Below, one piece after another: positions 1 to 64,000 of a stretch of DNA of 64,000 bases. Numbering within the stretch: position 1 is the stretch's first letter; the number at the start of each line of letters is the position of its first letter. Location: positions 409,476 to 473,475 of the forward strand of contig JAQUPL010000001.1 in assembly GCA_028716565.1 (NCBI GenBank), written 5' to 3'. Made by a program: the position numbers and the translations under genes. The DNA comes from Candidatus Omnitrophota bacterium (lineage in GTDB: Bacteria; Omnitrophota; Gorgyraeia; Pluralincolimonadales; Pluralincolimonadaceae). The notes beneath the pieces are model-generated. The model ran no database searches, was not told the DNA's origin, and worked only from the letters and a program-made list of their open reading frames with translations.

Positions 1-688
1 CTTCGGCGGCGGCGCTGCGCTCATCTTCTCCGCCGACCAAAACGGCTTTTATCCGGAACGCGTCGATCATCTTATCGCAGACTTGGGCGAATCTTTCGGC
101 CGGCCATAATTTTTCCGGGTTGCTTGTGCCCGGATGGACGGCTGCGAAACCGCCTCCGGTGATGCCGTTCCGCGCTAATATTTCCGCCGCGGCGCGTTCA
201 TCCGTCTCTGCCAAAGGAAAACAGAGTTTTTTGCTTAAGATCACGGCACCTGCGGCCTTCGCAAGGTCGAGGTTATATTCGACCTCGTGTTTCTCGCAAA
301 GGTATTTTTTGTCTTCGATCGAACGCGTAAGCAGGAACCCGAGTTTCCTGTCGTAACCTACCCTTACGGGTATCCCTGCGAGAAAGGCGGCGACATTAAA
401 AAACTTGCTCGGATTGAAGATGACGACCATATCGAACCCCGACACCCTCAGGAAGCGGATAAATCTCAAGCGCTTTGCAAACGAATCGAGATCGGGAACG
501 GGATCGAGCTTGACGATGGAATCGAAGCAGGGATTCCCCTCGACCACAGGCGAAGAAGAAGGTTTTACCAGGAGCGTAATTTTGGCGCCGGGGAAACTCT
601 CTCGTACCGAGCCGAACGCCGGGGTAGTAAGCAACAACTCTCCAATCCTGTCCGTCCTGACGAGAAGTATCCTGCGGGGCTTTAACAA
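1..688 (-). CDS. glycosyltransferase family 9 (ADP-heptose:LPS heptosyltransferase-like), C-terminal part cut by window edge
   Basis: Manual translation of the minus strand from about 688 downward gives LLKPRRILLVRTDRIGELLLTTPAFGSVRESFPGAKITLLVKPSS..., the hallmark N-terminus of GT9 heptosyltransferases. There is no ATG; the probable start is TTG at 688-686, immediately after the upstream stop at 698-696. It is absent from the ORF track because it runs off the window. Confidence 0.6.
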   Translation of the reverse strand, partial: MLKPRRILLVRTDRIGELLLTTPAFGSVRESFPGAKITLLVKPSSSPVVEGNPCFDSIVKLDPVPDLDSFAKRLRFIRFLRVSGFDMVVIFNPSKFFNVAAFLAGIPVRVGYDRKLGFLLTRSIEDKKYLCEKHEVEYNLDLAKAAGAVILSKKLCFPLAETDERAAAEILARNGITGGGFAAVHPGTSNPEKLWPAERFAQVCDKMIDAFRIKAVLVGGEDERSAAAE

Positions 689-695
689 ATTGGAC

Positions 696-2159
696 CTACT
701 CAGGCTGAACCCTTGCGACCGCGAGTCCGCACATCGACCAAAAAAGGACCGCCAGCGGAAGGGAATAGAGGTTGGTATCGACGAAACTATTGACGAGGGT
801 AGCTATTATACATGCGACCGCACCTATTGCGGCAGCTTTCAAGAACTTATCGGAAGTACCCGTAAATTTTGAGATGCCCCGGATAAAAACACTCACGCAG
901 AACCACAAAAAGACCAGAAGGCCTATTATCCCTGTCTCGGCGGCTATCTGGAGGAAACAATTATGGGCATAAACGATCCATTCATAACTAGCGGGTTTAT
1001 ATTTCTCGAATACGCTCATGAATGTATTTAACCCATGGCCGAATAAAGGCCTGTCTAAAAACATCTTCCAGCCTGTCTTCCATATTAAAAATCTGTCCAT
1101 CGAAGAGAGGTCGCTCCCTAATTTAGATAAGGAGCCCAACTGGGCCTTGATATCCGGAGGCGCGATCAACGCAGTTAATGAGACCAGTAAAGCCACTATT
1201 ATGAGCGCGGCAACGAGACGTTTCCAGCCGGTAAAGATAAGAAGAAATAAAAACCCGGCAACGAATCCCAGCCATGCGCCTCTCGCGAAAGTAAGCAGCA
1301 AACAGGCCGCAAGGACCAGGGATATCACTAAAAGCCCGATTTTTTTCTTCCAATTCATCACGCTAAAGGCAATGAGCGCAAGCGGCAAAGGCAACATTGT
1401 CGCTACATAAGTGCCGAAATCATTCGGGGCTTTGAACGCCGCGGTTATTTTCATGTCAGCGAACATGGGGAACTTCCGGAAAAGGTCATAGCCGGCCAAT
1501 CTCTGGTATATGCCGTCTATTCCGGAAAAAAAGGCGGCGATTAAAAAAGAAGAAACAAGATTAAAGACCCTCCTCGGCGTGTTAATTACATCCGCCATTA
1601 TCAGGAATATCAGAAGATATTCCATGGTCTTGAAGAGGAACGCTTCGGCGCTCATCCCAAGCCGCTGGCTTGTGAAGGCAGAGGTTATCAGGCTTACGGC
1701 CATAAAGGATAAGGTTGATGCCTTAAGGCTGAACCCATGATTTGACCTTGCGACCGCCAGGGCTACTATAAAAAAAAGTATGTTCAGGAATATGGCAAAT
1801 AGGGTTATCGGGAGGAAGACCCCGGTCACGAACAGGTCTCCTTCAATATCAAAATGGTGAGAGATGACCGCCAGGGAGATCATGATCGATGAATATACGA
1901 GGAGGACCGCCAGGATACCCACAGGAACGAGGATCTTCAATACATCGTAAGTCGATGCGGGGGGGACAAATGATTTCATCTTCCCTAGCGTCCATTCCCA
2001 TGCTTTGAGGCCGTTTTTATAAAGCCAGATCATTATCGACAATGTGGCAAAGACCTCGACCACGCTCTTGGAGGTGGGAATGAAGAAGACGAGGGTATAA
2101 AGCATATACTCGACGACCTTGTCGCAGGCCGCATAGAGTCTTTGCCTGTCGGCACTCAT
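696..2159 (-). CDS. O-antigen ligase / Wzy_C-family membrane protein (WaaL-type ligase or PglL-type O-oligosaccharyltransferase)
   Basis: 487 aa polytopic membrane protein with the Wzy_C signature YAHNCFLQIAAETGIIGLLVF. Its stop overlaps the downstream start by 4 nt. Confidence 0.7.
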   Translation of the reverse strand: MSADRQRLYAACDKVVEYMLYTLVFFIPTSKSVVEVFATLSIMIWLYKNGLKAWEWTLGKMKSFVPPASTYDVLKILVPVGILAVLLVYSSIMISLAVISHHFDIEGDLFVTGVFLPITLFAIFLNILFFIVALAVARSNHGFSLKASTLSFMAVSLITSAFTSQRLGMSAEAFLFKTMEYLLIFLIMADVINTPRRVFNLVSSFLIAAFFSGIDGIYQRLAGYDLFRKFPMFADMKITAAFKAPNDFGTYVATMLPLPLALIAFSVMNWKKKIGLLVISLVLAACLLLTFARGAWLGFVAGFLFLLIFTGWKRLVAALIIVALLVSLTALIAPPDIKAQLGSLSKLGSDLSSMDRFLIWKTGWKMFLDRPLFGHGLNTFMSVFEKYKPASYEWIVYAHNCFLQIAAETGIIGLLVFLWFCVSVFIRGISKFTGTSDKFLKAAAIGAVACIIATLVNSFVDTNLYSLPLAVLFWSMCGLAVARVQPE

Positions 2160-3946
2160 CTCAGGTATATCCCGCTTACTTGATGGTACTGCGCTCCGCT
2201 CTCCCTGCAGATCGCCTCTATATCCTCTTTTGTCTTGTTATCCGCTGAAGGTATGGCGATGATCACCTCGTCTATCGAGTGTACCTCAACCAACCGCGGG
2301 ATATCGGACCTTACTCCTAATACCGAGACTCCCTGGATCCTCCTGCCCTGCTTCGACGGATCGTCGTCTACAAATCCCACCGGCCAGTAATTAAAGGCCT
2401 TGTTCTTGCGCACCTCGCGAAGGAAGGCATCGCCGGTATCCCCCGCTCCGAAGATCAATATCTTCTTCCCTTTCGCGTCCAGCGAAACGAATATCTGCTC
2501 CTTGAAGAGCCTGAAGGCGACCCTTACCGCGGACATGAGGATCAGCAGGATCATTGCGTCCAGCAGGAATATCATCCTTGAGAAACCCTCGAACCTGAAC
2601 GCTACCACAAGCGCAGTAGCCGAAACCACGGTTCCCAGTATAACGCCTTTGACTATATTCAATATCTCGTTGAGCCCTATATATCTCCAGATATTCCCGT
2701 AAACGCCGGTGATCGAAAAAGCAAGCAGGTTTACCACTATCATTATCGGGAGTGATTTCGCTATCAGTTTAAAATTAAAGGGATCTATTACGCCGTCATA
2801 GCGGATTATATAACTGGAAAAATAAGCGATACAGATCAGACAGAGGTCGCATACTACCTCGAAAATGACCCTCTTATATTTTATCAGGGCGTCGATAAGC
2901 TCGGACTGGTTCTTGTAATATGAAACGCTGCGAGGCAATGTAGCGGCGGTTGCATCCTCTTCCCTGCGGGTCATCTTATTGAGGAACACGCCTAGCGAGA
3001 AGACTACTATGAGGAGCAGCGTCACTACCGTAATGCTTACATATGCCTTCATATACAAAGAAGCGTAGGCCGCAAGCCCGAAGAGGAGCGATATTAAATA
3101 CAGGACCGTGACCGCTTTCCTTTCGTGCCAACCGAGAAAAACCATCCTGTGGGAGGTGTGGTCTTTCCCTCCCTTTGCTACCGACCTCCCGTCTATCGTC
3201 CTGGTCACCGTGACGAAGATCGTATCGAAGATCGGGACCGCGAGCGCCAATACGGGTATAAGCAAGACGAGAAATAGGTGCGAGGCTTCTTTCCATGTCC
3301 CCATGACCGTGATCGAGGCTAGGGTAAAACCCAGGAACATCGCGCCGCAATCTCCCATAAATATCTTAGCCGGATAGAAATTATGCGGCAGGAAGCCAAG
3401 GGCCGCGCCACTCAGTATAAGCGCGAACATGGCCATTTCATGATTATTGAGCGCCAGAGCGCAGGCGAAAACAGTGAGCGAAGCGATCGCGGCAACTCCT
3501 GACGATAAGCCATCCATATTATCGAGCAGGTTAAAGGAATTGGTTATTCCGACGATCCACAGTATAGTCAACGGTATGGCCAACGCCGAAGGTATTATAT
3601 TTATCGAGACCCCCGAAATGACGGTCAGGGAAGCGCAAACTATCTGCCCGACAAGCTTGGACTGAGGGGTCAACCCCTTTAGGTCATCCGCTACTCCGAG
3701 CAAAAATATGGAGGTGCCTCCGATAAGAAGCCCAAACCCTCCCTTTAGGTCCCTGAGATAAACCAGATAGGTTAATATGAACGCGGCATATATCGCCACT
3801 CCGCCCATAATCGGTATGACGTTCTTGTGCCACCTGTCCTCTTTTGGCCTGGCCACAATACCCGCGCGGCCGGCAATCGCTTTTACCAGCGGTGTAAGGA
3901 GGAAACTGATCAAAAATGCCGTCAAAAACAAGTACAAGAATTTCAA
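2156..3946 (-). CDS. polyprenyl-phosphate HexNAc-1-phosphate transferase (WecA/MraY family) fused to a C-terminal 4-TM plus CoA_binding_3-like Rossmann module
   Basis: The N-terminal half carries the conserved NSFNLLDNMDGLSSG and FMGDCGAMFLGF motifs of WecA/WbpL/MraY. The C-terminal roughly 250 aa carry KKILIFGAGDTGDAFLREV...VGFVDDDPSKQGRRIQGVSVLG...VIIAIPSA, which normally forms the N-terminus of WbaP/PglF/CapD proteins. Confidence 0.7.
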   Translation of the reverse strand: MKFLYLFLTAFLISFLLTPLVKAIAGRAGIVARPKEDRWHKNVIPIMGGVAIYAAFILTYLVYLRDLKGGFGLLIGGTSIFLLGVADDLKGLTPQSKLVGQIVCASLTVISGVSINIIPSALAIPLTILWIVGITNSFNLLDNMDGLSSGVAAIASLTVFACALALNNHEMAMFALILSGAALGFLPHNFYPAKIFMGDCGAMFLGFTLASITVMGTWKEASHLFLVLLIPVLALAVPIFDTIFVTVTRTIDGRSVAKGGKDHTSHRMVFLGWHERKAVTVLYLISLLFGLAAYASLYMKAYVSITVVTLLLIVVFSLGVFLNKMTRREEDATAATLPRSVSYYKNQSELIDALIKYKRVIFEVVCDLCLICIAYFSSYIIRYDGVIDPFNFKLIAKSLPIMIVVNLLAFSITGVYGNIWRYIGLNEILNIVKGVILGTVVSATALVVAFRFEGFSRMIFLLDAMILLILMSAVRVAFRLFKEQIFVSLDAKGKKILIFGAGDTGDAFLREVRKNKAFNYWPVGFVDDDPSKQGRRIQGVSVLGVRSDIPRLVEVHSIDEVIIAIPSADNKTKEDIEAICRESGAQYHQVSGIYLR

Positions 3947-3948
3947 GT

Positions 3949-4914
3949 CTAAGCCTTTTCCTTTGTATACATAACAACGTCTTCGATGATAGTCTTTAGA
4001 TCCGCGGTGGGCTTGAACCCTATCAGGTCGCGTATCTTCGTCGTGTCAGGTACCCTCCTCTCCATGTCCTCGAAGCCCTCCTCATAGGCCTTTTCGTAAG
4101 GTATGCGGACTACCTTTGAGCGGCTGCCTGTTATCTCTATGACCTTTTGGGCAAGCCCTTCGATCGTGATCTCTTCCTGGCTCCCGATATTGAAGACCTG
4201 CCCGTAGGCTTTTTGGTTTTCAATGACTTTCGGAAGGGCATTCACAACGTCTTTTACGTGCAGGAAACACCTTGATTGTTTCCCGGAACCGTAAACGGTT
4301 ATATCCCTATTCTCGAGAGCCTGTTTCACGAACCTCGGGACTACCATACCGTATGCCCCCGACTGGCGGGGCCCTACGGTATTAAAAAGCCTGACGATCG
4401 TGGCCGGGACGTTCTTCTCTTTCCAATATACGTAGGCAAGCATCTCGTCCACCGCCTTGGCGGTCGAATAGCTCCATCTCGATTTAAGGGGCGAACCGAG
4501 TATCCTGTCCTGGTCCTCCTTCAGCGGCCCCTGCGTATTCTTACCGTAAATCTCGGACGTGGACGTAATGAGGACCTTTTTATGATAGCGATACGCCATC
4601 TCCAGGACGGTCTCGCTTCCTTTGATATTCGTCGTAAGGGATTCGAGGGGATGATTTACGATAAGCTCGACCCCGACTGCGGCCGCGAGATGGAATATGG
4701 CGTCGCAGCGTTCGGCCAGCTTGTCCACGAGGGATTGATTAAGGATCGTCCCCACAACAAGCTGGAAAGAGGGATTGCTCTCGAGATGTTTCACGTTTTC
4801 TATCTTCCCGGTAGAAAGATCGTCAAGGACGGTCACCTTGTGTCCCTCTCCTACCAGCTTGTCCGACAGATGGGAGCCGATAAAACCGGCCCCTCCCGTG
4901 ATCAGGTAATTCAC
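3949..4914 (-). CDS. NAD-dependent epimerase/dehydratase, UDP-glucuronate decarboxylase (UXS / ArnA C-domain)-like
   Basis: GGAGFIGSH Rossmann motif, ITSTSEIYG, YSTAK (YxxxK), RLFNTVGPRQ and ITVYGSGKQSRCFLHVKDVV match the UXS/ArnA decarboxylase family. GTG start at 4914-4912 is preceded by GGAGA. Confidence 0.6.
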   Translation of the reverse strand: MNYLITGGAGFIGSHLSDKLVGEGHKVTVLDDLSTGKIENVKHLESNPSFQLVVGTILNQSLVDKLAERCDAIFHLAAAVGVELIVNHPLESLTTNIKGSETVLEMAYRYHKKVLITSTSEIYGKNTQGPLKEDQDRILGSPLKSRWSYSTAKAVDEMLAYVYWKEKNVPATIVRLFNTVGPRQSGAYGMVVPRFVKQALENRDITVYGSGKQSRCFLHVKDVVNALPKVIENQKAYGQVFNIGSQEEITIEGLAQKVIEITGSRSKVVRIPYEKAYEEGFEDMERRVPDTTKIRDLIGFKPTADLKTIIEDVVMYTKEKA

Positions 4915-4940
4915 GAATTTATCTCCTTTTGTAAGACTCT

Positions 4941-4969
4941 ATTATAAGTTATCTGATACGATTTTGCAA
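4941..4969 (-). promoter_or_regulatory. sigma70-like promoter (TTGCAA-17 nt-TATAAT) with downstream Shine-Dalgarno GGAGA for the epimerase gene
   Basis: On the minus strand, TTGCAA (plus-strand 4964-4969) is followed by a 17-nt spacer and TATAAT (plus-strand 4941-4946). GGAGA at 4926-4922 lies 7 nt before the GTG start at 4914. This is the only gap over 50 nt in the window. Confidence 0.45.
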
Positions 4970-4975
4970 TATGCC

Positions 4976-6154
4976 TCAATCCCTTTGGCGAAGCGCCTCT
5001 TCGTAAAGGGCTTTCATATCCTTCACAAGGCGCTCTTTGGAATATTTCTGCAGGACTTTCCGGCGGCCGTTCCTGCCGAATTCGTCCCGTTTTTCAGGAT
5101 CCACGGCCAGCTCAAGGAGGCGTTTTGCGAAACCCGCGGCATCTCCCGAAGCGACGAGACAGCCATTTATCCCGTCATCCACTACATCCTTCACGCCGCC
5201 CACATCGGTCGATACGACAGGCCTGCCGGCAGCGAGCGCCTCTATCAAAGCTACGGGAGTGCCTTCATTAAACGATGTCAGGGCGATGATATCCAGGTCC
5301 GCATATACATCGGCCATCTCCTCTTTCCATCCGTGAAAGACGATCTTCTCGCGGATCCCTGACTTCTCCGCATATCCTTCAAGCCCTGCTCTCTCTTCCC
5401 CGTCACCGATCACGATGCACTTTATATCCCGTCCGCCTGCCTTATCAAATAATTTCTTGCAGGCATCCAAAAACATCCTGTGGTTCTTGACCGGAACGAG
5501 CCTTCCGATTATCCCTATCAGGACGCAGTCATTGCCGATACCCAGCTCATTCCTGAGCTTCCCTTCCCTCGACCCGATCGAAGATAACACATCCAACTCC
5601 AGGCCTAAGGGCACTACTTTTACTTTTTCATCGCCGGTTATCTTATATTTTTTAATTATCTCTTTTTTCTGCGTCTCGCTGACTACCACTATATATTTGG
5701 AAAAAAAAGCCAGGGATCTCTCTATGAAAAGAAAGACACCGGCAGAGAAACTATTGAAATAACTCTCAAATATATGCCCGTGGAAAGTGTGTATCCTGAC
5801 CGGGATCCCCGCCAAAATTGCCGCGGCCCTTCCCAATGCACCGGCCTTGGCTGTATGGGTATGCACTATATCCGGCCTCTCCCGCCGCATGATCAAGTAC
5901 ATCTTCCATAGCGCTATGAGATCGTTTACCGGATCGATCCTTCGCCCCAATTCCGGGATGATAAGCGGTTCTACGCCTTTTCCCCTGGCCAAATAGCCCA
6001 TATCCTTTTCATCGATACCGACCCTGCCCGTAACCAGGATAGACCTGTAATATTCGTCATTTAAGGCTTGCGTCAAGAGGATGGTGTGAATGGCCGGGCC
6101 GCCTACATTCAGGCGGGCGATGATCCTGAGGACCTTCAGTTTTTTTGGGGTCAT
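4976..6154 (-). CDS. glycosyltransferase family 4 (GT-B)
   Basis: 392 aa with the EGTPVALIEALAAGRPVVSTDVGG (E-x7-E) GT4 motif. Confidence 0.7.
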   Translation of the reverse strand: MTPKKLKVLRIIARLNVGGPAIHTILLTQALNDEYYRSILVTGRVGIDEKDMGYLARGKGVEPLIIPELGRRIDPVNDLIALWKMYLIMRRERPDIVHTHTAKAGALGRAAAILAGIPVRIHTFHGHIFESYFNSFSAGVFLFIERSLAFFSKYIVVVSETQKKEIIKKYKITGDEKVKVVPLGLELDVLSSIGSREGKLRNELGIGNDCVLIGIIGRLVPVKNHRMFLDACKKLFDKAGGRDIKCIVIGDGEERAGLEGYAEKSGIREKIVFHGWKEEMADVYADLDIIALTSFNEGTPVALIEALAAGRPVVSTDVGGVKDVVDDGINGCLVASGDAAGFAKRLLELAVDPEKRDEFGRNGRRKVLQKYSKERLVKDMKALYEEALRQRD

Positions 6155-6501
6155 TTAAAAATTTTACTTAAAATAAAACTGTTCTTCTTGATCTCCTGCC
6201 AGCCGGTTTCGCAGGAAAATCCGCCCAGGCATAAAATTAAGACTGCGCTTTTTATTATCATATCAAGTAAACTCATTTCCTTGTGAAGCGCTAAATCCAA
6301 AAAAATATTCACCATGACCGCCGTAAATATAAAAATAGACGCCGATCTGACCGCTTTATTGAAAAAGCCTTGTTTGATCCTTGATAACAAGACCGCTGTT
6401 TTGCTGTTTTTTATTAAATCCCCGATGATCGACCGCGATTCACCGTAGAAACCGGACAGCCACGCCGCGACCTTGCTTTCCTCTGTCACTCTTTGGTTCA
6501 T
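6151..6501 (-). CDS. small hypothetical membrane protein
   Basis: 116 aa, two hydrophobic segments, AT-rich. It has 4-nt overlaps with both neighbours, which suggests translational coupling. Confidence 0.35.
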   Translation of the reverse strand: MNQRVTEESKVAAWLSGFYGESRSIIGDLIKNSKTAVLLSRIKQGFFNKAVRSASIFIFTAVMVNIFLDLALHKEMSLLDMIIKSAVLILCLGGFSCETGWQEIKKNSFILSKIFK

Positions 6502-7028
6502 TTATTCCCTTTTTTCTCCGCTAAGTGCGCATTGTCAAAATCTATTATCACGCCCTGGAAATTATAACTATCAGTACTTAATACTACACTATTACCTATT
6601 TTCACGGCGTAATTGTTAAAAAATAAAACCCCTCTCTCTTCCGTGCAATTTACATCAAATAAACACACGACATCCCTGCCGCTCGGGTTCGGGACTAAAA
6701 AATAATCGTTGTTCCTCAGGTTGAACTGGTTTATAGTGATGATCTCCGAAGGTACGTTGCTGATGATCTTCTTTAAGACCCCTATCGTATTGCCTTCGTT
6801 ATCCTTGACTATATCCCCTTCGCGGAAAAAACCCGCTAATTCGGGCATGACACTGGCGCATTTGATCTTTATAGAGATTTTTTTATAATCTTTAACAGCC
6901 CATTTATGCGTCAATGCCTTATTCCCTAAATAAAATACCGGCGTAAGGCCCAGCAAGAACAGGATCACCAGAAAATCAATAAGGTTGATCCTGCCGAATA
7001 TTTTCCCTTTCTCATCGATAAACTTCAT
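6498..7028 (-). CDS. hypothetical protein with N-terminal TM anchor, DUF4330-like
   Basis: N-terminus MKFIDEKGKIFGRINLIDFLVILFLLGL resembles the DUF4330 family from memory. 176 aa. Confidence 0.4.
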   Translation of the reverse strand: MKFIDEKGKIFGRINLIDFLVILFLLGLTPVFYLGNKALTHKWAVKDYKKISIKIKCASVMPELAGFFREGDIVKDNEGNTIGVLKKIISNVPSEIITINQFNLRNNDYFLVPNPSGRDVVCLFDVNCTEERGVLFFNNYAVKIGNSVVLSTDSYNFQGVIIDFDNAHLAEKKGNK

Positions 7029-7056
7029 TTTCCTTCTCCTTTGTTTGGCATCCTGT

Positions 7057-8931
7057 TTAAATATAACCGTTCAACCAATAATAAAAGATGGCCAGATATT
7101 CACGGAATATGCCCTCTATCTGCGCAAAGCTGATCTGCTTCCAACTCCCCCCGGCATAAAAATCATCCGTCCTGTGCTTATAAAATGAATTTTTTTTCAC
7201 CGGGGTATAGGCCACTTCCAGCCCCTTGCCGGTCTTTTTAAATACAAGCGAGACCCGCCGCATATGATACGGGGAGCTTACCACGAGGATCTTGTTCCAT
7301 CCCTTATTTTTCAATATCTCCTCTGAAAATACGACATTTTGATAAGTGCTCATCGCCTTGTCTTCCAGGATGATCGCATCTTCGGGCACTCCCAGTGAAA
7401 CGGCGATGACTTTCATCATGACAGGCTCTTTGAAAATATACATATATCCCGAAGAAAAAATGATATTCTTAGCGAAACCAGCCTTATATAGCTCGACCGC
7501 GTATTCGGTCCTTTCCAGGTAACCTTGGCCTACCTTCCCCGATTCGCCTACGCCCCCGGCAAATACCACAATTGCGTCAGCCTTGCGCGGAACATCGGTT
7601 ATCTTGAGCGGCCCCGCCAAAAACCAGACAAGCGGGGTGTAAAAGATGATGAGGTAAATAAACGCTACGGCTACGGCGAGGCGCGCCAGGCGCTTTTGCG
7701 CCTTCCGGTAAAAGGCGAGCAGGTTCTCTTTCCAGCCGGCCTCGTTCCGGGCCATCTTTTCTTCAACGGCTCCCTCTATAAGCCGGCTCATCTCCTCGAT
7801 CCGGTTCTTCCAGCTGTTCTTTTGGGCATAGGCGACCCGCTTCTCTATCATACTGCTGTCATCTTCGCCCAAGGCCTTATCGATACAGGCGCTGAACTCT
7901 TCCTTATTTTCCGCTATATAAATTATGTTCCCGTATGTTTTTTTCACATGCCTGAGCTCGGGCAGGCCCGTAGAAACGACGCTTTTGCCCAACGCCAGAT
8001 ACTCGTTCAGCTTTGCCGGATAGATGCATTCGGTGAACTCGTTTATGAGATACGGTATGACCGCCACATCAAAATTATTCACGTAATTCGGCAACTCGTC
8101 GTGGGATTTCTGCCCCAGGAAATATATGTTTTTCAGCCGCGCAAGCTCCCCGACGTCCATCTGCAAAGGCCCTACAAACACAAAGGAATATTCAGGGTGC
8201 GACTCGGCCAGGTATTTGATCAACTCCTTGTCCAGCCACTTCCTCACCCCGCCCGAAAAGCCGATCACCGGCCTCCTGATGCCCTTCATGTCTACGGGCA
8301 AATCAGCCGCGCCCGTCTTACCCCTGTCGAATTTATCTATATTTACGGTGAACGGGAATTTATAGACCATTTCGTTAAACTGCGAGCAGTACGAGTAAAG
8401 CTTGTCCGCCGTAACGAATACCAGGTCGCTCATCCCAATGACCTTTTTCTCGTATTGCTCTACTTTTTTCGCCGTAGATGAGACCAGCTTAAGGTTATCA
8501 AGGCAGTAGTATATTAGTAATTTCCTGTCGATCCCGTTGATAAGGTCAAGGGTAAGGGCGGTGGGCAGAAAAACCCAGATTATGGGGTTTGTGAAATTTA
8601 GCGCCTTCATCCATTTTTTCAGGACGGATAAGATCATTATCCTGTTGATCCATCGGGCAGGCCTGAAATACGGGAAAGGCACGACCAGCGGCGAAAGGAT
8701 ATAGAGATTCGCGGATTCCTTTCTCACTCCTTTTACTCCCCTGAACCAGTTCTTGAACCTCTTTTTTATGCGCGAGATGTCCCTCACTCCCGGCATCCGC
8801 ACCCCGGTGTTCTCTATGAAAAACACCTTATTGCCGTTCTTGGCCAAAGTCAGCATTATCTCTTGATGCCCCTGCCAGATGAAATCCCAGTCTATGCTGG
8901 ATATGCAGATAATATTTTCGTTTTTGATCAT
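7057..8931 (-). CDS. GT-B glycosyltransferase fused to C-terminal DUF218 (YdcF/ElyC/SanA-like) domain
   Basis: N-terminal ICISSIDWDFIWQGHQEIM and a GT1/GT4-like core. C-terminal ADAIVVFAGGVGESGKVGQGYLERTEYAVELY...VVSSPYHMRRV matches DUF218. Confidence 0.6.
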   Translation of the reverse strand: MIKNENIICISSIDWDFIWQGHQEIMLTLAKNGNKVFFIENTGVRMPGVRDISRIKKRFKNWFRGVKGVRKESANLYILSPLVVPFPYFRPARWINRIMILSVLKKWMKALNFTNPIIWVFLPTALTLDLINGIDRKLLIYYCLDNLKLVSSTAKKVEQYEKKVIGMSDLVFVTADKLYSYCSQFNEMVYKFPFTVNIDKFDRGKTGAADLPVDMKGIRRPVIGFSGGVRKWLDKELIKYLAESHPEYSFVFVGPLQMDVGELARLKNIYFLGQKSHDELPNYVNNFDVAVIPYLINEFTECIYPAKLNEYLALGKSVVSTGLPELRHVKKTYGNIIYIAENKEEFSACIDKALGEDDSSMIEKRVAYAQKNSWKNRIEEMSRLIEGAVEEKMARNEAGWKENLLAFYRKAQKRLARLAVAVAFIYLIIFYTPLVWFLAGPLKITDVPRKADAIVVFAGGVGESGKVGQGYLERTEYAVELYKAGFAKNIIFSSGYMYIFKEPVMMKVIAVSLGVPEDAIILEDKAMSTYQNVVFSEEILKNKGWNKILVVSSPYHMRRVSLVFKKTGKGLEVAYTPVKKNSFYKHRTDDFYAGGSWKQISFAQIEGIFREYLAIFYYWLNGYI

Positions 8932-9752
8932 TTGCTCTTATGCCCCCAGCAAACCCAACCGGCCGTATCCTTCATTCTCGAAATTTTTGTCCCTGTAAAC
9001 CCGGCTTCCTCCAAAAGGCCCAGTAATTCAGACCTGCCAAACCTATGCTCGATGGGCGCGCCGAATCTATCGTAAAGGTCGCCCCTCAACGAGAATGGCC
9101 CCTTTCCAAAATTAAAAGGGACATTCTCGGCTATCTTTTCCGTTGTTTTAAACATTCCCAATATTTTTGAAGGGACGGTAAAAAATAAATAAATGACCGG
9201 CGAAAGCGCATAACACAATAAATAAAGGACCCTCTTGGGAACCCTTGTCGTGAGCATCCTTAGAAGGTTGATCAATTTGATGGCCATATATTTAAAAAAA
9301 TTCTCGGAATGGTCTTCATAGAGATACAGGAAAATAGGCGCGTCTTTCTTTAAAATCCGCGCGATCTCGGCCAAGCCTTTCTTAGGTTCCGGGGTATGGT
9401 GCAAAACGCCGAATGAATAGGCGAAATCGAATATCCCGCCGTTTAAAGGGATCTCTAAAGCGGAACCCTTGATAATCTCAACATTATTAAGCCCGGCTGT
9501 GATCTTTTTTTCCGTAAATACCCCGTCCGAAATATCCATGCTGACTATCCGGACAGAGGGATTGTCCCTTGCCATGATGAAACTGTCAAAACCGCAGCCT
9601 GAGCCCACATCTATGCCGATCTCCCCCCTTACTATCGGCTCATCTATTACGTCCTGCATCCTGTCAAAATGCCATTTTTCTACCGGCTTTAAGACATTCG
9701 GCCTTGTCCATAGAAACCCGTAAGTCCTCCCCGTTATTCCGGACTTATCCAT
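8928..9752 (-). CDS. class I SAM-dependent methyltransferase
   Basis: IDVGSGCGFDSFIMA motif I and Methyltransf_11-like layout. Confidence 0.7.
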   Translation of the reverse strand: MDKSGITGRTYGFLWTRPNVLKPVEKWHFDRMQDVIDEPIVRGEIGIDVGSGCGFDSFIMARDNPSVRIVSMDISDGVFTEKKITAGLNNVEIIKGSALEIPLNGGIFDFAYSFGVLHHTPEPKKGLAEIARILKKDAPIFLYLYEDHSENFFKYMAIKLINLLRMLTTRVPKRVLYLLCYALSPVIYLFFTVPSKILGMFKTTEKIAENVPFNFGKGPFSLRGDLYDRFGAPIEHRFGRSELLGLLEEAGFTGTKISRMKDTAGWVCWGHKSK

Positions 9753-9754
9753 CT

Positions 9755-11260
9755 TTAGGCGGTAAGGTAGGGTTCCAGTAATTTTGTCACAGGACCCAGA
9801 TCCCTGCTATCATAATACCGGTCAACCATTTCGTTTATATCTTTCTTGTTTACTTTCTCTTCCAGGGCCAGGAAAGAGATATACATTGCCAAACGGTTAA
9901 TAAAAGAAACGTCGTTGTCCCTCCCGTCGATATTTACTTTATAATATTGCACGCCTTCGGGCGGTTTATAAAAATCATCTGTATCGGCTTCTGTGATGAA
10001 CCCGCGCTCCAGGGCCATATTGGTTATTTCTGTCTTTGGAAAATATTTTAAAGAAAACAGGTTAAGGTAGAACGGCTGGGGCAGCTCCAGGATAAGCTTG
10101 ATGCTTTCAAGCGAATCTTCGAATGTTTCGAACGGGTTATCGAAAATGAAGTCGTATTTCACATTTATGCCGTATTCCTTGAATACTTCCGCCTGTTTCA
10201 GGACTTTTTCATTCGGGTAAAACCTTTTGAAGATATCCCTCCTTATCCTCTCGGACCCCGATTGTACTCCGAGCCAGACCCCGTTCAGCATTGCTCCCTT
10301 CAACGCTTTTGCCGTCTCCCTTGAGCATGTCCCGGGATAGAAAAAACAGTAAAAAGGCAGGGCAACCTCTTTCAGATACTTGCCGCAAAATTCCTCCAAC
10401 CATGCCTTGTCCGGGATAAAGACTTCATCCAGGAAATCTATCCTTTCTATTTTCGGGAATCTCGCCTTGATCTCGGACAGTTCCGACAGCACGTGGCTGA
10501 CGCTCCTGTGCCTCGTCTTAGACCAGTCCCGGTGATAGACCTTGTTTGCCATGTATTCATTGGAGCAATATGTGCATTTATAGGGGCAACCCCTGCTGGC
10601 CATGATGCCGTACCGGACATTATTCACAAAAGGCTCTCCCGGGATCAAACTGCCGTCTTCGATGGAATATACGGTCTCATCATTAAAAACCGGTACGGGA
10701 TTGTTGTTTAGGTCCTTAACCAGAGGCCGCACGCCATTTTTTACCGTAGCCCCGGCTTTATTGACCCATAAATTCTGCAAATGGTCGATCGGCCGGCCGT
10801 TGAACAAGCTGTCAACGACCTCGGATATGGTTTCGTCTCCCTCGCCGATACATAACGCATCGCAATATTGTATGGTATGCTCGGGGTTAAGGGATGCCTG
10901 CCAGCCCCCTATTATAATGGTAAAATCGCCGAGGCCGCGGATCTTGCTATATATTTTCTTATAAAGCTCAAAGTTCGATGATACCAGGCTGAATGCTATT
11001 ACATCGGGTTTATAATCTACGACGAAATCCGCAAAGATCTGTAATTCAGTATCTGTCAATTCATTCGGTTCGTGTAAAAACGACTTTTTCAGGTACTCTT
11101 GTCCTCTCTGGTTCCTTATGGGGAATTTCTTGATAAAGACCATCCGGGCATCGTAACCTTTATGGTAGACGATCGAATGCAACAGCCTTATATTCAAGGC
11201 CTCATCGTTAAACAGCGAGGCGAACAGGACGCGGAATTGTTTTTTATCTTTCATATCCAT
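9755..11260 (-). CDS. B12-binding (class B) radical SAM protein
   Basis: N-terminal cobalamin-binding-like Rossmann region followed by RGCPYKCTYCSNEY (CxxxCxxC). Confidence 0.75.
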   Translation of the reverse strand: MDMKDKKQFRVLFASLFNDEALNIRLLHSIVYHKGYDARMVFIKKFPIRNQRGQEYLKKSFLHEPNELTDTELQIFADFVVDYKPDVIAFSLVSSNFELYKKIYSKIRGLGDFTIIIGGWQASLNPEHTIQYCDALCIGEGDETISEVVDSLFNGRPIDHLQNLWVNKAGATVKNGVRPLVKDLNNNPVPVFNDETVYSIEDGSLIPGEPFVNNVRYGIMASRGCPYKCTYCSNEYMANKVYHRDWSKTRHRSVSHVLSELSEIKARFPKIERIDFLDEVFIPDKAWLEEFCGKYLKEVALPFYCFFYPGTCSRETAKALKGAMLNGVWLGVQSGSERIRRDIFKRFYPNEKVLKQAEVFKEYGINVKYDFIFDNPFETFEDSLESIKLILELPQPFYLNLFSLKYFPKTEITNMALERGFITEADTDDFYKPPEGVQYYKVNIDGRDNDVSFINRLAMYISFLALEEKVNKKDINEMVDRYYDSRDLGPVTKLLEPYLTA

Positions 11261-11350
11261 CTTCGACGTATATGTTCCGTTTTATCTACTTTTGTGATAA
11301 AATGTTTCCATTAACAGAATAAATTAACAAGACTTAGACTAGGTATACTG

Positions 11351-12481
11351 ATGAAGATATTATTTATTGCAGAGCCTTTGACCTCACATACCCAAAAGTG
11401 GCTGCGTTTTTTGGGCGAAGCGGGACATCAAATTTATGTGTTATCTTATCATAACAGGTATGCCAATACAATTAAAAATGTCTCTGAAATAGCCCATTTT
11501 GAGCCCGTCAATAAGAACCCTTTCATTTTCTTAAAATACCTCCTCGAACTTAAAAAGATCGCAAAAAGAATAAAGCCGGATGCGCTGACATGCCACTATG
11601 CCCTTGGAACGCCAGGCTTATTAGCGGCGCTCTCCAGTTTCCATCCCCAAATGATAACTATTTTGGGGGGCATAGACATATACGGCCATAGATCTACGAA
11701 TTGGCTAAGATATTTAATACATAATAAACTAATGGCGAAATTTATCTTCAAAACAAGCGATATGATAATCGTCGGCTGTAAAGACCACAAACAACATTTG
11801 CTTGAAAACGGCGTACCCGGCGAAAAAATAGTCGTTATCATGGGCGATATCGGCTTAGGCGTTGACTTAAAGATGTTCAATAACAGGTACGATACCACAC
11901 AGATAAAAAGAGACCTGGATCTAACGGGTAAATTCGTGGTTTTTTGCCCCAGAAGGCTGGTTGCCTATACCAATGTGGAGCTGCTGGTAAAGTCGATCCC
12001 GTTATTAAAGGACAAAATACCCAATATCGTTTTAATGTTGCATACTTATGTCGCAGACGCCAAATATCTGGACTATATCAAAGAGCTTACCCGTAAGACC
12101 GGGATTGAAAACAATGTGGTCTTCACGGAAGAAAGGGCTTATGAAGAAATGCCCCTTCTTTATTGCGCCTCGGATTGTACCGTATCTATCTCCTCTTTCG
12201 ACGGCACGCCCTCAAGCATAGCAGAATCGATGGCCTGCAGAATCCCGGTAATAGCCTATGATATCACTTCTATCCGCGAATGGATAAAAGACGGCCAAAG
12301 CGGGATACTCATCAAAAAACTGGATCCGGAAGAGCTATCTAATGCCATTCTCAAGATCTATTCCGATAAAAAGGAGACGGAAAAAATCATTGAAAATGCG
12401 GCAAACTTTGTAGAGAAAAATCTGGACATGGAAAAATGCAAAAAAACTCTCCTGGATATATACCAAAAGATAAAGGCCTAA
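11351..12481 (+). CDS. glycosyltransferase family 4 (only plus-strand gene in the window)
   Basis: 376 aa, GT-B GT4-like, with a C-terminal E-x7-E-like region. Confidence 0.6.
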   Translation: MKILFIAEPLTSHTQKWLRFLGEAGHQIYVLSYHNRYANTIKNVSEIAHFEPVNKNPFIFLKYLLELKKIAKRIKPDALTCHYALGTPGLLAALSSFHPQMITILGGIDIYGHRSTNWLRYLIHNKLMAKFIFKTSDMIIVGCKDHKQHLLENGVPGEKIVVIMGDIGLGVDLKMFNNRYDTTQIKRDLDLTGKFVVFCPRRLVAYTNVELLVKSIPLLKDKIPNIVLMLHTYVADAKYLDYIKELTRKTGIENNVVFTEERAYEEMPLLYCASDCTVSISSFDGTPSSIAESMACRIPVIAYDITSIREWIKDGQSGILIKKLDPEELSNAILKIYSDKKETEKIIENAANFVEKNLDMEKCKKTLLDIYQKIKA

Positions 12482-13191
12482 TCCTCGGCAACCGGTTTTT
12501 TCATGAAATACATAAATCTCCTAAGCGGAGATTGGATCGCGCCCCTGCTTAGCCTCCATTTCTGAAAGTTTATAGAATCCAAATTTTTGAAAAATTTTTC
12601 ATAGTTACCGGGGATATCTCTTTTAATGCCGCTGACGGCTTTCCAGTCTCCCCCGGATAAGTCTGAAATGCCGGCTATCTGGCCTTTTTTGTTCACGAAA
12701 TAGACGCCGTTATAGACGTCAAAAACGGCCCACGTACCCCTTAAGTTCACGAACGACAAAGGTTTCCTCCCCTCCCCCGTTTCTGAATATACGTCATAAA
12801 AGAAGGAATTGACGTTTGCGTAGTTACAGAGGGTGGTAAAAACGTCCTGGAACTGGTCGTCGACCGCGTATCCCCTTATAATGATATGCCAGACATGATC
12901 GTCTATTATGGGTAATTCCTTCGGATTGTCCTTTAAGTTTGCGCGTGTCCATTCAAATATCTTCATCGCCTTATCTTCGTCGCTTTTGGCGCCCGAGACT
13001 ATCTTCTTCGCCAGGACCCCATAATTATAATGCCTGTCAAAGAAATCCAGTAATTTAAGATATAAAGGCAGCTTGACGGCATGGACTTTATAATTTACTC
13101 CCTGCAGGGTCGTGACCTCCAGGTTAAGGAGGAGCGCCGTTACGGCCAAAGCGGCGATACAGCCCAGCAACCCGTATCTGTATTTTTTCAT
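12478..13191 (-). CDS. hypothetical exported or membrane-anchored protein (last gene of the long minus-strand unit)
   Basis: N-terminal hydrophobic signal/anchor LLGCIAALAVTALLL; no confident family assignment. Confidence 0.45.
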   Translation of the reverse strand: MKKYRYGLLGCIAALAVTALLLNLEVTTLQGVNYKVHAVKLPLYLKLLDFFDRHYNYGVLAKKIVSGAKSDEDKAMKIFEWTRANLKDNPKELPIIDDHVWHIIIRGYAVDDQFQDVFTTLCNYANVNSFFYDVYSETGEGRKPLSFVNLRGTWAVFDVYNGVYFVNKKGQIAGISDLSGGDWKAVSGIKRDIPGNYEKFFKNLDSINFQKWRLSRGAIQSPLRRFMYFMKKPVAED

Positions 13192-15089
13192 ATCGCGGTA
13201 TCCATGAATTTTTTATGCCACAATTCGAGCATCAAGATCGCCCATAACTGGAATGCGTAATCTTTTTTCCCGGAGGTATGGTCTTCGACCATCCTCTTTA
13301 TCGCGCCGGGTTTAAAATACCCCCTTTTAAGAGAGGGCGCGGAAAGCACCGTGTCGCATAAGAAACCCTTGAGTTCCCCCCTGAACCATTGCCCGACCGG
13401 CATTCCGAACCCCATCTTTCTCCTGCGGATATTCTCTTCCGGAAGCAGCCCTTTGACGGCCTTTCGCAGGATGTATTTCTTTGTGCCCCGCCTGATCTTA
13501 AAATCGGAAGGCAGCTTTGCGGCAAACTCGATGAGTTTATGGTCGAGGAACGGAGACCTCGCTTCGAGGGAGTTAGCCATACTGGCTATATCAACCTTGA
13601 CCAGCAGGTCATCGGGCAGGTACGTCGAGGTATCGGCCAAAAGAAGGCGGTCCAGCAGATCCGGTTTGCCGGGGCGATTTAAGTAAGGTTCCAGGATAGC
13701 TAAAGGACCGGATGAACGGGTCTCTTTTAAAAACTCGTCCGAATACAACTCATCCGGGCGGACCTCCCCCAGGATACCGGCCCACCTTAGGTACCTCTCT
13801 CCCGCCGGCAGCCCCGCGCTGCCTAAAAATCTCTTTAACCGCCTGAGCGTATCTTTTTGATTGACAGAATCGGGAAGGATGCCCGCTAACCCGCTTATCA
13901 TGTTTCTTAAGTATATGGGTAATTTTTGCAGGTTTTCCGAGATCAGCATTGCCTGGTATCTCTCGTACCCTCCGAATGCCTCGTCGCCGCCGTCGCCGTT
14001 CAAGGCTACCGTCACGAATCGCCTTGTCTCCCGGCAGACGTAATAAGTAGGTATACAGGAGGAGTCGGCATAAGGTTCCCCGTACCTTTCTACCAACAAA
14101 GGAAGGATCTCAAGCGCGTTCGGTTTCACGATAAACTCGTGATGTTCCGTCGCGAATTTTCCCGCGACCATCCTTGCGTATTTAAGCTCGTTGTAATCGG
14201 ATTCCTCAAAACCTATTGAAAAAGTCTTTACTTTAGCGCCGGATACCTGGCTCATCAGGCCTACTACCGCGCTTGAGTCGATTCCTCCGCTTAAGAAAGC
14301 CCCCAAAGGCACATCGCTGTATAACCTGATTTTTACCGCTTCTTTGAGCAATCTTAAGACTTCCTCCGAGGCTTCTTCTTCCGAAATATTTATTTTGCCG
14401 GAATAATCAACCTGCCAGTACCGTTCCAGGCGGATATTTCCGTCTTTCAATGTCAAGGTATGCGCCGCCGGAAGCTTAAAGACGCCGTTATAGATCGTGA
14501 ACGGGGCCGGCACATAACCGAAATTCATATAATAATCAACCGCCTTGAGATTTATACTTTTATTGATTAAGCCGCTTGCCAAAATTGATGAAAATTCAGA
14601 CGCAAAACAAAAAATATTCCCCGATCGGCAATAGAGAAGCGGCTTTTTCCCTACCCTGTCTCTCCCCAAAAAAAGGTTTTTCTTTTTTTCATCCCATACC
14701 GCAAATGCAAACATGCCGCGGAGATGCCTTACGCACTCCTCTCCGTAAGTTTCGTAAAGATGTACCATGACCTCGGTGTCTGAATCAGACTTGAATATAT
14801 GCCCTCTCATTTTCAGTTCATCTTTTAGATCTTTGTAATTATATATCTCTCCGTTAAAGACCAGCTGGACCGACCCGTCCTCATTGCTCATTGGCTGGTG
14901 GCCTGCCTGGGACAGATCAATGATGCTTAGTCTCCTATGGCCCAGGGCTACGGAAGGAATCCCGTTGTTCAGATAAATACCCCCGTCATCCGGGCCCCTG
15001 TGCCTCAATTCCCTGCACATATCCTTTATCGTCTTTTCTCCCGCAATACCGCTCCCTATATGATCGACGATCCCGCAAACACCGCACAT
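13188..15089 (-). CDS. asparagine synthase (glutamine-hydrolysing) family amidotransferase (WbpS-like)
   Basis: MCGVCGI N-terminal nucleophile Cys and SGGIDSS PP-loop; 633 aa. Confidence 0.8.
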   Translation of the reverse strand: MCGVCGIVDHIGSGIAGEKTIKDMCRELRHRGPDDGGIYLNNGIPSVALGHRRLSIIDLSQAGHQPMSNEDGSVQLVFNGEIYNYKDLKDELKMRGHIFKSDSDTEVMVHLYETYGEECVRHLRGMFAFAVWDEKKKNLFLGRDRVGKKPLLYCRSGNIFCFASEFSSILASGLINKSINLKAVDYYMNFGYVPAPFTIYNGVFKLPAAHTLTLKDGNIRLERYWQVDYSGKINISEEEASEEVLRLLKEAVKIRLYSDVPLGAFLSGGIDSSAVVGLMSQVSGAKVKTFSIGFEESDYNELKYARMVAGKFATEHHEFIVKPNALEILPLLVERYGEPYADSSCIPTYYVCRETRRFVTVALNGDGGDEAFGGYERYQAMLISENLQKLPIYLRNMISGLAGILPDSVNQKDTLRRLKRFLGSAGLPAGERYLRWAGILGEVRPDELYSDEFLKETRSSGPLAILEPYLNRPGKPDLLDRLLLADTSTYLPDDLLVKVDIASMANSLEARSPFLDHKLIEFAAKLPSDFKIRRGTKKYILRKAVKGLLPEENIRRRKMGFGMPVGQWFRGELKGFLCDTVLSAPSLKRGYFKPGAIKRMVEDHTSGKKDYAFQLWAILMLELWHKKFMDTAI

Positions 15090-16180
15090 TATATTTGACC
15101 CTGCCTGTTTTTCTTATAAGCTTCTTTTAAAACAGCTATAAATTTAGGCGCATTTACCTTAACCGAGTATCTTTCTTCCACCGTCTTTTTCGCTTCAATC
15201 CCCATTCTCTTCCTAAGCCCGGAGTCTTCGATCAATAGGGTGAGTTTTTTTAGCCATTGATCTTCGTCAGAAGCCAAGAAACCGTTAACCCCGTCCGCTA
15301 TTATCTCCTTGTTCATGCCCACCGGAGAGCATACAGAAGGTATTGCCATGCTCATGTACAGGATAGCCTTGAACCCGCATTTTCCTCTTGTCCATTCGTT
15401 ATCCGGCATGGGCATTATCCCTATATCAAACGTCCTCAATTGGCCTAATTCTTCTTCAAGCGACCATGGCACGCAGATCACGCCCGGAATTTTACCGTTA
15501 TCGAGATCCCCTCCGACTATCTTAAATTCGATATTGGGAAAGCGCTCCGATAACTTCGCAAATACGCCCGTCATCGGTTTTAAGAAATCCATCGTTGTGA
15601 CGCTGCCTATCCAGCCAACGACCACTTTTTCCCGGATGTCCCCGGCGGCCGGATAATACTTATCCAGATCGACGGGAGTAGGTATCACGGAAACACACCG
15701 GTTATGGCGCAGCGCAAATTCGGCCAGATAGTCGTTTCCTGCTATCACGTAGTCGCTAAGTTCCACTATCTTGGCTATTTTCTGCGGTTTTTTGTATTTT
15801 TCTATAAAATTATTCTGAGGGCTGGTAAAAGGCAGGAATATTGCGTCATCAAAATCGAATATTACCGGTTTTCTGACAAAACTCACAACCGATTCGAAGA
15901 AACAGCTGCCGAGCGGAAAAGCCTCTCTGTGTACAAAAACGACGTCATACCCCGATAACTGAAATATGTCCAGAAAACGCGAGGCGACCCCTAATAAAAA
16001 AAAGAATACCTTTTTAAAATAGTTCCCCTTTTCATATAAAACCTTAAAGGCGGCGCTACTCCAAAAAGGGTGAAGAGCGGCAGATATGCCTTCCTTTTCT
16101 AAATAAGGGAGGTATTGCTCTATCCTATACCTGTTGCTTGCGCCCTCGTGCGGATACGGGACCCAGAATAATACTTTCAT
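15089..16180 (-). CDS. glycosyltransferase family 4-like
   Basis: EWTRGKCGFKAILYMSMAIPSVCSPVGMNKEII region resembles the GT4 donor-binding motif. Confidence 0.6.
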   Translation of the reverse strand: MKVLFWVPYPHEGASNRYRIEQYLPYLEKEGISAALHPFWSSAAFKVLYEKGNYFKKVFFFLLGVASRFLDIFQLSGYDVVFVHREAFPLGSCFFESVVSFVRKPVIFDFDDAIFLPFTSPQNNFIEKYKKPQKIAKIVELSDYVIAGNDYLAEFALRHNRCVSVIPTPVDLDKYYPAAGDIREKVVVGWIGSVTTMDFLKPMTGVFAKLSERFPNIEFKIVGGDLDNGKIPGVICVPWSLEEELGQLRTFDIGIMPMPDNEWTRGKCGFKAILYMSMAIPSVCSPVGMNKEIIADGVNGFLASDEDQWLKKLTLLIEDSGLRKRMGIEAKKTVEERYSVKVNAPKFIAVLKEAYKKNRQGQI

Positions 16181-16181
16181 C

Positions 16182-17378
16182 TCAGGTCAGCCTTCGGTAG
16201 ATCATGCTGTATTTATCGATCCCCTGCTCAAGCGAAAAATATTCTTTCGCGGAGGAGACACACTTCTTCCTGAGGCCTTCACTTACAGGTAATAATCCCG
16301 ATGCCTTCACTGCGGCTTCTTCGATCCCTCCGGGGCCTGAAAGATCGGCGACCACGCCTACGTTTTCCCTGTTTATCACCTCTTCCGTATCGCCGATGCC
16401 GGAATTGATCACTACCGGCAGGCCGCAGGATAAGCTTTCGGCAAATTTTATGGGGGAGCAGCCCGCCGAGGAGAGCCGGCGCTTATAGAACATTATTGAC
16501 AGGGCCGAGGAGGATAAGGCAAGCGGAATATCCTTGCGGGATAGACCGGTTACCGCAAAATCATGCCTGTCTATGCCGTGTCCCAAAATAACGCCCTCGA
16601 CCTCCCCGGCCGCGGAATTCGTGACCAGCCAGAAATAGGCGCCGCGGATCTTTTCCTTTAAGGCCTTAAAAAAAAGCGCCATCCCATCCAGGTCGTAAAA
16701 CGTCCCGGTGCTTCCTAAATATATTAAAACGGGCCTGTTCATTGCGTCACCGGGCAGGATATCCCCCCGCGGTTTCGGACCAAAGAACCCGGTATCAACG
16801 CAGCACGGGATGACCGTGATCGCGGCCCCGGGGAAATCCTTCTTCAGGGACCTCTCCGCCGACCCGGCCAGGACGACTATCTCATCGCTTCCTTTTATAA
16901 GCATCCTCTCTATCTTCTTGAATAACGCATAGACCGGGCTGCCTTTCTCCCAGGCACCTGCGTCGACTTTTTCGTCCGGCCAAAAACCCCTCATGTCAAA
17001 TATTAATCTTTTCCCGGCCACCCGCTTAAGAAAGAGCCCTATCAGCGCAGGGATATATCCCCTTGCGTGCACGGCCCCGACATCGCCCTTTCGTATACTT
17101 GATAACGCCGAACAAGAACCCTTTATAATGTCATAAACAGTGGCCGGGATCGCGGGTGACCTGTGGTATTTTAACGGTCCCCAGGTTATGCCGTTCTTTT
17201 CCAGCTCCGCCTTGACCTCCTCCCGGCCCTTCCCTGCGCCCATTCTTTCCTTCTTCTCGAAACTGATGACGGAGATGCCGAATCCCCTGTTTGACAATCC
17301 CTTGAGATACGGCAAGACCTGAGATTGGGCTACCGGGTCCATCAGGCCGTCATAAGTGATATACAGGATCTTCTTCAT
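16182..17378 (-). CDS. glycosyltransferase family 4
   Basis: 398 aa, GT-B, Glyco_trans_4 N-domain and GT1-type C-domain. Confidence 0.65.
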   Translation of the reverse strand: MKKILYITYDGLMDPVAQSQVLPYLKGLSNRGFGISVISFEKKERMGAGKGREEVKAELEKNGITWGPLKYHRSPAIPATVYDIIKGSCSALSSIRKGDVGAVHARGYIPALIGLFLKRVAGKRLIFDMRGFWPDEKVDAGAWEKGSPVYALFKKIERMLIKGSDEIVVLAGSAERSLKKDFPGAAITVIPCCVDTGFFGPKPRGDILPGDAMNRPVLIYLGSTGTFYDLDGMALFFKALKEKIRGAYFWLVTNSAAGEVEGVILGHGIDRHDFAVTGLSRKDIPLALSSSALSIMFYKRRLSSAGCSPIKFAESLSCGLPVVINSGIGDTEEVINRENVGVVADLSGPGGIEEAAVKASGLLPVSEGLRKKCVSSAKEYFSLEQGIDKYSMIYRRLT

Positions 17379-18802
17379 GAACCCCGGTTATCTGCCCGTT
17401 GTCTTGTAAGGGCGTACGCCGCAAATATAAAAGCGACGGGTATGAACATGTCTTTATGCCGGAAAGCCGTCCCGATATTGCTTTCGAAAAGAGCGGCAGG
17501 CAGGATAAGCACCAAGAGTAAAGCCGTGAGCGTAAGCGAGGTATACTTATCCTTCTTCAGGAAAAGCAACCATCCCGTTACGGTAAACGGGGCCATTAAA
17601 TACCAATAAATGACCTGCGGATAAAAAGGCAGGAAGCTCAGGCTCCAGTTCCCGAACGGGAACGGTGCAAAGAAAAAATACAAGATCGCTTTTAGGATAG
17701 TCGCAAGGTATCCGAAAGAAAAGACATCTCCGGGCGACAGCTTACCCTGCTGGTAGACCAGATCCGAGTATATCCTGTAATTTGTCTGAGAAGGATGGTA
17801 TGCCCCGCCCGAAACTACCTGGGCAAGGTTAATTCGGGCAATGAAATTAGCGGTATTTACGATCTTTGAGGTTATTGTCGTCCTATCCGCAAATACAAAC
17901 GCTAAGATAAAATATACGGCGAAGATCAAAGATACCCTTAGGATAGTGCTTTTCCCTACCTTAAGCGCTTTTAGAAGGGCGAATACAGAAACCACGCCCA
18001 ATCCTGCCAACAATGATATTGATAACTTAGTCCTGAAGAGGTTCGATAGATATATAAAAAGCAGGGCCCAGAATATATATTTAAACTTCTTTTCCGTGAT
18101 CAGCTTGACAAGGAATAATAAATAAGCCAAAAGCAAAAAATTACTGACGCTGTCGCGCAAGCCGGTGACAGACCAGTAGAAAATAGACGGGAAGAACGCA
18201 AAAATTACGGCGGCGATACGCGAGGGCTTCTCCTCTCCAAAGAGCCGGCGGGAGATCAAATACACAAGAATAATGCTTAAGCAGCAAATAAGGCTGTTGG
18301 TCATTTTAGCCGCGACCGGCGCATAACCGAGCCACGCATAAAAAACGCCCAACCCAAAAACATTACTGTCGAATTGGTATCCCCCGAGGTCGGGCAGCCG
18401 GTTGTCATGGAAGTACCGCGTCTTATCAAGCATCCTGTCCAAGAACGGGTCCCTGGCCCTGGCAAGGTTTTCTTCCGCGGGATTATCCTTCAACAAATGA
18501 GAGATATAAAAGGCGTTAACATTGTAGACTGCGGCGTCAGGCTGGGTATCTCCTCCCCAGAAAGGAGGCTCGAGGCCTACATTATAATTGACCAGGCACA
18601 TTGCCGCCCTGAGGATAAAACTTATGATGAAAAGTTTTATCAGGAAACTTGAGGATTCTTTTTTAAAAAATAGTTTTATTGCGAGCAGGGACGCCAAAAA
18701 AAGGGACAGGACGAATAAACCGGCGGTATAGAACGTCAAAATAAAGCCGAGGACGATCCCCAGTAAAATATATGAGAATACCGCTATTTTATTCAAGATC
18801 AT
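17375..18802 (-). CDS. polytopic membrane protein, GT-C (ArnT/PMT, GT39/83)-like or Wzy-like
   Basis: At least 10 TM segments. YLISRRLFGEEKPSRIAAVIFAFFPSIFYWS resembles the ArnT/PMT loop region. Confidence 0.4.
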   Translation of the reverse strand: MILNKIAVFSYILLGIVLGFILTFYTAGLFVLSLFLASLLAIKLFFKKESSSFLIKLFIISFILRAAMCLVNYNVGLEPPFWGGDTQPDAAVYNVNAFYISHLLKDNPAEENLARARDPFLDRMLDKTRYFHDNRLPDLGGYQFDSNVFGLGVFYAWLGYAPVAAKMTNSLICCLSIILVYLISRRLFGEEKPSRIAAVIFAFFPSIFYWSVTGLRDSVSNFLLLAYLLFLVKLITEKKFKYIFWALLFIYLSNLFRTKLSISLLAGLGVVSVFALLKALKVGKSTILRVSLIFAVYFILAFVFADRTTITSKIVNTANFIARINLAQVVSGGAYHPSQTNYRIYSDLVYQQGKLSPGDVFSFGYLATILKAILYFFFAPFPFGNWSLSFLPFYPQVIYWYLMAPFTVTGWLLFLKKDKYTSLTLTALLLVLILPAALFESNIGTAFRHKDMFIPVAFIFAAYALTRQRADNRGS

Positions 18803-19755
18803 TTGCCCTTTGCTTTATAGAGCGAGATTATTTCCGCATCCGTCACGGTTTTATCGCTTTTTCTCCCGAGAAAATAAAACCCTCCCGCCGCGTCGCCGGA
18901 AGATGCCTTTTTTACGAGGTAAAAATCTAAGTATTTGATCCAAAAGAACGCGAAAATAGATAACGTACTTAATATCTTCTTGATGAACGGGGAATCGGTA
19001 AAACTCATGAAAAAATACCTGAGGCTCCACGCCAAGGCGCTGGCAGGCCCGCCGGCTACGCCCCTTTTTATCTCCTCGAAATTCCTGAAAAGCCTCCTGT
19101 GCCCCAAATCAGTGAACCTCGTAAAATCATACCTGCCCATATGGACTTGCTGCATAAAAGGGACTTCGCTATACACAAGCCCTTTCGGTCTCAAGATGCG
19201 GTATATCTCGCTTACGCATCTGTGAGGGTCCGTGACATGTTCGAGCACGGCCTGCGCAATTATCCCGTCAAGGGAAGAATCGGCGAACGGCAGGTTGTGC
19301 GCGTCGCAAATTATTTGCGTCCGCGGGCCGAAAGAAACGTCGCTCTCGATGAGCATTATTTTGTCATTTTTGGCGATCTCCGCCAGGCCCGAGCCCAAAA
19401 CTCCTCCCCCGATGACCAATATCGCGGGCCTCGCCGCGGAATTACATGCCTCCTTGATGAATTTTTTGAAATTCCTTTTGCTGTAAATATTGAGAGTAAG
19501 CTCCGGGGTGACCCTGCTCCATATCTTCCTCAGGAACCCTTTATTAAAGCCGCTTAATTCGATGGTAGTCGAAGATCTGCCCAGAAAATCCTTTATCCTG
19601 AATAAACTTTTGTCCTCATTTATCAGTACCGGGATGCCGTCGACCACCGGGTATTTCCTGTGGCACTTATTACAAGTAAAGTCCCCTTCGCCGAATGACA
19701 GGTCCCCCAAACAGCCCGGGCAAGCCAATTTATCCCTCAACTCTTCATTTAACAT
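18799..19755 (-). CDS. SAM-dependent methyltransferase with N-terminal Trm112-like zinc ribbon
   Basis: CPGC...CNKC zinc ribbon followed by VIGGGVLGSG and a Methyltransf_11-like core. Confidence 0.6.
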   Translation of the reverse strand: MLNEELRDKLACPGCLGDLSFGEGDFTCNKCHRKYPVVDGIPVLINEDKSLFRIKDFLGRSSTTIELSGFNKGFLRKIWSRVTPELTLNIYSKRNFKKFIKEACNSAARPAILVIGGGVLGSGLAEIAKNDKIMLIESDVSFGPRTQIICDAHNLPFADSSLDGIIAQAVLEHVTDPHRCVSEIYRILRPKGLVYSEVPFMQQVHMGRYDFTRFTDLGHRRLFRNFEEIKRGVAGGPASALAWSLRYFFMSFTDSPFIKKILSTLSIFAFFWIKYLDFYLVKKASSGDAAGGFYFLGRKSDKTVTDAEIISLYKAKGK

Positions 19756-21063
19756 CTACCAAAGCCCTATCTTTTGGAATATGGACCTGAAGAACACTTT
19801 TGTTTCATATGAGGCCGCATAAAAACATACGTTCAACATAAAGTAACCGCTTATCAATAGGCCGGGAAAAATCTTATTCCTGGACCTGCGGATAAAATGG
19901 AAAATGCCTGCGGCGCCGATCATGATAATATACGGTTCAATAGGCAGGCGGAACCTCGGCGAACCGTAGAACACCAAAGAAACGCAAAAAGAATAGATAA
20001 TAGGCAGATAGACAGGAGCCAACTCCCAGGACCTTTTGGAATTAACAAATATGCCTAAGATGAAAAACGGCATAATGAACGCATACATGTAATTATACAC
20101 GCCGTTACCCAGGATCTCCCAATCGAAGACGCTCCAGAAATAAACGGTCTTTAATACCTCCAGTTTTAGGACACGCAGCGGGTTGTTTTTTATATATTTT
20201 AGCGCCTCTTTTGCCAGGAAATCGCTTTGCGCAGCCTCGGATCCTAATGACCTGGACTTTTCCACGACTTCATCACTGGCGATAAAGCCGTATAATTTCC
20301 CCTCTCTGGGCACATATGAGCTATAAAGCCCTATTCCCATCGTGGTGGAAATGGGGATAAAACGATGGGTCACTTTCCAGTTCCTGACGGTCCAGGGAGC
20401 TATCGGCAGTATAAAAAAAGTCAGCAGGATGGCCGCACTTATAATATACTTTTTGACGCTGCGGGCATGGGAGAGAAAGATCTTTCCCATCACCAGAAGG
20501 ATAAAAAAGGGAAGCAGGACTATAACAGAGCGCGTGAGCGAAGCTATCCCCAACGCGGCCCCGCAAAAGGCCAAATTCCCATAACCGCCGTTCTGGATAA
20601 ACCTTAAAAGGAAGAATATGATCGAGATAAGCAAAAAGGTATAGAGGAGCTCAGTTATCATAAGCCCGGTGGTCCTGATAAATGCCGGGTAAAAACAACA
20701 GATCAACGCGCCCAAAACGGCTGTTTTGGCGTCGAATAATCGCCTTGCTGTCATAAAAATTATTACGCATGTCAACGCGCCTATGATCGCCTGGATAACT
20801 TTAACGGCCGCGTAGTTATTGCCGAATATATGATATAGCGACGCCAGGAAAAAAGGATAAAACGGCTCTTTGAAAGTAGTAGGCTTCCCGTCCACGCTGA
20901 ATCCCTTGCCCTCGAGGATGTTCCCGGCAAGGCCGTTGTAATAAAGGGAATCCGGCGTAAGGACCTGTCCTTCGGAAAGGGCTGCATAGAGCCGCGGCAG
21001 CAGAGCCACGGCAAAGATCGCCAGGGCGATCAATATTGTTCTTTTCATTTCATGATAACCCAA
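19756..21063 (-). CDS. GT-C family membrane glycosyltransferase (GT39/GT83, ArnT/PMT-like)
   Basis: MTARRLFDAKTAVLGALICCFYPAFI motif, multi-TM. Probable start MKRTIL at about 21048. Confidence 0.6.
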   Translation of the reverse strand: MGYHEMKRTILIALAIFAVALLPRLYAALSEGQVLTPDSLYYNGLAGNILEGKGFSVDGKPTTFKEPFYPFFLASLYHIFGNNYAAVKVIQAIIGALTCVIIFMTARRLFDAKTAVLGALICCFYPAFIRTTGLMITELLYTFLLISIIFFLLRFIQNGGYGNLAFCGAALGIASLTRSVIVLLPFFILLVMGKIFLSHARSVKKYIISAAILLTFFILPIAPWTVRNWKVTHRFIPISTTMGIGLYSSYVPREGKLYGFIASDEVVEKSRSLGSEAAQSDFLAKEALKYIKNNPLRVLKLEVLKTVYFWSVFDWEILGNGVYNYMYAFIMPFFILGIFVNSKRSWELAPVYLPIIYSFCVSLVFYGSPRFRLPIEPYIIMIGAAGIFHFIRRSRNKIFPGLLISGYFMLNVCFYAASYETKVFFRSIFQKIGLW

Positions 21064-22436
21064 TGGAAGAACCTCTTCAGGAGGAACTTGAAATGCCGCG
21101 GAGACTTGATCGCCAATATGTTCTTTATCATTATTCCCGGCCGCATATAAAATCTTAAGAAAGCTTCACGTTGCAAAGATTTGACCTGTTTTTGGTTCAA
21201 GCCGTCTCCCGCGTACGGGGCGCTCATAAAATAAAACCTGTCCCAGTCAACACCGCCCAATTTCCCCTCTGAAGCCAACTCCTTATAACTGGCCGTGCCG
21301 GGAAAAGGCAGGTACGTAAAATAATTCGCCCTGATCAAACCCAGATCAAGCGAAAAACGGATCGTTTTCCTGATGTCCTCTTCTTTCTCGCCCGGGAAGC
21401 CAACGATAAAAAATCCCGCCACATCTATCTTAAACCGGCGGATCATGTCTATCCCCTTCCGTATCTTATCGGTGGTGGTCCCTTTCTTCATTAAGGCAAG
21501 TACCCTGTCTGAGCCTGATTCTATCCCTAATGAAATAAGGTAAAGGCCGCTTTTTTTCATCAGCACAAGCATTTCTTCGTCCAGGCAGTCTATGCGGACC
21601 CCGTTCGGGGTCGCCCAGCTTATACCCAAGTGCAAATCGGCGAGTTTCCGCAGCAATTCCTTTGCGTAGGCCCTGTCAAAAGTAAAGTTATCGTCTATAA
21701 TATGGAACTCACGTATGCCATGCCTATCATACAGATACTTGATCTGCCCTAGGATGAAATCTACGCTGTGCTTCCGTATCTTCTTCCCCCCTATTATGTT
21801 ACCCGCGCAAAACGTGCAGGAGAAAGGGCAACCGCGGGTGACTATTATAGGCGCTATGGGGAACTTCCTGAAAACGGCGCCGTGCTGGCATTCGGGATAT
21901 TCCTCGGGCCGGATAAGGTCCCATGCCGGCATTCCCAAGCTGTCCAGGTCTTCGACGAATATCTGGGGATTTATGCGCACACGGCCGTTCTCCCTCCACC
22001 CTAACCCGGGGATATCCGAAAGGTCCCGGGGTCCTTTTTTCCCAAGCCTGTCGAGCAGAATAGGCAGGCCTTTTTCGGCTTCCCCGACGAAGATGAAGTC
22101 CAAAGGAGCGCCGAAATACTTAATGCTCTCTTCGGGGGCGGCAGAAGGATGCGGCCCGCCCAGGACAGTTATCAAGCCCGGCTCCAGGTTTTTGCATCCT
22201 TCCAGGGCCTCCTTGACGAATTTCAGGTCGAACGTATAGCACTGGAAACCGACGACATCGGGCTTTGCCTCTTTGACCATACGGATCAAGGCATCCGCCT
22301 TCATGCCTTTTTTAATGCAATCAAGTATCGTCACATTATGCCCTGCCTTCCTGCACGACTCGGCCAAATAGCCCAGGCCCAGGGAAGGCTGGATATGATC
22401 GCTGAGGTTATAAGGTTTTACCAGTAAGATGTTCAT
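21045..22436 (-). CDS. B12-binding (class B) radical SAM protein
   Basis: RGCPFSCTFCAGN CxxxCxxC and an N-terminal B12-binding-like domain. Confidence 0.75.
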   Translation of the reverse strand: MNILLVKPYNLSDHIQPSLGLGYLAESCRKAGHNVTILDCIKKGMKADALIRMVKEAKPDVVGFQCYTFDLKFVKEALEGCKNLEPGLITVLGGPHPSAAPEESIKYFGAPLDFIFVGEAEKGLPILLDRLGKKGPRDLSDIPGLGWRENGRVRINPQIFVEDLDSLGMPAWDLIRPEEYPECQHGAVFRKFPIAPIIVTRGCPFSCTFCAGNIIGGKKIRKHSVDFILGQIKYLYDRHGIREFHIIDDNFTFDRAYAKELLRKLADLHLGISWATPNGVRIDCLDEEMLVLMKKSGLYLISLGIESGSDRVLALMKKGTTTDKIRKGIDMIRRFKIDVAGFFIVGFPGEKEEDIRKTIRFSLDLGLIRANYFTYLPFPGTASYKELASEGKLGGVDWDRFYFMSAPYAGDGLNQKQVKSLQREAFLRFYMRPGIMIKNILAIKSPRHFKFLLKRFFHWVIMK

Positions 22437-22440
22437 CTGT

Positions 22441-23913
22441 TTATGTCCACAGGTAATTCCAATGGGATTTCACGAACATGACTAAAGATTCCTTGATGCG
22501 TATATAGGCATTCCTGGGAACGGAAAGGAACGGTATAGAGATGATCCTAGTGAAGCCGTTGATAGGCATCCTCTTGATCACGGGGTGCAAAAACGCCGGC
22601 ATCCTGGTGAGAAAAGGGATCAATACTTGCAACCTCAAGGCCTCTTTCTCGTCTATATCCCTGATAAGCGACCCCTGTTTATACCCTCCCTCGCCGTTAC
22701 AGATCTTTTCGTATTCGCCTTCCTTTATGAACCCGCGTTCAGCGCAGAAATCCGCCAACTCTGTTTTCGGGAACGGATAAAAAATCGACACGATGGTCCC
22801 GTCAGGTTTTATCTTCCTGTTCAACTCGTAAGTCTCCCACATCTGTTCGGTCGTCTCCGTCGGGAAACCCACTATGTTCAATGTGCAGAACTTGATCCCT
22901 GCCTCTTTCAGGACCTTGGCCGTATCAATAATATCGTCGTTGCTCATGTTCCTTTTTAATAATTTATACCTTACGTCCTCGCTCCCCGACTCCAGGCCGA
23001 TATCCACATAGATACACCCCGCCTCCTTCAGGAGCAGCATAATGTCTTTCTTGACATTCTTTGGGTGCACCAGGACCTTAAAAGGCAAGTTTATCTCCTT
23101 CTTATACCTGCCGGCAAAGTCCCTGATCCAAGCGTCGTTTATCGTAAATACATCGTCGTAAAAGAAGACCTCCTTGATGCGGTACCTGGACTTGAAATAT
23201 TTAAGCTCCTCTATCACCCTTCCGACGCTCCTGCGGCGGGTATAGGAATGGCCCGGCTGGTTCAACAGTTTCCTGTAGTAAGAATTAAAACAATACGTGC
23301 ATTGGTACGGGCATCCCCTGCCGGTCATGACATAAAGCCTGTCCGAAAAACATCCGTACCTCCTGAACATATCCTTGTCCGGGAAAGGCAGGGAGTCCAG
23401 GTCCTGCATCAGGGGCCTGGACGGGTTCCGGACGATCTCCCCGTCCTTCTTGAACCAGATGTTCTTTATCGAGTGATCGATCTTCCCATTTTGCATGCTA
23501 TTCGCCAATTCTACCAGGGCCTCTTCGCCTTCGCCGACGCAAATCATGTCTATATCCGGGTTTTTTATGACGAACTCGGGCAGAATGGTGGGATGGAGGC
23601 CTCCCACAATGATAGGCACGGCCATTTCTTTTTTCAGCAGGGAAGCCATTTTGGAGACCCAAGGGTATAAATTGGTCAAACAAGAGAACGCTATGAGGTC
23701 GGGTTTATACGCCTTCGCCTTTTTTATCATTTTACCGGAAACGTCGAAATACCTTTCAATGATATTAAATTTATACTCCACGTCACCCGAACCGGGGTCG
23801 AAGAGCAGCTCGGTGTCGTGCCCCGCCCTCTTCAGGGAGCTAGAAAGATATTCGATCCCCATCCATTCCGCGTTCCTGTGGAAAAATAAGACCTTCATCC
23901 CCTCTTCCTGCAT
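22441..23913 (-). CDS. B12-binding (class B) radical SAM protein
   Basis: RGCPYQCTYCFNSYY. Probable start MKVLFF at 23898, forming an ATGA overlap with the upstream stop. Confidence 0.75.
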   Translation of the reverse strand: MQEEGMKVLFFHRNAEWMGIEYLSSSLKRAGHDTELLFDPGSGDVEYKFNIIERYFDVSGKMIKKAKAYKPDLIAFSCLTNLYPWVSKMASLLKKEMAVPIIVGGLHPTILPEFVIKNPDIDMICVGEGEEALVELANSMQNGKIDHSIKNIWFKKDGEIVRNPSRPLMQDLDSLPFPDKDMFRRYGCFSDRLYVMTGRGCPYQCTYCFNSYYRKLLNQPGHSYTRRRSVGRVIEELKYFKSRYRIKEVFFYDDVFTINDAWIRDFAGRYKKEINLPFKVLVHPKNVKKDIMLLLKEAGCIYVDIGLESGSEDVRYKLLKRNMSNDDIIDTAKVLKEAGIKFCTLNIVGFPTETTEQMWETYELNRKIKPDGTIVSIFYPFPKTELADFCAERGFIKEGEYEKICNGEGGYKQGSLIRDIDEKEALRLQVLIPFLTRMPAFLHPVIKRMPINGFTRIISIPFLSVPRNAYIRIKESLVMFVKSHWNYLWT

Positions 23914-24596
23914 ATCAATATGATAGATAGGCCTATAGGAGGCCCTATCAGGTTCTCGAAAAAATCCAGCAACGGAGTCAAGAAATTAAACATGCTCAAC
24001 AGCCTGGTGGAGATCTTTTCTTTTTTCAAGACCTTCCCGTTGAAAAACCACCCGATCAGTCCGAAAAAATTAAAATACATCTTTTTGTCGATGGTAAAAC
24101 CGCATTTTTCTATCATTTCCGATACCTCTGACAGGCTGTACCTCCTGTAGTGACCTGCCGCCCTGTCAAGGCTGCAGTATAAAGATTGGAAGGCGGGTAC
24201 CAACAAGATAAGGGTGCCCTCTTTGTTTAATATAGAGTTGAAATTATTCAAAACCGCCTCGTCATCCTTTATGTGTTCGAGGGTATTGACGCAAACGACC
24301 GTATCCAGGTTATTTCCCGAAAGCTTTGTTATCGACGGGTCGGTTAAGTCGTATCTTAGGAATTTTACGTTCGGATTATCCGAAAACCTGCTCCTGCATT
24401 CATCCAGCATGTCGGAGTCATTGTCTACTGCCAGCACCAGCTGTTTGCCCGACATGTAAGAAGTCAGGTTCCCGGTCCCGCATCCCGCCTCCAGGATCCT
24501 CTCTCCGAGGTATGGCTCGATCTTTTTGTAAAACCAGGACTTCAAACGCTCGAGCCTTGACATGAAAGTAAGCGTATCAAAAACGACTTTGGGCAT
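23895..24596 (-). CDS. class I SAM-dependent methyltransferase
   Basis: ILEAGCGTGNLTSYM motif I. Confidence 0.7.
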   Translation of the reverse strand: MPKVVFDTLTFMSRLERLKSWFYKKIEPYLGERILEAGCGTGNLTSYMSGKQLVLAVDNDSDMLDECRSRFSDNPNVKFLRYDLTDPSITKLSGNNLDTVVCVNTLEHIKDDEAVLNNFNSILNKEGTLILLVPAFQSLYCSLDRAAGHYRRYSLSEVSEMIEKCGFTIDKKMYFNFFGLIGWFFNGKVLKKEKISTRLLSMFNFLTPLLDFFENLIGPPIGLSIILICRKRG

Positions 24597-25292
24597 TTAT
24601 TTCCCTACCCTGTATTTTACGAGCACGTATAATGCCTTTAAGCCATCCCGCCATGAGATCTTTTTGCCTTCCTGGTAATCTCTCGGAACATAGGAAATAG
24701 GGACCTCGTATATTTTTACCCCTTTTCTCAACAATTTTGCGGTTATTTCAGGCTCTATTTCGAACCCCCTGGCAGATAAGTCTATTCCGTCCAATATCTC
24801 TTTTTTGATGACCTTATAACAAGTCTCCATATCTGTAAGCCTTGCCCCGTAAAGAAGCATCACCATAAAATTAAGAAATTTATTTCCTATAAAATGCGTC
24901 AGATAAAATACCTTTTTGCAATGGAAAAGGTCTTTTCTGTTCAGGAACCTCGAACCATATACAACATCCGCTTTGCCTTCTTTGATGGGTTTCACGAGCT
25001 CCGGATAATCCCCCGGATCATATTCTAAGTCCGCATCCTGGAAGATTATTATGTCGCCGGACGCATTTTTGAGGCCTGTACGGATAGCCGCGCCCTTTCC
25101 GCGGTTTTTATCATGAGAATATACCTTCACCCCTTTAAGGGATAGGCTTTCCAGGATCTTCATGGTATCGTCCTTAGAAAAATCATCGACGATGATTATC
25201 TCGTCGACGACATCGCTATCCGTGACTTTTTTCAAGATCTCTTTTATTGTCCTTGCTTCGTTATAAACAGGGATAATGACGGATACCTTCAT
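24597..25292 (-). CDS. GT2 polyprenyl-phosphate glycosyltransferase (DPM1/ArnC/GtrB-like)
   Basis: VSVIIPVYNEARTI, DDFSKDDT, QDADLEYDP (DxD) and 231 aa, typical of the Dpm1/ArnC family. Confidence 0.75.
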   Translation of the reverse strand: MKVSVIIPVYNEARTIKEILKKVTDSDVVDEIIIVDDFSKDDTMKILESLSLKGVKVYSHDKNRGKGAAIRTGLKNASGDIIIFQDADLEYDPGDYPELVKPIKEGKADVVYGSRFLNRKDLFHCKKVFYLTHFIGNKFLNFMVMLLYGARLTDMETCYKVIKKEILDGIDLSARGFEIEPEITAKLLRKGVKIYEVPISYVPRDYQEGKKISWRDGLKALYVLVKYRVGK

Positions 25293-25293
25293 T

Positions 25294-26472
25294 TCAATCC
25301 ATGCCTCCGCGGTATATCGATTCTATTTCCGGGATAAGTTTCCCGGAGGAATATCTCTCCGTGAACCGGTTGATCGCTGCCTCAGCGAATCTCTTCCTCA
25401 TTTGCGGATCCCCGGCAAGCTTAAGTATGGCATCAGCCAATGCCTCAGGGTCTTTAGGAGCGACCAAAAAACCTGTTTTGCCTTCAACTACCAGTTCACT
25501 TACTCCCCCCACATCGGCGGCTACTACAGGTTTGCCGTAAGCCATACCTTCAAGCAGGACCAATGGCGCGCCCTCTGTCAGGGAAGAAAGCACAAGTATA
25601 TCGATGCGGCACATGATATCGGATATATCCTTAAACGCGCCGGTCAACTCTGTATTTGCGGCCAGGCCGTTTATTTCGATGAGGCTGATTAGCTCGTTTT
25701 TCAGATAGCCCTGGCCCGCGATAATGAATTTGATATTACTGCGTCGTTTATTTATCAACTCCGCGGCCTTTAAAAAAAATACGTGCCCCTTTTCCGGGGT
25801 AAGCCTGCCGACGATGCCTACGCTTACATCCCCCTTCCCCTCAACGGGCACTATTGCATTCTTTCCGGGAGAAGGGAGCATGGTCGGTACGACGTATAGC
25901 TTGTCCGTAACCGCGGCGCCGAGGCCTACCATGTGCCGTTTCATAGATTCCGAGAGGGCTATTATAGCATCACATCGCCTCCAGAAAAACCTCATAACCG
26001 ACAACTGGGAAGGCGAAAGCCAATCCCCGATAAGGGACGTTTCGGTGTAGATTATCCTTTTTACGCCGGCCATCCTGCCGGCAAGGACAGCCATCTTGGT
26101 CTGGTTCTGGTATAGATGGACGACATCCGGCCTTTTTTTCGCAAAGGCGGCAAATAATTTTAAAGCCGCCAGGCATTCGTTAGCCAGCCGCCTTAACCTG
26201 TCGACGGCATCGCCGCTTTTCCTGAAAACGCCGGCCTCTTCCGCGGGCCCGCCGACTTTTTTCCTCGGACCGTCCCCGGTGACGGCCCGGTTATATAGCC
26301 TATGGACCTTTATCCCTTTTCCGGCCAACCTGTCCGCTATCGGGCCGTCGTCGAAGAAACAATAGACTCTTACCGAGTGCCCGTTGCCGGCCAACCCTGA
26401 CGCCAGAAATTCAACCTGCCTCTCCCCGCCGCCGTAATTCAGCGCGGGAGTCACTATAGCTATATCCATCAC
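25294..26472 (-). CDS. glycosyltransferase family 4
   Basis: EGAPLVLLEGMAYGKPVVAADVGG motif. Confidence 0.7.
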   Translation of the reverse strand: MMDIAIVTPALNYGGGERQVEFLASGLAGNGHSVRVYCFFDDGPIADRLAGKGIKVHRLYNRAVTGDGPRKKVGGPAEEAGVFRKSGDAVDRLRRLANECLAALKLFAAFAKKRPDVVHLYQNQTKMAVLAGRMAGVKRIIYTETSLIGDWLSPSQLSVMRFFWRRCDAIIALSESMKRHMVGLGAAVTDKLYVVPTMLPSPGKNAIVPVEGKGDVSVGIVGRLTPEKGHVFFLKAAELINKRRSNIKFIIAGQGYLKNELISLIEINGLAANTELTGAFKDISDIMCRIDILVLSSLTEGAPLVLLEGMAYGKPVVAADVGGVSELVVEGKTGFLVAPKDPEALADAILKLAGDPQMRKRFAEAAINRFTERYSSGKLIPEIESIYRGGMD

Positions 26473-27401
26473 GGCGTATTAAGGTACATATCCATAAGGG
26501 ATGTGCTTATCGGGATCTCCGGTTTCCATCCCGTCAATGCCTTGATCTTGGTAATATCCGCTGTCTGCGCCGGTATGTCTTTCTTCATGACCTTGTCTTT
26601 TCGCTGCTCGACCGAAAATTTCCTCCCGCAAAGGCCGGAAAGTATCTTTACGATCTCCCGCACCGAATGCGGTTTTCCGCTGCCTACGTTAAATATCTCT
26701 CCCGCGACCGGTTTTTTGCATGCCATAAGCATCCAATAAGCCCTGACCGCGTCCCTAACATCTATAAAATCCCTGCTCGTATGAAGGTTTCCTATCAGCA
26801 ACCTGCCTTTCCTGCTCCCCTGCAGACCCATATCCTTGATCTGGTTGATGATCGAACCGCAAACCAGTTGTGATGTCTGGCCCGGCCCTATCAGGTTAAA
26901 AGGCCGCGCGACGACTATGTCCAAGCCGGATCCTTGATGGTATTGCAACGCCAAAAGCGTCTGAGCCGCCTTACTGAGGCCGTAAGCCGTTATAGGCGCC
27001 AAAGGGCCTGTCTCTTTCAATGGTATATTCCGTCTGCTTATCCCATATTCGCCGGAAGTGCCGATAACCAGTATCCGCGGAGATAACCCATTCTCGATCA
27101 CAGCGTCAAAGATGTTCTTCGTCGCAAGTACGTTATATCTCAGCAGGTCTTCATGATCCTTGCTGAAAAGCAATGCCGACAGGTGCAAAATATAATCGGG
27201 GCGGATATCGCCTATGATCTTCGAGATCTTCCCCTTGTCGAGTAGGTCTGACTTTATGAATTTAAAATCCTCCGGACTTCCCGGGAAACACTTTTTATCT
27301 ACCCCGAAGATCCTTACCGTCCCGGGCCTCATCTTGCCGGCGAAATCGACAAAATACCTTCCCGTAAAACCGCTGACTCCCGTGACTAAGATTTTTTTCA
27401 T
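26469..27401 (-). CDS. NAD-dependent epimerase/dehydratase (GDP-4-keto-6-deoxyhexose reductase-like SDR)
   Basis: VTGVSGFTGRY Rossmann motif and YGLSKAAQ (YxxxK). Confidence 0.6.
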   Translation of the reverse strand: MKKILVTGVSGFTGRYFVDFAGKMRPGTVRIFGVDKKCFPGSPEDFKFIKSDLLDKGKISKIIGDIRPDYILHLSALLFSKDHEDLLRYNVLATKNIFDAVIENGLSPRILVIGTSGEYGISRRNIPLKETGPLAPITAYGLSKAAQTLLALQYHQGSGLDIVVARPFNLIGPGQTSQLVCGSIINQIKDMGLQGSRKGRLLIGNLHTSRDFIDVRDAVRAYWMLMACKKPVAGEIFNVGSGKPHSVREIVKILSGLCGRKFSVEQRKDKVMKKDIPAQTADITKIKALTGWKPEIPISTSLMDMYLNTP

Positions 27402-28366
27402 GTATTTACCTTCCTTCGGATGTGCCTGATACGCAGCCGGACCCTTGATGCCAGTTTAATGAATATTCCCCTAAGGTGCGCATAAGCGGGTGACACGAAA
27501 ACATACAAAATGAAGGACGGAAATCCCGACACTTTCAATGCGGACTTGAAATTTTCCCGCGCTTTCCCCGGGTCATTCCTGCGTAAATGCCTTCTTCCTA
27601 AAATAACATGGAACCTCGACAACTCCCCTCTCCCCCTCCTGTCGATGAGGCCGTTGAGATCCGGGTAATCCGCGATAACGCCCTTAAGGGTATTTACGAT
27701 ATTGGTAAAAGTCCTTACGTCGTCCTTTCGGAATGTGGCGGCGTGGTCCCTGTACCTGACTAAAGGCCTGTCGATAAAATCAACCTCGTAAAAAGCCGCG
27801 ATCCTCAGCCATCTGTCGTAGTCCTCTATCGGGACAAGCGCTGAATTGAAGAGGCCGACTTTGCTAAAACACTCTTTTCGCGCCATCACCGAAGATGTTG
27901 GAATGAAATTTTGCGCAAACAGGTATTTGAAGACTTTTCCCCTGTGCGGGGGCCTGAATTGAAAAGTCCTCAAGTTCCCGGGGCCGTAATCGTTAAAAGA
28001 ACCGTCTTTTAACATGTATTCATCGGCATACACAAGGCCCAACGACCCCTTCTTCTCAAAAAGATCGACCTGCATTCCCAGCTTATCGGGCAACCACGCG
28101 TCATCCTGGTCCAAAAATGCCACATACTCCCCCTCCGCGGCTAAAACTCCCGCGTTCCTGGCATTTGCCGGGCCCCCGTTCTTTTGGGATATATAGGTGA
28201 TCCTGGAACGAAATCCGGAAAGGGCATTTTCCGTGGAATCCGTCGAGCCGTCATTCACGACGATCAATTCGTAATCTTTATAAGACTGCCCCAGCACGCT
28301 ATTGACGGCGGCAGCTATGAACCTTTCGCAGTTATATGCGGGTATAACGACGCTTACCTTTGGCAT
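27398..28366 (-). CDS. glycosyltransferase family 2
   Basis: VSVVIPAYNCERFI, VVNDGSTDST and DQDDAW motifs. Confidence 0.7.
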   Translation of the reverse strand: MPKVSVVIPAYNCERFIAAAVNSVLGQSYKDYELIVVNDGSTDSTENALSGFRSRITYISQKNGGPANARNAGVLAAEGEYVAFLDQDDAWLPDKLGMQVDLFEKKGSLGLVYADEYMLKDGSFNDYGPGNLRTFQFRPPHRGKVFKYLFAQNFIPTSSVMARKECFSKVGLFNSALVPIEDYDRWLRIAAFYEVDFIDRPLVRYRDHAATFRKDDVRTFTNIVNTLKGVIADYPDLNGLIDRRGRGELSRFHVILGRRHLRRNDPGKARENFKSALKVSGFPSFILYVFVSPAYAHLRGIFIKLASRVRLRIRHIRRKVNT

Positions 28367-28367
28367 A

Positions 28368-29300
28368 TCATCCTTGGGCTGATTTCTTCATTAATTCCAG
28401 CCCTTCTTTTACGGTCAAAAGCTTTATCTTCAGTTCTCTTTCGATCTTGGCGGTGTTATAGCTCGTGTTGCTCGGACGAGGCGCCAAATCTTTGAATGCG
28501 GCGCTTGAAACGGAGCTGATGAGGGCGCGGTTTAACCCAAAGATATCCGCCACAAGAAGGGCAAACTCATACCGGTTCAAGATATCTTTCCCGGCTATAT
28601 GATAAAGCCCCTCCTTGCCCGATCTTATAAGGGCCCATATTATCTCGGCGCAACTGGTATTTAACAACGGATTTTCAAAGACATCGTTCACCATCTTCAC
28701 CCCTTCGCCGCGGCCAAGCTTCTGGATCAACCAGGTAACGGGATTAGACCGCTCATTTTTGTTATTCCAGCCATACATCAGTATCGGCCTGACGATGAGG
28801 TGCTTCAAGCCGCTCTCCCTGACGATCTTTTCCCCTTCCAGTTTCATCTCGCCGTATTTGTTGATGGGCGAGGGCTTATCGTCCTCCGAATAGGGGGCGG
28901 ACTTGCCGTCAAAAACCGCGTTTGTGGATATGAAGGCCATCTCCGAGCCGTATTCCCTGCATAATTCCGTAATGACCTGCGTGCCGAATACGTTTGAATT
29001 CCGGGCAACATCGTAATTTCGCTCGCAATAATCTACGCTTGCGGCGCCGGCCGTGTGTATGACGACCTGGGGCCTTGCCTTGTCAAAGAGACTGCGCATT
29101 TCGTCCTTTTTGCAGATATCGGCCTTATGGTAGGCGACATTTGCCCCGTCTTGCATGTTATAGGCGCCGATATAGGCGGCACCTATCTTGGCATCCCCGC
29201 CGGTCTCGATAAGCGCTTTTCCCAGCAATCCCGTGCCGCCGGTGATCAATATCCTGTTTTTTCCCATTATCCTTCCCTTAACCCGTACCATGCGTAACAT
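28368..29300 (-). CDS. dTDP-4-dehydrorhamnose reductase (RmlD)-like SDR
   Basis: ILITGGTGLLG, VVIHTAGAASVDYCE, NAVFDG...PYSEDD...NKYGEMK are RmlD-like. Probable true start MGKNRIL at about 29267. Confidence 0.6.
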   Translation of the reverse strand: MLRMVRVKGRIMGKNRILITGGTGLLGKALIETGGDAKIGAAYIGAYNMQDGANVAYHKADICKKDEMRSLFDKARPQVVIHTAGAASVDYCERNYDVARNSNVFGTQVITELCREYGSEMAFISTNAVFDGKSAPYSEDDKPSPINKYGEMKLEGEKIVRESGLKHLIVRPILMYGWNNKNERSNPVTWLIQKLGRGEGVKMVNDVFENPLLNTSCAEIIWALIRSGKEGLYHIAGKDILNRYEFALLVADIFGLNRALISSVSSAAFKDLAPRPSNTSYNTAKIERELKIKLLTVKEGLELMKKSAQG

Positions 29301-31005
29301 GCTTTAAGAAGACTAAATAATCCGGCGGGGAGAAAAATTCCTTAATATTAAATTCGGGGTACTCCTTAGTCCCAAGCGCGGCAACAAGCTTCTCCTTGAA
29401 ATCGTCCGCAAAAGAAACCTCTAAATAGTCCCTTATAAAATACTCGAGCCCCAAAGAAATACCCTCGGGGATGTAATACAGCGTTTTAACGCCCAGTGAG
29501 AGGGCTTCAAACACTACCGTTGACGCGGAGGTGACCAGCAAAAAACAATCCTCCAGCAGTCCACTCATGTCTTTTCCGGTAAATTCGCAATTTTCATATC
29601 CGGAGAACTCTTTGGCAAGTAAGACTGAGCCCCATGAATACGGGTGGGGCTTGATAAGGAACTTATATCCGTTGAATTCACCGCTAGCCAGGCACGCGAG
29701 GACCTGCCTTTGTAAAGATACTGTTACCTCGGGGAAAATAGGAAGGGCAACGACGATATTATTCGTCTTCCTCCCGTTACGGTCCTTGCCGCGAAGAAAG
29801 AGGTGCTGAAGCCGGGTAGCGCCGGCCTCCTCCACCCGGCAGGCCCTATAGCGATCTTTTAAAAAATCGAGCCACTTCTTCCCGGCAGCCAGTATCACCT
29901 CCGGCAGGGGCGCATCCTTCTCGAAAACCGAAACGTGGTAATCCAGCCAATTGACCGGAATCGTCATATGCTGGTAGGCGATCTTCTTTACCTTCTCACC
30001 GAAAGCAAGGTTGAGCATCTTCTCCCACGGCTGGTTCTCGAACGGATATATCATAGAAGTCCCCGGAGCCAGCTTTTTTGCAAGGTTCCTGTAACAGTAA
30101 TAATAGAAAAGGTACGCCTGGAAGCCGTTCGTCTCGTTCTCGTTCTTTTCTTCGTTCTTCAGGAGAAAATCCAGCAATTCCTTGTCTTTGATACCGCTGT
30201 CTTCGGAGGGCCCGCAGTCAATAGACATCCTGGTAAAGAATACGCGCAAAAAGTCTGCCAATCTTAAATATGGCAGGAGAAGCGCGATATCCTTAAAATT
30301 TTTTTTCAATTCAATCGCGTGTTTACGCTCTACAAAAAGCGGCGTTACCCTGAAGACACCACGGCCGTTCTTTCTTAAAAAACTTTCCAACCCCCCGAAG
30401 TATGGGTCATTGTACTCCGGAAGCCGCGAGAAGACCCTGTCGTCGATAAAGCTGTGCAGCAAGGTATCGCCGGCTTTAGGCCCGGCGGAAGTAAAGAACA
30501 ACCTGAAAAATAGCCAATGGAAAAATATGTCAAAGAACGCCCGGGCGCCCTTGATCTTTTTCAGGGCCGTCTTTAGATAGTCCGGAGCCACCGGCCCGCA
30601 GACCTCTGTATTCGGAAGCCGGAGCCGCTTAAGATTCGCCAAAAGCCGGATGTCGTCCGCCAAAAATACATGGCTGCCTTTGGAAGCCGCATAGGATCCT
30701 ATGAGCTTGATATATACATATTGGTGGAACATGGCCATCTGGGAAGTCGACTTAGATGCCACCCTGCTCGAATACCACAGTACCCTGTCCTTTTGGAGCG
30801 TCGAGACCTTTCCTATATAGTCGATGTAATTATCCCTGACCAGAGAGACAATCCGTTCTATCCCCTTGCCCACAAATACCCTTTTCTGCCTGCCGAGGAC
30901 GGCCTCGGCCGGGCAAGATCCTTTATCGACGCCCAGGTAAGACCAGGACAAGCCTTTTAATTTTTCTATATTACGTCTATCTTCCGGAAAGACAATGTAT
31001 ACCAT
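29278..31005 (-). CDS. hypothetical GT-B-like protein with KPHP motif (TagF/Glyphos_transf or KpsC/KpsS Capsule_synth-like)
   Basis: 575 aa. FLIKPHPYSWG followed by LLVTSASTVVFEALSLGVKT, the pattern shared by CDP-glycerol glycerophosphotransferases and capsule beta-Kdo transferases. Confidence 0.35.
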   Translation of the reverse strand: MVYIVFPEDRRNIEKLKGLSWSYLGVDKGSCPAEAVLGRQKRVFVGKGIERIVSLVRDNYIDYIGKVSTLQKDRVLWYSSRVASKSTSQMAMFHQYVYIKLIGSYAASKGSHVFLADDIRLLANLKRLRLPNTEVCGPVAPDYLKTALKKIKGARAFFDIFFHWLFFRLFFTSAGPKAGDTLLHSFIDDRVFSRLPEYNDPYFGGLESFLRKNGRGVFRVTPLFVERKHAIELKKNFKDIALLLPYLRLADFLRVFFTRMSIDCGPSEDSGIKDKELLDFLLKNEEKNENETNGFQAYLFYYYCYRNLAKKLAPGTSMIYPFENQPWEKMLNLAFGEKVKKIAYQHMTIPVNWLDYHVSVFEKDAPLPEVILAAGKKWLDFLKDRYRACRVEEAGATRLQHLFLRGKDRNGRKTNNIVVALPIFPEVTVSLQRQVLACLASGEFNGYKFLIKPHPYSWGSVLLAKEFSGYENCEFTGKDMSGLLEDCFLLVTSASTVVFEALSLGVKTLYYIPEGISLGLEYFIRDYLEVSFADDFKEKLVAALGTKEYPEFNIKEFFSPPDYLVFLKHVTHGTG

Positions 31006-31011
31006 TAAATA

Positions 31012-31653
31012 TTATAAGGATCCCAGGATAGAAGACAATCCGGACAGGTCGTTTATCTTCAGGCAATCTACCGCCGCGAAAATACCGGTATTGCCGTTTA
31101 TCCGCGCGATGAACCTGACGCCGTTATCTTTTGCCGCCGAATAATCGCTCATCGCGTCGCCGACGTACACCGCCTCGCCGGGCGATAACCGGTTTCCGCT
31201 TAAGATATCTTTTACGATGGCCGATTTCGATTTGGGCGCGCCGTAAATACCCGCAAAATACCGGGCCATCTTCCTCTTCTGCGCTATCTCTTCGATCTCC
31301 TCCTGCGGGGTAGCGGACGCGATAAAGCATTTGTATCCGGCGCTGTAAGCTTCAAGGAATTCCCTGCCGCCTTTGACATAAGGGGCGTTTACGACTTCTT
31401 CGAGGACAAGGCCGGAGAAACGCTCGCAGAGTTCCTTGAACCTGCGTTCCGTAAGCTCCTTCTTAAGGAGCGTCTTGTAAAAATATTTTATCTTATCGAA
31501 CCTTGATACGCCGGTATGCCTCACATGATAATCGACGACCTGCTTGACGATCTCAGGGCCTTCATCCTCAAACAGCCTGGCGAACGCGTTTGTCTTTATA
31601 TCGACCGATTCAACGAGGACGCCGTCGAAGTCGAATACTATCGCCTTAATCAC
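31012..31653 (-). CDS. HAD-superfamily hydrolase (subfamily IA phosphatase/phosphomutase-like)
   Basis: IVFDFDGVLVES motif I and VGDAMSDYSAAKDNG motif IV. Confidence 0.7.
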   Translation of the reverse strand: MIKAIVFDFDGVLVESVDIKTNAFARLFEDEGPEIVKQVVDYHVRHTGVSRFDKIKYFYKTLLKKELTERRFKELCERFSGLVLEEVVNAPYVKGGREFLEAYSAGYKCFIASATPQEEIEEIAQKRKMARYFAGIYGAPKSKSAIVKDILSGNRLSPGEAVYVGDAMSDYSAAKDNGVRFIARINGNTGIFAAVDCLKINDLSGLSSILGSL

Positions 31654-32311
31654 TAAAACCTCCTATGATAGTGCATGGCGCGCTGTCTGCTCCCTCAACC
31701 CTAAGCGGCGAGACCGTCGCTTCGGACAGGCCCTTTAGGTCGCACGATAAGTCCATATCTTCTATTATAAGGACGGGGTTGTTCTCGCCCTCCGGGTCCA
31801 GGAATGCCTTGTGGGCCTGCCTGCCGATAGGACGGGCGCAGAACGGGGAAACGGATATCCAGTCGATCCCCACGGCCCTTATGTTAGGCAGCTTCTTCCT
31901 TATATACATCCCCACGTCAGGGTGTATCCCCGGGTTCTCCTTGCAGTACAATTCCTTGTCCCTGTGCCTTGTCCAGCCGGACTTCAAAAGCAGGATGTCC
32001 TTCGACCCGTCTATCTTCTCCAGCCACTTGCCGGCGCTCAAAAGCTCCGAAGGGGCCAGCGTGACGTCAATGGCCTGGGGAGCCCTGAAGACCCAAAATT
32101 CGGGCGGATAATCCGCGGCCTTCTTCCCGGCCTCAAAAAAATGATTGGGCGCATCTACGTGGGTACCCCAATGGCTTCCCATCGAAAACCGGTAGATGTT
32201 AGCCGAGCCGCCCCCTGAGATAGAACCTGTCTTGGCCATATCGAGGGAGTGTCCGCCGCCGTACGCGGGCAATTTATCCGTTAAGAGATGGGATAAAAAC
32301 CTGTATATCAT
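31646..32311 (-). CDS. cyclase-family metal hydrolase (kynurenine formamidase-like, PF04199-type)
   Basis: SHWGTHVDAPNHF (HxGTHxDAPxH) motif. Confidence 0.6.
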   Translation of the reverse strand: MIYRFLSHLLTDKLPAYGGGHSLDMAKTGSISGGGSANIYRFSMGSHWGTHVDAPNHFFEAGKKAADYPPEFWVFRAPQAIDVTLAPSELLSAGKWLEKIDGSKDILLLKSGWTRHRDKELYCKENPGIHPDVGMYIRKKLPNIRAVGIDWISVSPFCARPIGRQAHKAFLDPEGENNPVLIIEDMDLSCDLKGLSEATVSPLRVEGADSAPCTIIGGFSD

Positions 32312-33225
32312 TTTCCGGCTTTCTTTTTAGCTGCTTTTACGGCATGATCCGCGCGCGGGCTGAATTGCTTGTGCATTTCATAAATGCTGTCCAGGATCCC
32401 CTGGCTCAGGTCGAGATAAGTCTTGCTCGCCAGCCTCTTGCCTATCCTGGGCTTAAACGAATAAGGCGTTATCTCGTAGTGGCCGCTCTCCCTCGGGGAC
32501 AGGAATTCGATATCTATCTTGTTATCGAACATCTCGCGTATCATGACGAGGAGGTCTTTTATCCTCATCTGCTGGTTCCCGGTGAGGATCACGTGCTGGT
32601 TGGAGAACTCCTTCGCGAGTATTTCAACACTTCCTTTGGAGGCGTCGAATACGTGTATATATTCCCTTAATTCTTCCCCGTCGCCGTACCGCCTTATCTT
32701 GCCTTCGGTCAGGGCCTCTCTTATTATCCTGTGGATGAAATTGCCTTTATCCGACCGCGGGCCGTAAAGGGACCCGTAACGCAGGATCGTATAGGGAAGG
32801 CCGTACACTTCGTGGTAGTCCTCGATCAAGAACTCGCATGCCTGTTTAGCGCTCCTGTAGAACGAACCGGCCTTGCTGTAGACGTAAAGGGAGCTGGCAA
32901 ATACGAACCTTTTGATGCCGGCTTTCCTTGCGGCTTCCAGCAGCACGGAATTGCCGAGTATATTGGCCTTCACGGTATCGATAGGCCGCTTGCTCGCTTC
33001 CTCTATGTCCGCAATTCCGGCAAAATTATAGACGACCTCGCACCCCTTCATGCTCTTTGACACCAATTCCTCGTCCAGCACGTCGCCTACGATCATCTTT
33101 TGCCCCTTCTTGAGATATTGTGAGCGGACAAGGTCATAAACTATGACATCGTGCCCGGCATCGGTCAGGGCGTCCGCCACATGACTGCCGAGGAATCCCG
33201 AACCGCCAAAGACTATGACTTTCAT
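32308..33225 (-). CDS. NAD-dependent epimerase/dehydratase (SDR)
   Basis: VFGGSGFLGSH Rossmann motif and YRSAK (YxxxK). Confidence 0.65.
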   Translation of the reverse strand: MKVIVFGGSGFLGSHVADALTDAGHDVIVYDLVRSQYLKKGQKMIVGDVLDEELVSKSMKGCEVVYNFAGIADIEEASKRPIDTVKANILGNSVLLEAARKAGIKRFVFASSLYVYSKAGSFYRSAKQACEFLIEDYHEVYGLPYTILRYGSLYGPRSDKGNFIHRIIREALTEGKIRRYGDGEELREYIHVFDASKGSVEILAKEFSNQHVILTGNQQMRIKDLLVMIREMFDNKIDIEFLSPRESGHYEITPYSFKPRIGKRLASKTYLDLSQGILDSIYEMHKQFSPRADHAVKAAKKKAGK

Positions 33226-34145
33226 TTAACGTCCTCCAGTCCTTTTAACAGATTCTTCACCGCTTCCACCTCCATCTGTATCCTTGCCTCCCTGGCATAA
33301 GAACCGATGTGCGGCGTAAGTATGACATTTTCCATCTCTTTTAAAGGCCCCTGGTAGGGCTCCTGCTCAAAGACATCCATTGCCGCCCCTGACAGGCTGC
33401 CGTCTTTCAAGGCGCGGCATAAGGCCGCTTCGTCGACCATTCCTCCGCGCGACACATTGACGACCCACGCAAGTTTCTTCATCTTCTTAAGCTCGTTCTC
33501 CCCCAGCAGGTATCCTTCTTTTGTCTTGGAGACGTGTATCAGAACTATATCGGACGTACTTAATAATTCGTCGAGCCCGGTCTTTTTGGCGCCTGCGGCC
33601 GGCTGCCCGGCGGCATCCTTTATGTCATAATATGACAATTCGCATTTAAACGGGCCCAATAACTCCGCCACTTTCCTTCCTATGCGGCCAAAACCGATTA
33701 TGCCGACCCGTTTCCCGCTCAGGAGGCTTCCCATCCTTTTTTTCCATTTCCCGCCGCGGATCTCCCTGTCCATCTGGGACGTCCTTCTCAACAGGCTTAA
33801 CAATAATCCCACGGTAAGCTCAGCCACGGCGAGCGTCGGGGCGTCGGGCGTATTAAAGACGCGTATGCCTAACTCCGCGGCTGCCTTCAGGTCCACATTA
33901 TCCATCCCGGCTCCGCAGCGTGATATGACTTTAAGGCCGGGAAGGCGGGCCAAGTTATCCCTGTCGAGCGGCTCGGTCCCGGCGACGATGCCTACCGCAC
34001 CCGAAGCGAGCTTGGCTATCTCGTCTTTTGCCAGGCTCCTGCCGTTCGTGTTCAGGCCGGCCTCATAACCTGCCTCTTTGAGCAGGTCAAGCGGCGCGCG
34101 GTCAAATTCCCCAAAACTCGATGTCGAAATAAATATTTTTTTCAT
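33222..34145 (-). CDS. D-isomer-specific 2-hydroxyacid dehydrogenase (phosphoglycerate dehydrogenase-like)
   Basis: VGIIGFGRIGRKVAELL NAD-binding motif and a conserved R/E/H catalytic-region layout. Confidence 0.75.
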   Translation of the reverse strand: MKKIFISTSSFGEFDRAPLDLLKEAGYEAGLNTNGRSLAKDEIAKLASGAVGIVAGTEPLDRDNLARLPGLKVISRCGAGMDNVDLKAAAELGIRVFNTPDAPTLAVAELTVGLLLSLLRRTSQMDREIRGGKWKKRMGSLLSGKRVGIIGFGRIGRKVAELLGPFKCELSYYDIKDAAGQPAAGAKKTGLDELLSTSDIVLIHVSKTKEGYLLGENELKKMKKLAWVVNVSRGGMVDEAALCRALKDGSLSGAAMDVFEQEPYQGPLKEMENVILTPHIGSYAREARIQMEVEAVKNLLKGLEDVK

Positions 34146-34155
34146 GGGCTCCTCG

Positions 34156-35649
34156 TTAGAAATACTTCTTTTGGTATTCTTCGCTCAATTTCTTGAATAT
34201 CGCTTCGCTTCCCGGTTCAAGATTCTCAACTTTTTCGATATCAGGCCACATCGCTTCCGGGAACTTCACATAGAGACAGAATGTCTTGAGGAGCTGGTTG
34301 AGGCGCTCCTTTGTAATATTCTTGTTCTTTATGACACTATTCTGCAGGAGCGAGGCATTCGTGACAGAGCGGTCGATAAGGCCGTCCTTTACGCAAAGGT
34401 CATATAATCTCGTCCCGGTATAGGGATAGAATATGAAAACGCTCACCGTATCCGACCTTACCTTCCTGTTCAATCTTATGGTGTCAAAGATGAGTTCGCG
34501 CGTCTCATAGGGGAACCCTATGATATTGTTGACGCTCAGGGGGACGCCCACTTTATTGATGGTCTCGGTGGCCCTGATAAATTGATCGTTGGTAAAGTTC
34601 TTCCTTATTATCTTTCTCCTGAATTCCTCGTTGCCGTGTTCGAGCCCGACGGTGATACGGTCGCAGCCGCAATCCTTAAGCAGCCGCACCTTATCTTCGC
34701 TTATCGTCTCCACCCGCGACTGGCACCAGAAAGGAAGGCCGACCTCGTCCCTTATCCTCGACATCAACTTCACTAATACATCATCTCGGAGCGTCAGGAA
34801 AGTGTCGCTGTTAAAATAAAGGTACTCGAGACGGTATTTTTCCGCCATCTCTTTCATCTCTTCGATTATCTTCCCGGGGTCCTTCTTCCTGAAATAGCAT
34901 CCGCCGTTCTGCTCCCGGTACCAGTTCCGGTAAGCGGGCGAGGCACAAAAACTGCAGTCATAAGGGCATCCCCTGTCAAAGTCTACAGGCAGCATCCTGT
35001 ACATCTTTCCCTGCATGGGGCTGTGCAGCCTCTTTGGGTCAAAAAGCGAATAGTCGGGGGTAGGCAGCTTGTCCAGGTCGACCAGCGGCCTGACCTTGTT
35101 CTTGACGACCTCGCTGCCGCGCCTAAAGCATAAGTTTTGGACGTCCGAGTGATCCAGGCCGTTTTGCATCCTTTCGCATAATTCCACCAAAGCGCCTTCG
35201 CCTTCGCCGAGGCAGATGGAATCTATCTCCTTATTCTCAAACGCCTTCTCCTTGAGGTAAGAGATATAAATGCCGCCGAAGATGGTCGGCGGCCTGTCCT
35301 TACCCAACGATCCTATCAGCCTTAAAGCTAGCGGCATCGTGTCTTCCACGACCGTAACGCCTATCAGGTCGGGCTTGAATTCAGCGACCTTTTTTTTGAA
35401 ATCTTCGGTAACATCCGTTTTTTTGATGGATATCCCGTAATCCTGGGCGTCATAGCTCCTTACCTGCAGGTACGACTTCCGGATCTCGTCCGGGTTCTCC
35501 ATGTCGGTGCAGTAATATGTGGTATCGAACAACCCGACTTCAAAACCCTTCTGCTTAAGGCAAGCCGTGAGCAGCCCTATGGACGGGGGAAGCAGGTTCT
35601 TCATCATCATGTTCGGATATACCAACAGCGCTTTTATGTTATTCTTCAT
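34156..35649 (-). CDS. B12-binding (class B) radical SAM protein
   Basis: RGCPYDCSFCASPAY and an N-terminal B12-binding-like domain. Confidence 0.75.
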   Translation of the reverse strand: MKNNIKALLVYPNMMMKNLLPPSIGLLTACLKQKGFEVGLFDTTYYCTDMENPDEIRKSYLQVRSYDAQDYGISIKKTDVTEDFKKKVAEFKPDLIGVTVVEDTMPLALRLIGSLGKDRPPTIFGGIYISYLKEKAFENKEIDSICLGEGEGALVELCERMQNGLDHSDVQNLCFRRGSEVVKNKVRPLVDLDKLPTPDYSLFDPKRLHSPMQGKMYRMLPVDFDRGCPYDCSFCASPAYRNWYREQNGGCYFRKKDPGKIIEEMKEMAEKYRLEYLYFNSDTFLTLRDDVLVKLMSRIRDEVGLPFWCQSRVETISEDKVRLLKDCGCDRITVGLEHGNEEFRRKIIRKNFTNDQFIRATETINKVGVPLSVNNIIGFPYETRELIFDTIRLNRKVRSDTVSVFIFYPYTGTRLYDLCVKDGLIDRSVTNASLLQNSVIKNKNITKERLNQLLKTFCLYVKFPEAMWPDIEKVENLEPGSEAIFKKLSEEYQKKYF

Positions 35650-36461
35650 TTTCCAGGCTTCCGATCCGGGGATCCCTTGGCGGTAAACGCTTCTTTAATT
35701 ACCTTGTAAATCTGTCCGTGTCCTAATCCGGTGTAATGGACGCCGTCGTAGGAAAGTTTTTCGGGCCTATAAGCGGCCCCCTCAAAAGGATAGAGATATT
35801 CGATCCTGCCGCTCATCCCGCAGATTCCGGCTAAAAATCTGTTAGAATCTTTCAGTTTTGTAAAAAACTCTTTCGGCCGATTCCTTTTGATCTTTATTCC
35901 CTGGCTTACTTCTAACGTGCCCATGAGTATCGCGTTTCCCGAATGGCGTTCGATGCAATCCGCTATCTCCTTCTTGAACCTCTCCCGGTTAAAATCTATG
36001 GAGTAGAGATCCTTGATTTCGCCGTTCGATAGCAGGTATTTGCTTAATCTTTCAACCCGGAACCGCGCTTTTTTAAAATAGACGGCCTTTTGGTCCAGTA
36101 TATCGTTTATTATTTCAATCTTTTTCGGAGTAAAGTCGACGAGCCCGATCTCGGTGATCAAATGCTTAAAATAGAGTTTGTTCGACTCCAGGAAATTTAC
36201 CAGCGTCAAAAAGACCGTGCATTCCTTGGGACGGACCACAAGCATTACTGACATCTTCTTGTCCTTAAAATAACGGAACATCCTCATGCTCCAGCTGTCA
36301 TTGATAGATTTGATGTTGGAGCTCCTTGAATCGGAAAATATCAATACGTCTATCGCGCCTTTTTTCGGAAGGTTGCAGCATTTGAATACAAAGTCCCTGT
36401 TCGGGTTATCCCTGCCCGGCCCGAATTTCAGTCCTGCCTGTTTTTTCCCGCTTCTCGCCAT
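35646..36461 (-). CDS. SGNH/GDSL-type hydrolase-like protein
   Basis: DVLIFSDSRS near the N-terminus and DGVHYT (DxxH) near the C-terminus fit the SGNH blocks I and V. Confidence 0.4.
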   Translation of the reverse strand: MARSGKKQAGLKFGPGRDNPNRDFVFKCCNLPKKGAIDVLIFSDSRSSNIKSINDSWSMRMFRYFKDKKMSVMLVVRPKECTVFLTLVNFLESNKLYFKHLITEIGLVDFTPKKIEIINDILDQKAVYFKKARFRVERLSKYLLSNGEIKDLYSIDFNRERFKKEIADCIERHSGNAILMGTLEVSQGIKIKRNRPKEFFTKLKDSNRFLAGICGMSGRIEYLYPFEGAAYRPEKLSYDGVHYTGLGHGQIYKVIKEAFTAKGSPDRKPGK

Positions 36462-36471
36462 TTCCGGTATC

Positions 36472-37089
36472 TCAGCCCCTGCAATCCGCCTTTATTACCT
36501 TTGCGGGAACCCCGCAAGCCAGGGCCCCCGGCGGTATATCGCGGTTCACGACTGCGCCGGCGCCTATGACGGCTCCTTTACCTATCGTCACATTGCGCAG
36601 CACGACCGCATTTGCGCCTATCCAGACATCATCCTCCACGACTATCCTGCCTCCGGTATGGCCTTGTTTGTTGATAGGGATATCCTTGCGTCCGTATATG
36701 TGGTTGCTCGCGCGAATGACGACATTCGGCCCGATCGCCACGTTGTCGCCCAGGATTATTTCGCCGTCGTTTGCGGCCCCTATTATCACGTTGCTGTTCA
36801 TGTTGACCCCGTTGCCGATCTTGATGGTCCCGTTATCATTGGCATAAAGGCAGCAGTTGTGCATTATATTCACGCGATCGCCCATAGTGATGCCTTTCGG
36901 GTTCGTGACCCTGCAGCCGTATGAGATAATGAAGGAACGGCACCGGAGGAATTGCGGCGACCAGTATAAGCGCCGCGCCAATATCCCTATCCTTCCCGGA
37001 AGATAAGCGATAAACAACCTCTCGAACCACTCCCTGCACTCGGCGACCACCGTTCCTGCGGCGCGTTTCATGTTTCCTATCAAGCTCAT
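36472..37089 (-). CDS. hexapeptide-repeat (left-handed beta-helix) sugar O/N-acetyltransferase (WcaF/WbbJ-like)
   Basis: Tandem hexapeptide repeats IGNGVNMNSNVIIGAANDGEIILGDNVAIGPNVVI...IGANAVV. Confidence 0.7.
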   Translation of the reverse strand: MSLIGNMKRAAGTVVAECREWFERLFIAYLPGRIGILARRLYWSPQFLRCRSFIISYGCRVTNPKGITMGDRVNIMHNCCLYANDNGTIKIGNGVNMNSNVIIGAANDGEIILGDNVAIGPNVVIRASNHIYGRKDIPINKQGHTGGRIVVEDDVWIGANAVVLRNVTIGKGAVIGAGAVVNRDIPPGALACGVPAKVIKADCRG

Positions 37090-38078
37090 GACAAGGGCCC
37101 TTTCTTCCTGGCTATTATCCGCATATGGGAACTGAGATCGTTACTTGCGATCCAATCCTGCAACCCTTCCTTGCACACGTCAGTGCCGGAACGCGCTACC
37201 ATCTCCCATAGCCTGCCGGCTTTTACGCCTTCATCCTTTATCATCCCTTCGACTATATCCCAGTCAAGCTTGCCCGGCGTCGAGACCTCTTCCGCCTCGA
37301 AACCGATCCTCTCCATCAAATATCTCAATGAATGGGGATTAAAGAAATTAAGGTGGTGGGGCGGCGAAATACTCTTTGACTTTTCCCATAACAGCAGTAT
37401 GTCAAAGCCCATCCCGTTCAAGGTGGTCGCGAACAGCCGTCCGCCCGGCTTCAAGAGCGAGTGGGCCTTCTTGAAAAAGGAAAACGGGTCATGCAGGTGC
37501 TCGGCCAGTTCAAAAATGCTGAGCACATCGAATGAGCCGTCCAGGCCGGTTATATCTTCCATGCATGCGCATTCCACCTCAAGGCCGTTCTTTTTGCAGA
37601 TATCGGCCATTTCCAATGACGGCTCTACCGCAATATACTTGTTCCCGGAGGCAATATCCCTCAATTCTTCAAGGAAGATCCCGAACCCGGCCCCTATGTC
37701 CCCTATGACAAGCTCCCCGCTTTTACCGAGCATCTTGGCCAGATATTCCGCCCTCGGCCTGAATATCTTTTCCCTCCTGGCCGCGGCTACCGGCTTAAAG
37801 AACTCGTTTACCCAATAACTCGTCGAAGGCGAGTTTGAGTAAAATTCCTTCAATTTATTGAACGGCGGCCTCGGATTCACGAACAGGGTTGAACATTTCT
37901 TGCATGACACATACTTAAAACCCGCCTTTTCAAACTCGAAGGTGTGCTCTGCGCCGCCGCAGGACGGGCACCCGGCCGCGGCAAACGAAGCCGGGTCAAA
38001 GAATTCCCGCGCGTCTTTTTCGACCAACTCGAGATACTTATTGAATGTACTGCGTTTTCTTATATCGTTTTCTTTCAT
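37086..38078 (-). CDS. SAM-dependent methyltransferase with N-terminal Cys4 zinc ribbon (sugar C/O-methyltransferase-like)
   Basis: CPSCGG...CKKCS zinc ribbon, then IGDIGAGFGIF motif I. Confidence 0.6.
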   Translation of the reverse strand: MKENDIRKRSTFNKYLELVEKDAREFFDPASFAAAGCPSCGGAEHTFEFEKAGFKYVSCKKCSTLFVNPRPPFNKLKEFYSNSPSTSYWVNEFFKPVAAARREKIFRPRAEYLAKMLGKSGELVIGDIGAGFGIFLEELRDIASGNKYIAVEPSLEMADICKKNGLEVECACMEDITGLDGSFDVLSIFELAEHLHDPFSFFKKAHSLLKPGGRLFATTLNGMGFDILLLWEKSKSISPPHHLNFFNPHSLRYLMERIGFEAEEVSTPGKLDWDIVEGMIKDEGVKAGRLWEMVARSGTDVCKEGLQDWIASNDLSSHMRIIARKKGPLS

Positions 38079-38088
38079 GGTATCCCGC

Positions 38089-38874
38089 CTAACGGTATCC
38101 CTTCATCAAACGGTCCTTAAGCATCAGGTTCTCGACCTTGCGGAGGTCTTCTTCGGTATCCACGCTGTATGTGTCGTATTTCGTCCGGACCATCTTTACC
38201 TTATAGCCGTGCTCCAGGACCCTGAGCATGTCTACGGATTCCACGACCTCAAGCGGCGTCATCTTCAGCTTATTGAACTTGATGAGGAAATCCCTCCTGA
38301 AAGGGATTATGCAGACCTGCTTATACATCGGGACCTCCTTTGCGCCTTTCTTCCAGGACGGGATAGGCTCACGCGAAAAATACAGGGCCGAACCTTCCAG
38401 GTCCGTCACTACTTTTACCGCATTGGGGTCTCCCTGCTCTTCCTGCGATTTCAGGGGCGCCATAAGGTTGACTATCTGGACGTCCTTATCCTTCAACATC
38501 GGCCTTATCGATTCCTGGATCATCTCGGGATAGATCATGGGCTCATCGCCCTGTATCATGACCACTATGTCCAGCCTCTTTCCGGTCTTCTTCTCTATCT
38601 TCAGCATCGCTTCAGCTGCCCTGTCGGATGCGCGCTCGTGCGTATCTTTGGTCATGACCGCATTCATGCCGTTTTTTTCGCAATACTCCTTTATCTCCTC
38701 ATCGCATGTGGCGATATATACGTCCTTAAGGGACTTCGCCAGCTTACTCCTTAGGTATACATGGCCCACCATCGGGATGCCGCAGATCCCGGCCATCGGT
38801 TTCCCCGGAAAGCGCGATGATGCCATGCGGGCCGGGATGATGCCTGCGATATTGATACTATGTTTTTTGTTCAC
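38089..38874 (-). CDS. kdsB: 3-deoxy-manno-octulosonate cytidylyltransferase (KdsB, CMP-Kdo synthetase) family
   Basis: IIPARMASSRFPGKPM, VVMIQGDEPMI, NAVKVVTDLEGSALYFSREPIP and LRVLEHG track KdsB closely. Confidence 0.7.
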   Translation of the reverse strand: MNKKHSINIAGIIPARMASSRFPGKPMAGICGIPMVGHVYLRSKLAKSLKDVYIATCDEEIKEYCEKNGMNAVMTKDTHERASDRAAEAMLKIEKKTGKRLDIVVMIQGDEPMIYPEMIQESIRPMLKDKDVQIVNLMAPLKSQEEQGDPNAVKVVTDLEGSALYFSREPIPSWKKGAKEVPMYKQVCIIPFRRDFLIKFNKLKMTPLEVVESVDMLRVLEHGYKVKMVRTKYDTYSVDTEEDLRKVENLMLKDRLMKGYR

Positions 38875-39626
38875 CTCAGCTCTCCTGTCACTTCAAGGCA
38901 TTTCCTGCCGAGATACAGGGAATCCAGCCCTACCGCCAGGAATTTATAACCTTTTTGCTTCAATTCCTTTGCCCTTTTTATATCCGGCTCTACCACATGG
39001 AATCCCATCGGCTTCTTCATCTTCCTGCAGACATCCTCATAACGCTTGATCGCTTTTTTGACTTCGGGCCTGTCAAATCGACCGGGATACCCAAGCGAAC
39101 CGGATAGGTCATACGGCCCTATTATCGAGCCGTCGATCCCGTCAACGGCAAGGATCTCCTCCAGGTTATCAACGCTTTCTATGTGTTCTACTTGGGCTAT
39201 GATTATGCTTTTCTCTCGCAGCCATTTCTTGTAACGCTCGAACCCAAAACCGTACCCCTGGGCCCTTGCCAGTCCTACGCCCCTTGTCCCTTTCGGCGGA
39301 TAATTCACCGCCTTTACCGCCGCCTCGGCGTCAAACCTCGTATTTACCATCGGGACTACCACGCCGTGGGCGCCCGCGTCCATCACTCTTTTTATAAGGC
39401 ATGGGTCATTTTCCCCTACCCGGACAAGAGGGACGACCCCGGACAACTCAATGGTCCGGATCAATTCCTGCGCCTCAGGCAAAGTCATGGCGGAGTGCTC
39501 CATATCCACAACAAGCCAGTCGAAGCCCGCCCTTGCCATTATCTCGGCGACGGCGGTATCCCCGATAGTAATCCAGGAACCTACGCTGTATTCATTCCTT
39601 CCCAATTTCTTTTTCAGGTCAACCAT
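38871..39626 (-). CDS. HpcH/HpaI-family class II (metal-dependent) pyruvate aldolase
   Basis: 251 aa (beta/alpha)8 protein with the DWLVVDMEHS, AHGVVVPMV and IAQVEHIESVDNLEEI family signatures. Overlaps the kdsB-like start by 4 nt. Confidence 0.7.
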   Translation of the reverse strand: MVDLKKKLGRNEYSVGSWITIGDTAVAEIMARAGFDWLVVDMEHSAMTLPEAQELIRTIELSGVVPLVRVGENDPCLIKRVMDAGAHGVVVPMVNTRFDAEAAVKAVNYPPKGTRGVGLARAQGYGFGFERYKKWLREKSIIIAQVEHIESVDNLEEILAVDGIDGSIIGPYDLSGSLGYPGRFDRPEVKKAIKRYEDVCRKMKKPMGFHVVEPDIKRAKELKQKGYKFLAVGLDSLYLGRKCLEVTGELR

Positions 39627-41445
39627 TATCGCCTCCCTCTGATTTTTGCCTCGCTATCCTTTTGAATGCCTCGGATCCTTTGGAGAGGTCCGAAAAAGTC
39701 CCTTCATCGACGATTTTCCCGCCGTCAATGACATAAATATGGTCGGCGTGCTCAAGCGTATGCAGCCGGTGCGTAACTATGATGACCGTCATCTTCCTTC
39801 CGAGGTTTTTCAGCGCATTATATACCTTCTCCTCGGTATTGCCGTCCAGCGCCGATGTGGCCTCGTCGAGGACCAGTATCTCCGGGTCCCTGTAGAGCGC
39901 CCTCGCGATGCCTATCCGCTGCTTTTGGCCTCCCGATATCCGCACACCTTTTTCGCCGACATGGGTATCGACCCCTGCGGGCAATTCTTTCACAAAATCT
40001 TCGAGCTGGGAGACCCTGATGACCTGCCGCAGCTTCTCAGCATCGACCTTTTCAGCGGGGACCCCGAATGCGATATTGGACGAGATACTCTCATCGGTAA
40101 GGAATATATTCTGGGGGATATACCCTATCGACCGGCGGTATTGCAGCATATTGCCCTTGTCAAGCGCCTGGTCCCGGTAAAAGATTTTGCCCTGGTCCGC
40201 GCCCAACAGGCCTACAATTATATCTACCAGGGTGCTCTTTCCCGCGCCTGTCTCGCCTGCAATAGCTACCGTGCTGCCCAGTGGGATGGAAATATTCAGG
40301 CCTTTAAAGATGGGCTGGGCCGCGGCCTTGTAGCGGAACGTGACATCATCCAGCCGCAAGGTCCTGGCTCCCGGCCCGGCACGCAGGGCCCTGCTACCGG
40401 CAGGCGCTGCCTCCAAATCTTCGATCTCATCCTTGAGTATTTCATGCACTATATTCAAACTGTTGAAACCGTATTGGAGATAGCTGATGCTTGAATATAT
40501 CTTGGTAAATGACGGAAGGAGCCTTAACGCTGCCACCGCGAGGACAACTAACACCGGTATTACCTCTGCGGGCGTCCTATGCATGTACGAACTGGCCAAT
40601 ATCATGGAAAGTATAAAAGCGAACAATATGAGTTCGAATATGTAACGCGGCAACCCCGAAAGGACCGAGAACTTCACGAACCCGTCCGCATATTTCCTGG
40701 TCACGTCATAATATTTTGATATGAAAAACTGCTGGGCGTTATAAAGTTTTATTTCCTTGATCGCGCCTAAAGATTCTAAAGCCACCTTGAACATCTTTCC
40801 GTTGAATAACTCCCGCTGGCTCGCATACCCATTTATGCGCTTTTTGAAAAAAATGTTCACCCATATGGCAACGATACCCACTACGGAAACAAGTATTACC
40901 ATCAACAGCGGATACAGGGCTAATAAGAACAGGGATATGCCTATGATTATTATGCTCTCCGAGACCACCGAGACGACCGGGTTCAGGAAATAATATACGA
41001 CGTTCGAGACCTCGGTGGAGACGTTCTTAAAGAGTGCGGCTGAATTGCTGTCGAGATAAAATGCGTAAGGTTTGGTCAAATATGCCCTTAAGGTCTCACT
41101 GCTAAGGCGGGAATATATGACTCCCATTACCTTCTGCTGATAGTAGAGCATTGCAGCCGAGTAAAGCGACTTAAATAAGAATATCAGGAATGCTGCGGCG
41201 ACCAGGATGGTAAGGAAAGACACTTCGTCCTTCGCGCCTGACATGACATAAAGGTCCGACAGTATCTTTGAAGAGTGTATCTTCTCCGGCGCAAGGAAGA
41301 GCCCCAGCACAGGGATCAGGATCCCTATGCTGAATATCTCCGATACCGATAATACGCACGCGCCGAGAGACAAGCCTAAAAGCTTCAGCTTCTCGCCCTT
41401 GGTCAGCATCCCCCTTATCTTAGTCAACGATCCTGTCTTTGGCAT
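39619..41445 (-). CDS. ABC transporter, fused permease/ATPase (MsbA/PglK-like exporter)
   Basis: N-terminal 6-TM domain, Walker A GETGAGKST, signature LSGGQKQR and Walker B ILVLDEATSALD. Confidence 0.8.
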   Translation of the reverse strand: MPKTGSLTKIRGMLTKGEKLKLLGLSLGACVLSVSEIFSIGILIPVLGLFLAPEKIHSSKILSDLYVMSGAKDEVSFLTILVAAAFLIFLFKSLYSAAMLYYQQKVMGVIYSRLSSETLRAYLTKPYAFYLDSNSAALFKNVSTEVSNVVYYFLNPVVSVVSESIIIIGISLFLLALYPLLMVILVSVVGIVAIWVNIFFKKRINGYASQRELFNGKMFKVALESLGAIKEIKLYNAQQFFISKYYDVTRKYADGFVKFSVLSGLPRYIFELILFAFILSMILASSYMHRTPAEVIPVLVVLAVAALRLLPSFTKIYSSISYLQYGFNSLNIVHEILKDEIEDLEAAPAGSRALRAGPGARTLRLDDVTFRYKAAAQPIFKGLNISIPLGSTVAIAGETGAGKSTLVDIIVGLLGADQGKIFYRDQALDKGNMLQYRRSIGYIPQNIFLTDESISSNIAFGVPAEKVDAEKLRQVIRVSQLEDFVKELPAGVDTHVGEKGVRISGGQKQRIGIARALYRDPEILVLDEATSALDGNTEEKVYNALKNLGRKMTVIIVTHRLHTLEHADHIYVIDGGKIVDEGTFSDLSKGSEAFKRIARQKSEGGDNG

Positions 41446-41464
41446 ATCCCCTCTGCGTTAAATA

Positions 41465-43327
41465 TTAATTGCGTAGGTATTCGATTATCCTGCTGCCGGC
41501 ATTCCCGTCGAGTTTCCCCATGTATTTGGCCGCGTGTTTCCCGAGGAAATCCTCCAGGAACCGGTTAAGATCTTCAGGGTCATCCAGGTTTTTCATTATG
41601 ATATCCATCAGCTCTTTCCCGGTTGACACCCTTAACACCTCTTCTCCGTTGATCCCGTTTAGCGGCGGGAGCAGGGTTTCGGGGTTGAAATAAGGCTCGA
41701 GGAAGACTGTCGGCACGCCCGCCGCCTGCGCTTCATAAAAACAGCTGGTTACGTTGGAGACAACCAGGTCCATGTCGTACACGACCCTGGAGAAAGGCGT
41801 GTCTTCAATATATACGAACTTCGATGTATCCACCTTGAAAAAATCAAAAAGATATTCAAAATACTTTTTTTCATAACCCGGATGGGGCTTGAAATAGACC
41901 TTCACATTACGGGAATTGAGCTCGCCGAATATAGAGAAGATCTCCTCGTAATACTTTTCCTGGTATGCGAACCGGTCCAAGTGGCTGTAAAAACCGTCCT
42001 CAAAGCTCAGGAACATTACGTTCCTGATCGAACTTACGTGCTTGACCTTGTCGGGGGTATAAATATCCAAAGACGGGTTTCCCAGCGCAACGTACCGGCT
42101 CGTGCCCGTGCCCTGCGAACGGTAGTAACCGGTAAAGAATTCTCCGGAACAGATGACCAGGTCGGACCTGCCCCTGTCGCATACTTTTTGGGCGTGGTTG
42201 CTCCCCTGGATACCGTGGTCTACCCATACTGACATGATGCCTGCCGACCTGCATGCGGCAATGACCGCCTGGAATTGTTCGTCGATCTCTTCAAATATTA
42301 TCATCTTCGAGATACCGAACTGCCTTACCGCTTTTCTCACCTTTCCCGCATACTCCATCAAACCGGGTATCACGCTGCGCACCAGGTCCTTGACCGCGGG
42401 GTAATATAAGAAACGGTAGTCTATGCCGTTGAATACAAAAAAGCCGTCGAGATATGCTCCTGCCCCTTCAACCAGGTATTTATTTTCGATCGACTCCAGA
42501 AATCTTCTTTCATCTTTATCAAGATTATATGAAACATCGTCGAACTGGAGAAAACGCGGATTCAGGAAACGGCGCGGGTTTAATACGTTCGAGCCGGACC
42601 CGCTAACTATGAACTTATCCGTCATGTGTTCCAGGATGCTGTTTATATTAAAATAGGAAAAGAAATATATGTTACCGCGTGACCCGGTTAGCGCGCTAAT
42701 GAGCGCGCTAACTTCTATCAACATGCCTTTTACGGCATCCTTTAGGCCGCGTACCAGAGTCTTACGGCTGCCTGCCTGCTTAAAAGATACGCATAGGGAC
42801 GGGATGTGAGTGGCCGGGACGATCGGGACGCATTCGCGTTCCAACTGCCTGCACACCTGCTCGACAAGGCGCACTTTATTAAAGAACCTTCCCTTGTCAT
42901 CGCCGCGAAGATAGAAACTGTTACTTGAAACAGAAAGGTCAAAGTAGACCTTTTGCGCTTCCGGCCAGCGCCTTATCGCTTTCCGGACGGCTTCACCGTA
43001 CTTCAGCAAGACCGTTAACATGTATTTCCGTGAAAATGTGATCCTTGCCATATCCCCGTAAGATATCCCCCCGTAGACGGAATGGTCTGTTCCGTCCCTC
43101 CGATACCAATCAAGCGCGAAATGGTCCGTGGCCGAATGGAGCGACTTATAATCAGCCGGGGTGAACAGGTCTTCGATAAAATAAAAAATATGCTTCCCGC
43201 CTTCTCTCTTCAGGCGCAGGTAGGCCAGGTAGTTGAAGCAGACCGTCACGTCGCTGCCCTCACGATATGCTGCGGACCCTTTGAAGGAATCTAGGGTGCG
43301 GTCATTTTCGACAAGGAACAAGTTCAT
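41465..43327 (-). CDS. hypothetical GT-B-like protein with KPHP motif (TagF or KpsC/KpsS-like), paralogous in layout to 29278..31005
   Basis: 620 aa. VYFKPHPGYEKKY followed by LVVSNVTSCFYEAQAAGVPTVFL. Confidence 0.35.
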   Translation of the reverse strand: MNLFLVENDRTLDSFKGSAAYREGSDVTVCFNYLAYLRLKREGGKHIFYFIEDLFTPADYKSLHSATDHFALDWYRRDGTDHSVYGGISYGDMARITFSRKYMLTVLLKYGEAVRKAIRRWPEAQKVYFDLSVSSNSFYLRGDDKGRFFNKVRLVEQVCRQLERECVPIVPATHIPSLCVSFKQAGSRKTLVRGLKDAVKGMLIEVSALISALTGSRGNIYFFSYFNINSILEHMTDKFIVSGSGSNVLNPRRFLNPRFLQFDDVSYNLDKDERRFLESIENKYLVEGAGAYLDGFFVFNGIDYRFLYYPAVKDLVRSVIPGLMEYAGKVRKAVRQFGISKMIIFEEIDEQFQAVIAACRSAGIMSVWVDHGIQGSNHAQKVCDRGRSDLVICSGEFFTGYYRSQGTGTSRYVALGNPSLDIYTPDKVKHVSSIRNVMFLSFEDGFYSHLDRFAYQEKYYEEIFSIFGELNSRNVKVYFKPHPGYEKKYFEYLFDFFKVDTSKFVYIEDTPFSRVVYDMDLVVSNVTSCFYEAQAAGVPTVFLEPYFNPETLLPPLNGINGEEVLRVSTGKELMDIIMKNLDDPEDLNRFLEDFLGKHAAKYMGKLDGNAGSRIIEYLRN

Positions 43328-44676
43328 CCGGCTGCGCGCCCGTCTTTATTGGCAAGGAAATATTTTGCGATATGGAGCATCTTATAATCATCATATTTTT
43401 TCGCCGCGACCTGCAAGCCGAAAGGCAATCCGTTCGGGCCCGTAAATGCCGGTATGTTCAAGACAGGGTAACCGAGGAATGTCCAGATCAGGCAGGTATC
43501 CGGCTTTTCCCTCTCGTCGATAAGGGGAGGCTCTCCGGAAGTGGACAGTGTCAACACCGCATCGTATCCCGCCAGTTCCTTCCCTATCCTTGCGCCGATC
43601 CGGACTTGCTCTCCTAACGCATCGGCATATTCGGCGCCTGTGATCCGGTTGCCCCGCTCTATTATCTCATACATCAATTCACTGATAAGCGTGTGCTGTT
43701 TAAACTCATCCTTGAAATAATAGGACAGTGTCTTGTCGTAGATCGTCGAGTGGATGTCATGTATCTTATTAAAATCTGCGGAGGGCTTGATCTTGACAAG
43801 CTCGACCTGCCCCTTCCCCTTCAGGCCGCGGATATACGAATCGAACGCATCCATCGCGTATTTTTCGAACTTATTAAAGACATGTATCCCGCCGGAAATG
43901 AAACCGACTTTGATCTTCCTGGAAAGTCTTATTGGGGAATTCCGGTCAAGGGTCGCGTTGACGAAAGGATAATTGCTCCCCCTCACCCTGATGACGTCAA
44001 AAAGCAGCTTGACGTCATCGACGGTCCTGGCCAGCAATCCGACCGTATCCAATGAATCCGTCGTCTTGAGCATGGCCGTCCTCGGGACCGTCCCGAACGT
44101 CGGCTTAAAACCGTATACCCCGCAATAGCTCGCCGGCCTTATTATCGAACCCGCGGTCTGGGTGCCTAAAGCTAACGGCACCATATACGAAGCGACGGCC
44201 GCAGCCGAACCGCTCGATGAAGTGCCGGGGGAATAACGGGGATCGTGCGGGTTAACCGTCTTATTCTTAGGCAGGTAATGGACTGCGAACTCTGCGCTGA
44301 CGGTCTTGCCCAGGACCAGCCCGTCCTGCATCCGGATAGAATGGACTACCCTTGCGTCGTTGCCGGGCGTAAAACCCTTCCATAAGGGGCTCCCCATAGC
44401 GGTAGGCATATCGCTGGTATTGAATATATCCTTCACTCCTACCGGGACCCCGGCCAATGACCCTAATTCCTTCTTCTTGTCAAGGCGCTTCGCATGCCTT
44501 ATTGCCGATTCCGGGTCTATATATTCCCAGGCCTTGACTACAGGGTCTTTTTCCGAGACCGCTTCCAGACAGTCGCGGCAGGCCTCTTCGACGCTTACTT
44601 TTTTACTCTTGATTTTCTTGATCAGCTCTGTCGCAGAAAGAAGGTTTAATTTCATATTTTTACCTTTTCGTATCAC
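43324..44676 (-). CDS. amidase-signature family enzyme
   Basis: GGSSSGSAAAVAS amidase signature. Confidence 0.7.
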   Translation of the reverse strand: MIRKGKNMKLNLLSATELIKKIKSKKVSVEEACRDCLEAVSEKDPVVKAWEYIDPESAIRHAKRLDKKKELGSLAGVPVGVKDIFNTSDMPTAMGSPLWKGFTPGNDARVVHSIRMQDGLVLGKTVSAEFAVHYLPKNKTVNPHDPRYSPGTSSSGSAAAVASYMVPLALGTQTAGSIIRPASYCGVYGFKPTFGTVPRTAMLKTTDSLDTVGLLARTVDDVKLLFDVIRVRGSNYPFVNATLDRNSPIRLSRKIKVGFISGGIHVFNKFEKYAMDAFDSYIRGLKGKGQVELVKIKPSADFNKIHDIHSTIYDKTLSYYFKDEFKQHTLISELMYEIIERGNRITGAEYADALGEQVRIGARIGKELAGYDAVLTLSTSGEPPLIDEREKPDTCLIWTFLGYPVLNIPAFTGPNGLPFGLQVAAKKYDDYKMLHIAKYFLANKDGRAAG

Positions 44677-45824
44677 GGGAGCAGCTTCGCCTTTTTGTCG
44701 CGCTTATCTTTCAGTATCTTCTCAAACTCCTTTTCGCTGTAACCCGTAATTTTAAGGTAGTAATCGAGCGATTTCGAGGGCCTTTGGGCGTCATGTTTCT
44801 TCGCCAGCTCAAAACCTTCCTCCCGCGTCAATAGCCCGGTGCGGACGTCGATCGAGGCGTGGTCGGTGCCCCTGCCGAATCCCCTCTTGATGAATTTGGA
44901 ATAATCGTGCATCCCTGCCATCCTGCATTCGGCGCTTTTGTATCCCTTGTAAGTCCCCTCGATCTTATCTTCGCGCCAGCCGAAATTGTCGCGGACGAAC
45001 TCTGTCTGTCTTTCGTCGTCCCAGAACATGTAGTCCCCAAGGTAGATACCTACGATGCCCGCCTTCTCGACCTCTTCTTTCGAAGGAAGGACATACCCGA
45101 GGACATCGCTTAAGGATATGTTTTTGTCTACCACCTCTTCCGCGTAGTATCTTGCCGATATCTTGGTGAAATAATCGCGGTCATACGGGATGGGATCGAA
45201 ATACGTAGCGCGGCCGTGATTCTCCCCGCCCGGCTCGCCCCATATCAGCAGCTTTATTTTGTATTTCACCGCTATCTGCAAAGGGAACGCCCCCACGCCG
45301 GCATGGCAATGCCAGCACGTGTCCCCTATAAGCTGCAGGGATTTCTTCGCCAGTTTATTGACCGCCGACCTTTTGGGCGTGAACATGATGTGGTCCACAT
45401 CAAATCTCTCTAGCGCGTTCTCGAGGTTATATTTGCCGGTCTCGCTGTACCAGTTATGGTTGAAGGTGACAGCCAAAGGGTTCAATTTGTATACCTGCGT
45501 CACAACATACAGCTGGAAGGTGCTGTCCTTTCCGCCGCTTATAGGGACGATACAGTCGTAATTGCTCCCGTCCTTTGAACGGTATTTCTCAAGGATCTTC
45601 CTCAGCTTCGCCTCCCTCTCCTTCCAGTTTATGTGTATCTTCTGTTCGGAAGAACGGCAGGGCTGGCAGATACCCATTTCGTCGAATGCCAGGCCTTCGG
45701 CCGTCTCCGGCATGCAGCAGCGGACACAGTATCTTATCTTCCCGTGAAAGAGCGGTTTGCCGTATCCGGCCTTTTTGGCCAACCGTTCGTAACGCGTCTG
45801 CTTAACGCGCTTTTTATCGCCCAT
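44673..45824 (-). CDS. N-acetyl sugar amidotransferase (WbpG/PseA/WbuX family PP-loop ATPase)
   Basis: CxxC zinc ribbon at the N-terminus and CIVPISGGKDST PP-loop. Confidence 0.7.
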   Translation of the reverse strand: MGDKKRVKQTRYERLAKKAGYGKPLFHGKIRYCVRCCMPETAEGLAFDEMGICQPCRSSEQKIHINWKEREAKLRKILEKYRSKDGSNYDCIVPISGGKDSTFQLYVVTQVYKLNPLAVTFNHNWYSETGKYNLENALERFDVDHIMFTPKRSAVNKLAKKSLQLIGDTCWHCHAGVGAFPLQIAVKYKIKLLIWGEPGGENHGRATYFDPIPYDRDYFTKISARYYAEEVVDKNISLSDVLGYVLPSKEEVEKAGIVGIYLGDYMFWDDERQTEFVRDNFGWREDKIEGTYKGYKSAECRMAGMHDYSKFIKRGFGRGTDHASIDVRTGLLTREEGFELAKKHDAQRPSKSLDYYLKITGYSEKEFEKILKDKRDKKAKLLP

Positions 45825-45830
45825 TTCCCG

Positions 45831-46388
45831 TCACCTCGCCTTCTTTCTTCTCATATACTCATCGCGCAATATGCCGTATTCTATGATATCCTGGTAGGCG
45901 CCGTCCTTTAAGAACGCCTGGCGCCTGCGGCCTTCCTTTTTCATCCCCATGTGGGCGGCCAGTCCTTGCATCGCGATATTTTTCTCGTTGGTCCCGCAGT
46001 AGACCCTGTGCAAATTAAGCGCCAGGAAAGCGTGCCGCAATAACAGGCCCGACGCTTCCTTGGCTATTCCCCTGCCCCAATACTTCTTCTCCCCGATGAT
46101 TATGGCAAATTCCCCATTTCTCGCTATCCAGTCGATCCCGTGCAATGCAATATTCCCGATATGCCGGTCGTTCTTTTTGGACACTATCGCGAGCACAAGG
46201 TCAGAGCCGCTGTTATTCACCCTGTCTACGTAACTTTCCGCCTTGGCGGCCGAGTTCGGGAAGCGCCCATGGGCGTTGTTGCGGCATACTTCCCGGTCGT
46301 TAAGCCACTGAGGATAATTGCCTTTAACATCACCCTTCTCAATAGCTCTGAGATAGATCTGTTTTCCTTCCAAAAATACGGATCTCAT
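45831..46388 (-). CDS. GNAT-family N-acetyltransferase
   Basis: RGRGIAKEASGLL acetyl-CoA binding motif; 185 aa. Confidence 0.65.
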   Translation of the reverse strand: MRSVFLEGKQIYLRAIEKGDVKGNYPQWLNDREVCRNNAHGRFPNSAAKAESYVDRVNNSGSDLVLAIVSKKNDRHIGNIALHGIDWIARNGEFAIIIGEKKYWGRGIAKEASGLLLRHAFLALNLHRVYCGTNEKNIAMQGLAAHMGMKKEGRRRQAFLKDGAYQDIIEYGILRDEYMRRKKAR

Positions 46389-47749
46389 GCGCTACTCCTT
46401 CTTTTTAGTTCGGAACGGTTCTCCCAGACTTTTTCGAAGGCTCTCACGACATCATCCAGGTCATTCTTCTTCATCCCGGCATGCATCAGGTCGTTTATAA
46501 AAAGTTCCGACCCGTACATCCGCTCTGCGACAGGACAGGACCCTTTCGAATAATCGGCCTTCCCTTTATAGAACTTCCTGCCAAACGGCAGGCCGGACCT
46601 GCCGTAGGCGATCCTCTTTTGGTACATCGGCTGCATATATAAGGGCCTGACGTATCCGCCCCATATGCGGACGCCAAGGTCTTCGGACTTTTCGGTAGGC
46701 GCAAGCTCGGCGCGGACCGCGTCGAGGAACAAGTCCCGCCCTACGCCTGCGGCCTCTTTATCGAATTTGAACGGTTGTATATAATACGCGTGCTCGCAAT
46801 GCGGCCTCTTGGGCGGGACGACTATCGCCGGTACGGCGCCCAGTTTTGATTCCAGGTACCGGCAATTATTCTGCCGGATCCCCAGCAGGCCCTTAAGCTT
46901 TTTCAACTGGCATATGCTTACCGCCGCTTCAAGCTCGGTCATCCTGAAATTGTAGCCTATCATGTTCACGAGGTTTTTTTGTTTTTTGTCTCCTACGACC
47001 GCTTCGGCGTGGTTACGGATAAGCCGCACCCGGTCGGCCAATTCATCGTTGTCCGTGACTACTATACCGCCTTCCCCACACTGGATATGCTTATGACAAT
47101 TCAAGGAGAATACGCCGATATCGGCCAGGGTCCCTGCGTACTTTCTTTTGTATCTTGCTCCGGGTGCCTGGGCGGCATCCTCTATTACTGCCAGCTTATG
47201 GCGCCGGGCTATCGCATTTATCCTGTCCGCGTCATAGGGTTGGCCGAATATATCGACAACTATTATAGCCCTGGTCCTGGACGTTATGCGCTCTTCCACC
47301 GATACCGGGTCGAGGCAAAAGTAATCTTCCTCTATATCGGCAAAGACCGGGACGCCCTGGAAAATAACGGCCGCCGTGGCCGAGGCTGACATGGTATAGG
47401 GTGAAACTATTACCTCGTCCCCAAGGCTTATCCCCGCTGCGCCTGCCGCGCAATAAAGTCCCGACGTACAGGAATTGACCGCAACAGCGTGCTTCACGCC
47501 GAAGTATTTTGCCCATTCACCTTCAAGCCGGCGCACCCCGGGACCGCCGAAAAAATACTTCTCATCCCATGATCCCAGGAATTCCGAAAGTACCCCGGAA
47601 TCTATGACTCCGCAAAGCGCCTTCTTCTCTTCCTTTCCTACTGTCCTATAAAAAGGAAAAAGCCTCTTGCGGACCGGCTTTCCGCCGTAAATCGCCAATC
47701 TGCTCATCTTCGCCCCTTCCTGGTTAATTCCGCCTTCGCGATCCCGCAA
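46385..47749 (-). CDS. DegT/DnrJ/EryC1/StrS-family PLP-dependent sugar aminotransferase
   Basis: DAAQAPGA...GVFSLNCHKHIQCGEGG with the PLP lysine. Probable true start MSRLAIYGG at about 47710. Confidence 0.8.
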   Translation of the reverse strand: MRDREGGINQEGAKMSRLAIYGGKPVRKRLFPFYRTVGKEEKKALCGVIDSGVLSEFLGSWDEKYFFGGPGVRRLEGEWAKYFGVKHAVAVNSCTSGLYCAAGAAGISLGDEVIVSPYTMSASATAAVIFQGVPVFADIEEDYFCLDPVSVEERITSRTRAIIVVDIFGQPYDADRINAIARRHKLAVIEDAAQAPGARYKRKYAGTLADIGVFSLNCHKHIQCGEGGIVVTDNDELADRVRLIRNHAEAVVGDKKQKNLVNMIGYNFRMTELEAAVSICQLKKLKGLLGIRQNNCRYLESKLGAVPAIVVPPKRPHCEHAYYIQPFKFDKEAAGVGRDLFLDAVRAELAPTEKSEDLGVRIWGGYVRPLYMQPMYQKRIAYGRSGLPFGRKFYKGKADYSKGSCPVAERMYGSELFINDLMHAGMKKNDLDDVVRAFEKVWENRSELKRRSSA

Positions 47750-48837
47750 AATGTCTTGAAAAAATTCTCCCGCGGCATCTCATAGCGTTTCTGGGCAAGC
47801 CGGGCCTTCCTGACGAATTTTTCGTCGGTCAACAGGCTGCGAACCAGGCCCGGGAACTGGGAATACGCGTTCGCCGAAGGGCAGTATCCTGCCATCTTCA
47901 AAAAAGGTATGCCCGGGATATCAACGCCCGGCAGGAAAGATGAGACAAGCCTTCCTCTCATCATCGCCTCGAACAGGGGCGTCGTATTCATGCCCCAGAC
48001 ATAGTCTGAGCTTGCTATCAGTTCGCTGGCATTATATTTTTTCTTCACCATCCTGACGTTGATATTCCCGGCCAGCTTCTCTTTGGCTATACGGCCGTAA
48101 CGCCTGTAAATATCCTCTTTCTCGCCGTTAGGGTGGAACTTTACGATCAGGTTCAGGCTCTTGCCGTATCCGGCGGAAACCTTTGACAGCTCGCCCGCTA
48201 CCCGTTCAAAGATCTTAAATTGGTTGTATTCTACCGGCGGTTCGGTCGGCTCGGCAAGATATAATATTGTCTTTGTGCCCGGATCCAGCGACAACTGCCT
48301 TAGCATACGCTTTCTAATATTGCCAAGGCCTCTCAAAGGGGCTGTTGCCGATGAAAAATACGGGTTCCCTGTGCGGACTATCCTTGCCCGATTGCCGAAA
48401 TATTTGCGGCATAAACCTTCCGCTATGCCGTCGACCACGCAGATCCAGTCGGGGACGCAGGTCTCGCCGGTCTTAGAATAAATGAACCTCTTTTCGAAAT
48501 TTGTCCACCAATCTATGAAAGATACGACCGGAACCCCGCAGGCCTTTCCGGCCTTTATATAATCCCTCTCGAGGTCATCGTTTATGCTCGTGCCGGTCAC
48601 GATCAGGTCCGGCCTTTCGGCCCGGACAAAATCACATATGTACGGATAACCGCTCTGCGCCTGCCTGCGCACGTCTGGTCCGGTGCCCGCTTCTACGGCC
48701 AGGGGAAATCCCGGCCCCCGGGCCGCTACGCAGACATTTGCGCCGAGCTTTTTCAACGGCCGGTACAAGAGCAGCACCGCCTGCGATGCGCCGGGGTCGC
48801 GGATAGCCATTATTATCTTTTTCCCATTTAAATCCAT
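47704..48837 (-). CDS. TagF/Glyphos_transf-like GT-B protein (ILYLAEPT and KFHP motifs)
   Basis: TILYLAEPTEPP resembles the TagF ILYAPTWR block; LIVKFHPNGEK and IASSDYVWGMNTT resemble the HP and DYSS blocks. Confidence 0.4.
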   Translation of the reverse strand: MDLNGKKIIMAIRDPGASQAVLLLYRPLKKLGANVCVAARGPGFPLAVEAGTGPDVRRQAQSGYPYICDFVRAERPDLIVTGTSINDDLERDYIKAGKACGVPVVSFIDWWTNFEKRFIYSKTGETCVPDWICVVDGIAEGLCRKYFGNRARIVRTGNPYFSSATAPLRGLGNIRKRMLRQLSLDPGTKTILYLAEPTEPPVEYNQFKIFERVAGELSKVSAGYGKSLNLIVKFHPNGEKEDIYRRYGRIAKEKLAGNINVRMVKKKYNASELIASSDYVWGMNTTPLFEAMMRGRLVSSFLPGVDIPGIPFLKMAGYCPSANAYSQFPGLVRSLLTDEKFVRKARLAQKRYEMPRENFFKTFCGIAKAELTRKGRR

Positions 48838-48844
48838 ATGTTTC

Positions 48845-49807
48845 TTACGGCCTTCTTGCCTTGCGCCAGATCTCCGACGCCAGCCTGATTATTTCCATTT
48901 CATTCTTCAAGGGCCCGTGGTCTATAGACTGCGCGCGGAAGGCCTTCACGATACCGGAGACGGAATTTTTCATTGCCTTCGAGATCGTTGAAGGATAACG
49001 ACGGGCAGGTGCCAACTCCTGAAAATCCGGATACACACATGATCTCCTTACCTTAAAGATATCGACCTCGCCCTGATCGCCTATTCTCACACGCGCCTTT
49101 TTGTAAAACAGGTCCAGCTCAAGATAAGGGTAGTCTTTCCCGTCTACCCAGCTGAAGAATACCGGTTTCCCGTCCTTCGTTTTTAAAAGGATTGAAGCGC
49201 CAAAATCGTCTTTGTAAAGCTTGACTATTGACGCGATCAGCGAAAAATCCGGCTTGTGCCCGAACAATAAAAGTAGGTCGACAAGGTGAACCGCATTTTG
49301 CAGGAAACCGCCGTAATAGACCGCCCGGCCGGCTTGGAAACCTCCGAACTCACCCCCGATTATGCGTCCTTTAACCCTGTTTATCGATTCATCCCAGCGA
49401 CGGAGGTAATTTACGGCGATATAAGCGCCTTTCTTTTTAGCTAAATCGGCGAGTTCCGCGGTCTGGGAGATCTTGTAAGTAAGCGGTTTTTCCGCCAGGA
49501 TATACCTGACCCCCGAATTCTCCAGGATCCATTTTATTATATTATAGTGGGCCGATGTCGTGGCGCAGACGCTGACGACGTCAAGGCGCTCCTTCCTGAA
49601 CATTTCCCTGTAATCCCTGTATGGGATAACCCCCGGATAAACGCGGGCCATTTCACGCGCCCGGTCGAATATGATATCGCTGCAGGAGACCAGCCTCGCA
49701 GACGGCTCATTAAAGTACGATTTGGCGTGCGTATTATAATGCGGCCCTTTTGGGTTGTCCCATTTAAACGCTATATTCCCGCAACCAATTATCCCTGCTC
49801 TGACCAT
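48845..49807 (-). CDS. Gfo/Idh/MocA-family NAD(P)-dependent oxidoreductase (WbpB-like sugar dehydrogenase)
   Basis: AGIIGCGNIAFKW Rossmann motif and the EKP motif ILAEKPLTY. Confidence 0.7.
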   Translation of the reverse strand: MVRAGIIGCGNIAFKWDNPKGPHYNTHAKSYFNEPSARLVSCSDIIFDRAREMARVYPGVIPYRDYREMFRKERLDVVSVCATTSAHYNIIKWILENSGVRYILAEKPLTYKISQTAELADLAKKKGAYIAVNYLRRWDESINRVKGRIIGGEFGGFQAGRAVYYGGFLQNAVHLVDLLLLFGHKPDFSLIASIVKLYKDDFGASILLKTKDGKPVFFSWVDGKDYPYLELDLFYKKARVRIGDQGEVDIFKVRRSCVYPDFQELAPARRYPSTISKAMKNSVSGIVKAFRAQSIDHGPLKNEMEIIRLASEIWRKARRP

Positions 49808-49808
49808 G

Positions 49809-50588
49809 TTATTTTATACCTGTCCTGTTTATGGAACGGCCTTTTAAAGGCTCCAATATCCCGGGCTCATCATCAAGCAACTTGATGATGTCGCCGGTAT
49901 CGAATAATTTGTTCACCGGGTAAAGCCGCCCGTATATCCTCCTCATGACCTCAAGGTCCGCCTCGGTATCGAGGGCAAGATGGATATCCGGCCGGTTAAA
50001 TTTTGCCGGGGCCGGATACCGGTACGACGAAAATAACTCCGGGTGGCTTTTAATGAAATAATTTGTGTGCTCGAAATTATTGCTGTCCGAATTGTAAGGG
50101 GCGCGGCACGCCGTCTCATGCGCCCTGGATAACGCGGAAAATCCGGCCACCTGCATATCTATGCCTACGGGATAAGAGTCCTCCAGGCAATTCGATACCA
50201 GGTCATACGCATTCTTGAAGAAGAAATCGACGCCTTCATCTATTAACGAAGGAGAGATGCATGAGCAATCGCCGGTGACCAAAACAAGCGCCTTCGCGGC
50301 TGCGACCGTCCCCGCTCCCACTACCCTTCCCAGGACATCCGTTTCGCTGCCCCGGTAGCATCCGGCCCCGAACCTTTTCGCGATCGGCAGCAGCCGGTCG
50401 TCGCTGTCTTTTTCGGTCGTCGCTACCACCACCCCTTTGACATTTTTACACGCCGAAAGCCTTTCTATGACCGCCCCCAAAGCGGGAAGCCCCGGGTACA
50501 GGTCAAGCGCCATCTTTCCGGGAAGGCGCGTAGACCCCATCCTGGCCTCTATCACGGCGTATACCTCTTTCGCGGTTTTCATGGTCAA
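49809..50588 (-). CDS. CTP_transf_3 cytidylyltransferase (SpsF/PseF-like CMP-nonulosonate synthetase)
   Basis: AVIEARMGSTRLPGKM nucleotide-binding motif. Confidence 0.65.
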   Translation of the reverse strand: MTMKTAKEVYAVIEARMGSTRLPGKMALDLYPGLPALGAVIERLSACKNVKGVVVATTEKDSDDRLLPIAKRFGAGCYRGSETDVLGRVVGAGTVAAAKALVLVTGDCSCISPSLIDEGVDFFFKNAYDLVSNCLEDSYPVGIDMQVAGFSALSRAHETACRAPYNSDSNNFEHTNYFIKSHPELFSSYRYPAPAKFNRPDIHLALDTEADLEVMRRIYGRLYPVNKLFDTGDIIKLLDDEPGILEPLKGRSINRTGIK

Positions 50589-51502
50589 ATAAACCTGTCG
50601 CCTTTTGCGAAATCACGGGCCGGCCTTCCGCCCTCAGCTGCCACATCGCTTATCCATATAGCCCTATCCCCGGCAGACACCAAAAACGAGCGTTTATTGC
50701 CCTTCTTTCGCACCGACAGTATTTCACCGGCATCTCCGGCCGCCCTCCGGGAGCCGCCGATCTTCGCGCTCCAAACAAAATACTTTACGCCCTTGCTATA
50801 TGTGAACGCGCCGGGATAAGGACGGGTCAGGGCCCGTATCCAGTTGTAAACATCGATAGCCGGGGCGTTCCAGTTGATGCGCCCGTCTTCCGGCCGCCGC
50901 TTCGGCCAAAACTTACGGTTCCCGGAAACATTCTTTATCCTGCGCGCGCGCCCCGCCTCGATCTCAGGCAGGTGCCTGCTGATCAAACGGCACACCGCCG
51001 ACGCGGCCTTGTCGTATACCGTAGCGCAAGTGTCCTTAATACTTATCGGAAAACTCATTTGGGCAATTATATCCCCGGTGTCCGCCTGAGGGTCGCAGTA
51101 GAACATGGTAACACCGGTCTTCTTCTCTCCGTTTATTATCGCCCAGTTCACGGGCGCGCGGCCCCTGTATTTTGGCAGCAATGAAGAATGGAAACCTATC
51201 GCGCCTTTGCCGGGGATCTTCAATATCTCCGCGCAGACCAATCTTTGCCAGCCGCATATCACTATCAATTCCGGTCCCATCTTTTTAATGCGCGAGATAT
51301 TCGCAGGATCGTTGAGGTCCTTTACCCTGTACAGCGGTATGCCGTGTTTCCTGGCGACCGCAGAGAAATCCGAGAACCCCGAGGTCCTGCCGGCATATTT
51401 CCGGGAGAGGGTAAATATGGCCGCAACATCGCCGCCGTCTTTTATCACCTGCCTCAGGCATTTCATTCCAATCTCGACGCAACCTATAAAAACTATCCTC
51501 AT
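50585..51502 (-). CDS. formyltransferase (Fmt/ArnA N-domain family; sugar N-formyltransferase-like)
   Basis: HSSLLPKYRGRAPVNWAI (HxSLLPxxxG) and MFYCDPQADTGDII motifs. Confidence 0.75.
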   Translation of the reverse strand: MRIVFIGCVEIGMKCLRQVIKDGGDVAAIFTLSRKYAGRTSGFSDFSAVARKHGIPLYRVKDLNDPANISRIKKMGPELIVICGWQRLVCAEILKIPGKGAIGFHSSLLPKYRGRAPVNWAIINGEKKTGVTMFYCDPQADTGDIIAQMSFPISIKDTCATVYDKAASAVCRLISRHLPEIEAGRARRIKNVSGNRKFWPKRRPEDGRINWNAPAIDVYNWIRALTRPYPGAFTYSKGVKYFVWSAKIGGSRRAAGDAGEILSVRKKGNKRSFLVSAGDRAIWISDVAAEGGRPARDFAKGDRFI

Positions 51503-51504
51503 CC

Positions 51505-52179
51505 CTATTTTCGCACTTCCCTTATAAGCCTGAACGGCTCGGCATATTTAATGCCCGCCGAGATCCCCCAGTAATTCGCGTAAGCCTTTATGGCTTCGGG
51601 GCTCCTGGGATGCGGGTACGGCCTGGCTTCGCTTTCGTACCGCGACATCGCCGCCGTCTTCACCCCGATCTCGCCGGCGATATCGAGAAATATATTAGGT
51701 ATGAACAGGTCCTCTTTTTCCATGGAGTTCCATTCGGTAGTGGAAGCCACATTATACGTGAAAAGCCTTTTTATCTTCTGCCCGGGGATGGGCCTAGCGG
51801 CGGTTATCGACGCCTCGTATACTATCCGGTGGTCCTTGTTCAGGTCCGCGGCGTGGTGGGTATACAGGCTGTCCGCATCCAGCCGCGATATATATTTTTC
51901 TATGCACCCGATGATATCTGAAAGCGCGATGGTATCGAACTTCTGGTTCGGGAAATCCTCGAAAAAGACTTTCTTGGTTCCGACCTTCTTATTCGCCTCA
52001 AGGGCGTTCTTCCTGAGCGCCGCAGCCTGCCGCGGCGAATACCTGCCCTTTGCGCCGTCCGTCAGGATCACGACGTATGAATCGATGCCGCATTTCTTTT
52101 GCTTGGCGATCAGGCCTCCGCATCCCAATATCTCGTCATCGGGGTGCGCCGCGATTATCAAGTTTTTCATCGGCTCCAC
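51505..52179 (-). CDS. PIG-L/LmbE-family N-deacetylase
   Basis: IIAAHPDDEILGCGG motif. Confidence 0.7.
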   Translation of the reverse strand: MEPMKNLIIAAHPDDEILGCGGLIAKQKKCGIDSYVVILTDGAKGRYSPRQAAALRKNALEANKKVGTKKVFFEDFPNQKFDTIALSDIIGCIEKYISRLDADSLYTHHAADLNKDHRIVYEASITAARPIPGQKIKRLFTYNVASTTEWNSMEKEDLFIPNIFLDIAGEIGVKTAAMSRYESEARPYPHPRSPEAIKAYANYWGISAGIKYAEPFRLIREVRK

Positions 52180-53009
52180 CTGTGTAATATGGTCCTGGTT
52201 TTTTCGATCACGGAAAACCCGTTCCTGATGTAAAAATTCATAGCCGCAATATTCCCGATCTGCGTTTCAGTCACCATTTCAAAACGCCTAAAATGCCTGA
52301 TAACATGCCGTATCAACGCGGTGCCCACGCCTGCGCCCGCGAACTTTGCCGCTACCGCCACATAGGCCAAAAAGACCTTTTTCTTCCGCGCATCCTTATG
52401 GCACAGGATTACTCCCGCAGCTTCACCGCCGATTCGCGCGGCGAAGAGAGACCGCGTTGCGGAAGGTTTGAAATTTTTTAAATAACTGATCCAAAGCAGG
52501 TCTGCTTTTTCTTTCCGTATATGCCGATCGGTATGGAAACGGTCGCATGTGAATACCGAGCCCAGTCTGGAATACGGCAGGCCCTCATTCGTTTCCAGCT
52601 TTTCTATCTTACAACCAAGCGCTCCTCTCTTGGCGTGCGCAGCCATAGACCTCCCGGCGCAGCATTCCCTATCCTGATATTTAAGGGTTACTTCGGTATT
52701 AATGTATTTAAAACCGGCAGAATACAAAAAATCTAATACCTTTATTCCGGTCGCCGTGTCGATCTTGGCGGTAATAAATGTATCCTTAAAGGATCTCCTG
52801 AACTTTTCGTCAAGCTCGGAGGACGGCGTCAATTCCAGCCTGCCGGCATCCAGCAGAAAAGAAGGCCTTCCGAAAAAACCGGTGTCCCACGACAAAAATT
52901 TCAGGCGGATCTTCGCGCCGGCCGCCTTAAGCGTGATGTCTTTCATATATTTCATCCACTGCCTCCCTGATAGAGTCTGTCCTCGGGAAAATGCCCGGGT
53001 CCACGGCAA
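52167..53009 (-). CDS. GNAT-family N-acetyltransferase (PseH/WecD-like position after the PseG-like gene)
   Basis: C-terminal VAVAAKFAGAGVGTALI acetyl-CoA motif. Likely internal start MKYMKDI at about 52955. Confidence 0.5.
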   Translation of the reverse strand: MPWTRAFSRGQTLSGRQWMKYMKDITLKAAGAKIRLKFLSWDTGFFGRPSFLLDAGRLELTPSSELDEKFRRSFKDTFITAKIDTATGIKVLDFLYSAGFKYINTEVTLKYQDRECCAGRSMAAHAKRGALGCKIEKLETNEGLPYSRLGSVFTCDRFHTDRHIRKEKADLLWISYLKNFKPSATRSLFAARIGGEAAGVILCHKDARKKKVFLAYVAVAAKFAGAGVGTALIRHVIRHFRRFEMVTETQIGNIAAMNFYIRNGFSVIEKTRTILHRWSR

Positions 53010-53931
53010 CGCTGCGGCGCAGCGCCTCTTTTACCATTACGGGATCGATCGTCCGGAATCCCATATAACGGGCGTATCTTTTCTTATCAAAATATTCGCA
53101 CCTCGTGACTTGATGTTCATACACCGCCGTCAGTAAAGCCGGCGTACGCGTACAGACCAGTTCATACGCGGTAAGCCCCCCCGCGGAGATAGCAAGGTCG
53201 CAATTCATATATTCCTGGAACATGCTCGCAATATTCTGTTTTAATTCATACTTTAGCGCCAGGTCACCGAGCCTGCGCTTCAGCGTTTCCCTGTATCTAT
53301 AACCCGAGCCCAGGATAATATGCAATTCCAGCGAGGTATCGAGGCCTGCCAGCGCCTCTACCGCCTTTTTTGTGAGGTCAAATTCATCGGCTCCGCCTAG
53401 CGTTATCAATACAGTCCTGACCGTCTCTTTATCCTTCCTTTCGCGTATACGATCGAATTGAAAGTCGGCCGGCAGGATCACATACTGCGGCCCAAGGAGG
53501 AAACGCGCCCTGCCTGCCGCGCGCCCTCTAAAGGTCTCCTCAGCCGATACATCCCAGTTCACGACCAGGTCGAAATCGTCCGGCACGGCGCCGTCAAAGC
53601 ACACACACGCCTTTATCGCTTCAGGCGTTATCCCGCGGTAATCAGCCAGCGGCCTTTCAGTGATCTCAAAGAAGGCCGCGTCGATACCGTTCTTCTTTAT
53701 ATACCTGTTTATGTTGTCCACCTCTTCTTCGATGCCGCTGTCCGGGTCGATCACGCTCAGGTTCTTTAACGCGTGTTTTTCTGCCAGCGCTAGGCCCAGG
53801 TCATACCCCCTGATGATAAAATGCGCTCTCCAGCCCTCCTTCTCAAAATACCTGGACAGGTGTATCAGGGAGACCAGGTCACCCGTGCCGATACAGGTTT
53901 TAGCGTCTGCCCTGAATACTATGTTCTTCAT
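52927..53931 (-). CDS. PseG-like UDP-sugar hydrolase (pseudaminic acid biosynthesis-associated, MurG-like fold)
   Basis: MKNIVFRADAKTCIGTGDLVSLIHL N-terminus and C-terminal LITLGGAD...CDLAISAGGLTAYEL resemble PseG. Confidence 0.5.
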   Translation of the reverse strand: MKNIVFRADAKTCIGTGDLVSLIHLSRYFEKEGWRAHFIIRGYDLGLALAEKHALKNLSVIDPDSGIEEEVDNINRYIKKNGIDAAFFEITERPLADYRGITPEAIKACVCFDGAVPDDFDLVVNWDVSAEETFRGRAAGRARFLLGPQYVILPADFQFDRIRERKDKETVRTVLITLGGADEFDLTKKAVEALAGLDTSLELHIILGSGYRYRETLKRRLGDLALKYELKQNIASMFQEYMNCDLAISAGGLTAYELVCTRTPALLTAVYEHQVTRCEYFDKKRYARYMGFRTIDPVMVKEALRRSVAVDPGIFPRTDSIREAVDEIYERHHA

Positions 53932-55001
53932 CTCAAAATGTCCGCCCAGGTAAGAGGTTCGCCTGACGGAATATCCCTTTTAGCGGTGACCCTGTGATCC
54001 TCGAATAAGCTCATATATTCCGGCGCAAGCCCATGCGCCTTTTTGCCGGGCCTGAGGACGGCGATGTGCGAGGGCTTTATTGCCTTCCCTTTCTTAATGT
54101 CCCTGCGCGCAAAAAGGCTCATGAAGGCAAAATCCCTCAGGTAACGTTCATGGGGAAATGTCACCTTGGCCGTCGTGCCGTACAAAAGTTTATCGATAGT
54201 GAAATTTTTACGCTTATGCGCGGTTTCTGCCGACCTGACATCCTTTACCATCTTTTCAATCTCATCCGGTTCCAACGCAAAGAAATGGTCAGGACCCGCC
54301 ATTTTTCTGTCCAGGGTAATGTGTTTTTCTATGATAGAAGCGCCGAGATAGACCGCCTGTACCGCGGCGTCGGAGACCTCTGCGGTGTGGTCGGAGAATC
54401 CGACCGCGATGCCCGAAAAAGCCAGCTTCAAGGTCTCTATCACCCCAAGGTTGCAGTCCTTGAGCGGCGTCGGATACTTCAACGAGCAATGTAAGAGCGC
54501 TATTTTATCATGATAACGTTTAACGGTAAAAACTGCCTTTTCAACCTCGCCCAGGCTCGCTCCGCCCGTGGAGATGATTACCGGAAGCCCGGTCTGCGCG
54601 CACTGTTGGAGCAACGGCAGGTTTGTAATCGAATACGAAGCGATCTTGATCCGTTTCAGTCCCTTCTCAACCATTGTCCTGAGCCCGCGCGCGTCGAAAA
54701 CAGAGGCGAGGAAATCTATCTTCTTCCCTGCGCAATGGCGCATGAGCCGCGTAATCCACGCTTCGGGCATTTCAAACCGCTTTGCCGCATCGAAGATATC
54801 GTAAGAATATGCCCCTTTGGCGTCTTTCCAGTCCAGTTTGCCCGCCGTCTCCGGATAAAGATATTTCGCTTTGAAATGCTGGAACTTCGCGGCATTACAG
54901 CCCGCGGCTGCGGCGGCGTCGATCATCTCCAGGCAGTTATCGAGAGAGCCGTTATGGTTGATGCCTATTTCCGCTATTACATAGACCGGCCTGTCAGGCA
55001 C
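53928..55001 (-). CDS. NeuB/PseI-family nonulosonic acid synthase with C-terminal SAF domain
   Basis: VIAEIGINHNGSLDNCLEMIDAAAAAGCNAAKFQ TIM-barrel motif and a C-terminal SAF-like region. Confidence 0.8.
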   Translation of the reverse strand: MPDRPVYVIAEIGINHNGSLDNCLEMIDAAAAAGCNAAKFQHFKAKYLYPETAGKLDWKDAKGAYSYDIFDAAKRFEMPEAWITRLMRHCAGKKIDFLASVFDARGLRTMVEKGLKRIKIASYSITNLPLLQQCAQTGLPVIISTGGASLGEVEKAVFTVKRYHDKIALLHCSLKYPTPLKDCNLGVIETLKLAFSGIAVGFSDHTAEVSDAAVQAVYLGASIIEKHITLDRKMAGPDHFFALEPDEIEKMVKDVRSAETAHKRKNFTIDKLLYGTTAKVTFPHERYLRDFAFMSLFARRDIKKGKAIKPSHIAVLRPGKKAHGLAPEYMSLFEDHRVTAKRDIPSGEPLTWADILR

Positions 55002-56019
55002 TCCTTAACCTTCCCACCATATTGATATTCCTTGCCAGGTGGTTCTTGTAGATCAGTTCCGGTGTAAGAAAATCCAGGGCATCGGCATTATCGCCGAAAT
55101 AGGGGTCCTTGTAGCTAAGGTAATTCTTGATCACCCCGATCTCCGTGATTATCGTTTCGTGCTCCAGGACCTCAAACCCCGCTTTTTCAAAAAGCATGGA
55201 AAGGGTCTCCCTGCTAAAGAACTGGATATGAGAATGCCCCGCAAAAACGCCTGCTTTTTCATGCATGATCCGGTTGACAAGCGCATCCATGCAAGGGACT
55301 GAAATAAAAATTATGCCTTTTGGTTTTAATATCTTCTTTACCTCCAGCACTGTCTCTAAGGGCTCCCTCAAGTGCTCAAGGGTGTTCAATAAAAAGATGC
55401 AATCAAACCTACGCTTGATCTCTTGCTTAAGCGGGAAAAAATCGCCTATATAATCTATTTCTTTTTCCGTTAAAAATTTATGGCAGCGCCGGTTAGGTTC
55501 GACGCCAAAAGCGTAGTATCCCCTCTTTTTTGCTTCGCCAAGTAATGTGCCCGGCCCGCAGCCCACATCGCAAATACCTATATCACTTTTTTCCTTACTG
55601 TCGAAATAAAACTCGGCGATATCCAGGCTGTACCTTGCCTCCAGGGCCTGCATCTTTATCTGCTCCGCGCTTTCCAAAACAGCCTCCCAGGAATCCTCGG
55701 CGCTCCAGAGTTTCTTGTATTCATCATTATTCAGGATCCGGTTTACATATACCAACCCGCAGCTCTTGCACTTTACATGAGGGAACCCATACTTTACAAA
55801 AACCGCATCGTGGTCTCCTGACTTGCACAACGGACAGGCTCTCTTCTCGGCGAACTTATCATAAATAAGCCCGGTACCGGGATCGGTCCATTGGTCATCA
55901 TGGGTCTCCCTGTAAGCGAGGTGGTCATCGCGCTTGGTCAACAGGTTGAACTTGCGAGTGCCATAGACTATACTGGCATCAAACTCATTCCTTCTTTTTA
56001 CTCGTTCCTCAAAATTCAT
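54994..56019 (-). CDS. SAM-dependent methyltransferase with N-terminal Cys4 zinc ribbon
   Basis: CPLCKS...CKSCG zinc ribbon and ICDVGCGPGTLL motif I. Same architecture as 37086..38078. Confidence 0.6.
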   Translation of the reverse strand: MNFEERVKRRNEFDASIVYGTRKFNLLTKRDDHLAYRETHDDQWTDPGTGLIYDKFAEKRACPLCKSGDHDAVFVKYGFPHVKCKSCGLVYVNRILNNDEYKKLWSAEDSWEAVLESAEQIKMQALEARYSLDIAEFYFDSKEKSDIGICDVGCGPGTLLGEAKKRGYYAFGVEPNRRCHKFLTEKEIDYIGDFFPLKQEIKRRFDCIFLLNTLEHLREPLETVLEVKKILKPKGIIFISVPCMDALVNRIMHEKAGVFAGHSHIQFFSRETLSMLFEKAGFEVLEHETIITEIGVIKNYLSYKDPYFGDNADALDFLTPELIYKNHLARNINMVGRLRSA

Positions 56020-56041
56020 TTTTCACTCCCGTGTTTGCATG

Positions 56042-57154
56042 TCAGCGTAAGGGGTATCGCAATTGCCACTTCCCGCCCTCTTTCTTCCAGATCTCGGGAT
56101 TCCTGTGCTTATCCACTATCTCATGGAAATCTTTTTCTGTAAGATCCAGGTATTCCAGCATATCCTTGAAATAATACGCCGGGAATTCATCGTCGTATTT
56201 TTTTGCCAATTCCAGGCCCTGCTCCCTGGTGAGCTGCTTATTCTGGATCATCCTGCTGGCATCCCTCACCGCCCTGCCGAAACCGAACTTTATGAACTGC
56301 ATGTAATAGTAAAGGTTGTCGGACTTGTCATCGAGGCTGTCGAAATCGGTGTAGGTCCCTTCCGACCTTCCGGTGGGGCATGTCTTGAAGTCGAATTTTT
56401 CCTTTATGTACAGGAAGTTCTCGTAACTGCTCCATTTGAAGAAATAACCGAAGTAAAGCGCCTTTACTCCCACCTTCCTGACTTCCTCCAGGCCGGGATA
56501 GAGGTAAGGATTGAGGTCCTTCGCCGTGATTTTGTCGTCTACCCAGTTCCTGGGATCGTCGCCTATCTGGTGCTCTATGACCTCGGTAAAGTCCCGCAGT
56601 TTCTTCGACTCCTCTTTCAGGACCTTCCCCCCGTATTCGCTCTCCCCGTGTTCGGCGTAAAAGACCAGCGGCACCTTGTAATTCACCGCGGCCTGGACGG
56701 GTATCGTATTGACGCCGGCGTCCCATGCTACCTTATGGTTGCCGCGTTCTATAAAGAACCTGCGCGACAGCCGACGGTGTATGCGCTGGTTGGGGCGGAA
56801 GAAAAGATGGTCGAAACCAAGTTGGACCATCATCTCGCGGTTGTAGTTTCCCACATCAGTAGGCAGCTGCGGGGAGAATGTCGTCATGAGCGGGTTCATC
56901 CCGAACTCATATTTCAACTTGTATGCCACGGCGCTGCTGTCCTTTCCGCCGCTCCACGGTACGATACAGTCCCATGACCCGTTTTCGGACCGATATTGCC
57001 CCAGGAGGTCGAGGAATTCCTTTTTTCTGGCCTGCCAATCTATGCCTTCCCATTTATTCTCGGCATTCCTGCACGCGTTGCAAATACCTTCCTTGTCAAA
57101 AGATATCCTCGGCCTGGTGGAAGGCATGAGGCACCGTTTACAATAAATGACCAT
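56042..57154 (-). CDS. N-acetyl sugar amidotransferase (WbpG/WbuX family), second copy
   Basis: CKRC...CNAC zinc ribbon and CIVPWSGGKDSS PP-loop. Confidence 0.7.
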   Translation of the reverse strand: MVIYCKRCLMPSTRPRISFDKEGICNACRNAENKWEGIDWQARKKEFLDLLGQYRSENGSWDCIVPWSGGKDSSAVAYKLKYEFGMNPLMTTFSPQLPTDVGNYNREMMVQLGFDHLFFRPNQRIHRRLSRRFFIERGNHKVAWDAGVNTIPVQAAVNYKVPLVFYAEHGESEYGGKVLKEESKKLRDFTEVIEHQIGDDPRNWVDDKITAKDLNPYLYPGLEEVRKVGVKALYFGYFFKWSSYENFLYIKEKFDFKTCPTGRSEGTYTDFDSLDDKSDNLYYYMQFIKFGFGRAVRDASRMIQNKQLTREQGLELAKKYDDEFPAYYFKDMLEYLDLTEKDFHEIVDKHRNPEIWKKEGGKWQLRYPLR

Positions 57155-57171
57155 TTTAAATCCTCTCCCGT

Positions 57172-57945
57172 TTATGTCCTGACATCGATACCCGAGTCCT
57201 TCAGGAAATTTTTCGCGCTCTTTATGCTCGTTTCCGTAAAATGGTATATATTCGTGGTGCAGACAGCCGACGCGTGGCCGTCCTTAAAGCCGTCCACAAA
57301 ATCCTGCCATTTCCCCGCGCCTCCGCATACGAGGACCGGTATCCCTACCTCATCGGCGACCATCCTGTTAAGCCCGTTATCGTATCCTTCCAAAGAACCG
57401 TCCTTATCTATGGAAGATATAAATATCTCTCCCGCGCCGAGGCCTTCGGCCCTTTTTGCCCATTCCGCCGGGTCCAGCCCGGATTTCTTCCTGCCAAAAT
57501 CCGTGAAAACTTCGTATTTACCCCGTTCGTCTTTCTTCGCGTCGATGGAGAGGACGACGCATTGCGAGCCGTACAGCTTTGCAGCCTCGCTGATGAACTC
57601 CGGCCGTTCCACCGCCGCAGTATTGATGACCACTTTATCCGCACCCAAACCAAGCAGCGTCTTAAAGTCCTCAATGCACCTTACCCCGCCTCCGGCCGCA
57701 AGAGGGACAAAGCATTTTTCGGCGAAGCGGCCCACGACATCATAAAAATTCTTCCTCTCTCCGGTGCCTGGACGGGTCACGTCCAGGACGACGATCTCAT
57801 CGACCGACCAGGAATCTACGAAATTCAGGGTATAACGGTAATCCGGGCAGAAATCTTTAGTCCGGAAAAGGACCCCGTTATTGAACGTCAGGACGGTTAT
57901 CAGCCTGTTCTTAAGCATGCCGGGCCCCGGCCAAAAAATTCTCAA
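57172..57945 (-). CDS. HisF-like imidazole glycerol phosphate synthase cyclase-subunit homolog (WbuZ/HisF2-like)
   Basis: (beta/alpha)8 HisF motifs VPLAAGGGVR, GADKVVINTAAV and VLVCGGAG. Probable start MLKNRLI at about 57918. Confidence 0.75.
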   Translation of the reverse strand: MRIFWPGPGMLKNRLITVLTFNNGVLFRTKDFCPDYRYTLNFVDSWSVDEIVVLDVTRPGTGERKNFYDVVGRFAEKCFVPLAAGGGVRCIEDFKTLLGLGADKVVINTAAVERPEFISEAAKLYGSQCVVLSIDAKKDERGKYEVFTDFGRKKSGLDPAEWAKRAEGLGAGEIFISSIDKDGSLEGYDNGLNRMVADEVGIPVLVCGGAGKWQDFVDGFKDGHASAVCTTNIYHFTETSIKSAKNFLKDSGIDVRT

Positions 57946-58528
57946 GCATCTTTAACCCGTGGAGCTGGCTCTTCTCCGGATGGAATTGTGTCGCGTATAT
58001 GTTTCCGCGGTTAAGTACGGCGGCGAACCGGTTTCCATATTCGCATTCTCCGATGACATCATCCGGATTGGCGCACCGGATATGATAACTGTGCACATAA
58101 TAAAAAAGTGCGTCCTGCGGGATCCCGTCGAAAAGCATGTTCGCCTTCCGCTGGATAAGGCCGTTCCACCCGACATGGGGGATCCGGACGCCCGGCGCAT
58201 CTATCTTTACCACCGACGCATCGATCCATCCGAGGCCTTTATGGTGGCCGAATTCAAAACTCTCTTTTGCCATCAGTTGCGACCCCAGGCATATACCAAG
58301 GACGGGTTTATGTTCCCTAAGGACCATCCTGTCAAGCGCATCTGCGAGCCCCAACCGGCGCAGGTTCCCGATGCCGTCCCCGAACGCGCCGACTCCGGGT
58401 ATTATGATCTTTTCGCACTTTTCCAGCCCGGCGGGATCGGCGGTGATAAGAGGCTCATAATTCAGTTTCCTGACCGCGCCTGCGACCGAACGGAGGTTGC
58501 CCAGGCCGTAATCGACGATGGCTATCAT
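57911..58528 (-). CDS. HisH-like class I glutamine amidotransferase (WbuY/HisH2-like)
   Basis: MIAIVDYGLGNLRSV N-terminus and catalytic GICLGSQLM. Start at 58528 forms an ATGA overlap with the upstream stop. Confidence 0.75.
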   Translation of the reverse strand: MIAIVDYGLGNLRSVAGAVRKLNYEPLITADPAGLEKCEKIIIPGVGAFGDGIGNLRRLGLADALDRMVLREHKPVLGICLGSQLMAKESFEFGHHKGLGWIDASVVKIDAPGVRIPHVGWNGLIQRKANMLFDGIPQDALFYYVHSYHIRCANPDDVIGECEYGNRFAAVLNRGNIYATQFHPEKSQLHGLKMLENFLAGARHA

Positions 58529-60213
58529 CGGGGACCTGCCGGAGGCACGGTCTCGACATTGAAGACCTTGACCCATTCGTTGAAGACATGCTTCCTGTAT
58601 TCGCTCCTGTCATACTTGCCGTTCTTTCCCCATCCGAACCAGCGGTTCACCGGCGCGCTGAAACCCCTTTTATCGACACGCGCTGCTATTTCGGCCGGGA
58701 TGAACTTCTTCGCTACCCTCTTCAGTATCCATTTGGTGACACCATCCTTGATCTTATACTTGGACGGCATGCTGAATGCGAACTGGATAAGCCGGTAGTC
58801 CAAAAACGGCGCGCGGTTCTCGACATGAAAAGCCATGTTGATCCTGTCGGCGAACTGCAGGAGCTCTTGCATGCTCGTATAGAAATCCGCGAGCCCCATG
58901 GCGTGGATATGGTCGTTATTTATCCTCCCGAAGAAATCCCCTATCGTCTCCTCAAGGTACTTCACGACTTCCTGGTTATATTTGTTCTCACAGCGGTTCA
59001 CGATCCTGGCGTACCTCTCCACCGTGGAACCGTAATAACGGTCTATGAGGTAAGAATACTGTCTGAGGGCCTCCAGCTGCTTTATGCTCTCATCGTGGTT
59101 CAAAAGGTGGTAGCGGTGATACCCGGAAAATATCTCATCCGCCCCGTCCCCGGAAAGGACGACCTTTATATCCCTGCTGGCGCGCTCAAGGAGCATCCAG
59201 AGGCTGAAGCTGGTCCAGGTGCACGGCGTATCAAGATGGTATACGATCTTTCGGTTCGTTCGGCGGAAATCCTCCTGCGTGGGCCTGACCACCACCAGCC
59301 TCTTCTTGATCTTTTTCGCGACAAGCTGGGCATAATGCAATTCGTCATAGTCCTTGGCTATGGGATAATGGCACGTGTAGATGTAATCCGGCTTGGCAAT
59401 GCAGGCGATCAGCGCGCTGTCCACGCCGCCGCTCACGAATGTCCCGAAACGGTGCACGCAATTCTTCGTCCTCAAAAGTATGGAATCGACAAGAAGGTCT
59501 GTCAACCGCGACTCTATCTTCTTAAGGTCATCCGGCATCTCCGTCAGGTTGTCCCATATCTTCCAATATGAGTGTTTCGTCACGTTAAGCGCCCTGTCGA
59601 TCTTCAGGTAGTCGCCAGGCATCAAGCAGTAGATGTCTTTGAACAGGGTCTTCTCGCCGGTGTTGAACTCGAACGCCTCATACGAAAGGCACTCGCGGTT
59701 GTAGATGGGCTTCACCAGTTTAAGCAGCGCTTTGATCTCGCTCGCAAAAGCGAAAAAATCACCGCTGCGTACATAATACAACGGTTTTTCTCCCGCCCTG
59801 TCCCGGACGATATACATCTCTTTATCCCGGCCGTCATAGATAGCGAACGCATACATACCGTTATAATCACGGAACGAAGAAGTTTTTTGTTTCAGGTAAT
59901 GGCAAAGCACAGTCTCCGCATCCGATTGGGTCTTGAACTCATACTCTCCGCGGTATGAACGCCGTATATCTTCGTGGTTATAGATCTCGCCGTTATATAC
60001 GATGACAGCCGAGCCGTCCGGCGCCTCATAGGGTATATCGTGCCTTTCCTTGTCGATGATGCTCAGCCTCACCATCCCCAGCGCCAGGCCCTTACGGGAA
60101 TAGATCCCGGACTGGTCCGGGCCGCGGTGGCTGATCTCCTTCAGCATATCATGCACGATCTGCCGCGGGTCATGTTCGGGGTTGTTCGATATGTAGCCGG
60201 CTATTCCGCACAT
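58525..60213 (-). CDS. asparagine synthase (glutamine-hydrolysing) family amidotransferase, second copy
   Basis: MCGIAGY nucleophile Cys and SGGVDSA PP-loop. Confidence 0.8.
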   Translation of the reverse strand: MCGIAGYISNNPEHDPRQIVHDMLKEISHRGPDQSGIYSRKGLALGMVRLSIIDKERHDIPYEAPDGSAVIVYNGEIYNHEDIRRSYRGEYEFKTQSDAETVLCHYLKQKTSSFRDYNGMYAFAIYDGRDKEMYIVRDRAGEKPLYYVRSGDFFAFASEIKALLKLVKPIYNRECLSYEAFEFNTGEKTLFKDIYCLMPGDYLKIDRALNVTKHSYWKIWDNLTEMPDDLKKIESRLTDLLVDSILLRTKNCVHRFGTFVSGGVDSALIACIAKPDYIYTCHYPIAKDYDELHYAQLVAKKIKKRLVVVRPTQEDFRRTNRKIVYHLDTPCTWTSFSLWMLLERASRDIKVVLSGDGADEIFSGYHRYHLLNHDESIKQLEALRQYSYLIDRYYGSTVERYARIVNRCENKYNQEVVKYLEETIGDFFGRINNDHIHAMGLADFYTSMQELLQFADRINMAFHVENRAPFLDYRLIQFAFSMPSKYKIKDGVTKWILKRVAKKFIPAEIAARVDKRGFSAPVNRWFGWGKNGKYDRSEYRKHVFNEWVKVFNVETVPPAGPR

Positions 60214-60216
60214 AGT

Positions 60217-61566
60217 CTATTTTGAAAGGTCCAGCGACCCGTCTCCCACCTGGTGGTAACGTATGGGATCCCCAAAACGGAGGTGTTCCCATATCCCGTA
60301 ATTATCGATGATCAGCTTCACTTTCTTTTTGGCATTCCTCACCTTTTGCGGGGCTATGCATTTGTACTGGTTGTGGTCGGAGGCGACCACCACGACATCC
60401 GCGGAGAATACCTTGGACGGGAACGATCTCACCGTGACGCCTTTTATGTACCTGCGTATCTCATCCCCGGTGCAGTACGGGTCGCATATGGAGACCTTCA
60501 ACCCGTTTTTTATGAGATAGTCCGCCAACGTAACCGATGGGGAAAGGGTCAGGTCTTTCTGGTTGCCTTTATAAGTTATGCCCAGTATCTCCACGCTCTT
60601 ATAACCGTGCCGGATGATATAGTCCGCATAACTGAGCACTGACGAAATGCCTATATCCTGGAACTCCTTAAGCAGGGTAAGGTTCCCCGGCTTGTCGCTG
60701 CCTTCTATGAGATAGTCTGTCGAGAACGTCATCTTTTCCCCGCCGGTGCCGATGTTCAATTCGCAATCGGCGAGCGAGATATTGCCGAAAAGGGCTTTCG
60801 ACATCTTCTTCATATTCACGAACGGATACCCCATCGCGAGCTGGCGCAGGAAATCTATGGCCATCGCCTGGATGACGTTCATGGAATTTGCGTAGATCTC
60901 GGCATCTTTTATGCTGTCGAGCATTATTACGGGCAGGCCGAGATGTTCAAGGAGCCTGCGTATCGCCTCCGAACCCTTCGGGCAGCACCCCGCAACGGGC
61001 ATCTTGTCCTTTTTACCGATAAATGCCTCCACGCTCCAGTCTGTCCGGAAAAAGACCCCCACATGATAATCCTTTGATACAGTTATCCTCTCCTTACGGA
61101 GCTTGTCTATGAAGTTCTTCTGGATGTTCCCGGGGATGAAAGCCGATTCGAATATCACCAGGGGGACCGTACCGCTCTTTTTTATATTGCGGGCGAAGAT
61201 CACCGCCATCCTGGACGCAATGGTGTCCTTCCCCGTGTTCTTGCGGCTCTCCGGCATCGCGATGATATGCAGGCGGGAATCTTTGAACATCTCCTCCGCG
61301 CTCTTCGCCACCTGGATGGACGGATAATCCAGTTTCGGCAGGAACCCGTTAAGCGACCAGGTCGCCTTTTGGTTGTTGTCGGGATACCTGCCCCCCGTGA
61401 AGGCCTTAAGCTGCCCGGCATTCAGGTCATAGACCTTGACCTTGAACCCGCTCGTCTGCAGCTTGAATATCGTGGTGTATCCCAGATAGCCAAGGCCCCA
61501 GACGGAAACCGTCTTGTTCTTCATGATATTTTCGAATATCATCTTACCCTCCGCTCTTAAGGACAT
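60217..61566 (-). CDS. UDP-glucose/GDP-mannose dehydrogenase-family homolog, divergent in catalytic region
   Basis: VWGLGYLGYTT NAD motif and C-terminal ILGITYKGNQKDLTLSP UDP-binding motif. The expected GGHCxPxD region reads GTGGEKMTFSTD. Probable start MIFENIM at about 61542. Confidence 0.55.
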   Translation of the reverse strand: MSLRAEGKMIFENIMKNKTVSVWGLGYLGYTTIFKLQTSGFKVKVYDLNAGQLKAFTGGRYPDNNQKATWSLNGFLPKLDYPSIQVAKSAEEMFKDSRLHIIAMPESRKNTGKDTIASRMAVIFARNIKKSGTVPLVIFESAFIPGNIQKNFIDKLRKERITVSKDYHVGVFFRTDWSVEAFIGKKDKMPVAGCCPKGSEAIRRLLEHLGLPVIMLDSIKDAEIYANSMNVIQAMAIDFLRQLAMGYPFVNMKKMSKALFGNISLADCELNIGTGGEKMTFSTDYLIEGSDKPGNLTLLKEFQDIGISSVLSYADYIIRHGYKSVEILGITYKGNQKDLTLSPSVTLADYLIKNGLKVSICDPYCTGDEIRRYIKGVTVRSFPSKVFSADVVVVASDHNQYKCIAPQKVRNAKKKVKLIIDNYGIWEHLRFGDPIRYHQVGDGSLDLSK

Positions 61567-62755
61567 CGTTAATGGTCTCGATCACGTAATCAACGTCCGG
61601 ATCAGACATTCCGGGATACATAGGTATGGATACTATCTCCTCGTAAGCGCGGTCCGCCGCGGGAAAGTCCGAATGGATGAGATCCTTATAGAAAGGATGC
61701 TTATGCAGCGGGATAAAATGCACGCTCGTGCCGATATTGCGCGCCCTGAGCTGCTTAATGAATTCGTCCCTGGGGATGATATCCTTGCCGATGCGCATGG
61801 TAAAGAGGTGGTAAATGTGGTAGTGTTCCGGCTTGTCCTCGGAAAAACGGGCGCGCGGATCAAGGCCGGCCCGGTAGAGCGATGCGATGCGCCTCCGCCT
61901 CTCGTTCATCCGGTCCAGTTTTTTAAACTGCTCAAGGCCTATGGCGGCATGGATGCTGTCCATGTTATATTTATAGCCGATCTCCTCTATCTCGTAGAAC
62001 CAATTGCCTTTTTGGGAATAACGGTTGAAGGCTTCCTTGTTGATGCCAAAATAACTTAATTTCCGCATCTTCTCTATCATTTTCTTGTCCCGGGAAACCG
62101 CCATGCCCCCTTCGCCGCATGCCAGGTTCTTGGTAGCGTAGAAACTGAAGACGGAGACATCCCCGAAGCTGCCGATCTTCCTGCCTTTATATTGCGTGCC
62201 GATGGCGTGCGCGGCATCCTCTATGACCGTCAGGCCATGCTCTTTGGCCGCGGAAAGTATCGCATCCATCTCGCACGGATAGCCCGCAAAATGGACCGGC
62301 ATGATTGCCTTGGTCCGCGGATTGATAAGGGACTTCATCTTTTCGACGTCGATATTAAGGGATGACTCATAGACATCGCATAATACGGGTGTTGCTCCGG
62401 TCCATAAGACCACGTGGCCCGTAGCGGCAAATGTCCATGTCGGGACTATCACCTCATCCCCTTTACCGATACCGCAGGCCAATAAGGCCAGGTAGAGGCC
62501 CGCCGTGCAGGAATTCAGGGCTACGGCATTGGCCTGGCCTCCGAGATATCCCGTCACGGCATTTTCAAATTCCGTCACACGCGGCCCGGTAGTCAAATAC
62601 CCGCTCCGGATGACTTCGGCCACCGCCTCGATCTCTTCGGTCCCCATAAACGGCTTTGCCAGCGGCAAAAATTCATTACGCATTTTGTACGGTCTCCCCT
62701 GTTCCCTGGTTGCCGATCTCCGGATACCAGGAATCGCATCCTTTACACACTTCAT
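61544..62755 (-). CDS. DegT/DnrJ/EryC1/StrS-family PLP-dependent sugar aminotransferase, second copy
   Basis: DAAHAIGT...VFSFYATKNLACGEGG. Probable start MRNEFLPLAKP at about 62683. Confidence 0.8.
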   Translation of the reverse strand: MKCVKDAIPGIRRSATREQGRPYKMRNEFLPLAKPFMGTEEIEAVAEVIRSGYLTTGPRVTEFENAVTGYLGGQANAVALNSCTAGLYLALLACGIGKGDEVIVPTWTFAATGHVVLWTGATPVLCDVYESSLNIDVEKMKSLINPRTKAIMPVHFAGYPCEMDAILSAAKEHGLTVIEDAAHAIGTQYKGRKIGSFGDVSVFSFYATKNLACGEGGMAVSRDKKMIEKMRKLSYFGINKEAFNRYSQKGNWFYEIEEIGYKYNMDSIHAAIGLEQFKKLDRMNERRRRIASLYRAGLDPRARFSEDKPEHYHIYHLFTMRIGKDIIPRDEFIKQLRARNIGTSVHFIPLHKHPFYKDLIHSDFPAADRAYEEIVSIPMYPGMSDPDVDYVIETINDVLKSGG

Positions 62756-63542
62756 CGATCAATTCCATCGTTTCGTGCTGCCTCCGCAGGTCCTTATAAG
62801 ACCGGCAATTCCATATCGCTTTGATGGGCGAGGTATTGGCGTCCCCCAGCGGCGAACTGTTCCAATCGTGGTTGCATCTTCCCACTTTACCGTCAAAAAA
62901 TATAAGCATCTCATAGAACGGCATCACGCACCCCACACGCCCGCTCCTCTTCACGCCAAGGGAGCCGAACGTGCCGTTACGGGAATGTTCCTCATATATA
63001 CGTATGCGGTCTACCTTGCCATTCCATATGTTTTTGAAGATCTCCGCGTTCCGGGGCGGCGTCTCCGGTGTTTTTACCATTGAGACCTGGGTTTTAACGC
63101 GGCCTTTATTCATTTTTAAGAACTGCAGTATTGCGGCCTCGACCTTGTCGTATTTCGCCGGCGCGCGCGTCTTGTTGTATACTTCCGGGATATCGAGGCT
63201 GAATGAGATAAAATTTATCGCCTCGATGACCGCCTTTGACTTCGGCCCGTCTAAGAGCGTCGCGTTGGTCGCCATCTGGACTTCCTTGAATTTACCCTTC
63301 ACATACCCGCATATCTCGATGAAATCCGGGTGCAACAAGCTCTCCCCGCGCCTGTGGAGCACGAGGATCGTATCCGGATACGCTGATATCTCATCGATCA
63401 GCCTTTTAAAGAATGAGAGGTCCATGAAACCGCGGAGGTCGTCCACGTACCTGCGCGGGCAATAGGAGCAGCGCAGGTTGCACGAAGCCGCCAACTCGAT
63501 CTCTATCCTCCGGGGGAAATCCCCCGCATCATATTTCTTCAT
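62676..63542 (-). CDS. radical SAM protein with C-terminal Cys-rich SPASM/twitch-like extension
   Basis: ASCNLRCSYC (CxxxCxxC) and additional Cys clusters CVMPF...RCNHDW and CKGCDSW. Confidence 0.65.
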   Translation of the reverse strand: MKKYDAGDFPRRIEIELAASCNLRCSYCPRRYVDDLRGFMDLSFFKRLIDEISAYPDTILVLHRRGESLLHPDFIEICGYVKGKFKEVQMATNATLLDGPKSKAVIEAINFISFSLDIPEVYNKTRAPAKYDKVEAAILQFLKMNKGRVKTQVSMVKTPETPPRNAEIFKNIWNGKVDRIRIYEEHSRNGTFGSLGVKRSGRVGCVMPFYEMLIFFDGKVGRCNHDWNSSPLGDANTSPIKAIWNCRSYKDLRRQHETMELIDEVCKGCDSWYPEIGNQGTGETVQNA

Positions 63543-64000
63543 GCCATAAGCCCGATCGTTTTGTTCCTTACGGTTTCCAGCACCTCTTTTGAAGTGAAGG
63601 CGAGCGGGTCGACCAATTCGCTCACGATAGCGTTAGCCCTTTTCAGGTCGCCGGGTTGGTCGATAGTCAACCTTATCCCATGCAAAAATTCCGGGTTGAG
63701 CCCGGCGTCGATGAATTTTGCCGAAAATTCCTGCGGATGCGACGTTATGTATTTTGTCACGTGCTCCAGGTCTTCTTTTTCCCTGGTCCTCATCGCCGCC
63801 TTCTCCAGGGCTTCCGCGGTTACCGCCTCCGAATAGAAACCGGACGCGCATGTGCTGCGCTCCAATGAAGCATAATCCAGTTTTTCTGCGATGAGCGCCT
63901 TCAGCAGCGTATTGACTAAAGCGGTATCCACGAAAGGGGTATCCGCGCACACGCGGACGACGTATCCGGCGTTCACCGATCCGGCTGCCCGTATGTACCT
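63539..64000 (-). CDS. CTP_transf_3 cytidylyltransferase-like, C-terminal part only (N-terminus beyond window)
   Basis: RLTIDQPGDLKRANAIV resembles the conserved SpsF/NeuA C-terminal block. The reading frame stays open to the window edge. Confidence 0.4.
   Translation of the reverse strand, partial: RYIRAAGSVNAGYVVRVCADTPFVDTALVNTLLKALIAEKLDYASLERSTCASGFYSEAVTAEALEKAAMRTREKEDLEHVTKYITSHPQEFSAKFIDAGLNPEFLHGIRLTIDQPGDLKRANAIVSELVDPLAFTSKEVLETVRNKTIGLMA

Follow-up and report, generated by a model that had tools for sequence, protein, structure and literature searches.

All genes described here lie on the minus strand of the window, by which we mean the whole 64,000-nucleotide stretch of DNA analysed. 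The gene at 2156..3946 encodes a 596-aa protein from a TTG start; homologues of the same length span 43-91% identity, and the start is supported by the equal length of homologues at 91% identity. Its stop codon shares nucleotides with the ATG start (ATGA, 2156-2159) of the following gene, which encodes a 487-aa Wzy_C membrane protein of the O-antigen ligase/polymerase-like kind (696..2159; PF04932, E 1e-26). The upstream neighbour is a 321-aa extended SDR of the UXS/ArnA type (3949..4914; STSEIYG and YSTAK motifs; Pfam, NCBIfam), for which human UXS1 is the nearest match of known structure (E 5e-56), and beyond it lies a GT4-family glycosyltransferase (Glycos_transf_1, here GT1; 4976..6154; Pfam). 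A sequence-only reading had proposed that the 2156..3946 protein joins a WecA/MraY-type transferase to a CoA_binding module, and the domain annotation that it suggested bore this out: a single frame of the ORF encodes both PF00953 (Glycos_transf_4; residues 72-216, E 2.2e-35, 122.4 bits versus a cut-off of 27) and PF13727 (CoA_binding_3; residues 412-576, E 1.5e-16, 61.4 bits versus a cut-off of 25), the latter match dispelling its doubt that the C-terminal region might not resemble CoA_binding_3. The protein as a whole has about 15 TM helices in a single chain, and AlphaFold2 (AF2) modelled the whole chain with a pTM of 0.74.

Residues 1-321 (2984..3946) form a polytopic phosphoglycosyl transferase (polyPGT) domain of the WecA/MraY fold, as indicated by PF00953, Foldseek and hydropathy. 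Hydropathy gave approximately 11 TM helices with the N-terminus outside and the C-terminus cytoplasmic, the AF2 model also contained 11, and loop charges and motif positions all fit an N-out arrangement of 11+4 TM helices. E. coli WecA (367 aa) shares 27% identity with this domain (E 9e-19), and a Foldseek search with the AF2 model retrieved MraY and DPAGT1 (E 4e-10, target-normalised TM-score 0.70-0.75). Scores against the equivalogs TIGR02380 (wecA; 105.4 bits versus a cut-off of 326) and TIGR00445 (MraY; 67 bits versus 192) fell short, and given the former the protein is not filed as WecA. Alignment to WecA placed the catalytic motifs as follows: the DD motif D87-D88 (3683..3688; D90/D91 in E. 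coli WecA), NSFNLLDNMDGL at residues 136-147 (3506..3541; WecA NAFNMVDGIDGL) with D142 and D145 aligned to WecA D156 and D159, FMGDCG at residues 196-201 (3344..3361; WecA FMGDAG), and DHTSH at residues 262-266 in the last large cytoplasmic loop (3149..3163; aligned to the HIHH region of WecA). Of the two motifs quoted in the sequence-only reading, FMGDxG was found, whereas NxxNxxDGxDGL has to be corrected, the protein carrying DN-x-DG and not DG-x-DG; this variant is family-specific, and its N143 is kept in 78 of 78 aligned species. The catalytic motif residues D87/D88, D142/D145, D199 and H263/H266 are retained in 76-80 of 80 species. The DD motif is invariant in 69 homologues (Asp at D87 in 77/77 and at D88 in 76/77 aligned species), D199 is Asp in 79/80 species, and both H263 and H266 are His in 80/80.

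Downstream of a variable cytoplasmic linker (residues 322-354, 2885..2983; pLDDT below 50 at residues 333-351 in the AF2 model), the remaining chain consists of four long TM helices followed by a beta-alpha domain according to both hydropathy and AF2, as the earlier reading had described. The four-helix bundle occupies residues 355-476 (2519..2884; hydropathy, AF2, and alignment to TIGR03025/WcaJ/WbaP and 8T53), with AF2 helices at 347-382, 389-412, 425-450 and 457-489. At the cytoplasmic membrane face stand D367 (TM12), Y416 and W420 (WRY loop, nt 2681-2689), and R475, of which D367, W420 and R475 are identical in 80/80 species. The cytoplasmic Rossmann-like domain (the PF13727 DUF; residues 477-596, 2159..2518; PF13727, 3nkl, Foldseek) is predicted to have five strands and three helices in the order β1-αA-β2-β3-αB-β4-αC-β5 (pLDDT 91.8 in the module model). 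The tail strings quoted earlier, KKILIFGAGDTGDAFL (494-509), VGFVDDDP (523-530) and VIIAIPSA (561-568), are all present. The glycine-rich loop after β1, G500-A-G-D-T-G505 (2432..2449), is invariant in 69 homologues (G500 in 78/78, G502 in 74/78 and G505 in 76/78 species), and the acidic end of β2, GFVDDD (residues 524-529, 2360..2377), does not vary within the fusion family or among PglF-like proteins, the species alignment having Asp at D527 in 77/78 and at D528 in 69/78 species. The chain ends just past β5, the full-length model adding a short helix and the module-only model a strand of two residues; neither contains a WbaP-like beta-hairpin after the DUF. Mean pairwise identity was 0.52 in the catalytic domain, 0.26 in the linker, 0.53 in the four-helix bundle and 0.50 in the DUF; by this measure the tail is conserved as strongly as the catalytic domain and is under purifying selection.

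The same architecture, which the sequence-only reading had advised looking for in other genomes, proved to be common to more than 100 full-length homologues. Among the matches listed, 120 of 120 homologues at 43-91% identity carry the fusion as a single ORF (a few truncated entries excepted), and a cross-phylum profile search likewise returned the same fusion in all 120 of its listed matches. It was also found in 80/80 loci from GTDB species-representative genomes covering at least 10 phyla, and in 85 of the best 150 clusters (50% identity) from a representative library of 1.84 billion proteins. The fusion gene is thus real, intact and widespread. Our literature search found no paper describing a polyPGT with a C-terminal 4TMH/PF13727 architecture; elsewhere the 4TMH+PF13727 module is known solely as the leading part of WbaP-type starters and PglF/CapD dehydratases.

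The module had been ascribed to the WbaP/PglF/CapD kind, and the profile scores uphold the PglF/CapD part of this, leaving WbaP and WcaJ as remote relatives: PglF-like N-termini scored 116-186 bits and E. coli WcaJ 18 bits. These scores assign the module to the PglF/CapD/WbpM type, with a distant likeness to WcaJ/WbaP. Residues 366-590 align only to the N-terminal halves of TIGR03025, WcaJ and WbaP (positions 2-221 to 2-226), and TIGR03022, TIGR03023 and TIGR03025 gave 55-85 bits versus cut-offs of 295-411. The DUF matched 3nkl in sequence at E 1.3e-10 and WbaP at E 0.1; Foldseek superposed it on 3nkl with an rmsd of 1.2 Å at 30% identity, and for the isolated module the top structural matches were WbaP 8T53 (E 1.4e-6, 251 columns) and 3nkl. 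The latter was deposited as the UDP-D-quinovosamine 4-dehydrogenase of V. fischeri, and we take it to be a fragment of a PglF/CapD-type protein. Matches to Rex and to the nucleotide-sugar-binding N-domain of PglD/VioB (PglD_N) were also obtained.

No catalytic domain follows the module, Pfam and NCBIfam returning neither Bac_transf (PF02397) nor Polysacc_synt_2 (PF02719), the dehydratase domain. The earlier description of a reversed domain order with the partner catalytic domain missing is therefore right for the 2156..3946 protein; a few relatives, by contrast, retain a degenerate Polysacc_synt_2. In these rare tripartite proteins (P0074, P0177 and P0187), Polysacc_synt_2 stands after the module and has lost its catalytic Asp, the STDK motif being changed to SIEK, STSK or SSIK, and the separate UXS-like SDR gene is absent from the tripartite locus. 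The non-fusion matches of the module were themselves Polysacc_synt_2 proteins. Evolutionarily, the module is what stands at the N-terminus of PglF/CapD-type dehydratases, and the Asp-less dehydratases of the tripartite relatives hint at a probable origin of the family in a polyPGT::PglF fusion, its dehydratase domain later decaying and disappearing. The module tree has a star-like shape from which no direction of evolution can be read.

We favour, with some reserve, the reading that the protein is an active WecA-like priming enzyme of polyPGT::PglF origin, whose tail is a nucleotide-binding module for cis regulation and/or oligomerisation. Residues 1-321 would probably use a UDP-sugar as donor to place a HexNAc-type sugar-1-phosphate on undecaprenyl phosphate, with release of UMP; the surface glycan primed in this way may be extended by the adjacent GT1, for which the neighbouring UXS-like SDR perhaps provides a pentose, and then be handled by the downstream Wzy_C protein. 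The tail is not a catalytic domain and would most likely act as a nucleotide-sensing or oligomerisation module in cis. Since the 11-TM topology places the C-terminus of the polyPGT domain in the cytoplasm, the four-helix bundle and the cytoplasmic Rossmann-like domain would be oriented as in PglF/CapD and WbaP. A nucleotide could then be held at the GAGxxG/DDD site beside the conserved interfacial patch (D367, Y416, W420, R475), and the tail may tune priming activity to the UDP-sugar supply or to UMP. The regulatory or scaffolding role already suggested in the sequence-only reading is plausible and fits the strong conservation of the module and the data on the WbaP DUF, which binds UMP, UDP and UTP and forms the dimer interface in an enzyme inhibited by UMP (eLife 2024;12:RP91125). 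Full-length CapD, for its part, is stated to be inhibited by UDP-MurNAc-pentapeptide and lipid II (Nat Commun 2019;10:1404). By analogy the ligand may be a uridine nucleotide or a UDP-sugar; binding of a uridine nucleotide is an extrapolation, because the module is remote from the WbaP DUF and the glycine loop of the latter is degenerate, and GAGxxG and the acidic β2 end would suit a dinucleotide such as NAD(H) just as well.

The gene neighbourhood bears on a different account, in which the tail would serve as a scaffold that docks soluble enzymes (the UXS-like SDR and/or GT1) at the priming enzyme and channels a nucleotide-sugar or lipid intermediate, with no metabolite sensing; this would amount to a split version of PglF, where the same module and an SDR form one covalent chain. 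Both partners are strongly conserved across phyla (phmmer E 1e-100 to 1e-158): among the 58 loci with enough flank, an SDR ortholog stands directly upstream on the same strand in 29, and a GT1 ortholog lies within 3 kb in 35. A Wzy_C protein is encoded downstream of the fusion in 25/61 loci. The SDR-fold domain that directly follows the module in PglF-like and tripartite proteins also suits a docking role, as does the lack of a separate UXS-like SDR gene in the tripartite locus. However, the adjacent SDR is UXS/ArnA-like and so belongs to another SDR subfamily than Polysacc_synt_2, all three partner genes are missing from the vicinity in 12 of the 50 well-flanked loci, and the invariant GAGxxG/DDD site points to a small molecule as ligand. 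We regard this account as rather unlikely, while noting that scaffolding and sensing are compatible with each other.

Lower still stands the idea that the tail is an evolutionary relic of the polyPGT::PglF dehydratase fusion, kept for membrane insertion or stability alone and having neither ligand nor partner. The PglF type of the module and the decaying dehydratase domain of the tripartite relatives would both be expected of such a remnant. Yet the tail is conserved like the catalytic domain while the linker drifts freely, the glycine loop, the acidic β2 end and D367/W420/R475 are essentially invariant across 80 species from at least 10 phyla, and the architecture is dominant among thousands of clusters. 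Relics do not show such a pattern of conservation, and we regard this explanation as improbable.

A redox or dinucleotide sensor, in which the Rossmann-like domain would bind NAD(P)(H) as Rex does and couple glycan initiation to redox state, seems to us more improbable again. It draws on matches to the NAD(H)-binding domain of Rex (sequence E 2e-5; NCBIfam Rex E 5e-6; Foldseek E 1.6e-5) and on the classical GxGxxG with an Asp at the end of β2; against this, every one of the domain's nearest relatives is joined to a UDP-sugar-using enzyme, and the sole experiment to screen ligands of a PF13727 domain identified uridine nucleotides (eLife 2024;12:RP91125). The frameshift that the sequence-only reading had named as its possible undoing, here a wecA-like gene and a truncated pglF/capD-like gene merged by sequencing error or misassembly, has a negligible chance of being correct and is refuted for practical purposes by the recurrence of the continuous ORF in hundreds of independent assemblies from many phyla, by a self-consistent topology and by the modelling of the whole chain as one protein, nothing being found in its support and the one locally split ORF among the 80 GTDB loci (L057) being broken within the GT4 part.

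The fusion provides a third natural context in which to work out the role of the 4TMH+PF13727 module, whose presence on PglF has been described as puzzling (eLife 2024;12:RP91125). Beyond the regulatory reading favoured above, we raise a broader idea that is possible but, in our judgement, doubtful: the module may be a portable membrane-interface sensor captured independently by monotopic WbaP-type PGTs, by polytopic WecA-type PGTs and by the UDP-GlcNAc dehydratase PglF/CapD, and may subject the entry step of Und-P-dependent glycan pathways to a single shared feedback by reading UMP or a UDP-sugar at GAGxxG/DDD. Within such a scheme, the D367/W420/R475 interfacial patch might read the Und-P or Und-PP-linked pool. 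If the portable-sensor idea is true, the polyPGT fusion family would be a natural experiment that identifies the shared ligand. The monotopic and polytopic PGT superfamilies are evolutionarily unrelated, and PglF/CapD is the first committed UDP-GlcNAc dehydratase.

Among known systems, the polytopic PGTs of the WecA/WbpL/TagO type (PF00953; MraY/GPT superfamily) include E. coli WecA, whose DD, NxxNxxDxxDG, FMGDxG and His motifs are in register with those of the fusion; the fusion differs from E. coli WecA and from the solved MraY/DPAGT1 chains (about 300-420 aa) by its extra C-terminal module of about 250 residues. For that module the counterpart is found in the PglF/CapD/WbpM membrane UDP-GlcNAc 4,6-dehydratases (4TMH + PF13727 + PF02719), where LRF, GxYxxIWRY, GAGxAG, GFxDDD and IIxxP occur in register; there, however, it stands at the N-terminus of its own dehydratase, whereas here it is carried at the C-terminus of another enzyme. 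The large monotopic PGTs WbaP, WcaJ, CpsE and EpsZ (4TMH + DUF + Bac_transf) likewise join a priming PGT to 4TMH + PF13727, but their catalytic domain is C-terminal of the module and belongs to a superfamily unrelated to the N-terminal polytopic PGT of the fusion; the published comparison places 4TMH+DUF at the N-terminus of large monoPGTs, with no mention of it on polyPGTs (eLife 2024;12:RP91125). The GAGxxG loop, intact in the fusion and shared with PglF-like proteins, is degenerate in WcaJ. WbaP dimerises through a domain-swapped beta-hairpin that follows the DUF, and the absence of this hairpin from the models of the fusion means that the WbaP dimer mechanism is not directly transferable. 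Finally, in PglC::PglF-type fusions (Bac_transf + 4TMH + PF13727 + Polysacc_synt_2; for example P0304 and P0318), a priming PGT likewise lies N-terminal to a PglF-type module, but that PGT is small and monotopic and the dehydratase is intact (STDK/SSDK, 360 bits).

The open reading frame at 2156-3946 on the reverse strand encodes a protein of 596 aa that starts at a TTG and whose stop codon shares an ATGA with the ATG of the next gene. Pfam placed two domains in it, both well over the gathering threshold, PF00953 Glycos_transf_4 at residues 72-216 (E = 2.2e-35) and PF13727 CoA_binding_3 at residues 412-576 (E = 1.5e-16), which confirmed the combination proposed by the sequence-only reading; the strings quoted in that reading were all found in the translation, with one motif slightly off, as the protein carries NSFNLLDNMDGL, and so DN-x-DG and not DG-x-DG. 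Neither Bac_transf nor Polysacc_synt_2 was found in the fusion protein with Pfam or NCBIfam, and no second copy of the module or of a PGT was found elsewhere within the 64-kb window. Against the NCBIfam models, residues 7-320 scored 105 bits with WecA (equivalog cut-off, 326), and the N-terminal part was below the MraY equivalog threshold as well. In an alignment with E. coli WecA (27% identity, E = 9e-19), residues D87/D88, D142/D145, D199 and H263/H266 were in register with the WecA DD, NAFNMVDGIDGL, FMGDAG and HIHH region, respectively, and were kept in 76-80 of 80 species. Because the catalytic residues are in register with WecA and conserved, we regard the N-terminal part as an active polyprenyl-phosphate sugar-1-phosphate transferase.

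The sequence-only reading had pooled WbaP, PglF and CapD as counterparts of the tail, the four-TM-helix bundle (4TMH) and Rossmann-like PF13727 DUF that follow the linker; by profile scores, the PglF/CapD type stood and WbaP proved to be a distant homologue only. Residues 366-590 matched the NCBIfam models TIGR03025 and WcaJ at positions 2-221 to 2-226 and the WbaP model at positions 2-206, in each case only the non-catalytic N-terminal half. The tail profile reached 116-186 bits against the N-termini of Polysacc_synt_2 (dehydratase) proteins, with LRF, GxYxxIWRY, GAGxAG, GFxDDD and IIxxP in register, and only 18 bits against E. coli WcaJ, whose glycine loop is degenerate, whereas GAGxxG is intact in the fusion tail. 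Among PDB sequences, the tail matched 3nkl at E = 1.3e-10 and WbaP at 0.1. When the tail alone was run through a word-index search of 5.8 billion proteins, most of the matches were fragments; the non-fusion matches were all Polysacc_synt_2 or 'FlaA1/EpsC-like' proteins, with no Bac_transf protein among them. On the basis of the profile scores, the PDB E values and the restriction of non-fusion matches to Polysacc_synt_2 proteins, we assign the tail to the PglF/CapD/WbpM type of membrane plus DUF module, and judge it homologous, though distantly, to the WbaP module.

This architecture was found to be widespread. In a search of 5.8 billion proteins, all of the 120 matches listed, down to 43% identity, had the same two domains, and the homologues were nearly all 590-612 aa long and mostly labelled Candidatus Omnitrophota. 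When GTDB was scanned with one genome for each species, 80 loci were found, all with GT4 and module in a single ORF, from Omnitrophota, Planctomycetota (Scalindua, Fuerstiella), Acidobacteriota (Pyrinomonadaceae, Blastocatellia, Vicinamibacterales, Thermoanaerobaculia, Terriglobales), Desulfobacterota, Chloroflexota, Nitrospirota, a Heliomicrobium MAG, Dormibacterota, Rhodothermales and Acidimicrobiia. The long stop-to-stop ORFs at L049, L073 and L042 were considered as carrying extra N-terminal domains, but Pfam was blank there, and the additional length is probably stop-free upstream sequence in GC-rich genomes. With a cross-phylum profile made from 18 of these fusion sequences, 5,319 clusters were retrieved at E <= 1e-30, the best 120 of which all shared the architecture. 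The family reaches across at least 10 phyla and includes thousands of sequence clusters. The best fusion matches included no cultured organism, all being MAGs or metagenomes, and in the databases, which contain thousands of these proteins, their names are 'hypothetical protein' or simply 'UDP-GlcNAc:undecaprenyl-phosphate GlcNAc-1-phosphate transferase' (WecA). When 1.84 billion cluster representatives were searched exhaustively with the tail only (phmmer), 12,300 matches passed E <= 1e-3 and 420 of them E <= 1e-30. The best 150, with classes Pfam-confirmed on a sample, comprised 85 GT4 plus module, 44 fragments, 14 module plus dehydratase (PglF-like), 4 Bac_transf plus module plus dehydratase, and 3 GT4 plus module plus dehydratase. 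Some database proteins, namely P0153 (400 aa, from a contig of 52 kb), P0152 and P0158, apparently consist of 4TMH and PF13727 alone, without a catalytic domain that could be recognised before or after the module, and may be complete genes or fragments.

The three GT4-module-dehydratase proteins (cluster representatives P0074, P0177 and P0187, 936-975 aa) bear on the origin of the fusion. P0074 (L081:8001-10868) was present in two independent assemblies, next to genes for a DegT aminotransferase, an oxidoreductase-acetyltransferase, Wzx, two GT1 and Wzy_C-TPR. Their dehydratase domains scored 139-178 bits, compared with 360-396 for canonical PglF-like domains; the NAD glycine motif was retained, while the family S-T-D-K motif, whose Asp-Lys pair is catalytic in C. 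jejuni PglF, was replaced by SIEK, STSK or SSIK, and several other conserved blocks were lost too. They look like pseudo-dehydratases. A path from a polytopic PGT::PglF fusion, through decay and loss of the dehydratase, to a radiation of bipartite proteins is compatible with the data, and we put it no higher because the neighbour-joining tree of 83 modules is star-like, giving no direction and leaving the ancestry of the tripartite forms unsettled. The monotopic counterpart of these fusions is provided by P0304, P0308, P0318 and P0322 (765-890 aa), in which a small monotopic PGT (Bac_transf, residues 2-194) precedes a PglF-like 4TMH, PF13727 and Polysacc_synt_2, with intact dehydratases in P0304 and P0318, the two studied closely. 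A simple 'split PglF' with a canonical dehydratase next door was rejected, since no separate PglF-type dehydratase gene lies within about 8 kb of the 80 fusion loci.

Hydropathy analysis placed about 11 TM helices in residues 1-321, with each catalytic motif in a positively charged cytoplasmic loop, followed by the linker (322-354), four TM helices (about 360-476) and a 120-residue soluble domain. An N-out 11-TM topology of the WecA type would leave the chain cytoplasmic ahead of the four-helix bundle, so that bundle and soluble domain would be oriented as in WbaP. The full-length AlphaFold2 model (69-sequence alignment) had a pLDDT of 82.5 and a pTM of 0.74, with disorder only at residues 333-351, and a Foldseek comparison with the PDB gave MraY and human DPAGT1 as matches of its N-terminal part (E = 4e-10, target-normalised TM-score 0.70-0.75). 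The tail-only model (pLDDT 91.8) showed four long helices, then b1-aA-b2-b3-aB-b4-aC-b5 and the end of the protein, with no beta-hairpin after b5. The best Foldseek match of the isolated tail was S. enterica WbaP 8T53 (E = 1.4e-6, 251 columns); it also matched 3nkl at an rmsd of 1.2 Å and 30% identity. The 3nkl entry is deposited as Vibrio fischeri UDP-D-quinovosamine 4-dehydrogenase, and we interpret it as a fragment, the DUF, from a WbpM-like protein.

Across 69 homologues, mean pairwise identity was 0.52 in the catalytic domain, 0.26 in the linker, 0.53 in the four-helix bundle and 0.50 in the Rossmann-like domain, and the corresponding proportions of columns at least 90% conserved were 25%, 3%, 20% and 24%. 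D367 in the first helix of the bundle, W420 and R475 were invariant in 80/80 species and Y416 was kept in 79/80, as were G500 (78/78), G502 (74/78), G505 (76/78) and D527 (77/78). In the topology model, the conserved bundle residues would all lie at the cytoplasmic membrane interface beside the soluble domain, and the pattern points to a conserved, putative nucleotide-type site (GAGxxG plus the acidic end of b2) adjoining this interfacial patch.

The fusion gene is close to the downstream end of a long, tightly packed reverse-strand array that occupies nearly the whole 64-kb window, continuing through 9755-22436 and on to about 63500, and no tRNA gene was found within the window. The array contains two B12-binding radical-SAM enzymes (9755-11260 and 21045-22436), an asparagine-synthase homologue (13188-15089) and two PMT_2 GT-C proteins (17375-18802 and 19756-21063), all on the reverse strand, and between about 9.7 and 22.4 kb also several GTs, with GT1s among the annotations, and one or more methyltransferases. 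Closer to the fusion, the order of transcription is methyltransferase, GT-DUF218 fusion, DUF4330, small membrane protein, GT1, SDR, fusion and Wzy_C. Both L052 and L076 have a close ortholog (E about 1e-190) of the GT-DUF218 protein (7057-8931, reverse strand; 624 aa, a GT1-type region with a C-terminal DUF218) in the neighbourhood of their PGT fusion. The 116-aa predicted membrane protein (6151-6501), which had no Pfam match, adjoins the DUF4330 gene (6498-7028, both reverse strand), an ortholog of which is also found upstream in L001. A GT9 heptosyltransferase-like frame (2-700, reverse strand, open at the window start; PF01075, E = 1e-10) directly follows Wzy_C, and is likewise downstream in the Omnitrophota loci L001 and L052, which hints that the Wzy_C protein may use an LPS-core-like acceptor.

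The segment GT1, UXS/ArnA-like SDR, fusion, (TPR protein) and Wzy_C (696-6154, reverse strand) recurs as a cassette in Omnitrophota, Acidobacteriota, Planctomycetota, Chloroflexota, Nitrospirota, the Heliomicrobium MAG and Dormibacterota (L002-L007, L009-L019, L028, L029, L052, L054, L066, L078 and others); in Pyrinomonadaceae it reads methyltransferase, NTP-transferase, GT1, SDR, fusion, TPR protein, Wzy_C and AMP-binding enzyme. Counting only those of the 80 loci with enough flank, an SDR ortholog was directly upstream of the fusion in 29/58, a GT1 ortholog nearby in 35/58, a Wzy_C gene downstream in 25/61, and at least one of the three nearby in 38/50. The SDR orthologs were very strongly conserved (phmmer E = 1e-100 to 1e-158), and the solved structure nearest to the SDR 5' of the fusion was human UXS1 (E = 5e-56). 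It is reasonable to infer that the cassette makes a short Und-PP-linked glycan: the fusion would prime it, the GT1 would lengthen it, the UXS-like enzyme perhaps supplying a pentose for this step, and ligation or polymerisation would fall to the Wzy_C protein.

Through PGTs, undecaprenyl-phosphate, a scarce carrier, becomes committed to one particular surface glycan, and to our knowledge little is known about how this commitment step is regulated. In WbaP, the dimer interface is built mostly by the PF13727 DUF, by way of a swapped beta-hairpin; the DUF is stabilised by UMP, UDP and UTP, and UMP inhibits the enzyme at about 4 µM (eLife 2024;12:RP91125). UDP-MurNAc-pentapeptide and lipid II are reported to inhibit full-length CapD (Nat Commun 2019;10:1404), and the PGT EpsZ is activated by a response regulator, which was proposed, from structural modelling, to act via DUF-mediated dimer stabilisation (mBio 2025). 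Based on the analogy with WbaP and the conservation pattern of the tail, the tail most likely acts in cis on the priming enzyme, as a module for nucleotide sensing and/or oligomerisation. There is some smaller chance that it offers the conserved SDR and GT1 a platform on which to dock, a role that would be compatible with sensing. That it is a Rex-like NAD(H) sensor seems improbable; the Foldseek matches of the tail extended to Rex NAD(H) domains and also to the nucleotide-sugar-binding N-domain of VioB/PglD. A structural relic is disfavoured by the conservation data, by which the tail does not look like a decaying remnant. An artefact is excluded, as the undetected frameshift that the sequence-only reading had allowed for, or a misassembly, is ruled out by recurrence of the same single-ORF architecture throughout the homologues and species loci of independent genomes.

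All parts of the protein come from known families, and what is new is their combination; we found no description of a PF00953 plus PF13727 protein in the open-access literature. A large polytopic PGT family carries a PglF-type module with an intact nucleotide-type site and conservation equal to that of the active site, and its cassette sits in little-studied phyla such as Omnitrophota, Acidobacteriota and Planctomycetota. The tail differs from the module of WbaP, where a swapped beta-hairpin follows the DUF, in having no hairpin, and because the hairpin is missing, GAGxxG is intact and the relationship is remote, the ligand, its binding mode and dimer formation may differ as well. The 4TMH and DUF have been ascribed to large monotopic PGTs, with polytopic PGTs described without an accessory module, and that PglF-like dehydratases have these N-terminal domains too was 'puzzling' to the WbaP authors (eLife 2024;12:RP91125). 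The fusion adds a third natural context and an easily truncated system for testing the function of the 4TMH-DUF module, and narrows the common ground of the three host enzymes to UDP-sugar or UMP chemistry at the membrane surface.

Follow-up and report, generated by a model that had tools for sequence, protein, structure and literature searches.

What does a DUF218 domain contribute when it is encoded on the same polypeptide as a glycosyltransferase (GT)? DUF218 proteins such as ElyC and SanA are important for envelope integrity and antibiotic permeability in Gram-negative bacteria. They have been linked to competition for undecaprenyl phosphate and had no defined activity as of 2025-2026, and a current question in the field is whether lipid-linked precursors are their ligands or substrates (PMC12176290, PMC13251401). 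In the window analysed here (the whole 64,000-nucleotide stretch of DNA from a Candidatus Omnitrophota genome), the original prediction, whose account of the DUF218 background agrees with this ElyC and SanA literature, had proposed an N-terminal GT-B glycosyltransferase fused to a C-terminal DUF218 domain. A literature search found no description of such a fusion.

A glycosyltransferase-DUF218 fusion conserved across genomes

The gene was read on the minus strand as a single unbroken ORF starting with ATG (Table 1), and the plus-strand frame of the same interval is riddled with stops. Its start codon overlaps the stop of an upstream methyltransferase gene (ATGA). All three motifs quoted in the original prediction were present in the ORF, namely WDFIWQGHQEIM at residues 15-26, ADAIVVFAGG at residues 451-460 and SSPYHMRRV at residues 552-560. 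HMM domain calls and the phylogenetic distribution had been proposed as checks, and both came out in favour of the fusion. In Pfam, the GT half matched Glyco_trans_1_4 (PF13692, residues 222-354, 38.1 bits against a cut-off of 27) and Glycos_transf_1 (PF00534, residues 237-360, 28.3 bits against 26.4), and the AlphaFold2 model showed a two-lobed GT-B fold at residues 1-372. DUF218 (PF02698) was called at residues 452-614 with a score of 94.6 bits (cut-off 27.6; E=6.2e-27), covering positions 1-133 of the 133 in the profile. The original prediction was silent on the minus strand and on the transmembrane helix at residues 414-442.

Table 1. Features of the fusion gene and of the genes downstream of it in the window.
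Feature	Residues	Position	Strand	Basis
Fusion ORF, GT-B + transmembrane helix + DUF218 (624 aa + stop)		7057..8931	minus	ORF list, translation, Pfam, exact database match
GT-B glycosyltransferase, TuaH-like/GT4-like, predicted cytoplasmic	1-372	7816..8931	minus	Pfam, NCBIfam, AlphaFold2/Foldseek, conservation
Juxtamembrane long helix running on into the transmembrane helix	373-413	7693..7815	minus	DSSP, charge count
Single transmembrane helix LARLAVAVAFIYLIIFYTPLVWFLAGPL	414-442	7606..7692	minus	Kyte-Doolittle, conservation
DUF218 domain, predicted periplasmic	443-624	7060..7605	minus	Pfam, alignments, conservation, model
DUF4330 protein, 176 aa, one N-terminal transmembrane helix		6498..7028	minus	Pfam PF14221, E=2e-18
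116-aa ORF, two transmembrane helices, no family match		6151..6501	minus	Overlaps DUF4330 stop
Canonical GT4 glycosyltransferase		4976..6154	minus	Pfam, NCBIfam
NAD-dependent sugar epimerase/dehydratase		3949..4914	minus	Pfam, NCBIfam
Initiating polyprenyl-phosphate sugar-1-phosphate transferase, WecA/MraY-type N-terminal part (PF00953)		2156..3946	minus	Pfam, NCBIfam
Wzy_C-family membrane protein, O-antigen ligase or polymerase-like		696..2159	minus	Pfam PF04932, E=1e-26
GT9 heptosyltransferase-like gene, N-terminal part, runs off the window edge		1..695	minus	Translation RRILLVRTDRIGELLLTTP...

An artefact, in the form of a frameshift or of a mis-assembly joining two genes, is a concern with a metagenome-assembled genome such as this one, for which we found no support and to which we give practically no credence. 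More than 100 assemblies, each independent of the others, contain the same continuous ORF; there are single-cell genomes among them as well as one closed chromosome (CP070837.1), and an identical protein is deposited at NCBI (MDD5545955.1). Relatives in 80 species-level genomes span residues 1-624, with small losses where a contig ends early, and two-domain full-length relatives were found down to 29% identity; each of the best 120 homologues is 599-647 aa long and carries both domains. The hosts are mostly Omnitrophota, with some Acidobacteriota and Nitrospinota. The original reading of a true fusion, with no sequencing error joining genes, therefore stands: the protein is a genuine, widely conserved single polypeptide of uncultured Omnitrophota and a new domain arrangement built from known families. 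A sequence search with the whole protein found no match among PDB chains at E up to 1, and its AlphaFold2 model had a mean pLDDT of 87.

The glycosyltransferase half

The best PDB matches of the GT half in Foldseek were the GT4-type GT-B enzymes MshA, SPS, BshA, PimA, WaaG and PglA (E ~1e-14), with a TM(target) of ~0.7 for the first five; solved GT4 enzymes share 12-17% sequence identity with it. In common with TuaH of B. subtilis and other GT4-type enzymes, it has the GT-B fold, and its C-terminal domain, which binds the nucleotide sugar, carries a Gly-rich loop as well as the residues K307 and E310. Invariant positions in the close family comprise D14, W15, W19, G21, E24, E40-N41-T42-G43, R45, G224, G227 and G228, together with K307, N309, E310, Y311 and E325, and this strong conservation in both lobes suggests an active enzyme. 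E310, which is nearly invariant, aligns with E289 of WaaG; the first acidic residue of the pair, E/D298, comes 11, not 7, residues before it, since a family-specific insertion of 5 residues has turned the EX7E spacing into E/D-x11-E.

The N-terminal lobe gave no match to the N-terminal GT4 domains PF13439 or PF13579 at E up to 0.1, whereas the canonical GT4 enzymes of the same window match the N-terminal GT4 domain HMM strongly. A Glyco_trans_2_3 match at residues 24-126 was set aside, as its 18.6 bits fall below the cut-off of 27. TuaH is the nearest named family, but orthology to it was dropped on the model score (NF047676, 106.5 bits against an equivalog cut-off of 550, covering residues 154-383 only). 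Where relatives of the GT half have no DUF218, they are joined to additional GT4 or GT2 domains, which matches the expectation for a sequential assembly glycosyltransferase; close relatives fused in this way lie in polysaccharide clusters. None of TuaH, MshA, BshA, PimA, WaaG and PglA, unlike the fusion, carries a transmembrane helix and a periplasmic domain.

No split form, with a stand-alone GT beside a stand-alone transmembrane-DUF218 gene, was found in the two cases looked at. One candidate, P0135, turned out to be a fusion cut off at the end of its contig. The other, P0148, is a genuinely stand-alone relative of the GT half and has no DUF218 gene in its neighbourhood, implying that the GT clade has no intrinsic need of DUF218 and that the link is not obligatory.

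Predicted topology and the DUF218 pocket

Between the two domains, the model shows a helix at residues 374-431 (DSSP) that takes in nearly all of the least conserved part of the protein, the linker 373-413, in which a basic stretch (RKAQKRLAR) lies directly ahead of the membrane. Hydropathy peaks at residues 420-438 (Kyte-Doolittle maximum 2.3). The hydrophobic helix was kept in 48 of 49 close and 30 of 31 diverse relatives, and its N side is the richer in Lys and Arg in 46 and 30 of them, respectively. Such a basic N side would place the GT half in the cytoplasm and DUF218 in the periplasm. The same orientation is predicted from the GT half itself, because a nucleotide-sugar-dependent GT-B enzyme in a protein with no N-terminal signal peptide must be cytoplasmic. 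Thus, as judged from hydropathy and charge only, the predicted topology is GT inside and DUF218 on the periplasmic side.

According to the original prediction, the fusion connects DUF218 with one specific step of glycosyl transfer. With the two domains on opposite faces of the membrane, as predicted, they would share no catalytic step and would act at different chemical steps, so that the single-step part of that claim would have to be given up; the fusion would instead tie DUF218 to one pathway, a link that the conserved neighbourhood described below upholds. What the original prediction left implicit was an arrangement with both domains on the same face: the hydrophobic segment would not span the membrane and DUF218, cytoplasmic like YdcF, would modify the same intermediate as the GT, for instance with SAM or a nucleotide cofactor bound to it. 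YdcF, the only solved DUF218 protein (PDB 3CA8) and the only solved relative by sequence, is a soluble cytoplasmic protein that binds S-adenosylmethionine, according to work cited in PMC12176290 and PMC3879167, and JGI labels relatives of the fusion 'SAM-binding protein YcdF (DUF218 family)'. However, a segment of 27-29 residues with this hydropathy and with positive-inside flanks is found family-wide, and YdcF, though of the same Pfam family, carries C126, T154 and G181 where the pocket has Thr, His and Glu, and so lacks the residues in which the fusion agrees with the membrane-anchored SanA, ElyC and YgjQ. We consider a cytoplasmic DUF218 very unlikely, and continue with the predicted periplasmic one.

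In SanA, which works in the periplasm, an anchor is followed by a periplasmic DUF218 domain, as in ElyC and YgjQ (PMC12176290, PMC3879167). The fusion shares with SanA and YgjQ of E. coli a transmembrane anchor leading directly into a predicted-periplasmic DUF218 domain, as well as a C-terminal amphipathic, aromatic helix with a conserved Glu (residues 602-621 in the fusion). It differs from SanA in having a 372-aa glycosyltransferase where SanA has a short cytoplasmic N-terminus. ElyC (YcbC) of Enterobacterales also has its DUF218 on the periplasmic side, as predicted here, but it has two transmembrane helices and lacks any enzyme domain. Scores far below the equivalog cut-offs of both the ElyC model (NF007794, 24.8 bits against 205) and the SanA model (NF008092, 18.7 bits against 363) ruled out orthology, and by analogy the domain might at most work in an ElyC/SanA-like way while being orthologous to neither.

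Behind strand 1, the DUF218 domain has a Gly-rich loop, GGVGESG (459-465), and the positions at which SanA suffers loss of function (R69, T125, H149, R152 and E182) align with R474, T529, H556, R559 and E611. Across the 49 close relatives R474, R559 and E611 are invariant; among the 31 diverse ones R559 and E611 are invariant and R474, T529 and H556 are kept in at least 90%. The DUF218 core is conserved as well as the GT domains, with the linker and transmembrane helix looser. The SanA His and Thr positions are nevertheless replaced in part of the fusion family, H556 by Asn in 10 and T529 by Ala in 5 of the 49 close relatives, and a strict Thr/His/Glu catalytic triad was dropped as a requirement. 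An isolated model of the domain reached a pLDDT of 88. A profile of it retrieved only YdcF, whose Rossmann-like alpha/beta fold is similar to that of adenine-nucleotide alpha-hydrolases, from the PDB, with a marginal E=0.024. A Foldseek search of the isolated model against the PDB gave weak matches, none better than E=1e-3, and left YdcF outside the top 50, so that no enzymatic analogue can be inferred from it.

Gene neighbourhood and proposed role

The fusion belongs to a conserved module that continues with DUF4330, a small membrane ORF, a GT4 enzyme, an epimerase, a WecA-type initiating transferase, a Wzy_C/WaaL-like protein and heptosyltransferases (Table 1). In 35 of 45 species loci, Acidobacteriota loci among them, a same-strand gene for a WecA-type transferase lies downstream within 10 kb. 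Genes linked to the fusion on that strand also include a downstream GT4 gene, in 36 of 45 loci, the epimerase gene, likewise in 36 of 45, and a Wzy_C gene, in 24 of 44. The initiating transferase of the window matched ECA_wecA at residues 7-320 and EPS_sugtrans at residues 366-590 (NCBIfam), and its C-terminal region resembles the non-catalytic N-terminal half of WbaP/WcaJ (CoA_binding_3). The Wzy_C protein gave weak matches to RfaL and to an O-glycosylation ligase (NCBIfam). The GT9-like call at the window edge is by sequence resemblance only; PF01075 genes occupy the same position in two other loci (L005 and L009). Together, the fusion and its conserved neighbourhood support the view that DUF218 is linked to one glycan pathway that depends on undecaprenyl phosphate.

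Precedents in Enterobacterales point the same way. WecA-initiated enterobacterial common antigen (ECA) is restrained by ElyC (PMC12212991), which has been tied to undecaprenyl-phosphate-dependent ECA and to carrier-lipid competition (PMC3879167; PMC8609368 as cited in PMC12212991). ElyC is thus connected functionally to a WecA-initiated glycan, and the fusion to a WecA-type transferase by gene order; the elyC gene, however, lies outside the wec cluster, whereas the fusion gene lies inside its WecA-type module, and the phosphoglyceride-linked ECA on which ElyC acts has no known counterpart for the fusion. For SanA the genetic link is to lipid II and peptidoglycan instead of a surface-glycan cluster, and the published model gives it a pocket in which a molecule of the inner membrane, probably lipid II, is bound or altered (PMC13251401).

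The best explanation as a whole, to which we give about equal belief and doubt, would be the following. The fusion would be a bitopic inner-membrane protein whose GT-B domain, in the cytoplasm, would transfer sugar from a nucleotide-sugar donor to an undecaprenyl-diphosphate-linked oligosaccharide primed by the neighbouring WecA-type transferase. The helix would put DUF218 at the periplasmic face, where a SanA-type pocket, made of the Gly-rich loop, the two arginines, Thr/His and the invariant Glu on the interfacial aromatic helix, would probably bind, and possibly cleave or alter, the diphosphate-sugar head group of the flipped lipid-linked intermediate of the same pathway. In doing so it may limit or channel the supply to the Wzy_C/WaaL-like enzyme and the pathway's holding of carrier lipid, and so govern flux. 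Such a role would be the one that genetics gives ElyC for ECA and SanA for lipid II, here hard-wired to one pathway. Because no DUF218 protein has a known activity, the ligand proposed here is an extrapolation from genetic work in E. coli, and the Asn and Ala variants at H556 and T529 argue against any version of it that demands a strict Thr/His/Glu triad.

The conserved polar pocket, which has the look of an active or binding site, could instead belong to a periplasmic tailoring or processing enzyme, such as a hydrolase or transferase, that acts on the growing or finished polymer and does not govern lipid-linked intermediates; the fusion would then only ensure that it is expressed and localised together with the assembly machinery. 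Tailoring enzymes abound in the cluster (methyltransferases, B12-radical SAM enzymes, an AsnB-like amidotransferase), and the authors of the SanA work regard an enzymatic role as likely. Against this, the fusion is part of the conserved core, beside the initiating transferase and outside the variable tailoring part of the cluster, and the His and Thr substitutions sit uneasily with it. We hold a tailoring enzyme to be unlikely, though worth keeping in view, and retain the binding or processing of a lipid-linked intermediate as the preferred reading.

A stronger version of that reading, which we regard as improbable, would make the protein a flux governor acting across the membrane: occupancy or hydrolysis of flipped undecaprenyl-diphosphate-glycan in the DUF218 pocket would gate the cytoplasmic GT through the continuous helix 374-442, and DUF218 would generally be a module that binds or cleaves polyprenyl-diphosphate-glycans, in which the diphosphate would be gripped by the Gly-rich loop and the pair of invariant arginines. 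If true, this would amount to direct feedback on carrier-lipid use inside one polypeptide, and a general module of this kind would account for the ElyC and SanA phenotypes.

This natural and strongly conserved fusion builds an assembly GT and a SanA-type DUF218 domain into one protein, encoded within a WecA-initiated glycan cluster in phyla remote from Enterobacterales. It offers independent evolutionary support for the idea that DUF218 acts, from the periplasmic side, on pathways of undecaprenyl-linked glycans, and it makes the product of the neighbouring transferases a concrete candidate for the substrate family. Its value is that of a lead, as the hosts are uncultured and the fusion alone establishes no mechanism.

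Directly after the fusion come two co-conserved membrane proteins, which bear on whether the helix and DUF218 might be mainly an anchor or scaffold, tethering the GT or docking to DUF4330, to the small protein with two transmembrane helices or to Wzy_C, with no small-molecule ligand. GT-B enzymes with lipid-linked acceptors require membrane association, and the variants at H556 and T529 would make the putative triad dispensable in some lineages. Yet one transmembrane helix would be enough for anchoring, the DUF218 core is conserved to the level of the catalytic GT domains and far above the helix or linker, and the SanA-essential positions are kept, three of them invariant in close relatives. 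A pure scaffold therefore seems to us quite unlikely. A literature search on DUF4330 found nothing. Its gene, with a strong ribosome-binding site, starts 28 nt past the fusion stop; it is directly downstream of the fusion in 25 of 68 species loci and within 9 kb in 24 of 45. The 116-aa ORF is poorly conserved in sequence, with a recognisable homologue at the same position in 9 of 65 loci, and in loci L005 and L009 a small unannotated ORF occupies its slot.

Domain composition and distribution of the fusion

The minus strand at 7057-8931 was found to hold a single unbroken ORF of 624 codons with an ATG start, the plus-strand frame being riddled with stops. The ATG shares bases with the stop of the upstream methyltransferase gene (ATGA), which places the fusion gene inside an operon. 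The original prediction of an N-terminal GT-B glycosyltransferase (GT) and a C-terminal DUF218 domain in one ORF was borne out: its three peptide blocks were located at residues 15-26, 451-460 and 552-560, and Pfam matched the entire DUF218 profile (PF02698) at residues 452-614 (E=6.2e-27, 94.6 bits against a cut-off of 27.6) and, also over cut-off, Glyco_trans_1_4 at 222-354 (38.1 bits) and Glycos_transf_1 at 237-360 (28.3 bits). NCBIfam models gave a partial TuaH match at residues 154-383 (106 bits, far under the cut-off of 550) and weak ElyC (24.8 bits) and SanA (18.7 bits) matches in the C-terminal part. The background given on DUF218, a family linked to undecaprenyl-phosphate homeostasis, was correct; only the strand and the inter-domain segment had been left out.

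An identical protein from a Candidatus Omnitrophota MAG (625,636-bp contig) is deposited at NCBI as MDD5545955.1 ('ElyC/SanA/YdcF family protein'), and the best 120 of 2,711 homologues, 599-647 aa long, all had a GT domain together with PF02698. When 1.84 billion cluster representatives were searched exhaustively, 2,565 proteins scored E<1e-30; about sixty of the best 150 were two-domain proteins of full length (about 600-630 aa), with identity down to 29%, and the others were giant multi-GT proteins, GTs standing alone (about 390-400 aa) and fragments at contig ends. In 185,579 species, each represented by one genome, 439 relatives were confirmed, and the 80 kept span residues 1-624, or almost that whole length on truncated contigs. 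A frameshift or chimeric join of two genes is excluded by the identical record, the full-length homologues and the 80 species loci, and we give practically no credence to an artefactual fusion. Most species-scan relatives belonged to Omnitrophota, including single-cell genomes and the closed chromosome CP070837.1; others came from Acidobacteriota (loci L073, L078, L081, L083, L087), Nitrospinota (L055, L085), a Desulfobacterales MAG (L065) and 'ANGP1' (L086). Fusions 50-54% identical to the window protein were also present in many TPA metagenome bins labelled 'uncultured Planctomycetia/Planctomycetales' (L019, L024, L027, L029, L037 and others) and in one labelled 'Eubacteriales'. The module around these fusions is the same as in Omnitrophota genomes, and the labels may reflect coarse or wrong taxonomy, not real spread. 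Automatic labels such as the NCBI one and the JGI 'YcdF (DUF218 family)/glycosyltransferase...' are already in use, and no description of a GT-DUF218 fusion was found in the literature searched. We regard the fusion as a new architectural arrangement of known families.

Gene neighbourhood

Nearly all of the 64-kb window is one minus-strand glycan-biosynthesis array of about 55 co-directional genes. The gene order downstream of the fusion was repeated around relatives 53-62% identical to it, and the Acidobacteriota loci have the order fusion, GT4, WecA-type transferase. The genes upstream vary (AsnB-like amidotransferase, methyltransferases, B12-radical SAM enzymes). The conserved downstream order and varying upstream genes assign the fusion to the cluster's conserved core, alongside the ligase/polymerase and the initiating enzyme, and not to its variable tailoring part.

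Features of the window, and recurrence among the 80 species loci (same strand, downstream of the fusion; denominators are loci with enough flank)
Feature	Position	Strand	Place after fusion	Loci
DUF4330 protein, one N-terminal TM helix	6498-7028	minus	first	25/68 (immediately adjacent)
116-aa ORF, two TM helices, no family match	6151-6501	minus	second	
Canonical GT4	4976-6154	minus	third	36/45
NAD-dependent epimerase/dehydratase	3949-4914	minus	fourth	36/45
WecA/MraY-type polyprenyl-phosphate sugar-1-phosphate transferase with C-terminal CoA_binding_3 region	2156-3946	minus	fifth	35/45 (within 10 kb)
Wzy_C-family ligase/polymerase-like protein	696-2159	minus	sixth	24/44
Heptosyltransferase-like gene, start only	window edge	minus	seventh	
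B12-binding radical SAM enzymes (at least four)	9755-11260, 21045-22436, 22441-23913, 34156-35649	minus		
GT4	11351-12481	plus		
237-aa protein	12478-13191	minus		
AsnB-like amidotransferase	13188-15089	minus		
PMT_2/GT-C proteins (two)	17375-18802, 19756-21063	minus		
CMP-sugar cytidylyltransferase with HpcH aldolase	38089-39626	minus		
Half-size ABC exporter	39619-41445	minus		
Amidase	43324-44676	minus		
ORFs without Pfam match at E up to 1e-5 (575, 620, 383, 271 aa)	29278-31005, 41465-43327, 44673-45824, 35646-36461	minus		

The DUF4330 protein and the 116-aa ORF come after the fusion, closely spaced or overlapping, and are possible membrane partners of it; no mention of DUF4330 was found in the literature searched. 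The initiating transferase is a hybrid, with PF00953 at residues 7-320 and a segment at 366-590 that resembles WbaP/WcaJ-type phosphoglycosyltransferases in their non-catalytic N-terminal half (TM plus CoA_binding_3), their catalytic Bac_transf domain being absent. The same architecture (594-596 aa) adjoins the fusion at two other loci (L005, L009).

Glycosyltransferase half, membrane helix and DUF218 pocket

An AlphaFold2 model built from 49 relatives (mean pLDDT 87.3) showed two Rossmann-like lobes (1-205, 206-372), a very long helix (374-431, extending to 442) and, at 453-621, an alpha/beta domain of five strands. Foldseek searches of the PDB with the N-terminal half retrieved GT4-type GT-B enzymes (MshA, sucrose-phosphate synthase, BshA, PimA, WaaG, PglA) and also GumK, with E around 1e-14, TM-scores of about 0.7 on target and 12-17% identity. 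Both lobes are strongly conserved, invariant residues including D14, W15, W19, G21, E24, E40-N41-T42-G43 and R45 and, in the C-terminal lobe, G224, G227, G228, K307, E310 and E325, a conservation pattern that fits an active enzyme. On alignment to WaaG of E. coli and three of the window's canonical GT4s, E310 corresponded to the second Glu of EX7E (WaaG E289), while the first acidic residue, E/D298, lies at x11, not x7, owing to a 5-residue insertion peculiar to the fusion family. Given this shifted spacing, the lack of a GT4 N-terminal domain detectable by Pfam and the sub-cut-off TuaH score, the GT half is GT4-like in fold, TuaH-like in sequence and a textbook member of neither.

Relatives of the GT half without DUF218 carry extra fused GT4 or GT2 domains, and a 995-aa form found among the cluster representatives (P0123, P0125) has a canonical GT4 N-terminal to the GT-TM-DUF218 unit. 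Multi-GT fusions are typical of GTs acting sequentially on a lipid-linked acceptor, and these triple fusions extend the idea of DUF218 attached to a sequential assembly line. One protein (P0148) is a true stand-alone GT relative with no neighbouring DUF218 gene; another (P0135) was rejected as such, being a contig-end fragment.

The protein's sole strongly hydrophobic segment, LARLAVAVAFIYLIIFYTPLVWFLAGPL (Kyte-Doolittle 2.3 at 420-438), is situated between the domains and preceded by RKAQKRLAR. The helix was kept in 48 of 49 close and 30 of 31 diverse relatives, with Lys/Arg richer on its N side in 46/49 and 30/31, respectively. The fusion lacks a signal peptide at its N-terminus, and a GT-B that depends on a nucleotide sugar has to be cytoplasmic. 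Together, the helix, its basic N side, the missing signal peptide and the obligatorily cytoplasmic GT predict an N-in, C-out topology with DUF218 in the periplasm. Since the domains are thus predicted on opposite membrane sides, the proposed tie of DUF218 to a specific glycosyl-transfer step finds only partial support: the tie is to the pathway and its lipid-linked intermediates, not to the GT's own chemistry. A periplasmic DUF218 is also the arrangement reported for SanA, ElyC and YgjQ (PMC12176290, PMC3879167), and SanA was demonstrated to act in the periplasm (PMC12176290). A profile built from the fusion's domain found only YdcF (3CA8, E=0.024) in the PDB; this sole structural reference is cytoplasmic and lacks equivalents of the Thr, His and Glu discussed below. 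That the domain is YdcF-like and works in the cytoplasm next to the GT seems improbable. Foldseek with a domain-only model (pLDDT 88) gave no match better than E=1e-3, so that a close solved structure is lacking.

The C-terminal 220 residues were aligned with E. coli SanA, ElyC, YdcF and YgjQ (from NC_000913.3). T529, H556 and E611 corresponded to SanA T125, H149 and E182, replacement of which by Ala abolishes complementation (PMC12176290), and R474 and R559 to the loss-of-function positions R69 and R152 of the predicted SanA pocket (PMC13251401). Among the 49 close relatives R474, R559, E611, E463, E473, G459, G460 and G462 were invariant; Asn replaced His556 in 10, and Ala replaced Thr529 in 5, every one also carrying Asn556. 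In the 31 diverse relatives R559 and E611 were invariant, and R474, T529 and H556 were each at least 90% conserved. These variants rule out a strict Thr/His/Glu triad as a family requirement, part of the family being without the proposed catalytic His; either the His is not catalytic, or the Asn556 subset may be a subclade with a binding-only DUF218. Judged by these alignments, what stays constant is the pair of arginines, the Gly-rich loop past strand 1 and the Glu that the C-terminal aromatic helix carries. In the Rossmann-like alpha/beta fold class, to which the domain may belong, such a loop usually holds a diphosphate. From the loop and the two invariant arginines we infer, as a plausible pocket ligand, the diphosphate of an undecaprenyl-PP-linked sugar.

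The TM helix and DUF218 could also be a scaffold or anchor. Mean pairwise identity of the DUF218 core (0.63 in the close set, 0.32 in the diverse set) is on a par with that of the GT lobes (0.65 and 0.53; 0.37 and 0.36), and the linker plus TM helix is less conserved (0.44-0.46; 0.21-0.28), which argues against a mere anchor and leaves this reading rather unlikely.

A proposed role, and other genes of the locus

One polypeptide thus combines both domains, a GT-B fold, a conserved hydrophobic helix, a conserved SanA-type pocket and gene linkage to a WecA-type pathway. SanA/YgjQ and ElyC are probably closest to it in working, as anchored DUF218 proteins, periplasmic as predicted for the fusion, with a common pocket, ElyC sharing in addition a link to a WecA-initiated glycan; the fusion falls under both the SanA and ElyC equivalog thresholds and adds an entire cytoplasmic enzyme domain. 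Without ElyC, the WecA-initiated polymer ECA increases and peptidoglycan synthesis is deprived of carrier (PMC3879167; PMC12212991); SanA loss raises lipid II availability, and a proposal for the SanA pocket is that it binds a molecule of the inner membrane or alters it (PMC13251401). We give about an even chance to a composite model, in which the GT half would add a sugar to an Und-PP-linked primer at the cytoplasmic face and the periplasmic DUF218 domain, at the membrane surface, would act on an intermediate of the same pathway. Extrapolating from the E. coli genetics, its pocket would bind, and possibly cleave or alter, the diphosphate-sugar head group after flipping, and supply to the Wzy_C/WaaL-like enzyme would be limited or channelled, as would the pathway's hold on carrier lipid be limited. 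That DUF218 is instead a periplasmic tailoring enzyme working on the polymer is a lesser possibility. The fusion is a useful, fairly robust evolutionary clue to what DUF218 does, and a clue only; its hosts are uncultured.

The window also carries many SAM methyltransferases and is, taken as a whole, an unusually large, heavily tailored surface-glycan locus. MsbA and PglK models scored about equally on the ABC exporter, which is a candidate for flipping the lipid-linked oligosaccharide; among the approximately 47 genes scanned, none of Wzx type (Polysacc_synt) was detected. The lone plus-strand GT4 gene breaks an otherwise uniformly minus-strand operon. The 237-aa protein, which is hydrophobic in an N-terminal segment and matches the transglutaminase core below threshold, is found again at several other loci (e.g. 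L015, L022, L026, L032, L068), where it lies between the fusion and the AsnB-like gene.

Follow-up and report, generated by a model that had tools for sequence, protein, structure and literature searches.

Does a polysaccharide locus that packs dozens of genes onto one strand form a single transcription unit? The question is raised by the 64,000-nucleotide stretch analysed here (the window), in which an earlier note described a gapless, co-directional and translationally coupled series of glycan-biosynthesis genes on the minus strand, running from the right edge down to 12478. The minus-strand tiling was borne out, since all ORFs of at least 100 aa required for coverage of 12478-64000 lie on this strand. 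They make up 48 complete genes and one truncated gene, and independent gene calls on near-identical public contigs (99.9-100% identity) yield the same gene set. The glycan-biosynthesis nature of the block was likewise confirmed, every product with a family match being glycan-related. ORF 63539-63976, considered as a 145-aa gene of its own, was rejected, as it is a fragment of an 866-aa gene.

The junctions agree with the description of the block as nearly gapless, the widest gap being 22 nt. Overlaps account for 26 of the 48 junctions (17 of 4 nt, 5 of 8 nt, 2 of 1 nt and one each of 19 and 29 nt), and all 17 overlaps of 4 nt are of the NTGA type; the other junctions have gaps of 0-10 nt (18 of 48) or 11-22 nt (4 of 48). 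Intergenic DNA thus amounts to 150 of 53,662 nt (0.28%). Start/stop overlaps of this kind are typical of translational coupling, as had been proposed, and the frequency of those of 4 and 8 nt implies it. Both ATGA overlaps previously singled out, at 58528-58525 and 23898-23895, are present in the sequence. At the latter junction gene callers preferred to start at the ATG at 23913, so that the genes overlap by 19 nt; the junction is gap-free with either start. The further statement, that internal promoters or terminators would find essentially no room in the block, cannot be deduced from the missing intergenic space, because promoters and terminators can lie within coding sequence.

The continuation past 64000 that the earlier note anticipated was found in near-identical Omnitrophota MAG contigs, which carry 17 further co-directional genes upstream of the window. 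The co-directional run in fact exceeds the window at both ends and spans at least 91 kb overall. This run is not one unit. It comprises at least a conserved promoter upstream of the window (hereafter the head promoter), a gene in opposite orientation (11351-12481) and a promoter-like site in 4915-4975. From the MarR-like gene behind the head promoter to 12478, the proposed unit counts 66 genes in 68,959 bp, and the block in the window is best read as its distal 51.5 kb, about three quarters of the whole. Over the 66 genes, 33 of 65 junctions overlap, the median spacing is -1 nt and only three gaps exceed 25 nt (91, 43 and 30 nt), all upstream of the window; untranslated RNA amounts to 356 nt in 69 kb. 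The sense strand is G-rich and C-poor, and C-rich, G-poor 80-nt windows number 5 on it against 243 on the antisense strand. GC content falls to 0.42-0.50 in the distal part, 12478..31005, from 0.49-0.55 elsewhere in the unit. The gene content is as follows, in the order of the proposed transcription after a line for the block as a whole.

12478..64000, minus strand: block of 48 complete genes and one truncated gene, defined by ORF tiling, independent gene calls and junction statistics.
64001-81518 (window-equivalent), minus strand: continuation with 17 co-directional genes in near-identical MAG contigs, among them a legionaminic-acid module (LegB, LegC, nucleotidyltransferase, NeuD/PglD-type acetyltransferase, NeuB, NeuC-type epimerase, CMP-transferase).
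63539..64000, minus strand: 3' 461 nt of the 866-aa gene, which runs off the window end; C-terminal CMP-sugar cytidylyltransferase domain (CTP_transf_3).
52167..63542, minus strand: second nonulosonic-acid module (Pfam, NCBIfam), with a SPASM radical-SAM enzyme, PseC-like aminotransferase, NDP-sugar dehydrogenase, AsnB-type amidotransferase, HisH/WbuZ-like amidination pair, 370-aa protein without family match, methyltransferase, NeuB-like synthase, PseG-like hydrolase and GNAT.
41465..52170, minus strand: tailoring and activation genes, namely PIG-L deacetylase, formyltransferase, CMP-transferase, GFO/IDH oxidoreductase, DegT aminotransferase, GNAT and amidase.
39619..41445, minus strand: MsbA/PglK-like ABC exporter (below equivalog cut-offs).
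38089..39626, minus strand: HpcH/HpaI-type aldolase, then KdsB-type 3-deoxy-ulosonate cytidylyltransferase.
31012..38078, minus strand: tailoring genes, namely methyltransferase, hexapeptide acyltransferase, 271-aa unknown, B12-radical-SAM enzyme, 2-hydroxyacid dehydrogenase, epimerase, cyclase and HAD hydrolase.
12478..31005, minus strand: assembly end of the unit, with a 575-aa unknown, RmlD-like reductase, two GT2, three GT4, epimerase, two methyltransferases, two B12-radical-SAM enzymes, two PMT_2 (ArnT-like) membrane transferases, AsnB-type amidotransferase and transglutaminase-like protein.

Judged by NCBIfam scores, the upstream module holds the gene set of the legionaminic acid pathway: LegB (491 bits, cut-off 475), LegC (465, cut-off 420), NeuD/PglB family (221, cut-off 161), NeuC (392, cut-off 236) and NeuB (501, cut-off 400), with a CMP-transferase that is only PseF-like (139 bits, below the cut-off of 206). 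The module inside the window resembles a Pse-type pathway, with no equivalog-level member: none of the PseC, PseH, PseG, PseI and PseF equivalogs reaches its NCBIfam cut-off in 46385-63542 (PseG 109 bits vs 154, PseC 212 and 367 vs 424, PseI 224 vs 340). As most matches fall below equivalog cut-offs, the names given for 52167..63542 express resemblance only. The KdsB-type cytidylyltransferase lies above its NCBIfam subfamily cut-off (308 bits vs 255), and the ABC exporter is probably a lipid-linked glycan flippase. Three proteins encoded in 41465..52170 (377, 383 and 620 aa) have no Pfam match. B12-radical-SAM enzymes number six across the region, and a Maf/MptE-like protein is also found among the cargo.

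The earlier note had suggested inspecting the sequence beyond 64000 for the first promoter. A probable promoter is present 17.5 kb further on, and a NusG paralog of the UpxY family follows it. The elements of this head are given in L022 positions (window coordinate = 90822 - L022 position).

L022 9304-9356: promoter/leader element E1, 5' of the MarR-like gene.
L022 9386-9997: MarR-like regulator, first gene after the head promoter.
L022 10001-10510: UpxY-family NusG paralog, second gene after the head promoter.
L022 10549-10566: conserved hairpin E2, within the 91-nt gap after the UpxY-like gene.

The head promoter, TTGACA-17-TAAACT, lies together with a palindromic leader in the 125-nt gap before the MarR-like gene, the largest gap of the region, and is the best sigma70-like match of a consensus scan over 20 kb. 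A palindrome, CGTTC-N7-GAACG, falls within the predicted initial transcribed region; it may be no more than an operator bound by the MarR-like protein. Hairpins are found in both conserved non-coding elements, E1 and E2. The 60-nt core of the head promoter is invariant in six loci with diverged flanks, and conservation of the element covers nine related loci, three further metagenome contigs included. Each locus has exactly one copy of the head promoter element, always directly 5' of the MarR-UpxY pair, and no copy was found in the window with up to 3 mismatches allowed. A search of the 20.5-kb head region for the 12-nt ops element GGCGGTAGnnTG, with up to 1 mismatch allowed, found none. Co-directional glycan genes also reach at least 9.4 kb upstream of the head promoter, so that read-in from further upstream is possible.

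The paralog scores as UpxY, and not as housekeeping NusG, RfaH or LoaP. It reaches 105.4 bits against NCBIfam NF033644 (UpxY), a small margin over the cut-off of 100, and remains below the cut-offs for housekeeping NusG TIGR00922 (68.4 vs 135.7), RfaH (74.4 vs 144.5) and LoaP (73.9 vs 125); NCBI names it UpxY family antiterminator. Its predicted architecture is that of a two-domain NusG protein with NGN and KOW: Pfam matches NusG/NGN at residues 7-100, the family profile aligns positions 4-168 to E. coli NusG with the KOW domain included, and an AF2 model (pLDDT 85, pTM 0.78) displays a beta-stranded C-terminal domain and has NusG and RfaH as best Foldseek matches. The gene lies outside the secE-nusG-rplK context, and glycan genes follow it in all loci seen. 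No upxZ is found directly downstream, where the next gene is LegB or another cargo enzyme with no small ORF between. The MarR-like regulator consists of a winged-helix part fused to a Rossmann-like domain. The action of UpxY, RfaH and LoaP on long operons is established (PMC11685472, PMC12691694, PMC7593976), and family membership suggests that the paralog may exert antitermination activity on this unit.

Relatives keep the promoter, the MarR-like gene and the UpxY-like gene, followed by cargo that differs or is rearranged. Cargo gene order is not conserved among them, the head alone being conserved, and the cargo is always co-directional and tightly packed. A constant head with variable yet co-directional cargo is as expected if the cassettes depend on read-through from the head. 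Mosaic cargo and lower distal GC also mean that acquired modules could carry their own promoters.

At the distal end the following features were found.

12438..12470, minus strand: terminator-like hairpin UCUUUUGG-UAUAUAU-CCAGGAGA, then G-U7.
11351..12481, plus strand: GT4 glycosyltransferase, the sole plus-strand gene, GC about 0.40-0.43.
1..11260, minus strand: glycan genes after the inverted gene, namely B12-radical-SAM enzyme, methyltransferase, GT1-DUF218 protein, DUF4330 protein, GT4, epimerase, WbaP/WecA-type initiating transferase, Wzy_C (O-antigen ligase/polymerase family) protein and a GT9 heptosyltransferase that runs off the window start.

The last gene of the block stops with TAG at 12480-12478, and the hairpin-U7, which starts 8 nt later, lies inside the 3' end of the convergent gene, whose stop codon overlaps that of the block by 4 nt. 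At about -8 kcal/mol the stem is weak, and the region's z-score does not reach significance; we regard the hairpin as the place where the unit may end. Two gaps in 1..11260, one of 61 nt (4915-4975, containing TTGCAA-17-TATAAT) and one of 28 nt, suggest separate promoters.

Consensus scans inside the block returned promoter-like and terminator-like sites at about the shuffled expectation, a level which is evidence neither for nor against internal signals. Between 40001 and 60000 the count of sigma70-like sites was somewhat higher, 27 where 18.5 +/- 4.3 were expected, and most of them lay on the sense strand. One site lies at a gene junction.

31038-31011, minus strand: candidate internal promoter TTGTCT-16-TATAAT from the consensus scan, individually not statistically significant.

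This site is located in the 3' end of the HAD gene and stops 5 nt short of the ATG that opens the 575-aa gene; the latter has no Shine-Dalgarno sequence. The E. coli ops consensus, GGCGGTAGATTG, is matched exactly at 31075-31064 on the sense strand, also inside the 3' end of the HAD gene; mid-unit ops matches are no more numerous than chance predicts.

We lean, with modest confidence, towards one very long glycan transcription unit that starts at the head promoter, relies on UpxY-like processivity and ends at the hairpin-U7. The finding of a head promoter and of a UpxY-family paralog makes a unit of this length more plausible. Transcription would most likely begin about 17.5 kb past the window end, at the conserved sigma70-type promoter. 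By analogy with UpxY, RfaH and LoaP, the paralog would board RNA polymerase in the leader and confer resistance to pausing and to Rho and intrinsic termination, and the modified polymerase would then read through the 64 genes downstream of the MarR-UpxY pair. The scarcity of untranslated RNA, the 4- and 8-nt overlaps and the G-rich, C-poor sense strand would reduce Rho access and link expression of the genes. The products would be CMP-activated legionaminic-acid-like and pseudaminic-acid-like sugars and a Kdo-like ulosonic acid, decorated by amidination, formylation, acetylation and B12-radical-SAM and SAM methylation, transferred by GT2, GT4 and ArnT-like enzymes and then exported, probably to an LPS-type or capsule-type surface glycan. 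The unit would stop at the hairpin-U7 after the last stop codon, opposite one convergent gene. Gene content, packing, the conserved promoter and leader, the NusG paralog with its family assignment and the mosaic nature of the cargo are direct observations; from them we infer that the head promoter is the main promoter, that the paralog acts on the unit and that transcription covers its full length. A more specific scenario, which we put forward only tentatively, holds that the 68,959 bp are one 66-gene mRNA made possible by an Omnitrophota branch of UpxY-like proteins, with recruitment through E1 or E2, a MarR-like partner replacing UpxZ, and promoter-less cassettes. The MarR-like regulator would then possibly sense nucleotide sugars, and exchangeable cassettes would be expressed only if inserted co-directionally behind the head. 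To our knowledge, a 66-gene mRNA would be the largest bacterial operon described by gene count.

The most serious competitor, less probable in our view although well within reach, is a compact supercluster of several overlapping units whose promoters, and perhaps weak terminators, lie in coding sequence. Its packing would result from streamlining and cassette insertion, and the UpxY-like factor would serve the first module or modules only. The swapping of cargo modules between relatives, the lower GC of the distal genes, sense-strand promoter-like sites at or above random expectation and the TATAAT-bearing site just before the 575-aa gene all fit such an arrangement, as does the fact that experimentally mapped operons are usually far shorter. 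The largest mapped operon of Leptospira interrogans, for instance, measures 17 kb, and no operon there has more than 19 genes (PMC5243855). However, no internal site is conserved or statistically supported, and the sole demonstrably conserved promoter motif is restricted to the head. Inserted modules moreover all keep their orientation and near-zero spacing, and it is difficult to see why the head should encode a dedicated antiterminator for a few dependent genes only.

Two other explanations deserve less credit. The arrangement might be a by-product of genome-wide leading-strand bias and high coding density in a small Omnitrophota genome, with no operon-level meaning. GC skew is of one sign over the whole window, consistent with one replichore strand, and a related Omnitrophota chromosome is just 1.43 Mb. 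Additionally, co-directional runs of 20 kb are frequent in the nonulosonic-acid clusters of other phyla, so that only the total length and the packing are exceptional here. We nevertheless consider this unlikely, as strand bias yields neither 26 start/stop overlaps in 48 junctions nor such scarce intergenic DNA, and the all-glycan coherence and the conserved regulator/antiterminator head favour selection on co-expression. A chance origin of a same-strand run of 66-74 genes is very improbable even with 90% of neighbours sharing a strand (0.9^65, about 1e-3, the 90% being an illustrative value not taken from this genome). Least probable of all, to the point of being barely credible, is an assembly artefact in which similar glycan loci of different strains were joined into a chimera. 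Two NCBI MAG contigs do stop inside the block, at about 29745 and 33232, and several short-read contigs stop near 29.0-29.1 kb. Yet overlapping independent assemblies tile the whole stretch at 99.9-100% identity and support the colinearity of the block. The single spot where the two MAG contigs break is bridged by a 2,061-bp contig covering 31164-29104, with the 575-aa ORF intact across it, and ORFs are unbroken through every join.

If the locus is one long unit, it belongs to a known kind of system, the polysaccharide operon headed by a NusG paralog; what is new is the phylum, the partner gene and the exceptional size. The Bacteroides PSA-PSH operons (upxY/upxZ) come closest, with a locus-specific NusG paralog, assigned to this NCBIfam family as well, at the 5' end of its presumed target operon, long, co-directional and tightly packed cargo that varies between strains, and a conserved leader before the cargo. 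They differ from the present locus in their host phylum (Bacteroidota instead of Omnitrophota) and in their upxZ, which is missing here; the paralog is instead preceded by a MarR-like regulator whose C-terminal domain is Rossmann-like. E1 and E2 seem unrelated to published descriptions of Bacteroides opsX, and a search of this locus for an invertible promoter like those of Bacteroides capsular operons found none. Bacteroides CPS operons hold roughly 11-22 genes, a size that the 66 genes and 69 kb found here exceed.

The RfaH/ops systems of Proteobacteria also associate a NusG paralog with long surface-glycan operons, in which RfaH suppresses polarity, and RfaH-controlled loci have LPS-type genes comparable to the Wzy_C/WaaL-family protein, GT9 heptosyltransferase, WbaP/WecA-type initiator and MsbA-like exporter found here. 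The gene for RfaH, however, lies at another place in the genome, and the protein acts in trans by way of the 12-nt ops, whereas here the paralog is at the locus and the head lacks an ops match; the exact match lies in a mid-unit gene, where it may be due to chance, and not in an operon leader. In Bacillus velezensis, LoaP is likewise a specialised NusG paralog adjoining very long biosynthetic operons (dfn and mln, for polyketides). A small leader hairpin is essential for antitermination in LoaP-type systems, and E1 and E2 contain conserved hairpins. LoaP operons consist of few very large PKS genes instead of 66 small ones, and LoaP, below whose cut-off our protein scores, binds RNA and antagonises NusA at defined terminators. 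The cargo recalls nonulosonic-acid islands of the type of the Campylobacter flagellin glycosylation locus, with several NeuB-type synthases and CMP-transferases, LegB, LegC, NeuC and PglD-type proteins, a HisH/HisF-like amidination pair, a Maf/MptE-like protein and many methyl-, acetyl- and formyl-transferases. Unlike these islands, the locus is strictly one-directional and gapless, carries a regulator/antiterminator head and is joined to LPS-type assembly genes and six B12-radical-SAM enzymes.

Should one promoter and one NusG paralog indeed drive 66 genes over 69 kb, the locus would set a practical upper bound on bacterial operon size and offer a natural test case for how antitermination, coupling and mRNA composition jointly prevent polarity; if internal promoters exist, it is simply an unusually compact glycan supercluster. 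UpxY-type regulation would reach past Bacteroidota into Omnitrophota, where its partner protein differs and the conserved leader elements are new. With a conserved head and swappable cargo, this uncultured nanobacterial lineage would have an architecture by which to diversify its surface glycans. Unusual nonulosonic-acid tailoring chemistry is also well represented in the cluster, which combines the B12-radical-SAM enzymes with predicted amidination and formylation and with several family-less proteins.

An earlier note described 12478-64000 as a gapless, co-directional and translationally coupled block of some 51.5 kb, holding about 48 glycan genes and reaching beyond the window. Our ORF listing, gene calls made independently on public contigs that match the window at 99.9-100% identity, and the junction statistics all agree with the near-gapless minus-strand arrangement, and both ATGA overlaps quoted in that note are present in the sequence. 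Minus-strand ORFs tile the interval without a break and correspond to 48 complete genes plus the 3' 461 nt of a gene for an 866-aa protein that crosses the window end; an ORF at 63539-63976 (145 aa) was rejected as a gene of its own, being a fragment of the latter. Neighbouring genes overlap at 26 of the 48 junctions, by 4 nt in 17 cases (all NTGA), by 8 nt in five and by 1 nt in two, the two largest overlaps being of 19 and 29 nt. The remaining junctions are gaps of 0-10 nt (18) or 11-22 nt (4), and intergenic DNA amounts to 150 nt out of 53,662 nt. In a set of 74 gene starts compiled from the window and the upstream walk, ATG is used by 68 genes, and a Shine-Dalgarno-like motif of at least four nt stands before 61% of the starts versus 34% of random internal positions. 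The start codon assigned by the MAG gene caller to the KdsB-like cytidylyltransferase (38854-38856) reads ATC in the window, where this gene must begin instead at GTG 38874, overlapping its neighbour by 4 nt, or at an ATG further downstream.

The NCBI MAGs GCA_028714115.1 and GCA_028711645.1 contain contigs nearly identical to the window, and short-read contigs of run SRR22315506 are 100% identical to it, runs SRR22315506-09 representing the same population; NCBI labels the proteins Candidatus Omnitrophica/Omnitrophota. Our literature search found no paper mentioning the assembly or run accessions, and none linking Omnitrophota with NusG. The long run of genes could in principle stem from misassembly, as the MAG contigs break at ~29.7 and ~33.2 kb, but a 2-kb contig bridges this only weak point at 100% identity; we consider misassembly very improbable and rejected it on this ground. 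Two contigs from NCBI MAGs, as well as two assembled from short reads, end near ~29000-29750 and ~33232; this may reflect heterogeneity among strains or a shift in coverage where the tailoring part of the cluster meets its assembly part.

As the earlier note anticipated, the block continues past 64000, near-identical contigs carrying 17 further co-directional genes upstream. These include a legionaminic-acid module, in which LegB, LegC, the NeuD/PglD-type protein, NeuC and NeuB score above NCBIfam cut-offs, and are headed by two regulators, a MarR-like protein followed by a NusG paralog. From the MarR-like start down to window position 12478, 66 genes occupy 68,959 bp with 356 nt of intergenic DNA, and the only gaps above 25 nt (91, 43 and 30 nt) all lie upstream of the window. 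Co-directional glycan genes run on for at least 9.4 kb upstream of the regulator pair. The walk, which covered window-equivalent 90,822 (upstream) to window position 1 (downstream), reveals a one-strand region of more than 91 kb with one inverted gene. A homologue search with a 43-aa C-terminal fragment of the upstream epimerase gave no match.

Elements of the head, on the near-identical contig L022 (window coordinate = 90822 - L022 position)
L022 9304-9356, co-directional with the block: E1, putative promoter and leader element
L022 9386-9997 (window-equivalent 81436-80825), co-directional: MarR-like regulator
L022 10549-10566 (window-equivalent ~80256-80273), co-directional: E2, hairpin element after the UpxY-like gene, also found in the relatives' loci L019, L025, L027 and L035

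The MarR-like protein (203 aa) combines a winged helix (HTH_24/MarR_2) with a Rossmann-like C-terminal domain and scores 68.6 bits on TIGR04176 ('EPS-associated MarR'), under the cut-off of 88. Its C-terminal domain carries the precomputed Pfam assignment C2185-like_N, with weak matches to the N-terminal region of NeuD and to a C-methyltransferase C-terminal domain, and may sense a nucleotide sugar or cofactor. The NusG paralog (169 aa) possesses NGN and KOW domains according to its family profile and AlphaFold model. On the UpxY family model it reaches 105.4 bits (cut-off 100), compared with only 68 bits (cut-off 136) for the model of housekeeping NusG.

The sequence beyond 64000, where the earlier note suggested looking for the first promoter, holds a conserved candidate with a leader at the head. 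The widest gap of the region (125 nt) precedes the MarR-like gene. It harbours TTGACA-17-TAAACT, the top-scoring sigma70-like site in 20 kb, directly followed by ATCGTTCATnnTTAGAACGTT, which includes the palindrome CGTTC-N7-GAACG. Six loci encoding UpxY-like proteins of 73-100% identity were aligned: ~60 nt, reaching from a T-rich stretch to the end of the palindrome, are essentially invariant, and the flanks are unalignable. The E1 motif occurs exactly once in each locus holding the MarR-like/UpxY-like pair, always just 5' of the pair, and a scan of JGI metagenomes added three copies, each lying ahead of a MarR-like and a UpxY-like gene. E1 might act as an operator, an ops-like site or a 5' stabiliser. 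E2 consists of the hairpin AGTTACAGGnATGTAACC followed by AAGGGGCGAAGCTCTGTCC; preceded by an A-rich tract, it falls within the 91 nt that separate the UpxY-like gene from the first cargo gene. It is kept in most relatives whatever cargo follows, is missing in two, and may act as a site of recruitment, pausing or processing, or as an attenuator. Neither element has a match within the window at up to 3 mismatches, and the idea that copies within the block serve as internal promoters or sites of recruitment was consequently rejected. Rfam searches were negative for the head region (E-value up to 1) and, at gathering thresholds, for the window, so E1 and E2 are not known RNA families. The RfaH ops element is absent from the head and leader, and no inverted repeats were found to enclose the promoter, which is therefore not seen to be invertible in the Bacteroides style.

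The anatomy of the locus and the conservation of its head are direct observations; the cargo behind the head varies. In the locus whose UpxY-like protein is 91% identical, genes homologous to those at window 64171-58537 (42-62% identity) come directly after E2, and the ~16-kb legionaminic module is missing. Another relative shares this module at 80-94% identity and diverges after it, and further relatives have other cargo, with sulfate-activation and ABC-import genes among it. Variation also affects the genes immediately upstream of the promoter, two relatives lacking six genes present here. Gene order is not conserved and consequently cannot serve as operon evidence. In every relative examined the cargo is co-directional and tightly packed, a pattern that fits promoter-less cassettes depending on transcription from the conserved head.

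A polysaccharide operon headed by a NusG paralog is the best-supported model. Transcription would fire at E1, and the MarR-like protein probably autoregulates via the palindrome overlapping the start region. The UpxY-like factor would load in the leader and make RNA polymerase processive through the cargo. Translational coupling and protection of the RNA from Rho would come in addition, owing to the near-absence of untranslated RNA and the many start/stop overlaps. On the G-rich sense strand, 80-nt windows that are C-rich and G-poor, the composition preferred by Rho, number 5, versus 243 on the antisense strand. The activity of the factor, the roles of E1 and E2 and, above all, the continuity of transcription over 69 kb are inferences. 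It is somewhat probable that the block is mainly transcribed from E1 with UpxY-like assistance; the strict version, a single mRNA, is doubtful.

The main rival is a compact supercluster with extra promoters inside coding sequence, a real but lesser possibility. Consensus scans for sigma70-like promoters and intrinsic terminators gave counts near shuffled expectation, which neither support nor exclude internal signals.

Promoter-like and terminator-like sequences, observed versus shuffled expectation
1-20000: promoter-like 27 vs 27.3; terminator-like 33 vs 26.1
20001-40000: promoter-like 30 vs 21.6; terminator-like 17 vs 22.8
40001-60000: promoter-like 27 vs 18.5; terminator-like 24 vs 22.3

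One such site, TTGTCT-16-TATAAT at 31038-31011, has its -10 overlapping the stop codon of a HAD-hydrolase gene and stops 5 nt short of the ATG with which the gene for the 575-aa protein begins. The E. coli RfaH ops consensus GGCGGTAGATTG is matched exactly ~25 nt upstream, at 31075-31064 on the sense (minus) strand, in the 3' end of the HAD-hydrolase gene; as ~0.1 exact matches per window are expected by chance, this match is not significant and may be coincidental. Co-directional packing could also reflect a genome-wide strand bias or streamlining alone, which we regard as unlikely.

At the low end of the proposed operon, a hairpin followed by G-U7 starts 8 nt past the TAG of the last block gene, within a convergent gene, and is a plausible, weak terminator. 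This convergent GT4 gene (11351-12481, plus strand) overlaps the block by 4 nt at the stop codons, and any read-through would transcribe it antisense. It is the only plus-strand gene in the 64 kb, has a low GC (~0.40), is separated from the next minus-strand gene by an AT-rich divergent region of 90 nt (11261-11350), and looks like a later insertion or inversion. Farther down, the 61-nt gap 4915-4975 upstream of the epimerase gene (3949-4914) holds a near-consensus TTGCAA-17-TATAAT at 4969-4941, minus strand, which likely gives the LPS-type genes in this part of the window a promoter of their own.

The mechanism proposed here is established for UpxY, RfaH and LoaP. UpxY is assigned to Bacteroidetes in the reviewed literature (PMC12691694), and in Bacteroides its recruitment occurs at pause sites of the leader that have pause hairpins (PMC11685472). 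RfaH antiterminates via ops (PMC7593976), LoaP acts through a hairpin in the leader RNA and as an antagonist of NusA (PMC12691694), and the transcriptome-defined operon map of Leptospira interrogans reaches a maximum of 19 genes and 17 kb (PMC5243855). The Omnitrophota protein classifies as UpxY under the NCBI family criterion, and the locus resembles Bacteroides upxY-headed CPS operons in its proposed working. Unlike these, it belongs to the phylum Omnitrophota, lacks upxZ and an invertible promoter, has a MarR-like partner preceding the NusG paralog, and bears other conserved leader elements. The proposed unit has about three times the length of typical CPS operons; for transcription specialists, its size is striking and its principle expected. 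As the organism is uncultured, tests rest on metatranscriptomes or heterologous reconstruction.

All products with a family match are glycan-related, and a tRNA search found none.

Gene content of the window
63542 to ~46385, minus: SPASM radical-SAM enzyme, PseC-like aminotransferase, NDP-sugar dehydrogenase, AsnB-type amidotransferase, HisH/WbuZ-like amidination pair, NeuB-like synthase, PseG-like hydrolase, GNATs, PIG-L deacetylase, formyltransferase, CMP-transferase
~46385 to ~31012, minus: amidase, MsbA/PglK-like ABC exporter, HpcH-type aldolase adjoining a KdsB-type cytidylyltransferase (the latter above its subfamily cut-off), further tailoring enzymes
31005-12478, minus: assembly end, with two GT2 and three GT4 transferases, two ArnT-like PMT_2 proteins, two B12-radical-SAM enzymes, methyltransferases, another AsnB-type enzyme
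Below the block, minus: nine glycan genes, from a B12-radical-SAM enzyme through a WbaP/WecA-type initiating transferase and a Wzy_C-family protein
Window start, minus: GT9 heptosyltransferase, cut by the window edge

The stretch from 63542 to ~46385 looks like a second, diverged nonulosonic-acid pathway, most of its products scoring under NCBIfam equivalog cut-offs. Judging from its LPS-type genes, the cluster may make an LPS-like or capsule-like product. GC per gene drops gradually in the distal glycosyltransferase part, and no sharp mosaic boundaries were seen. Six B12-binding (class B) radical-SAM enzymes are found in this one glycan region besides the SPASM radical-SAM enzyme at 62676-63542, which suggests unusual C-methylation or other radical chemistry on sugars. 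Six cluster proteins have no Pfam match at E <= 0.001.

B12-radical-SAM enzymes (L015, a second near-identical contig)
9755-11260, minus
21045-22436, minus
22441-23913, minus
34156-35649, minus
L015 15817-17262
L022 6862-8358

Proteins with no Pfam match
29278-31005, minus: 575 aa
35646-36461, minus: 271 aa
41465-43327, minus: 620 aa
44673-45824, minus: 383 aa
47704-48837, minus: 377 aa
56042-57154, minus: 370 aa

The N-terminal ~630 residues of the 866-aa protein (window 63539-64000; L015 17259-19859) have no family match, and its last ~230 residues match a CMP-sugar cytidylyltransferase; in the relative L025, the homologous cytidylyltransferase is a separate 211-aa protein.
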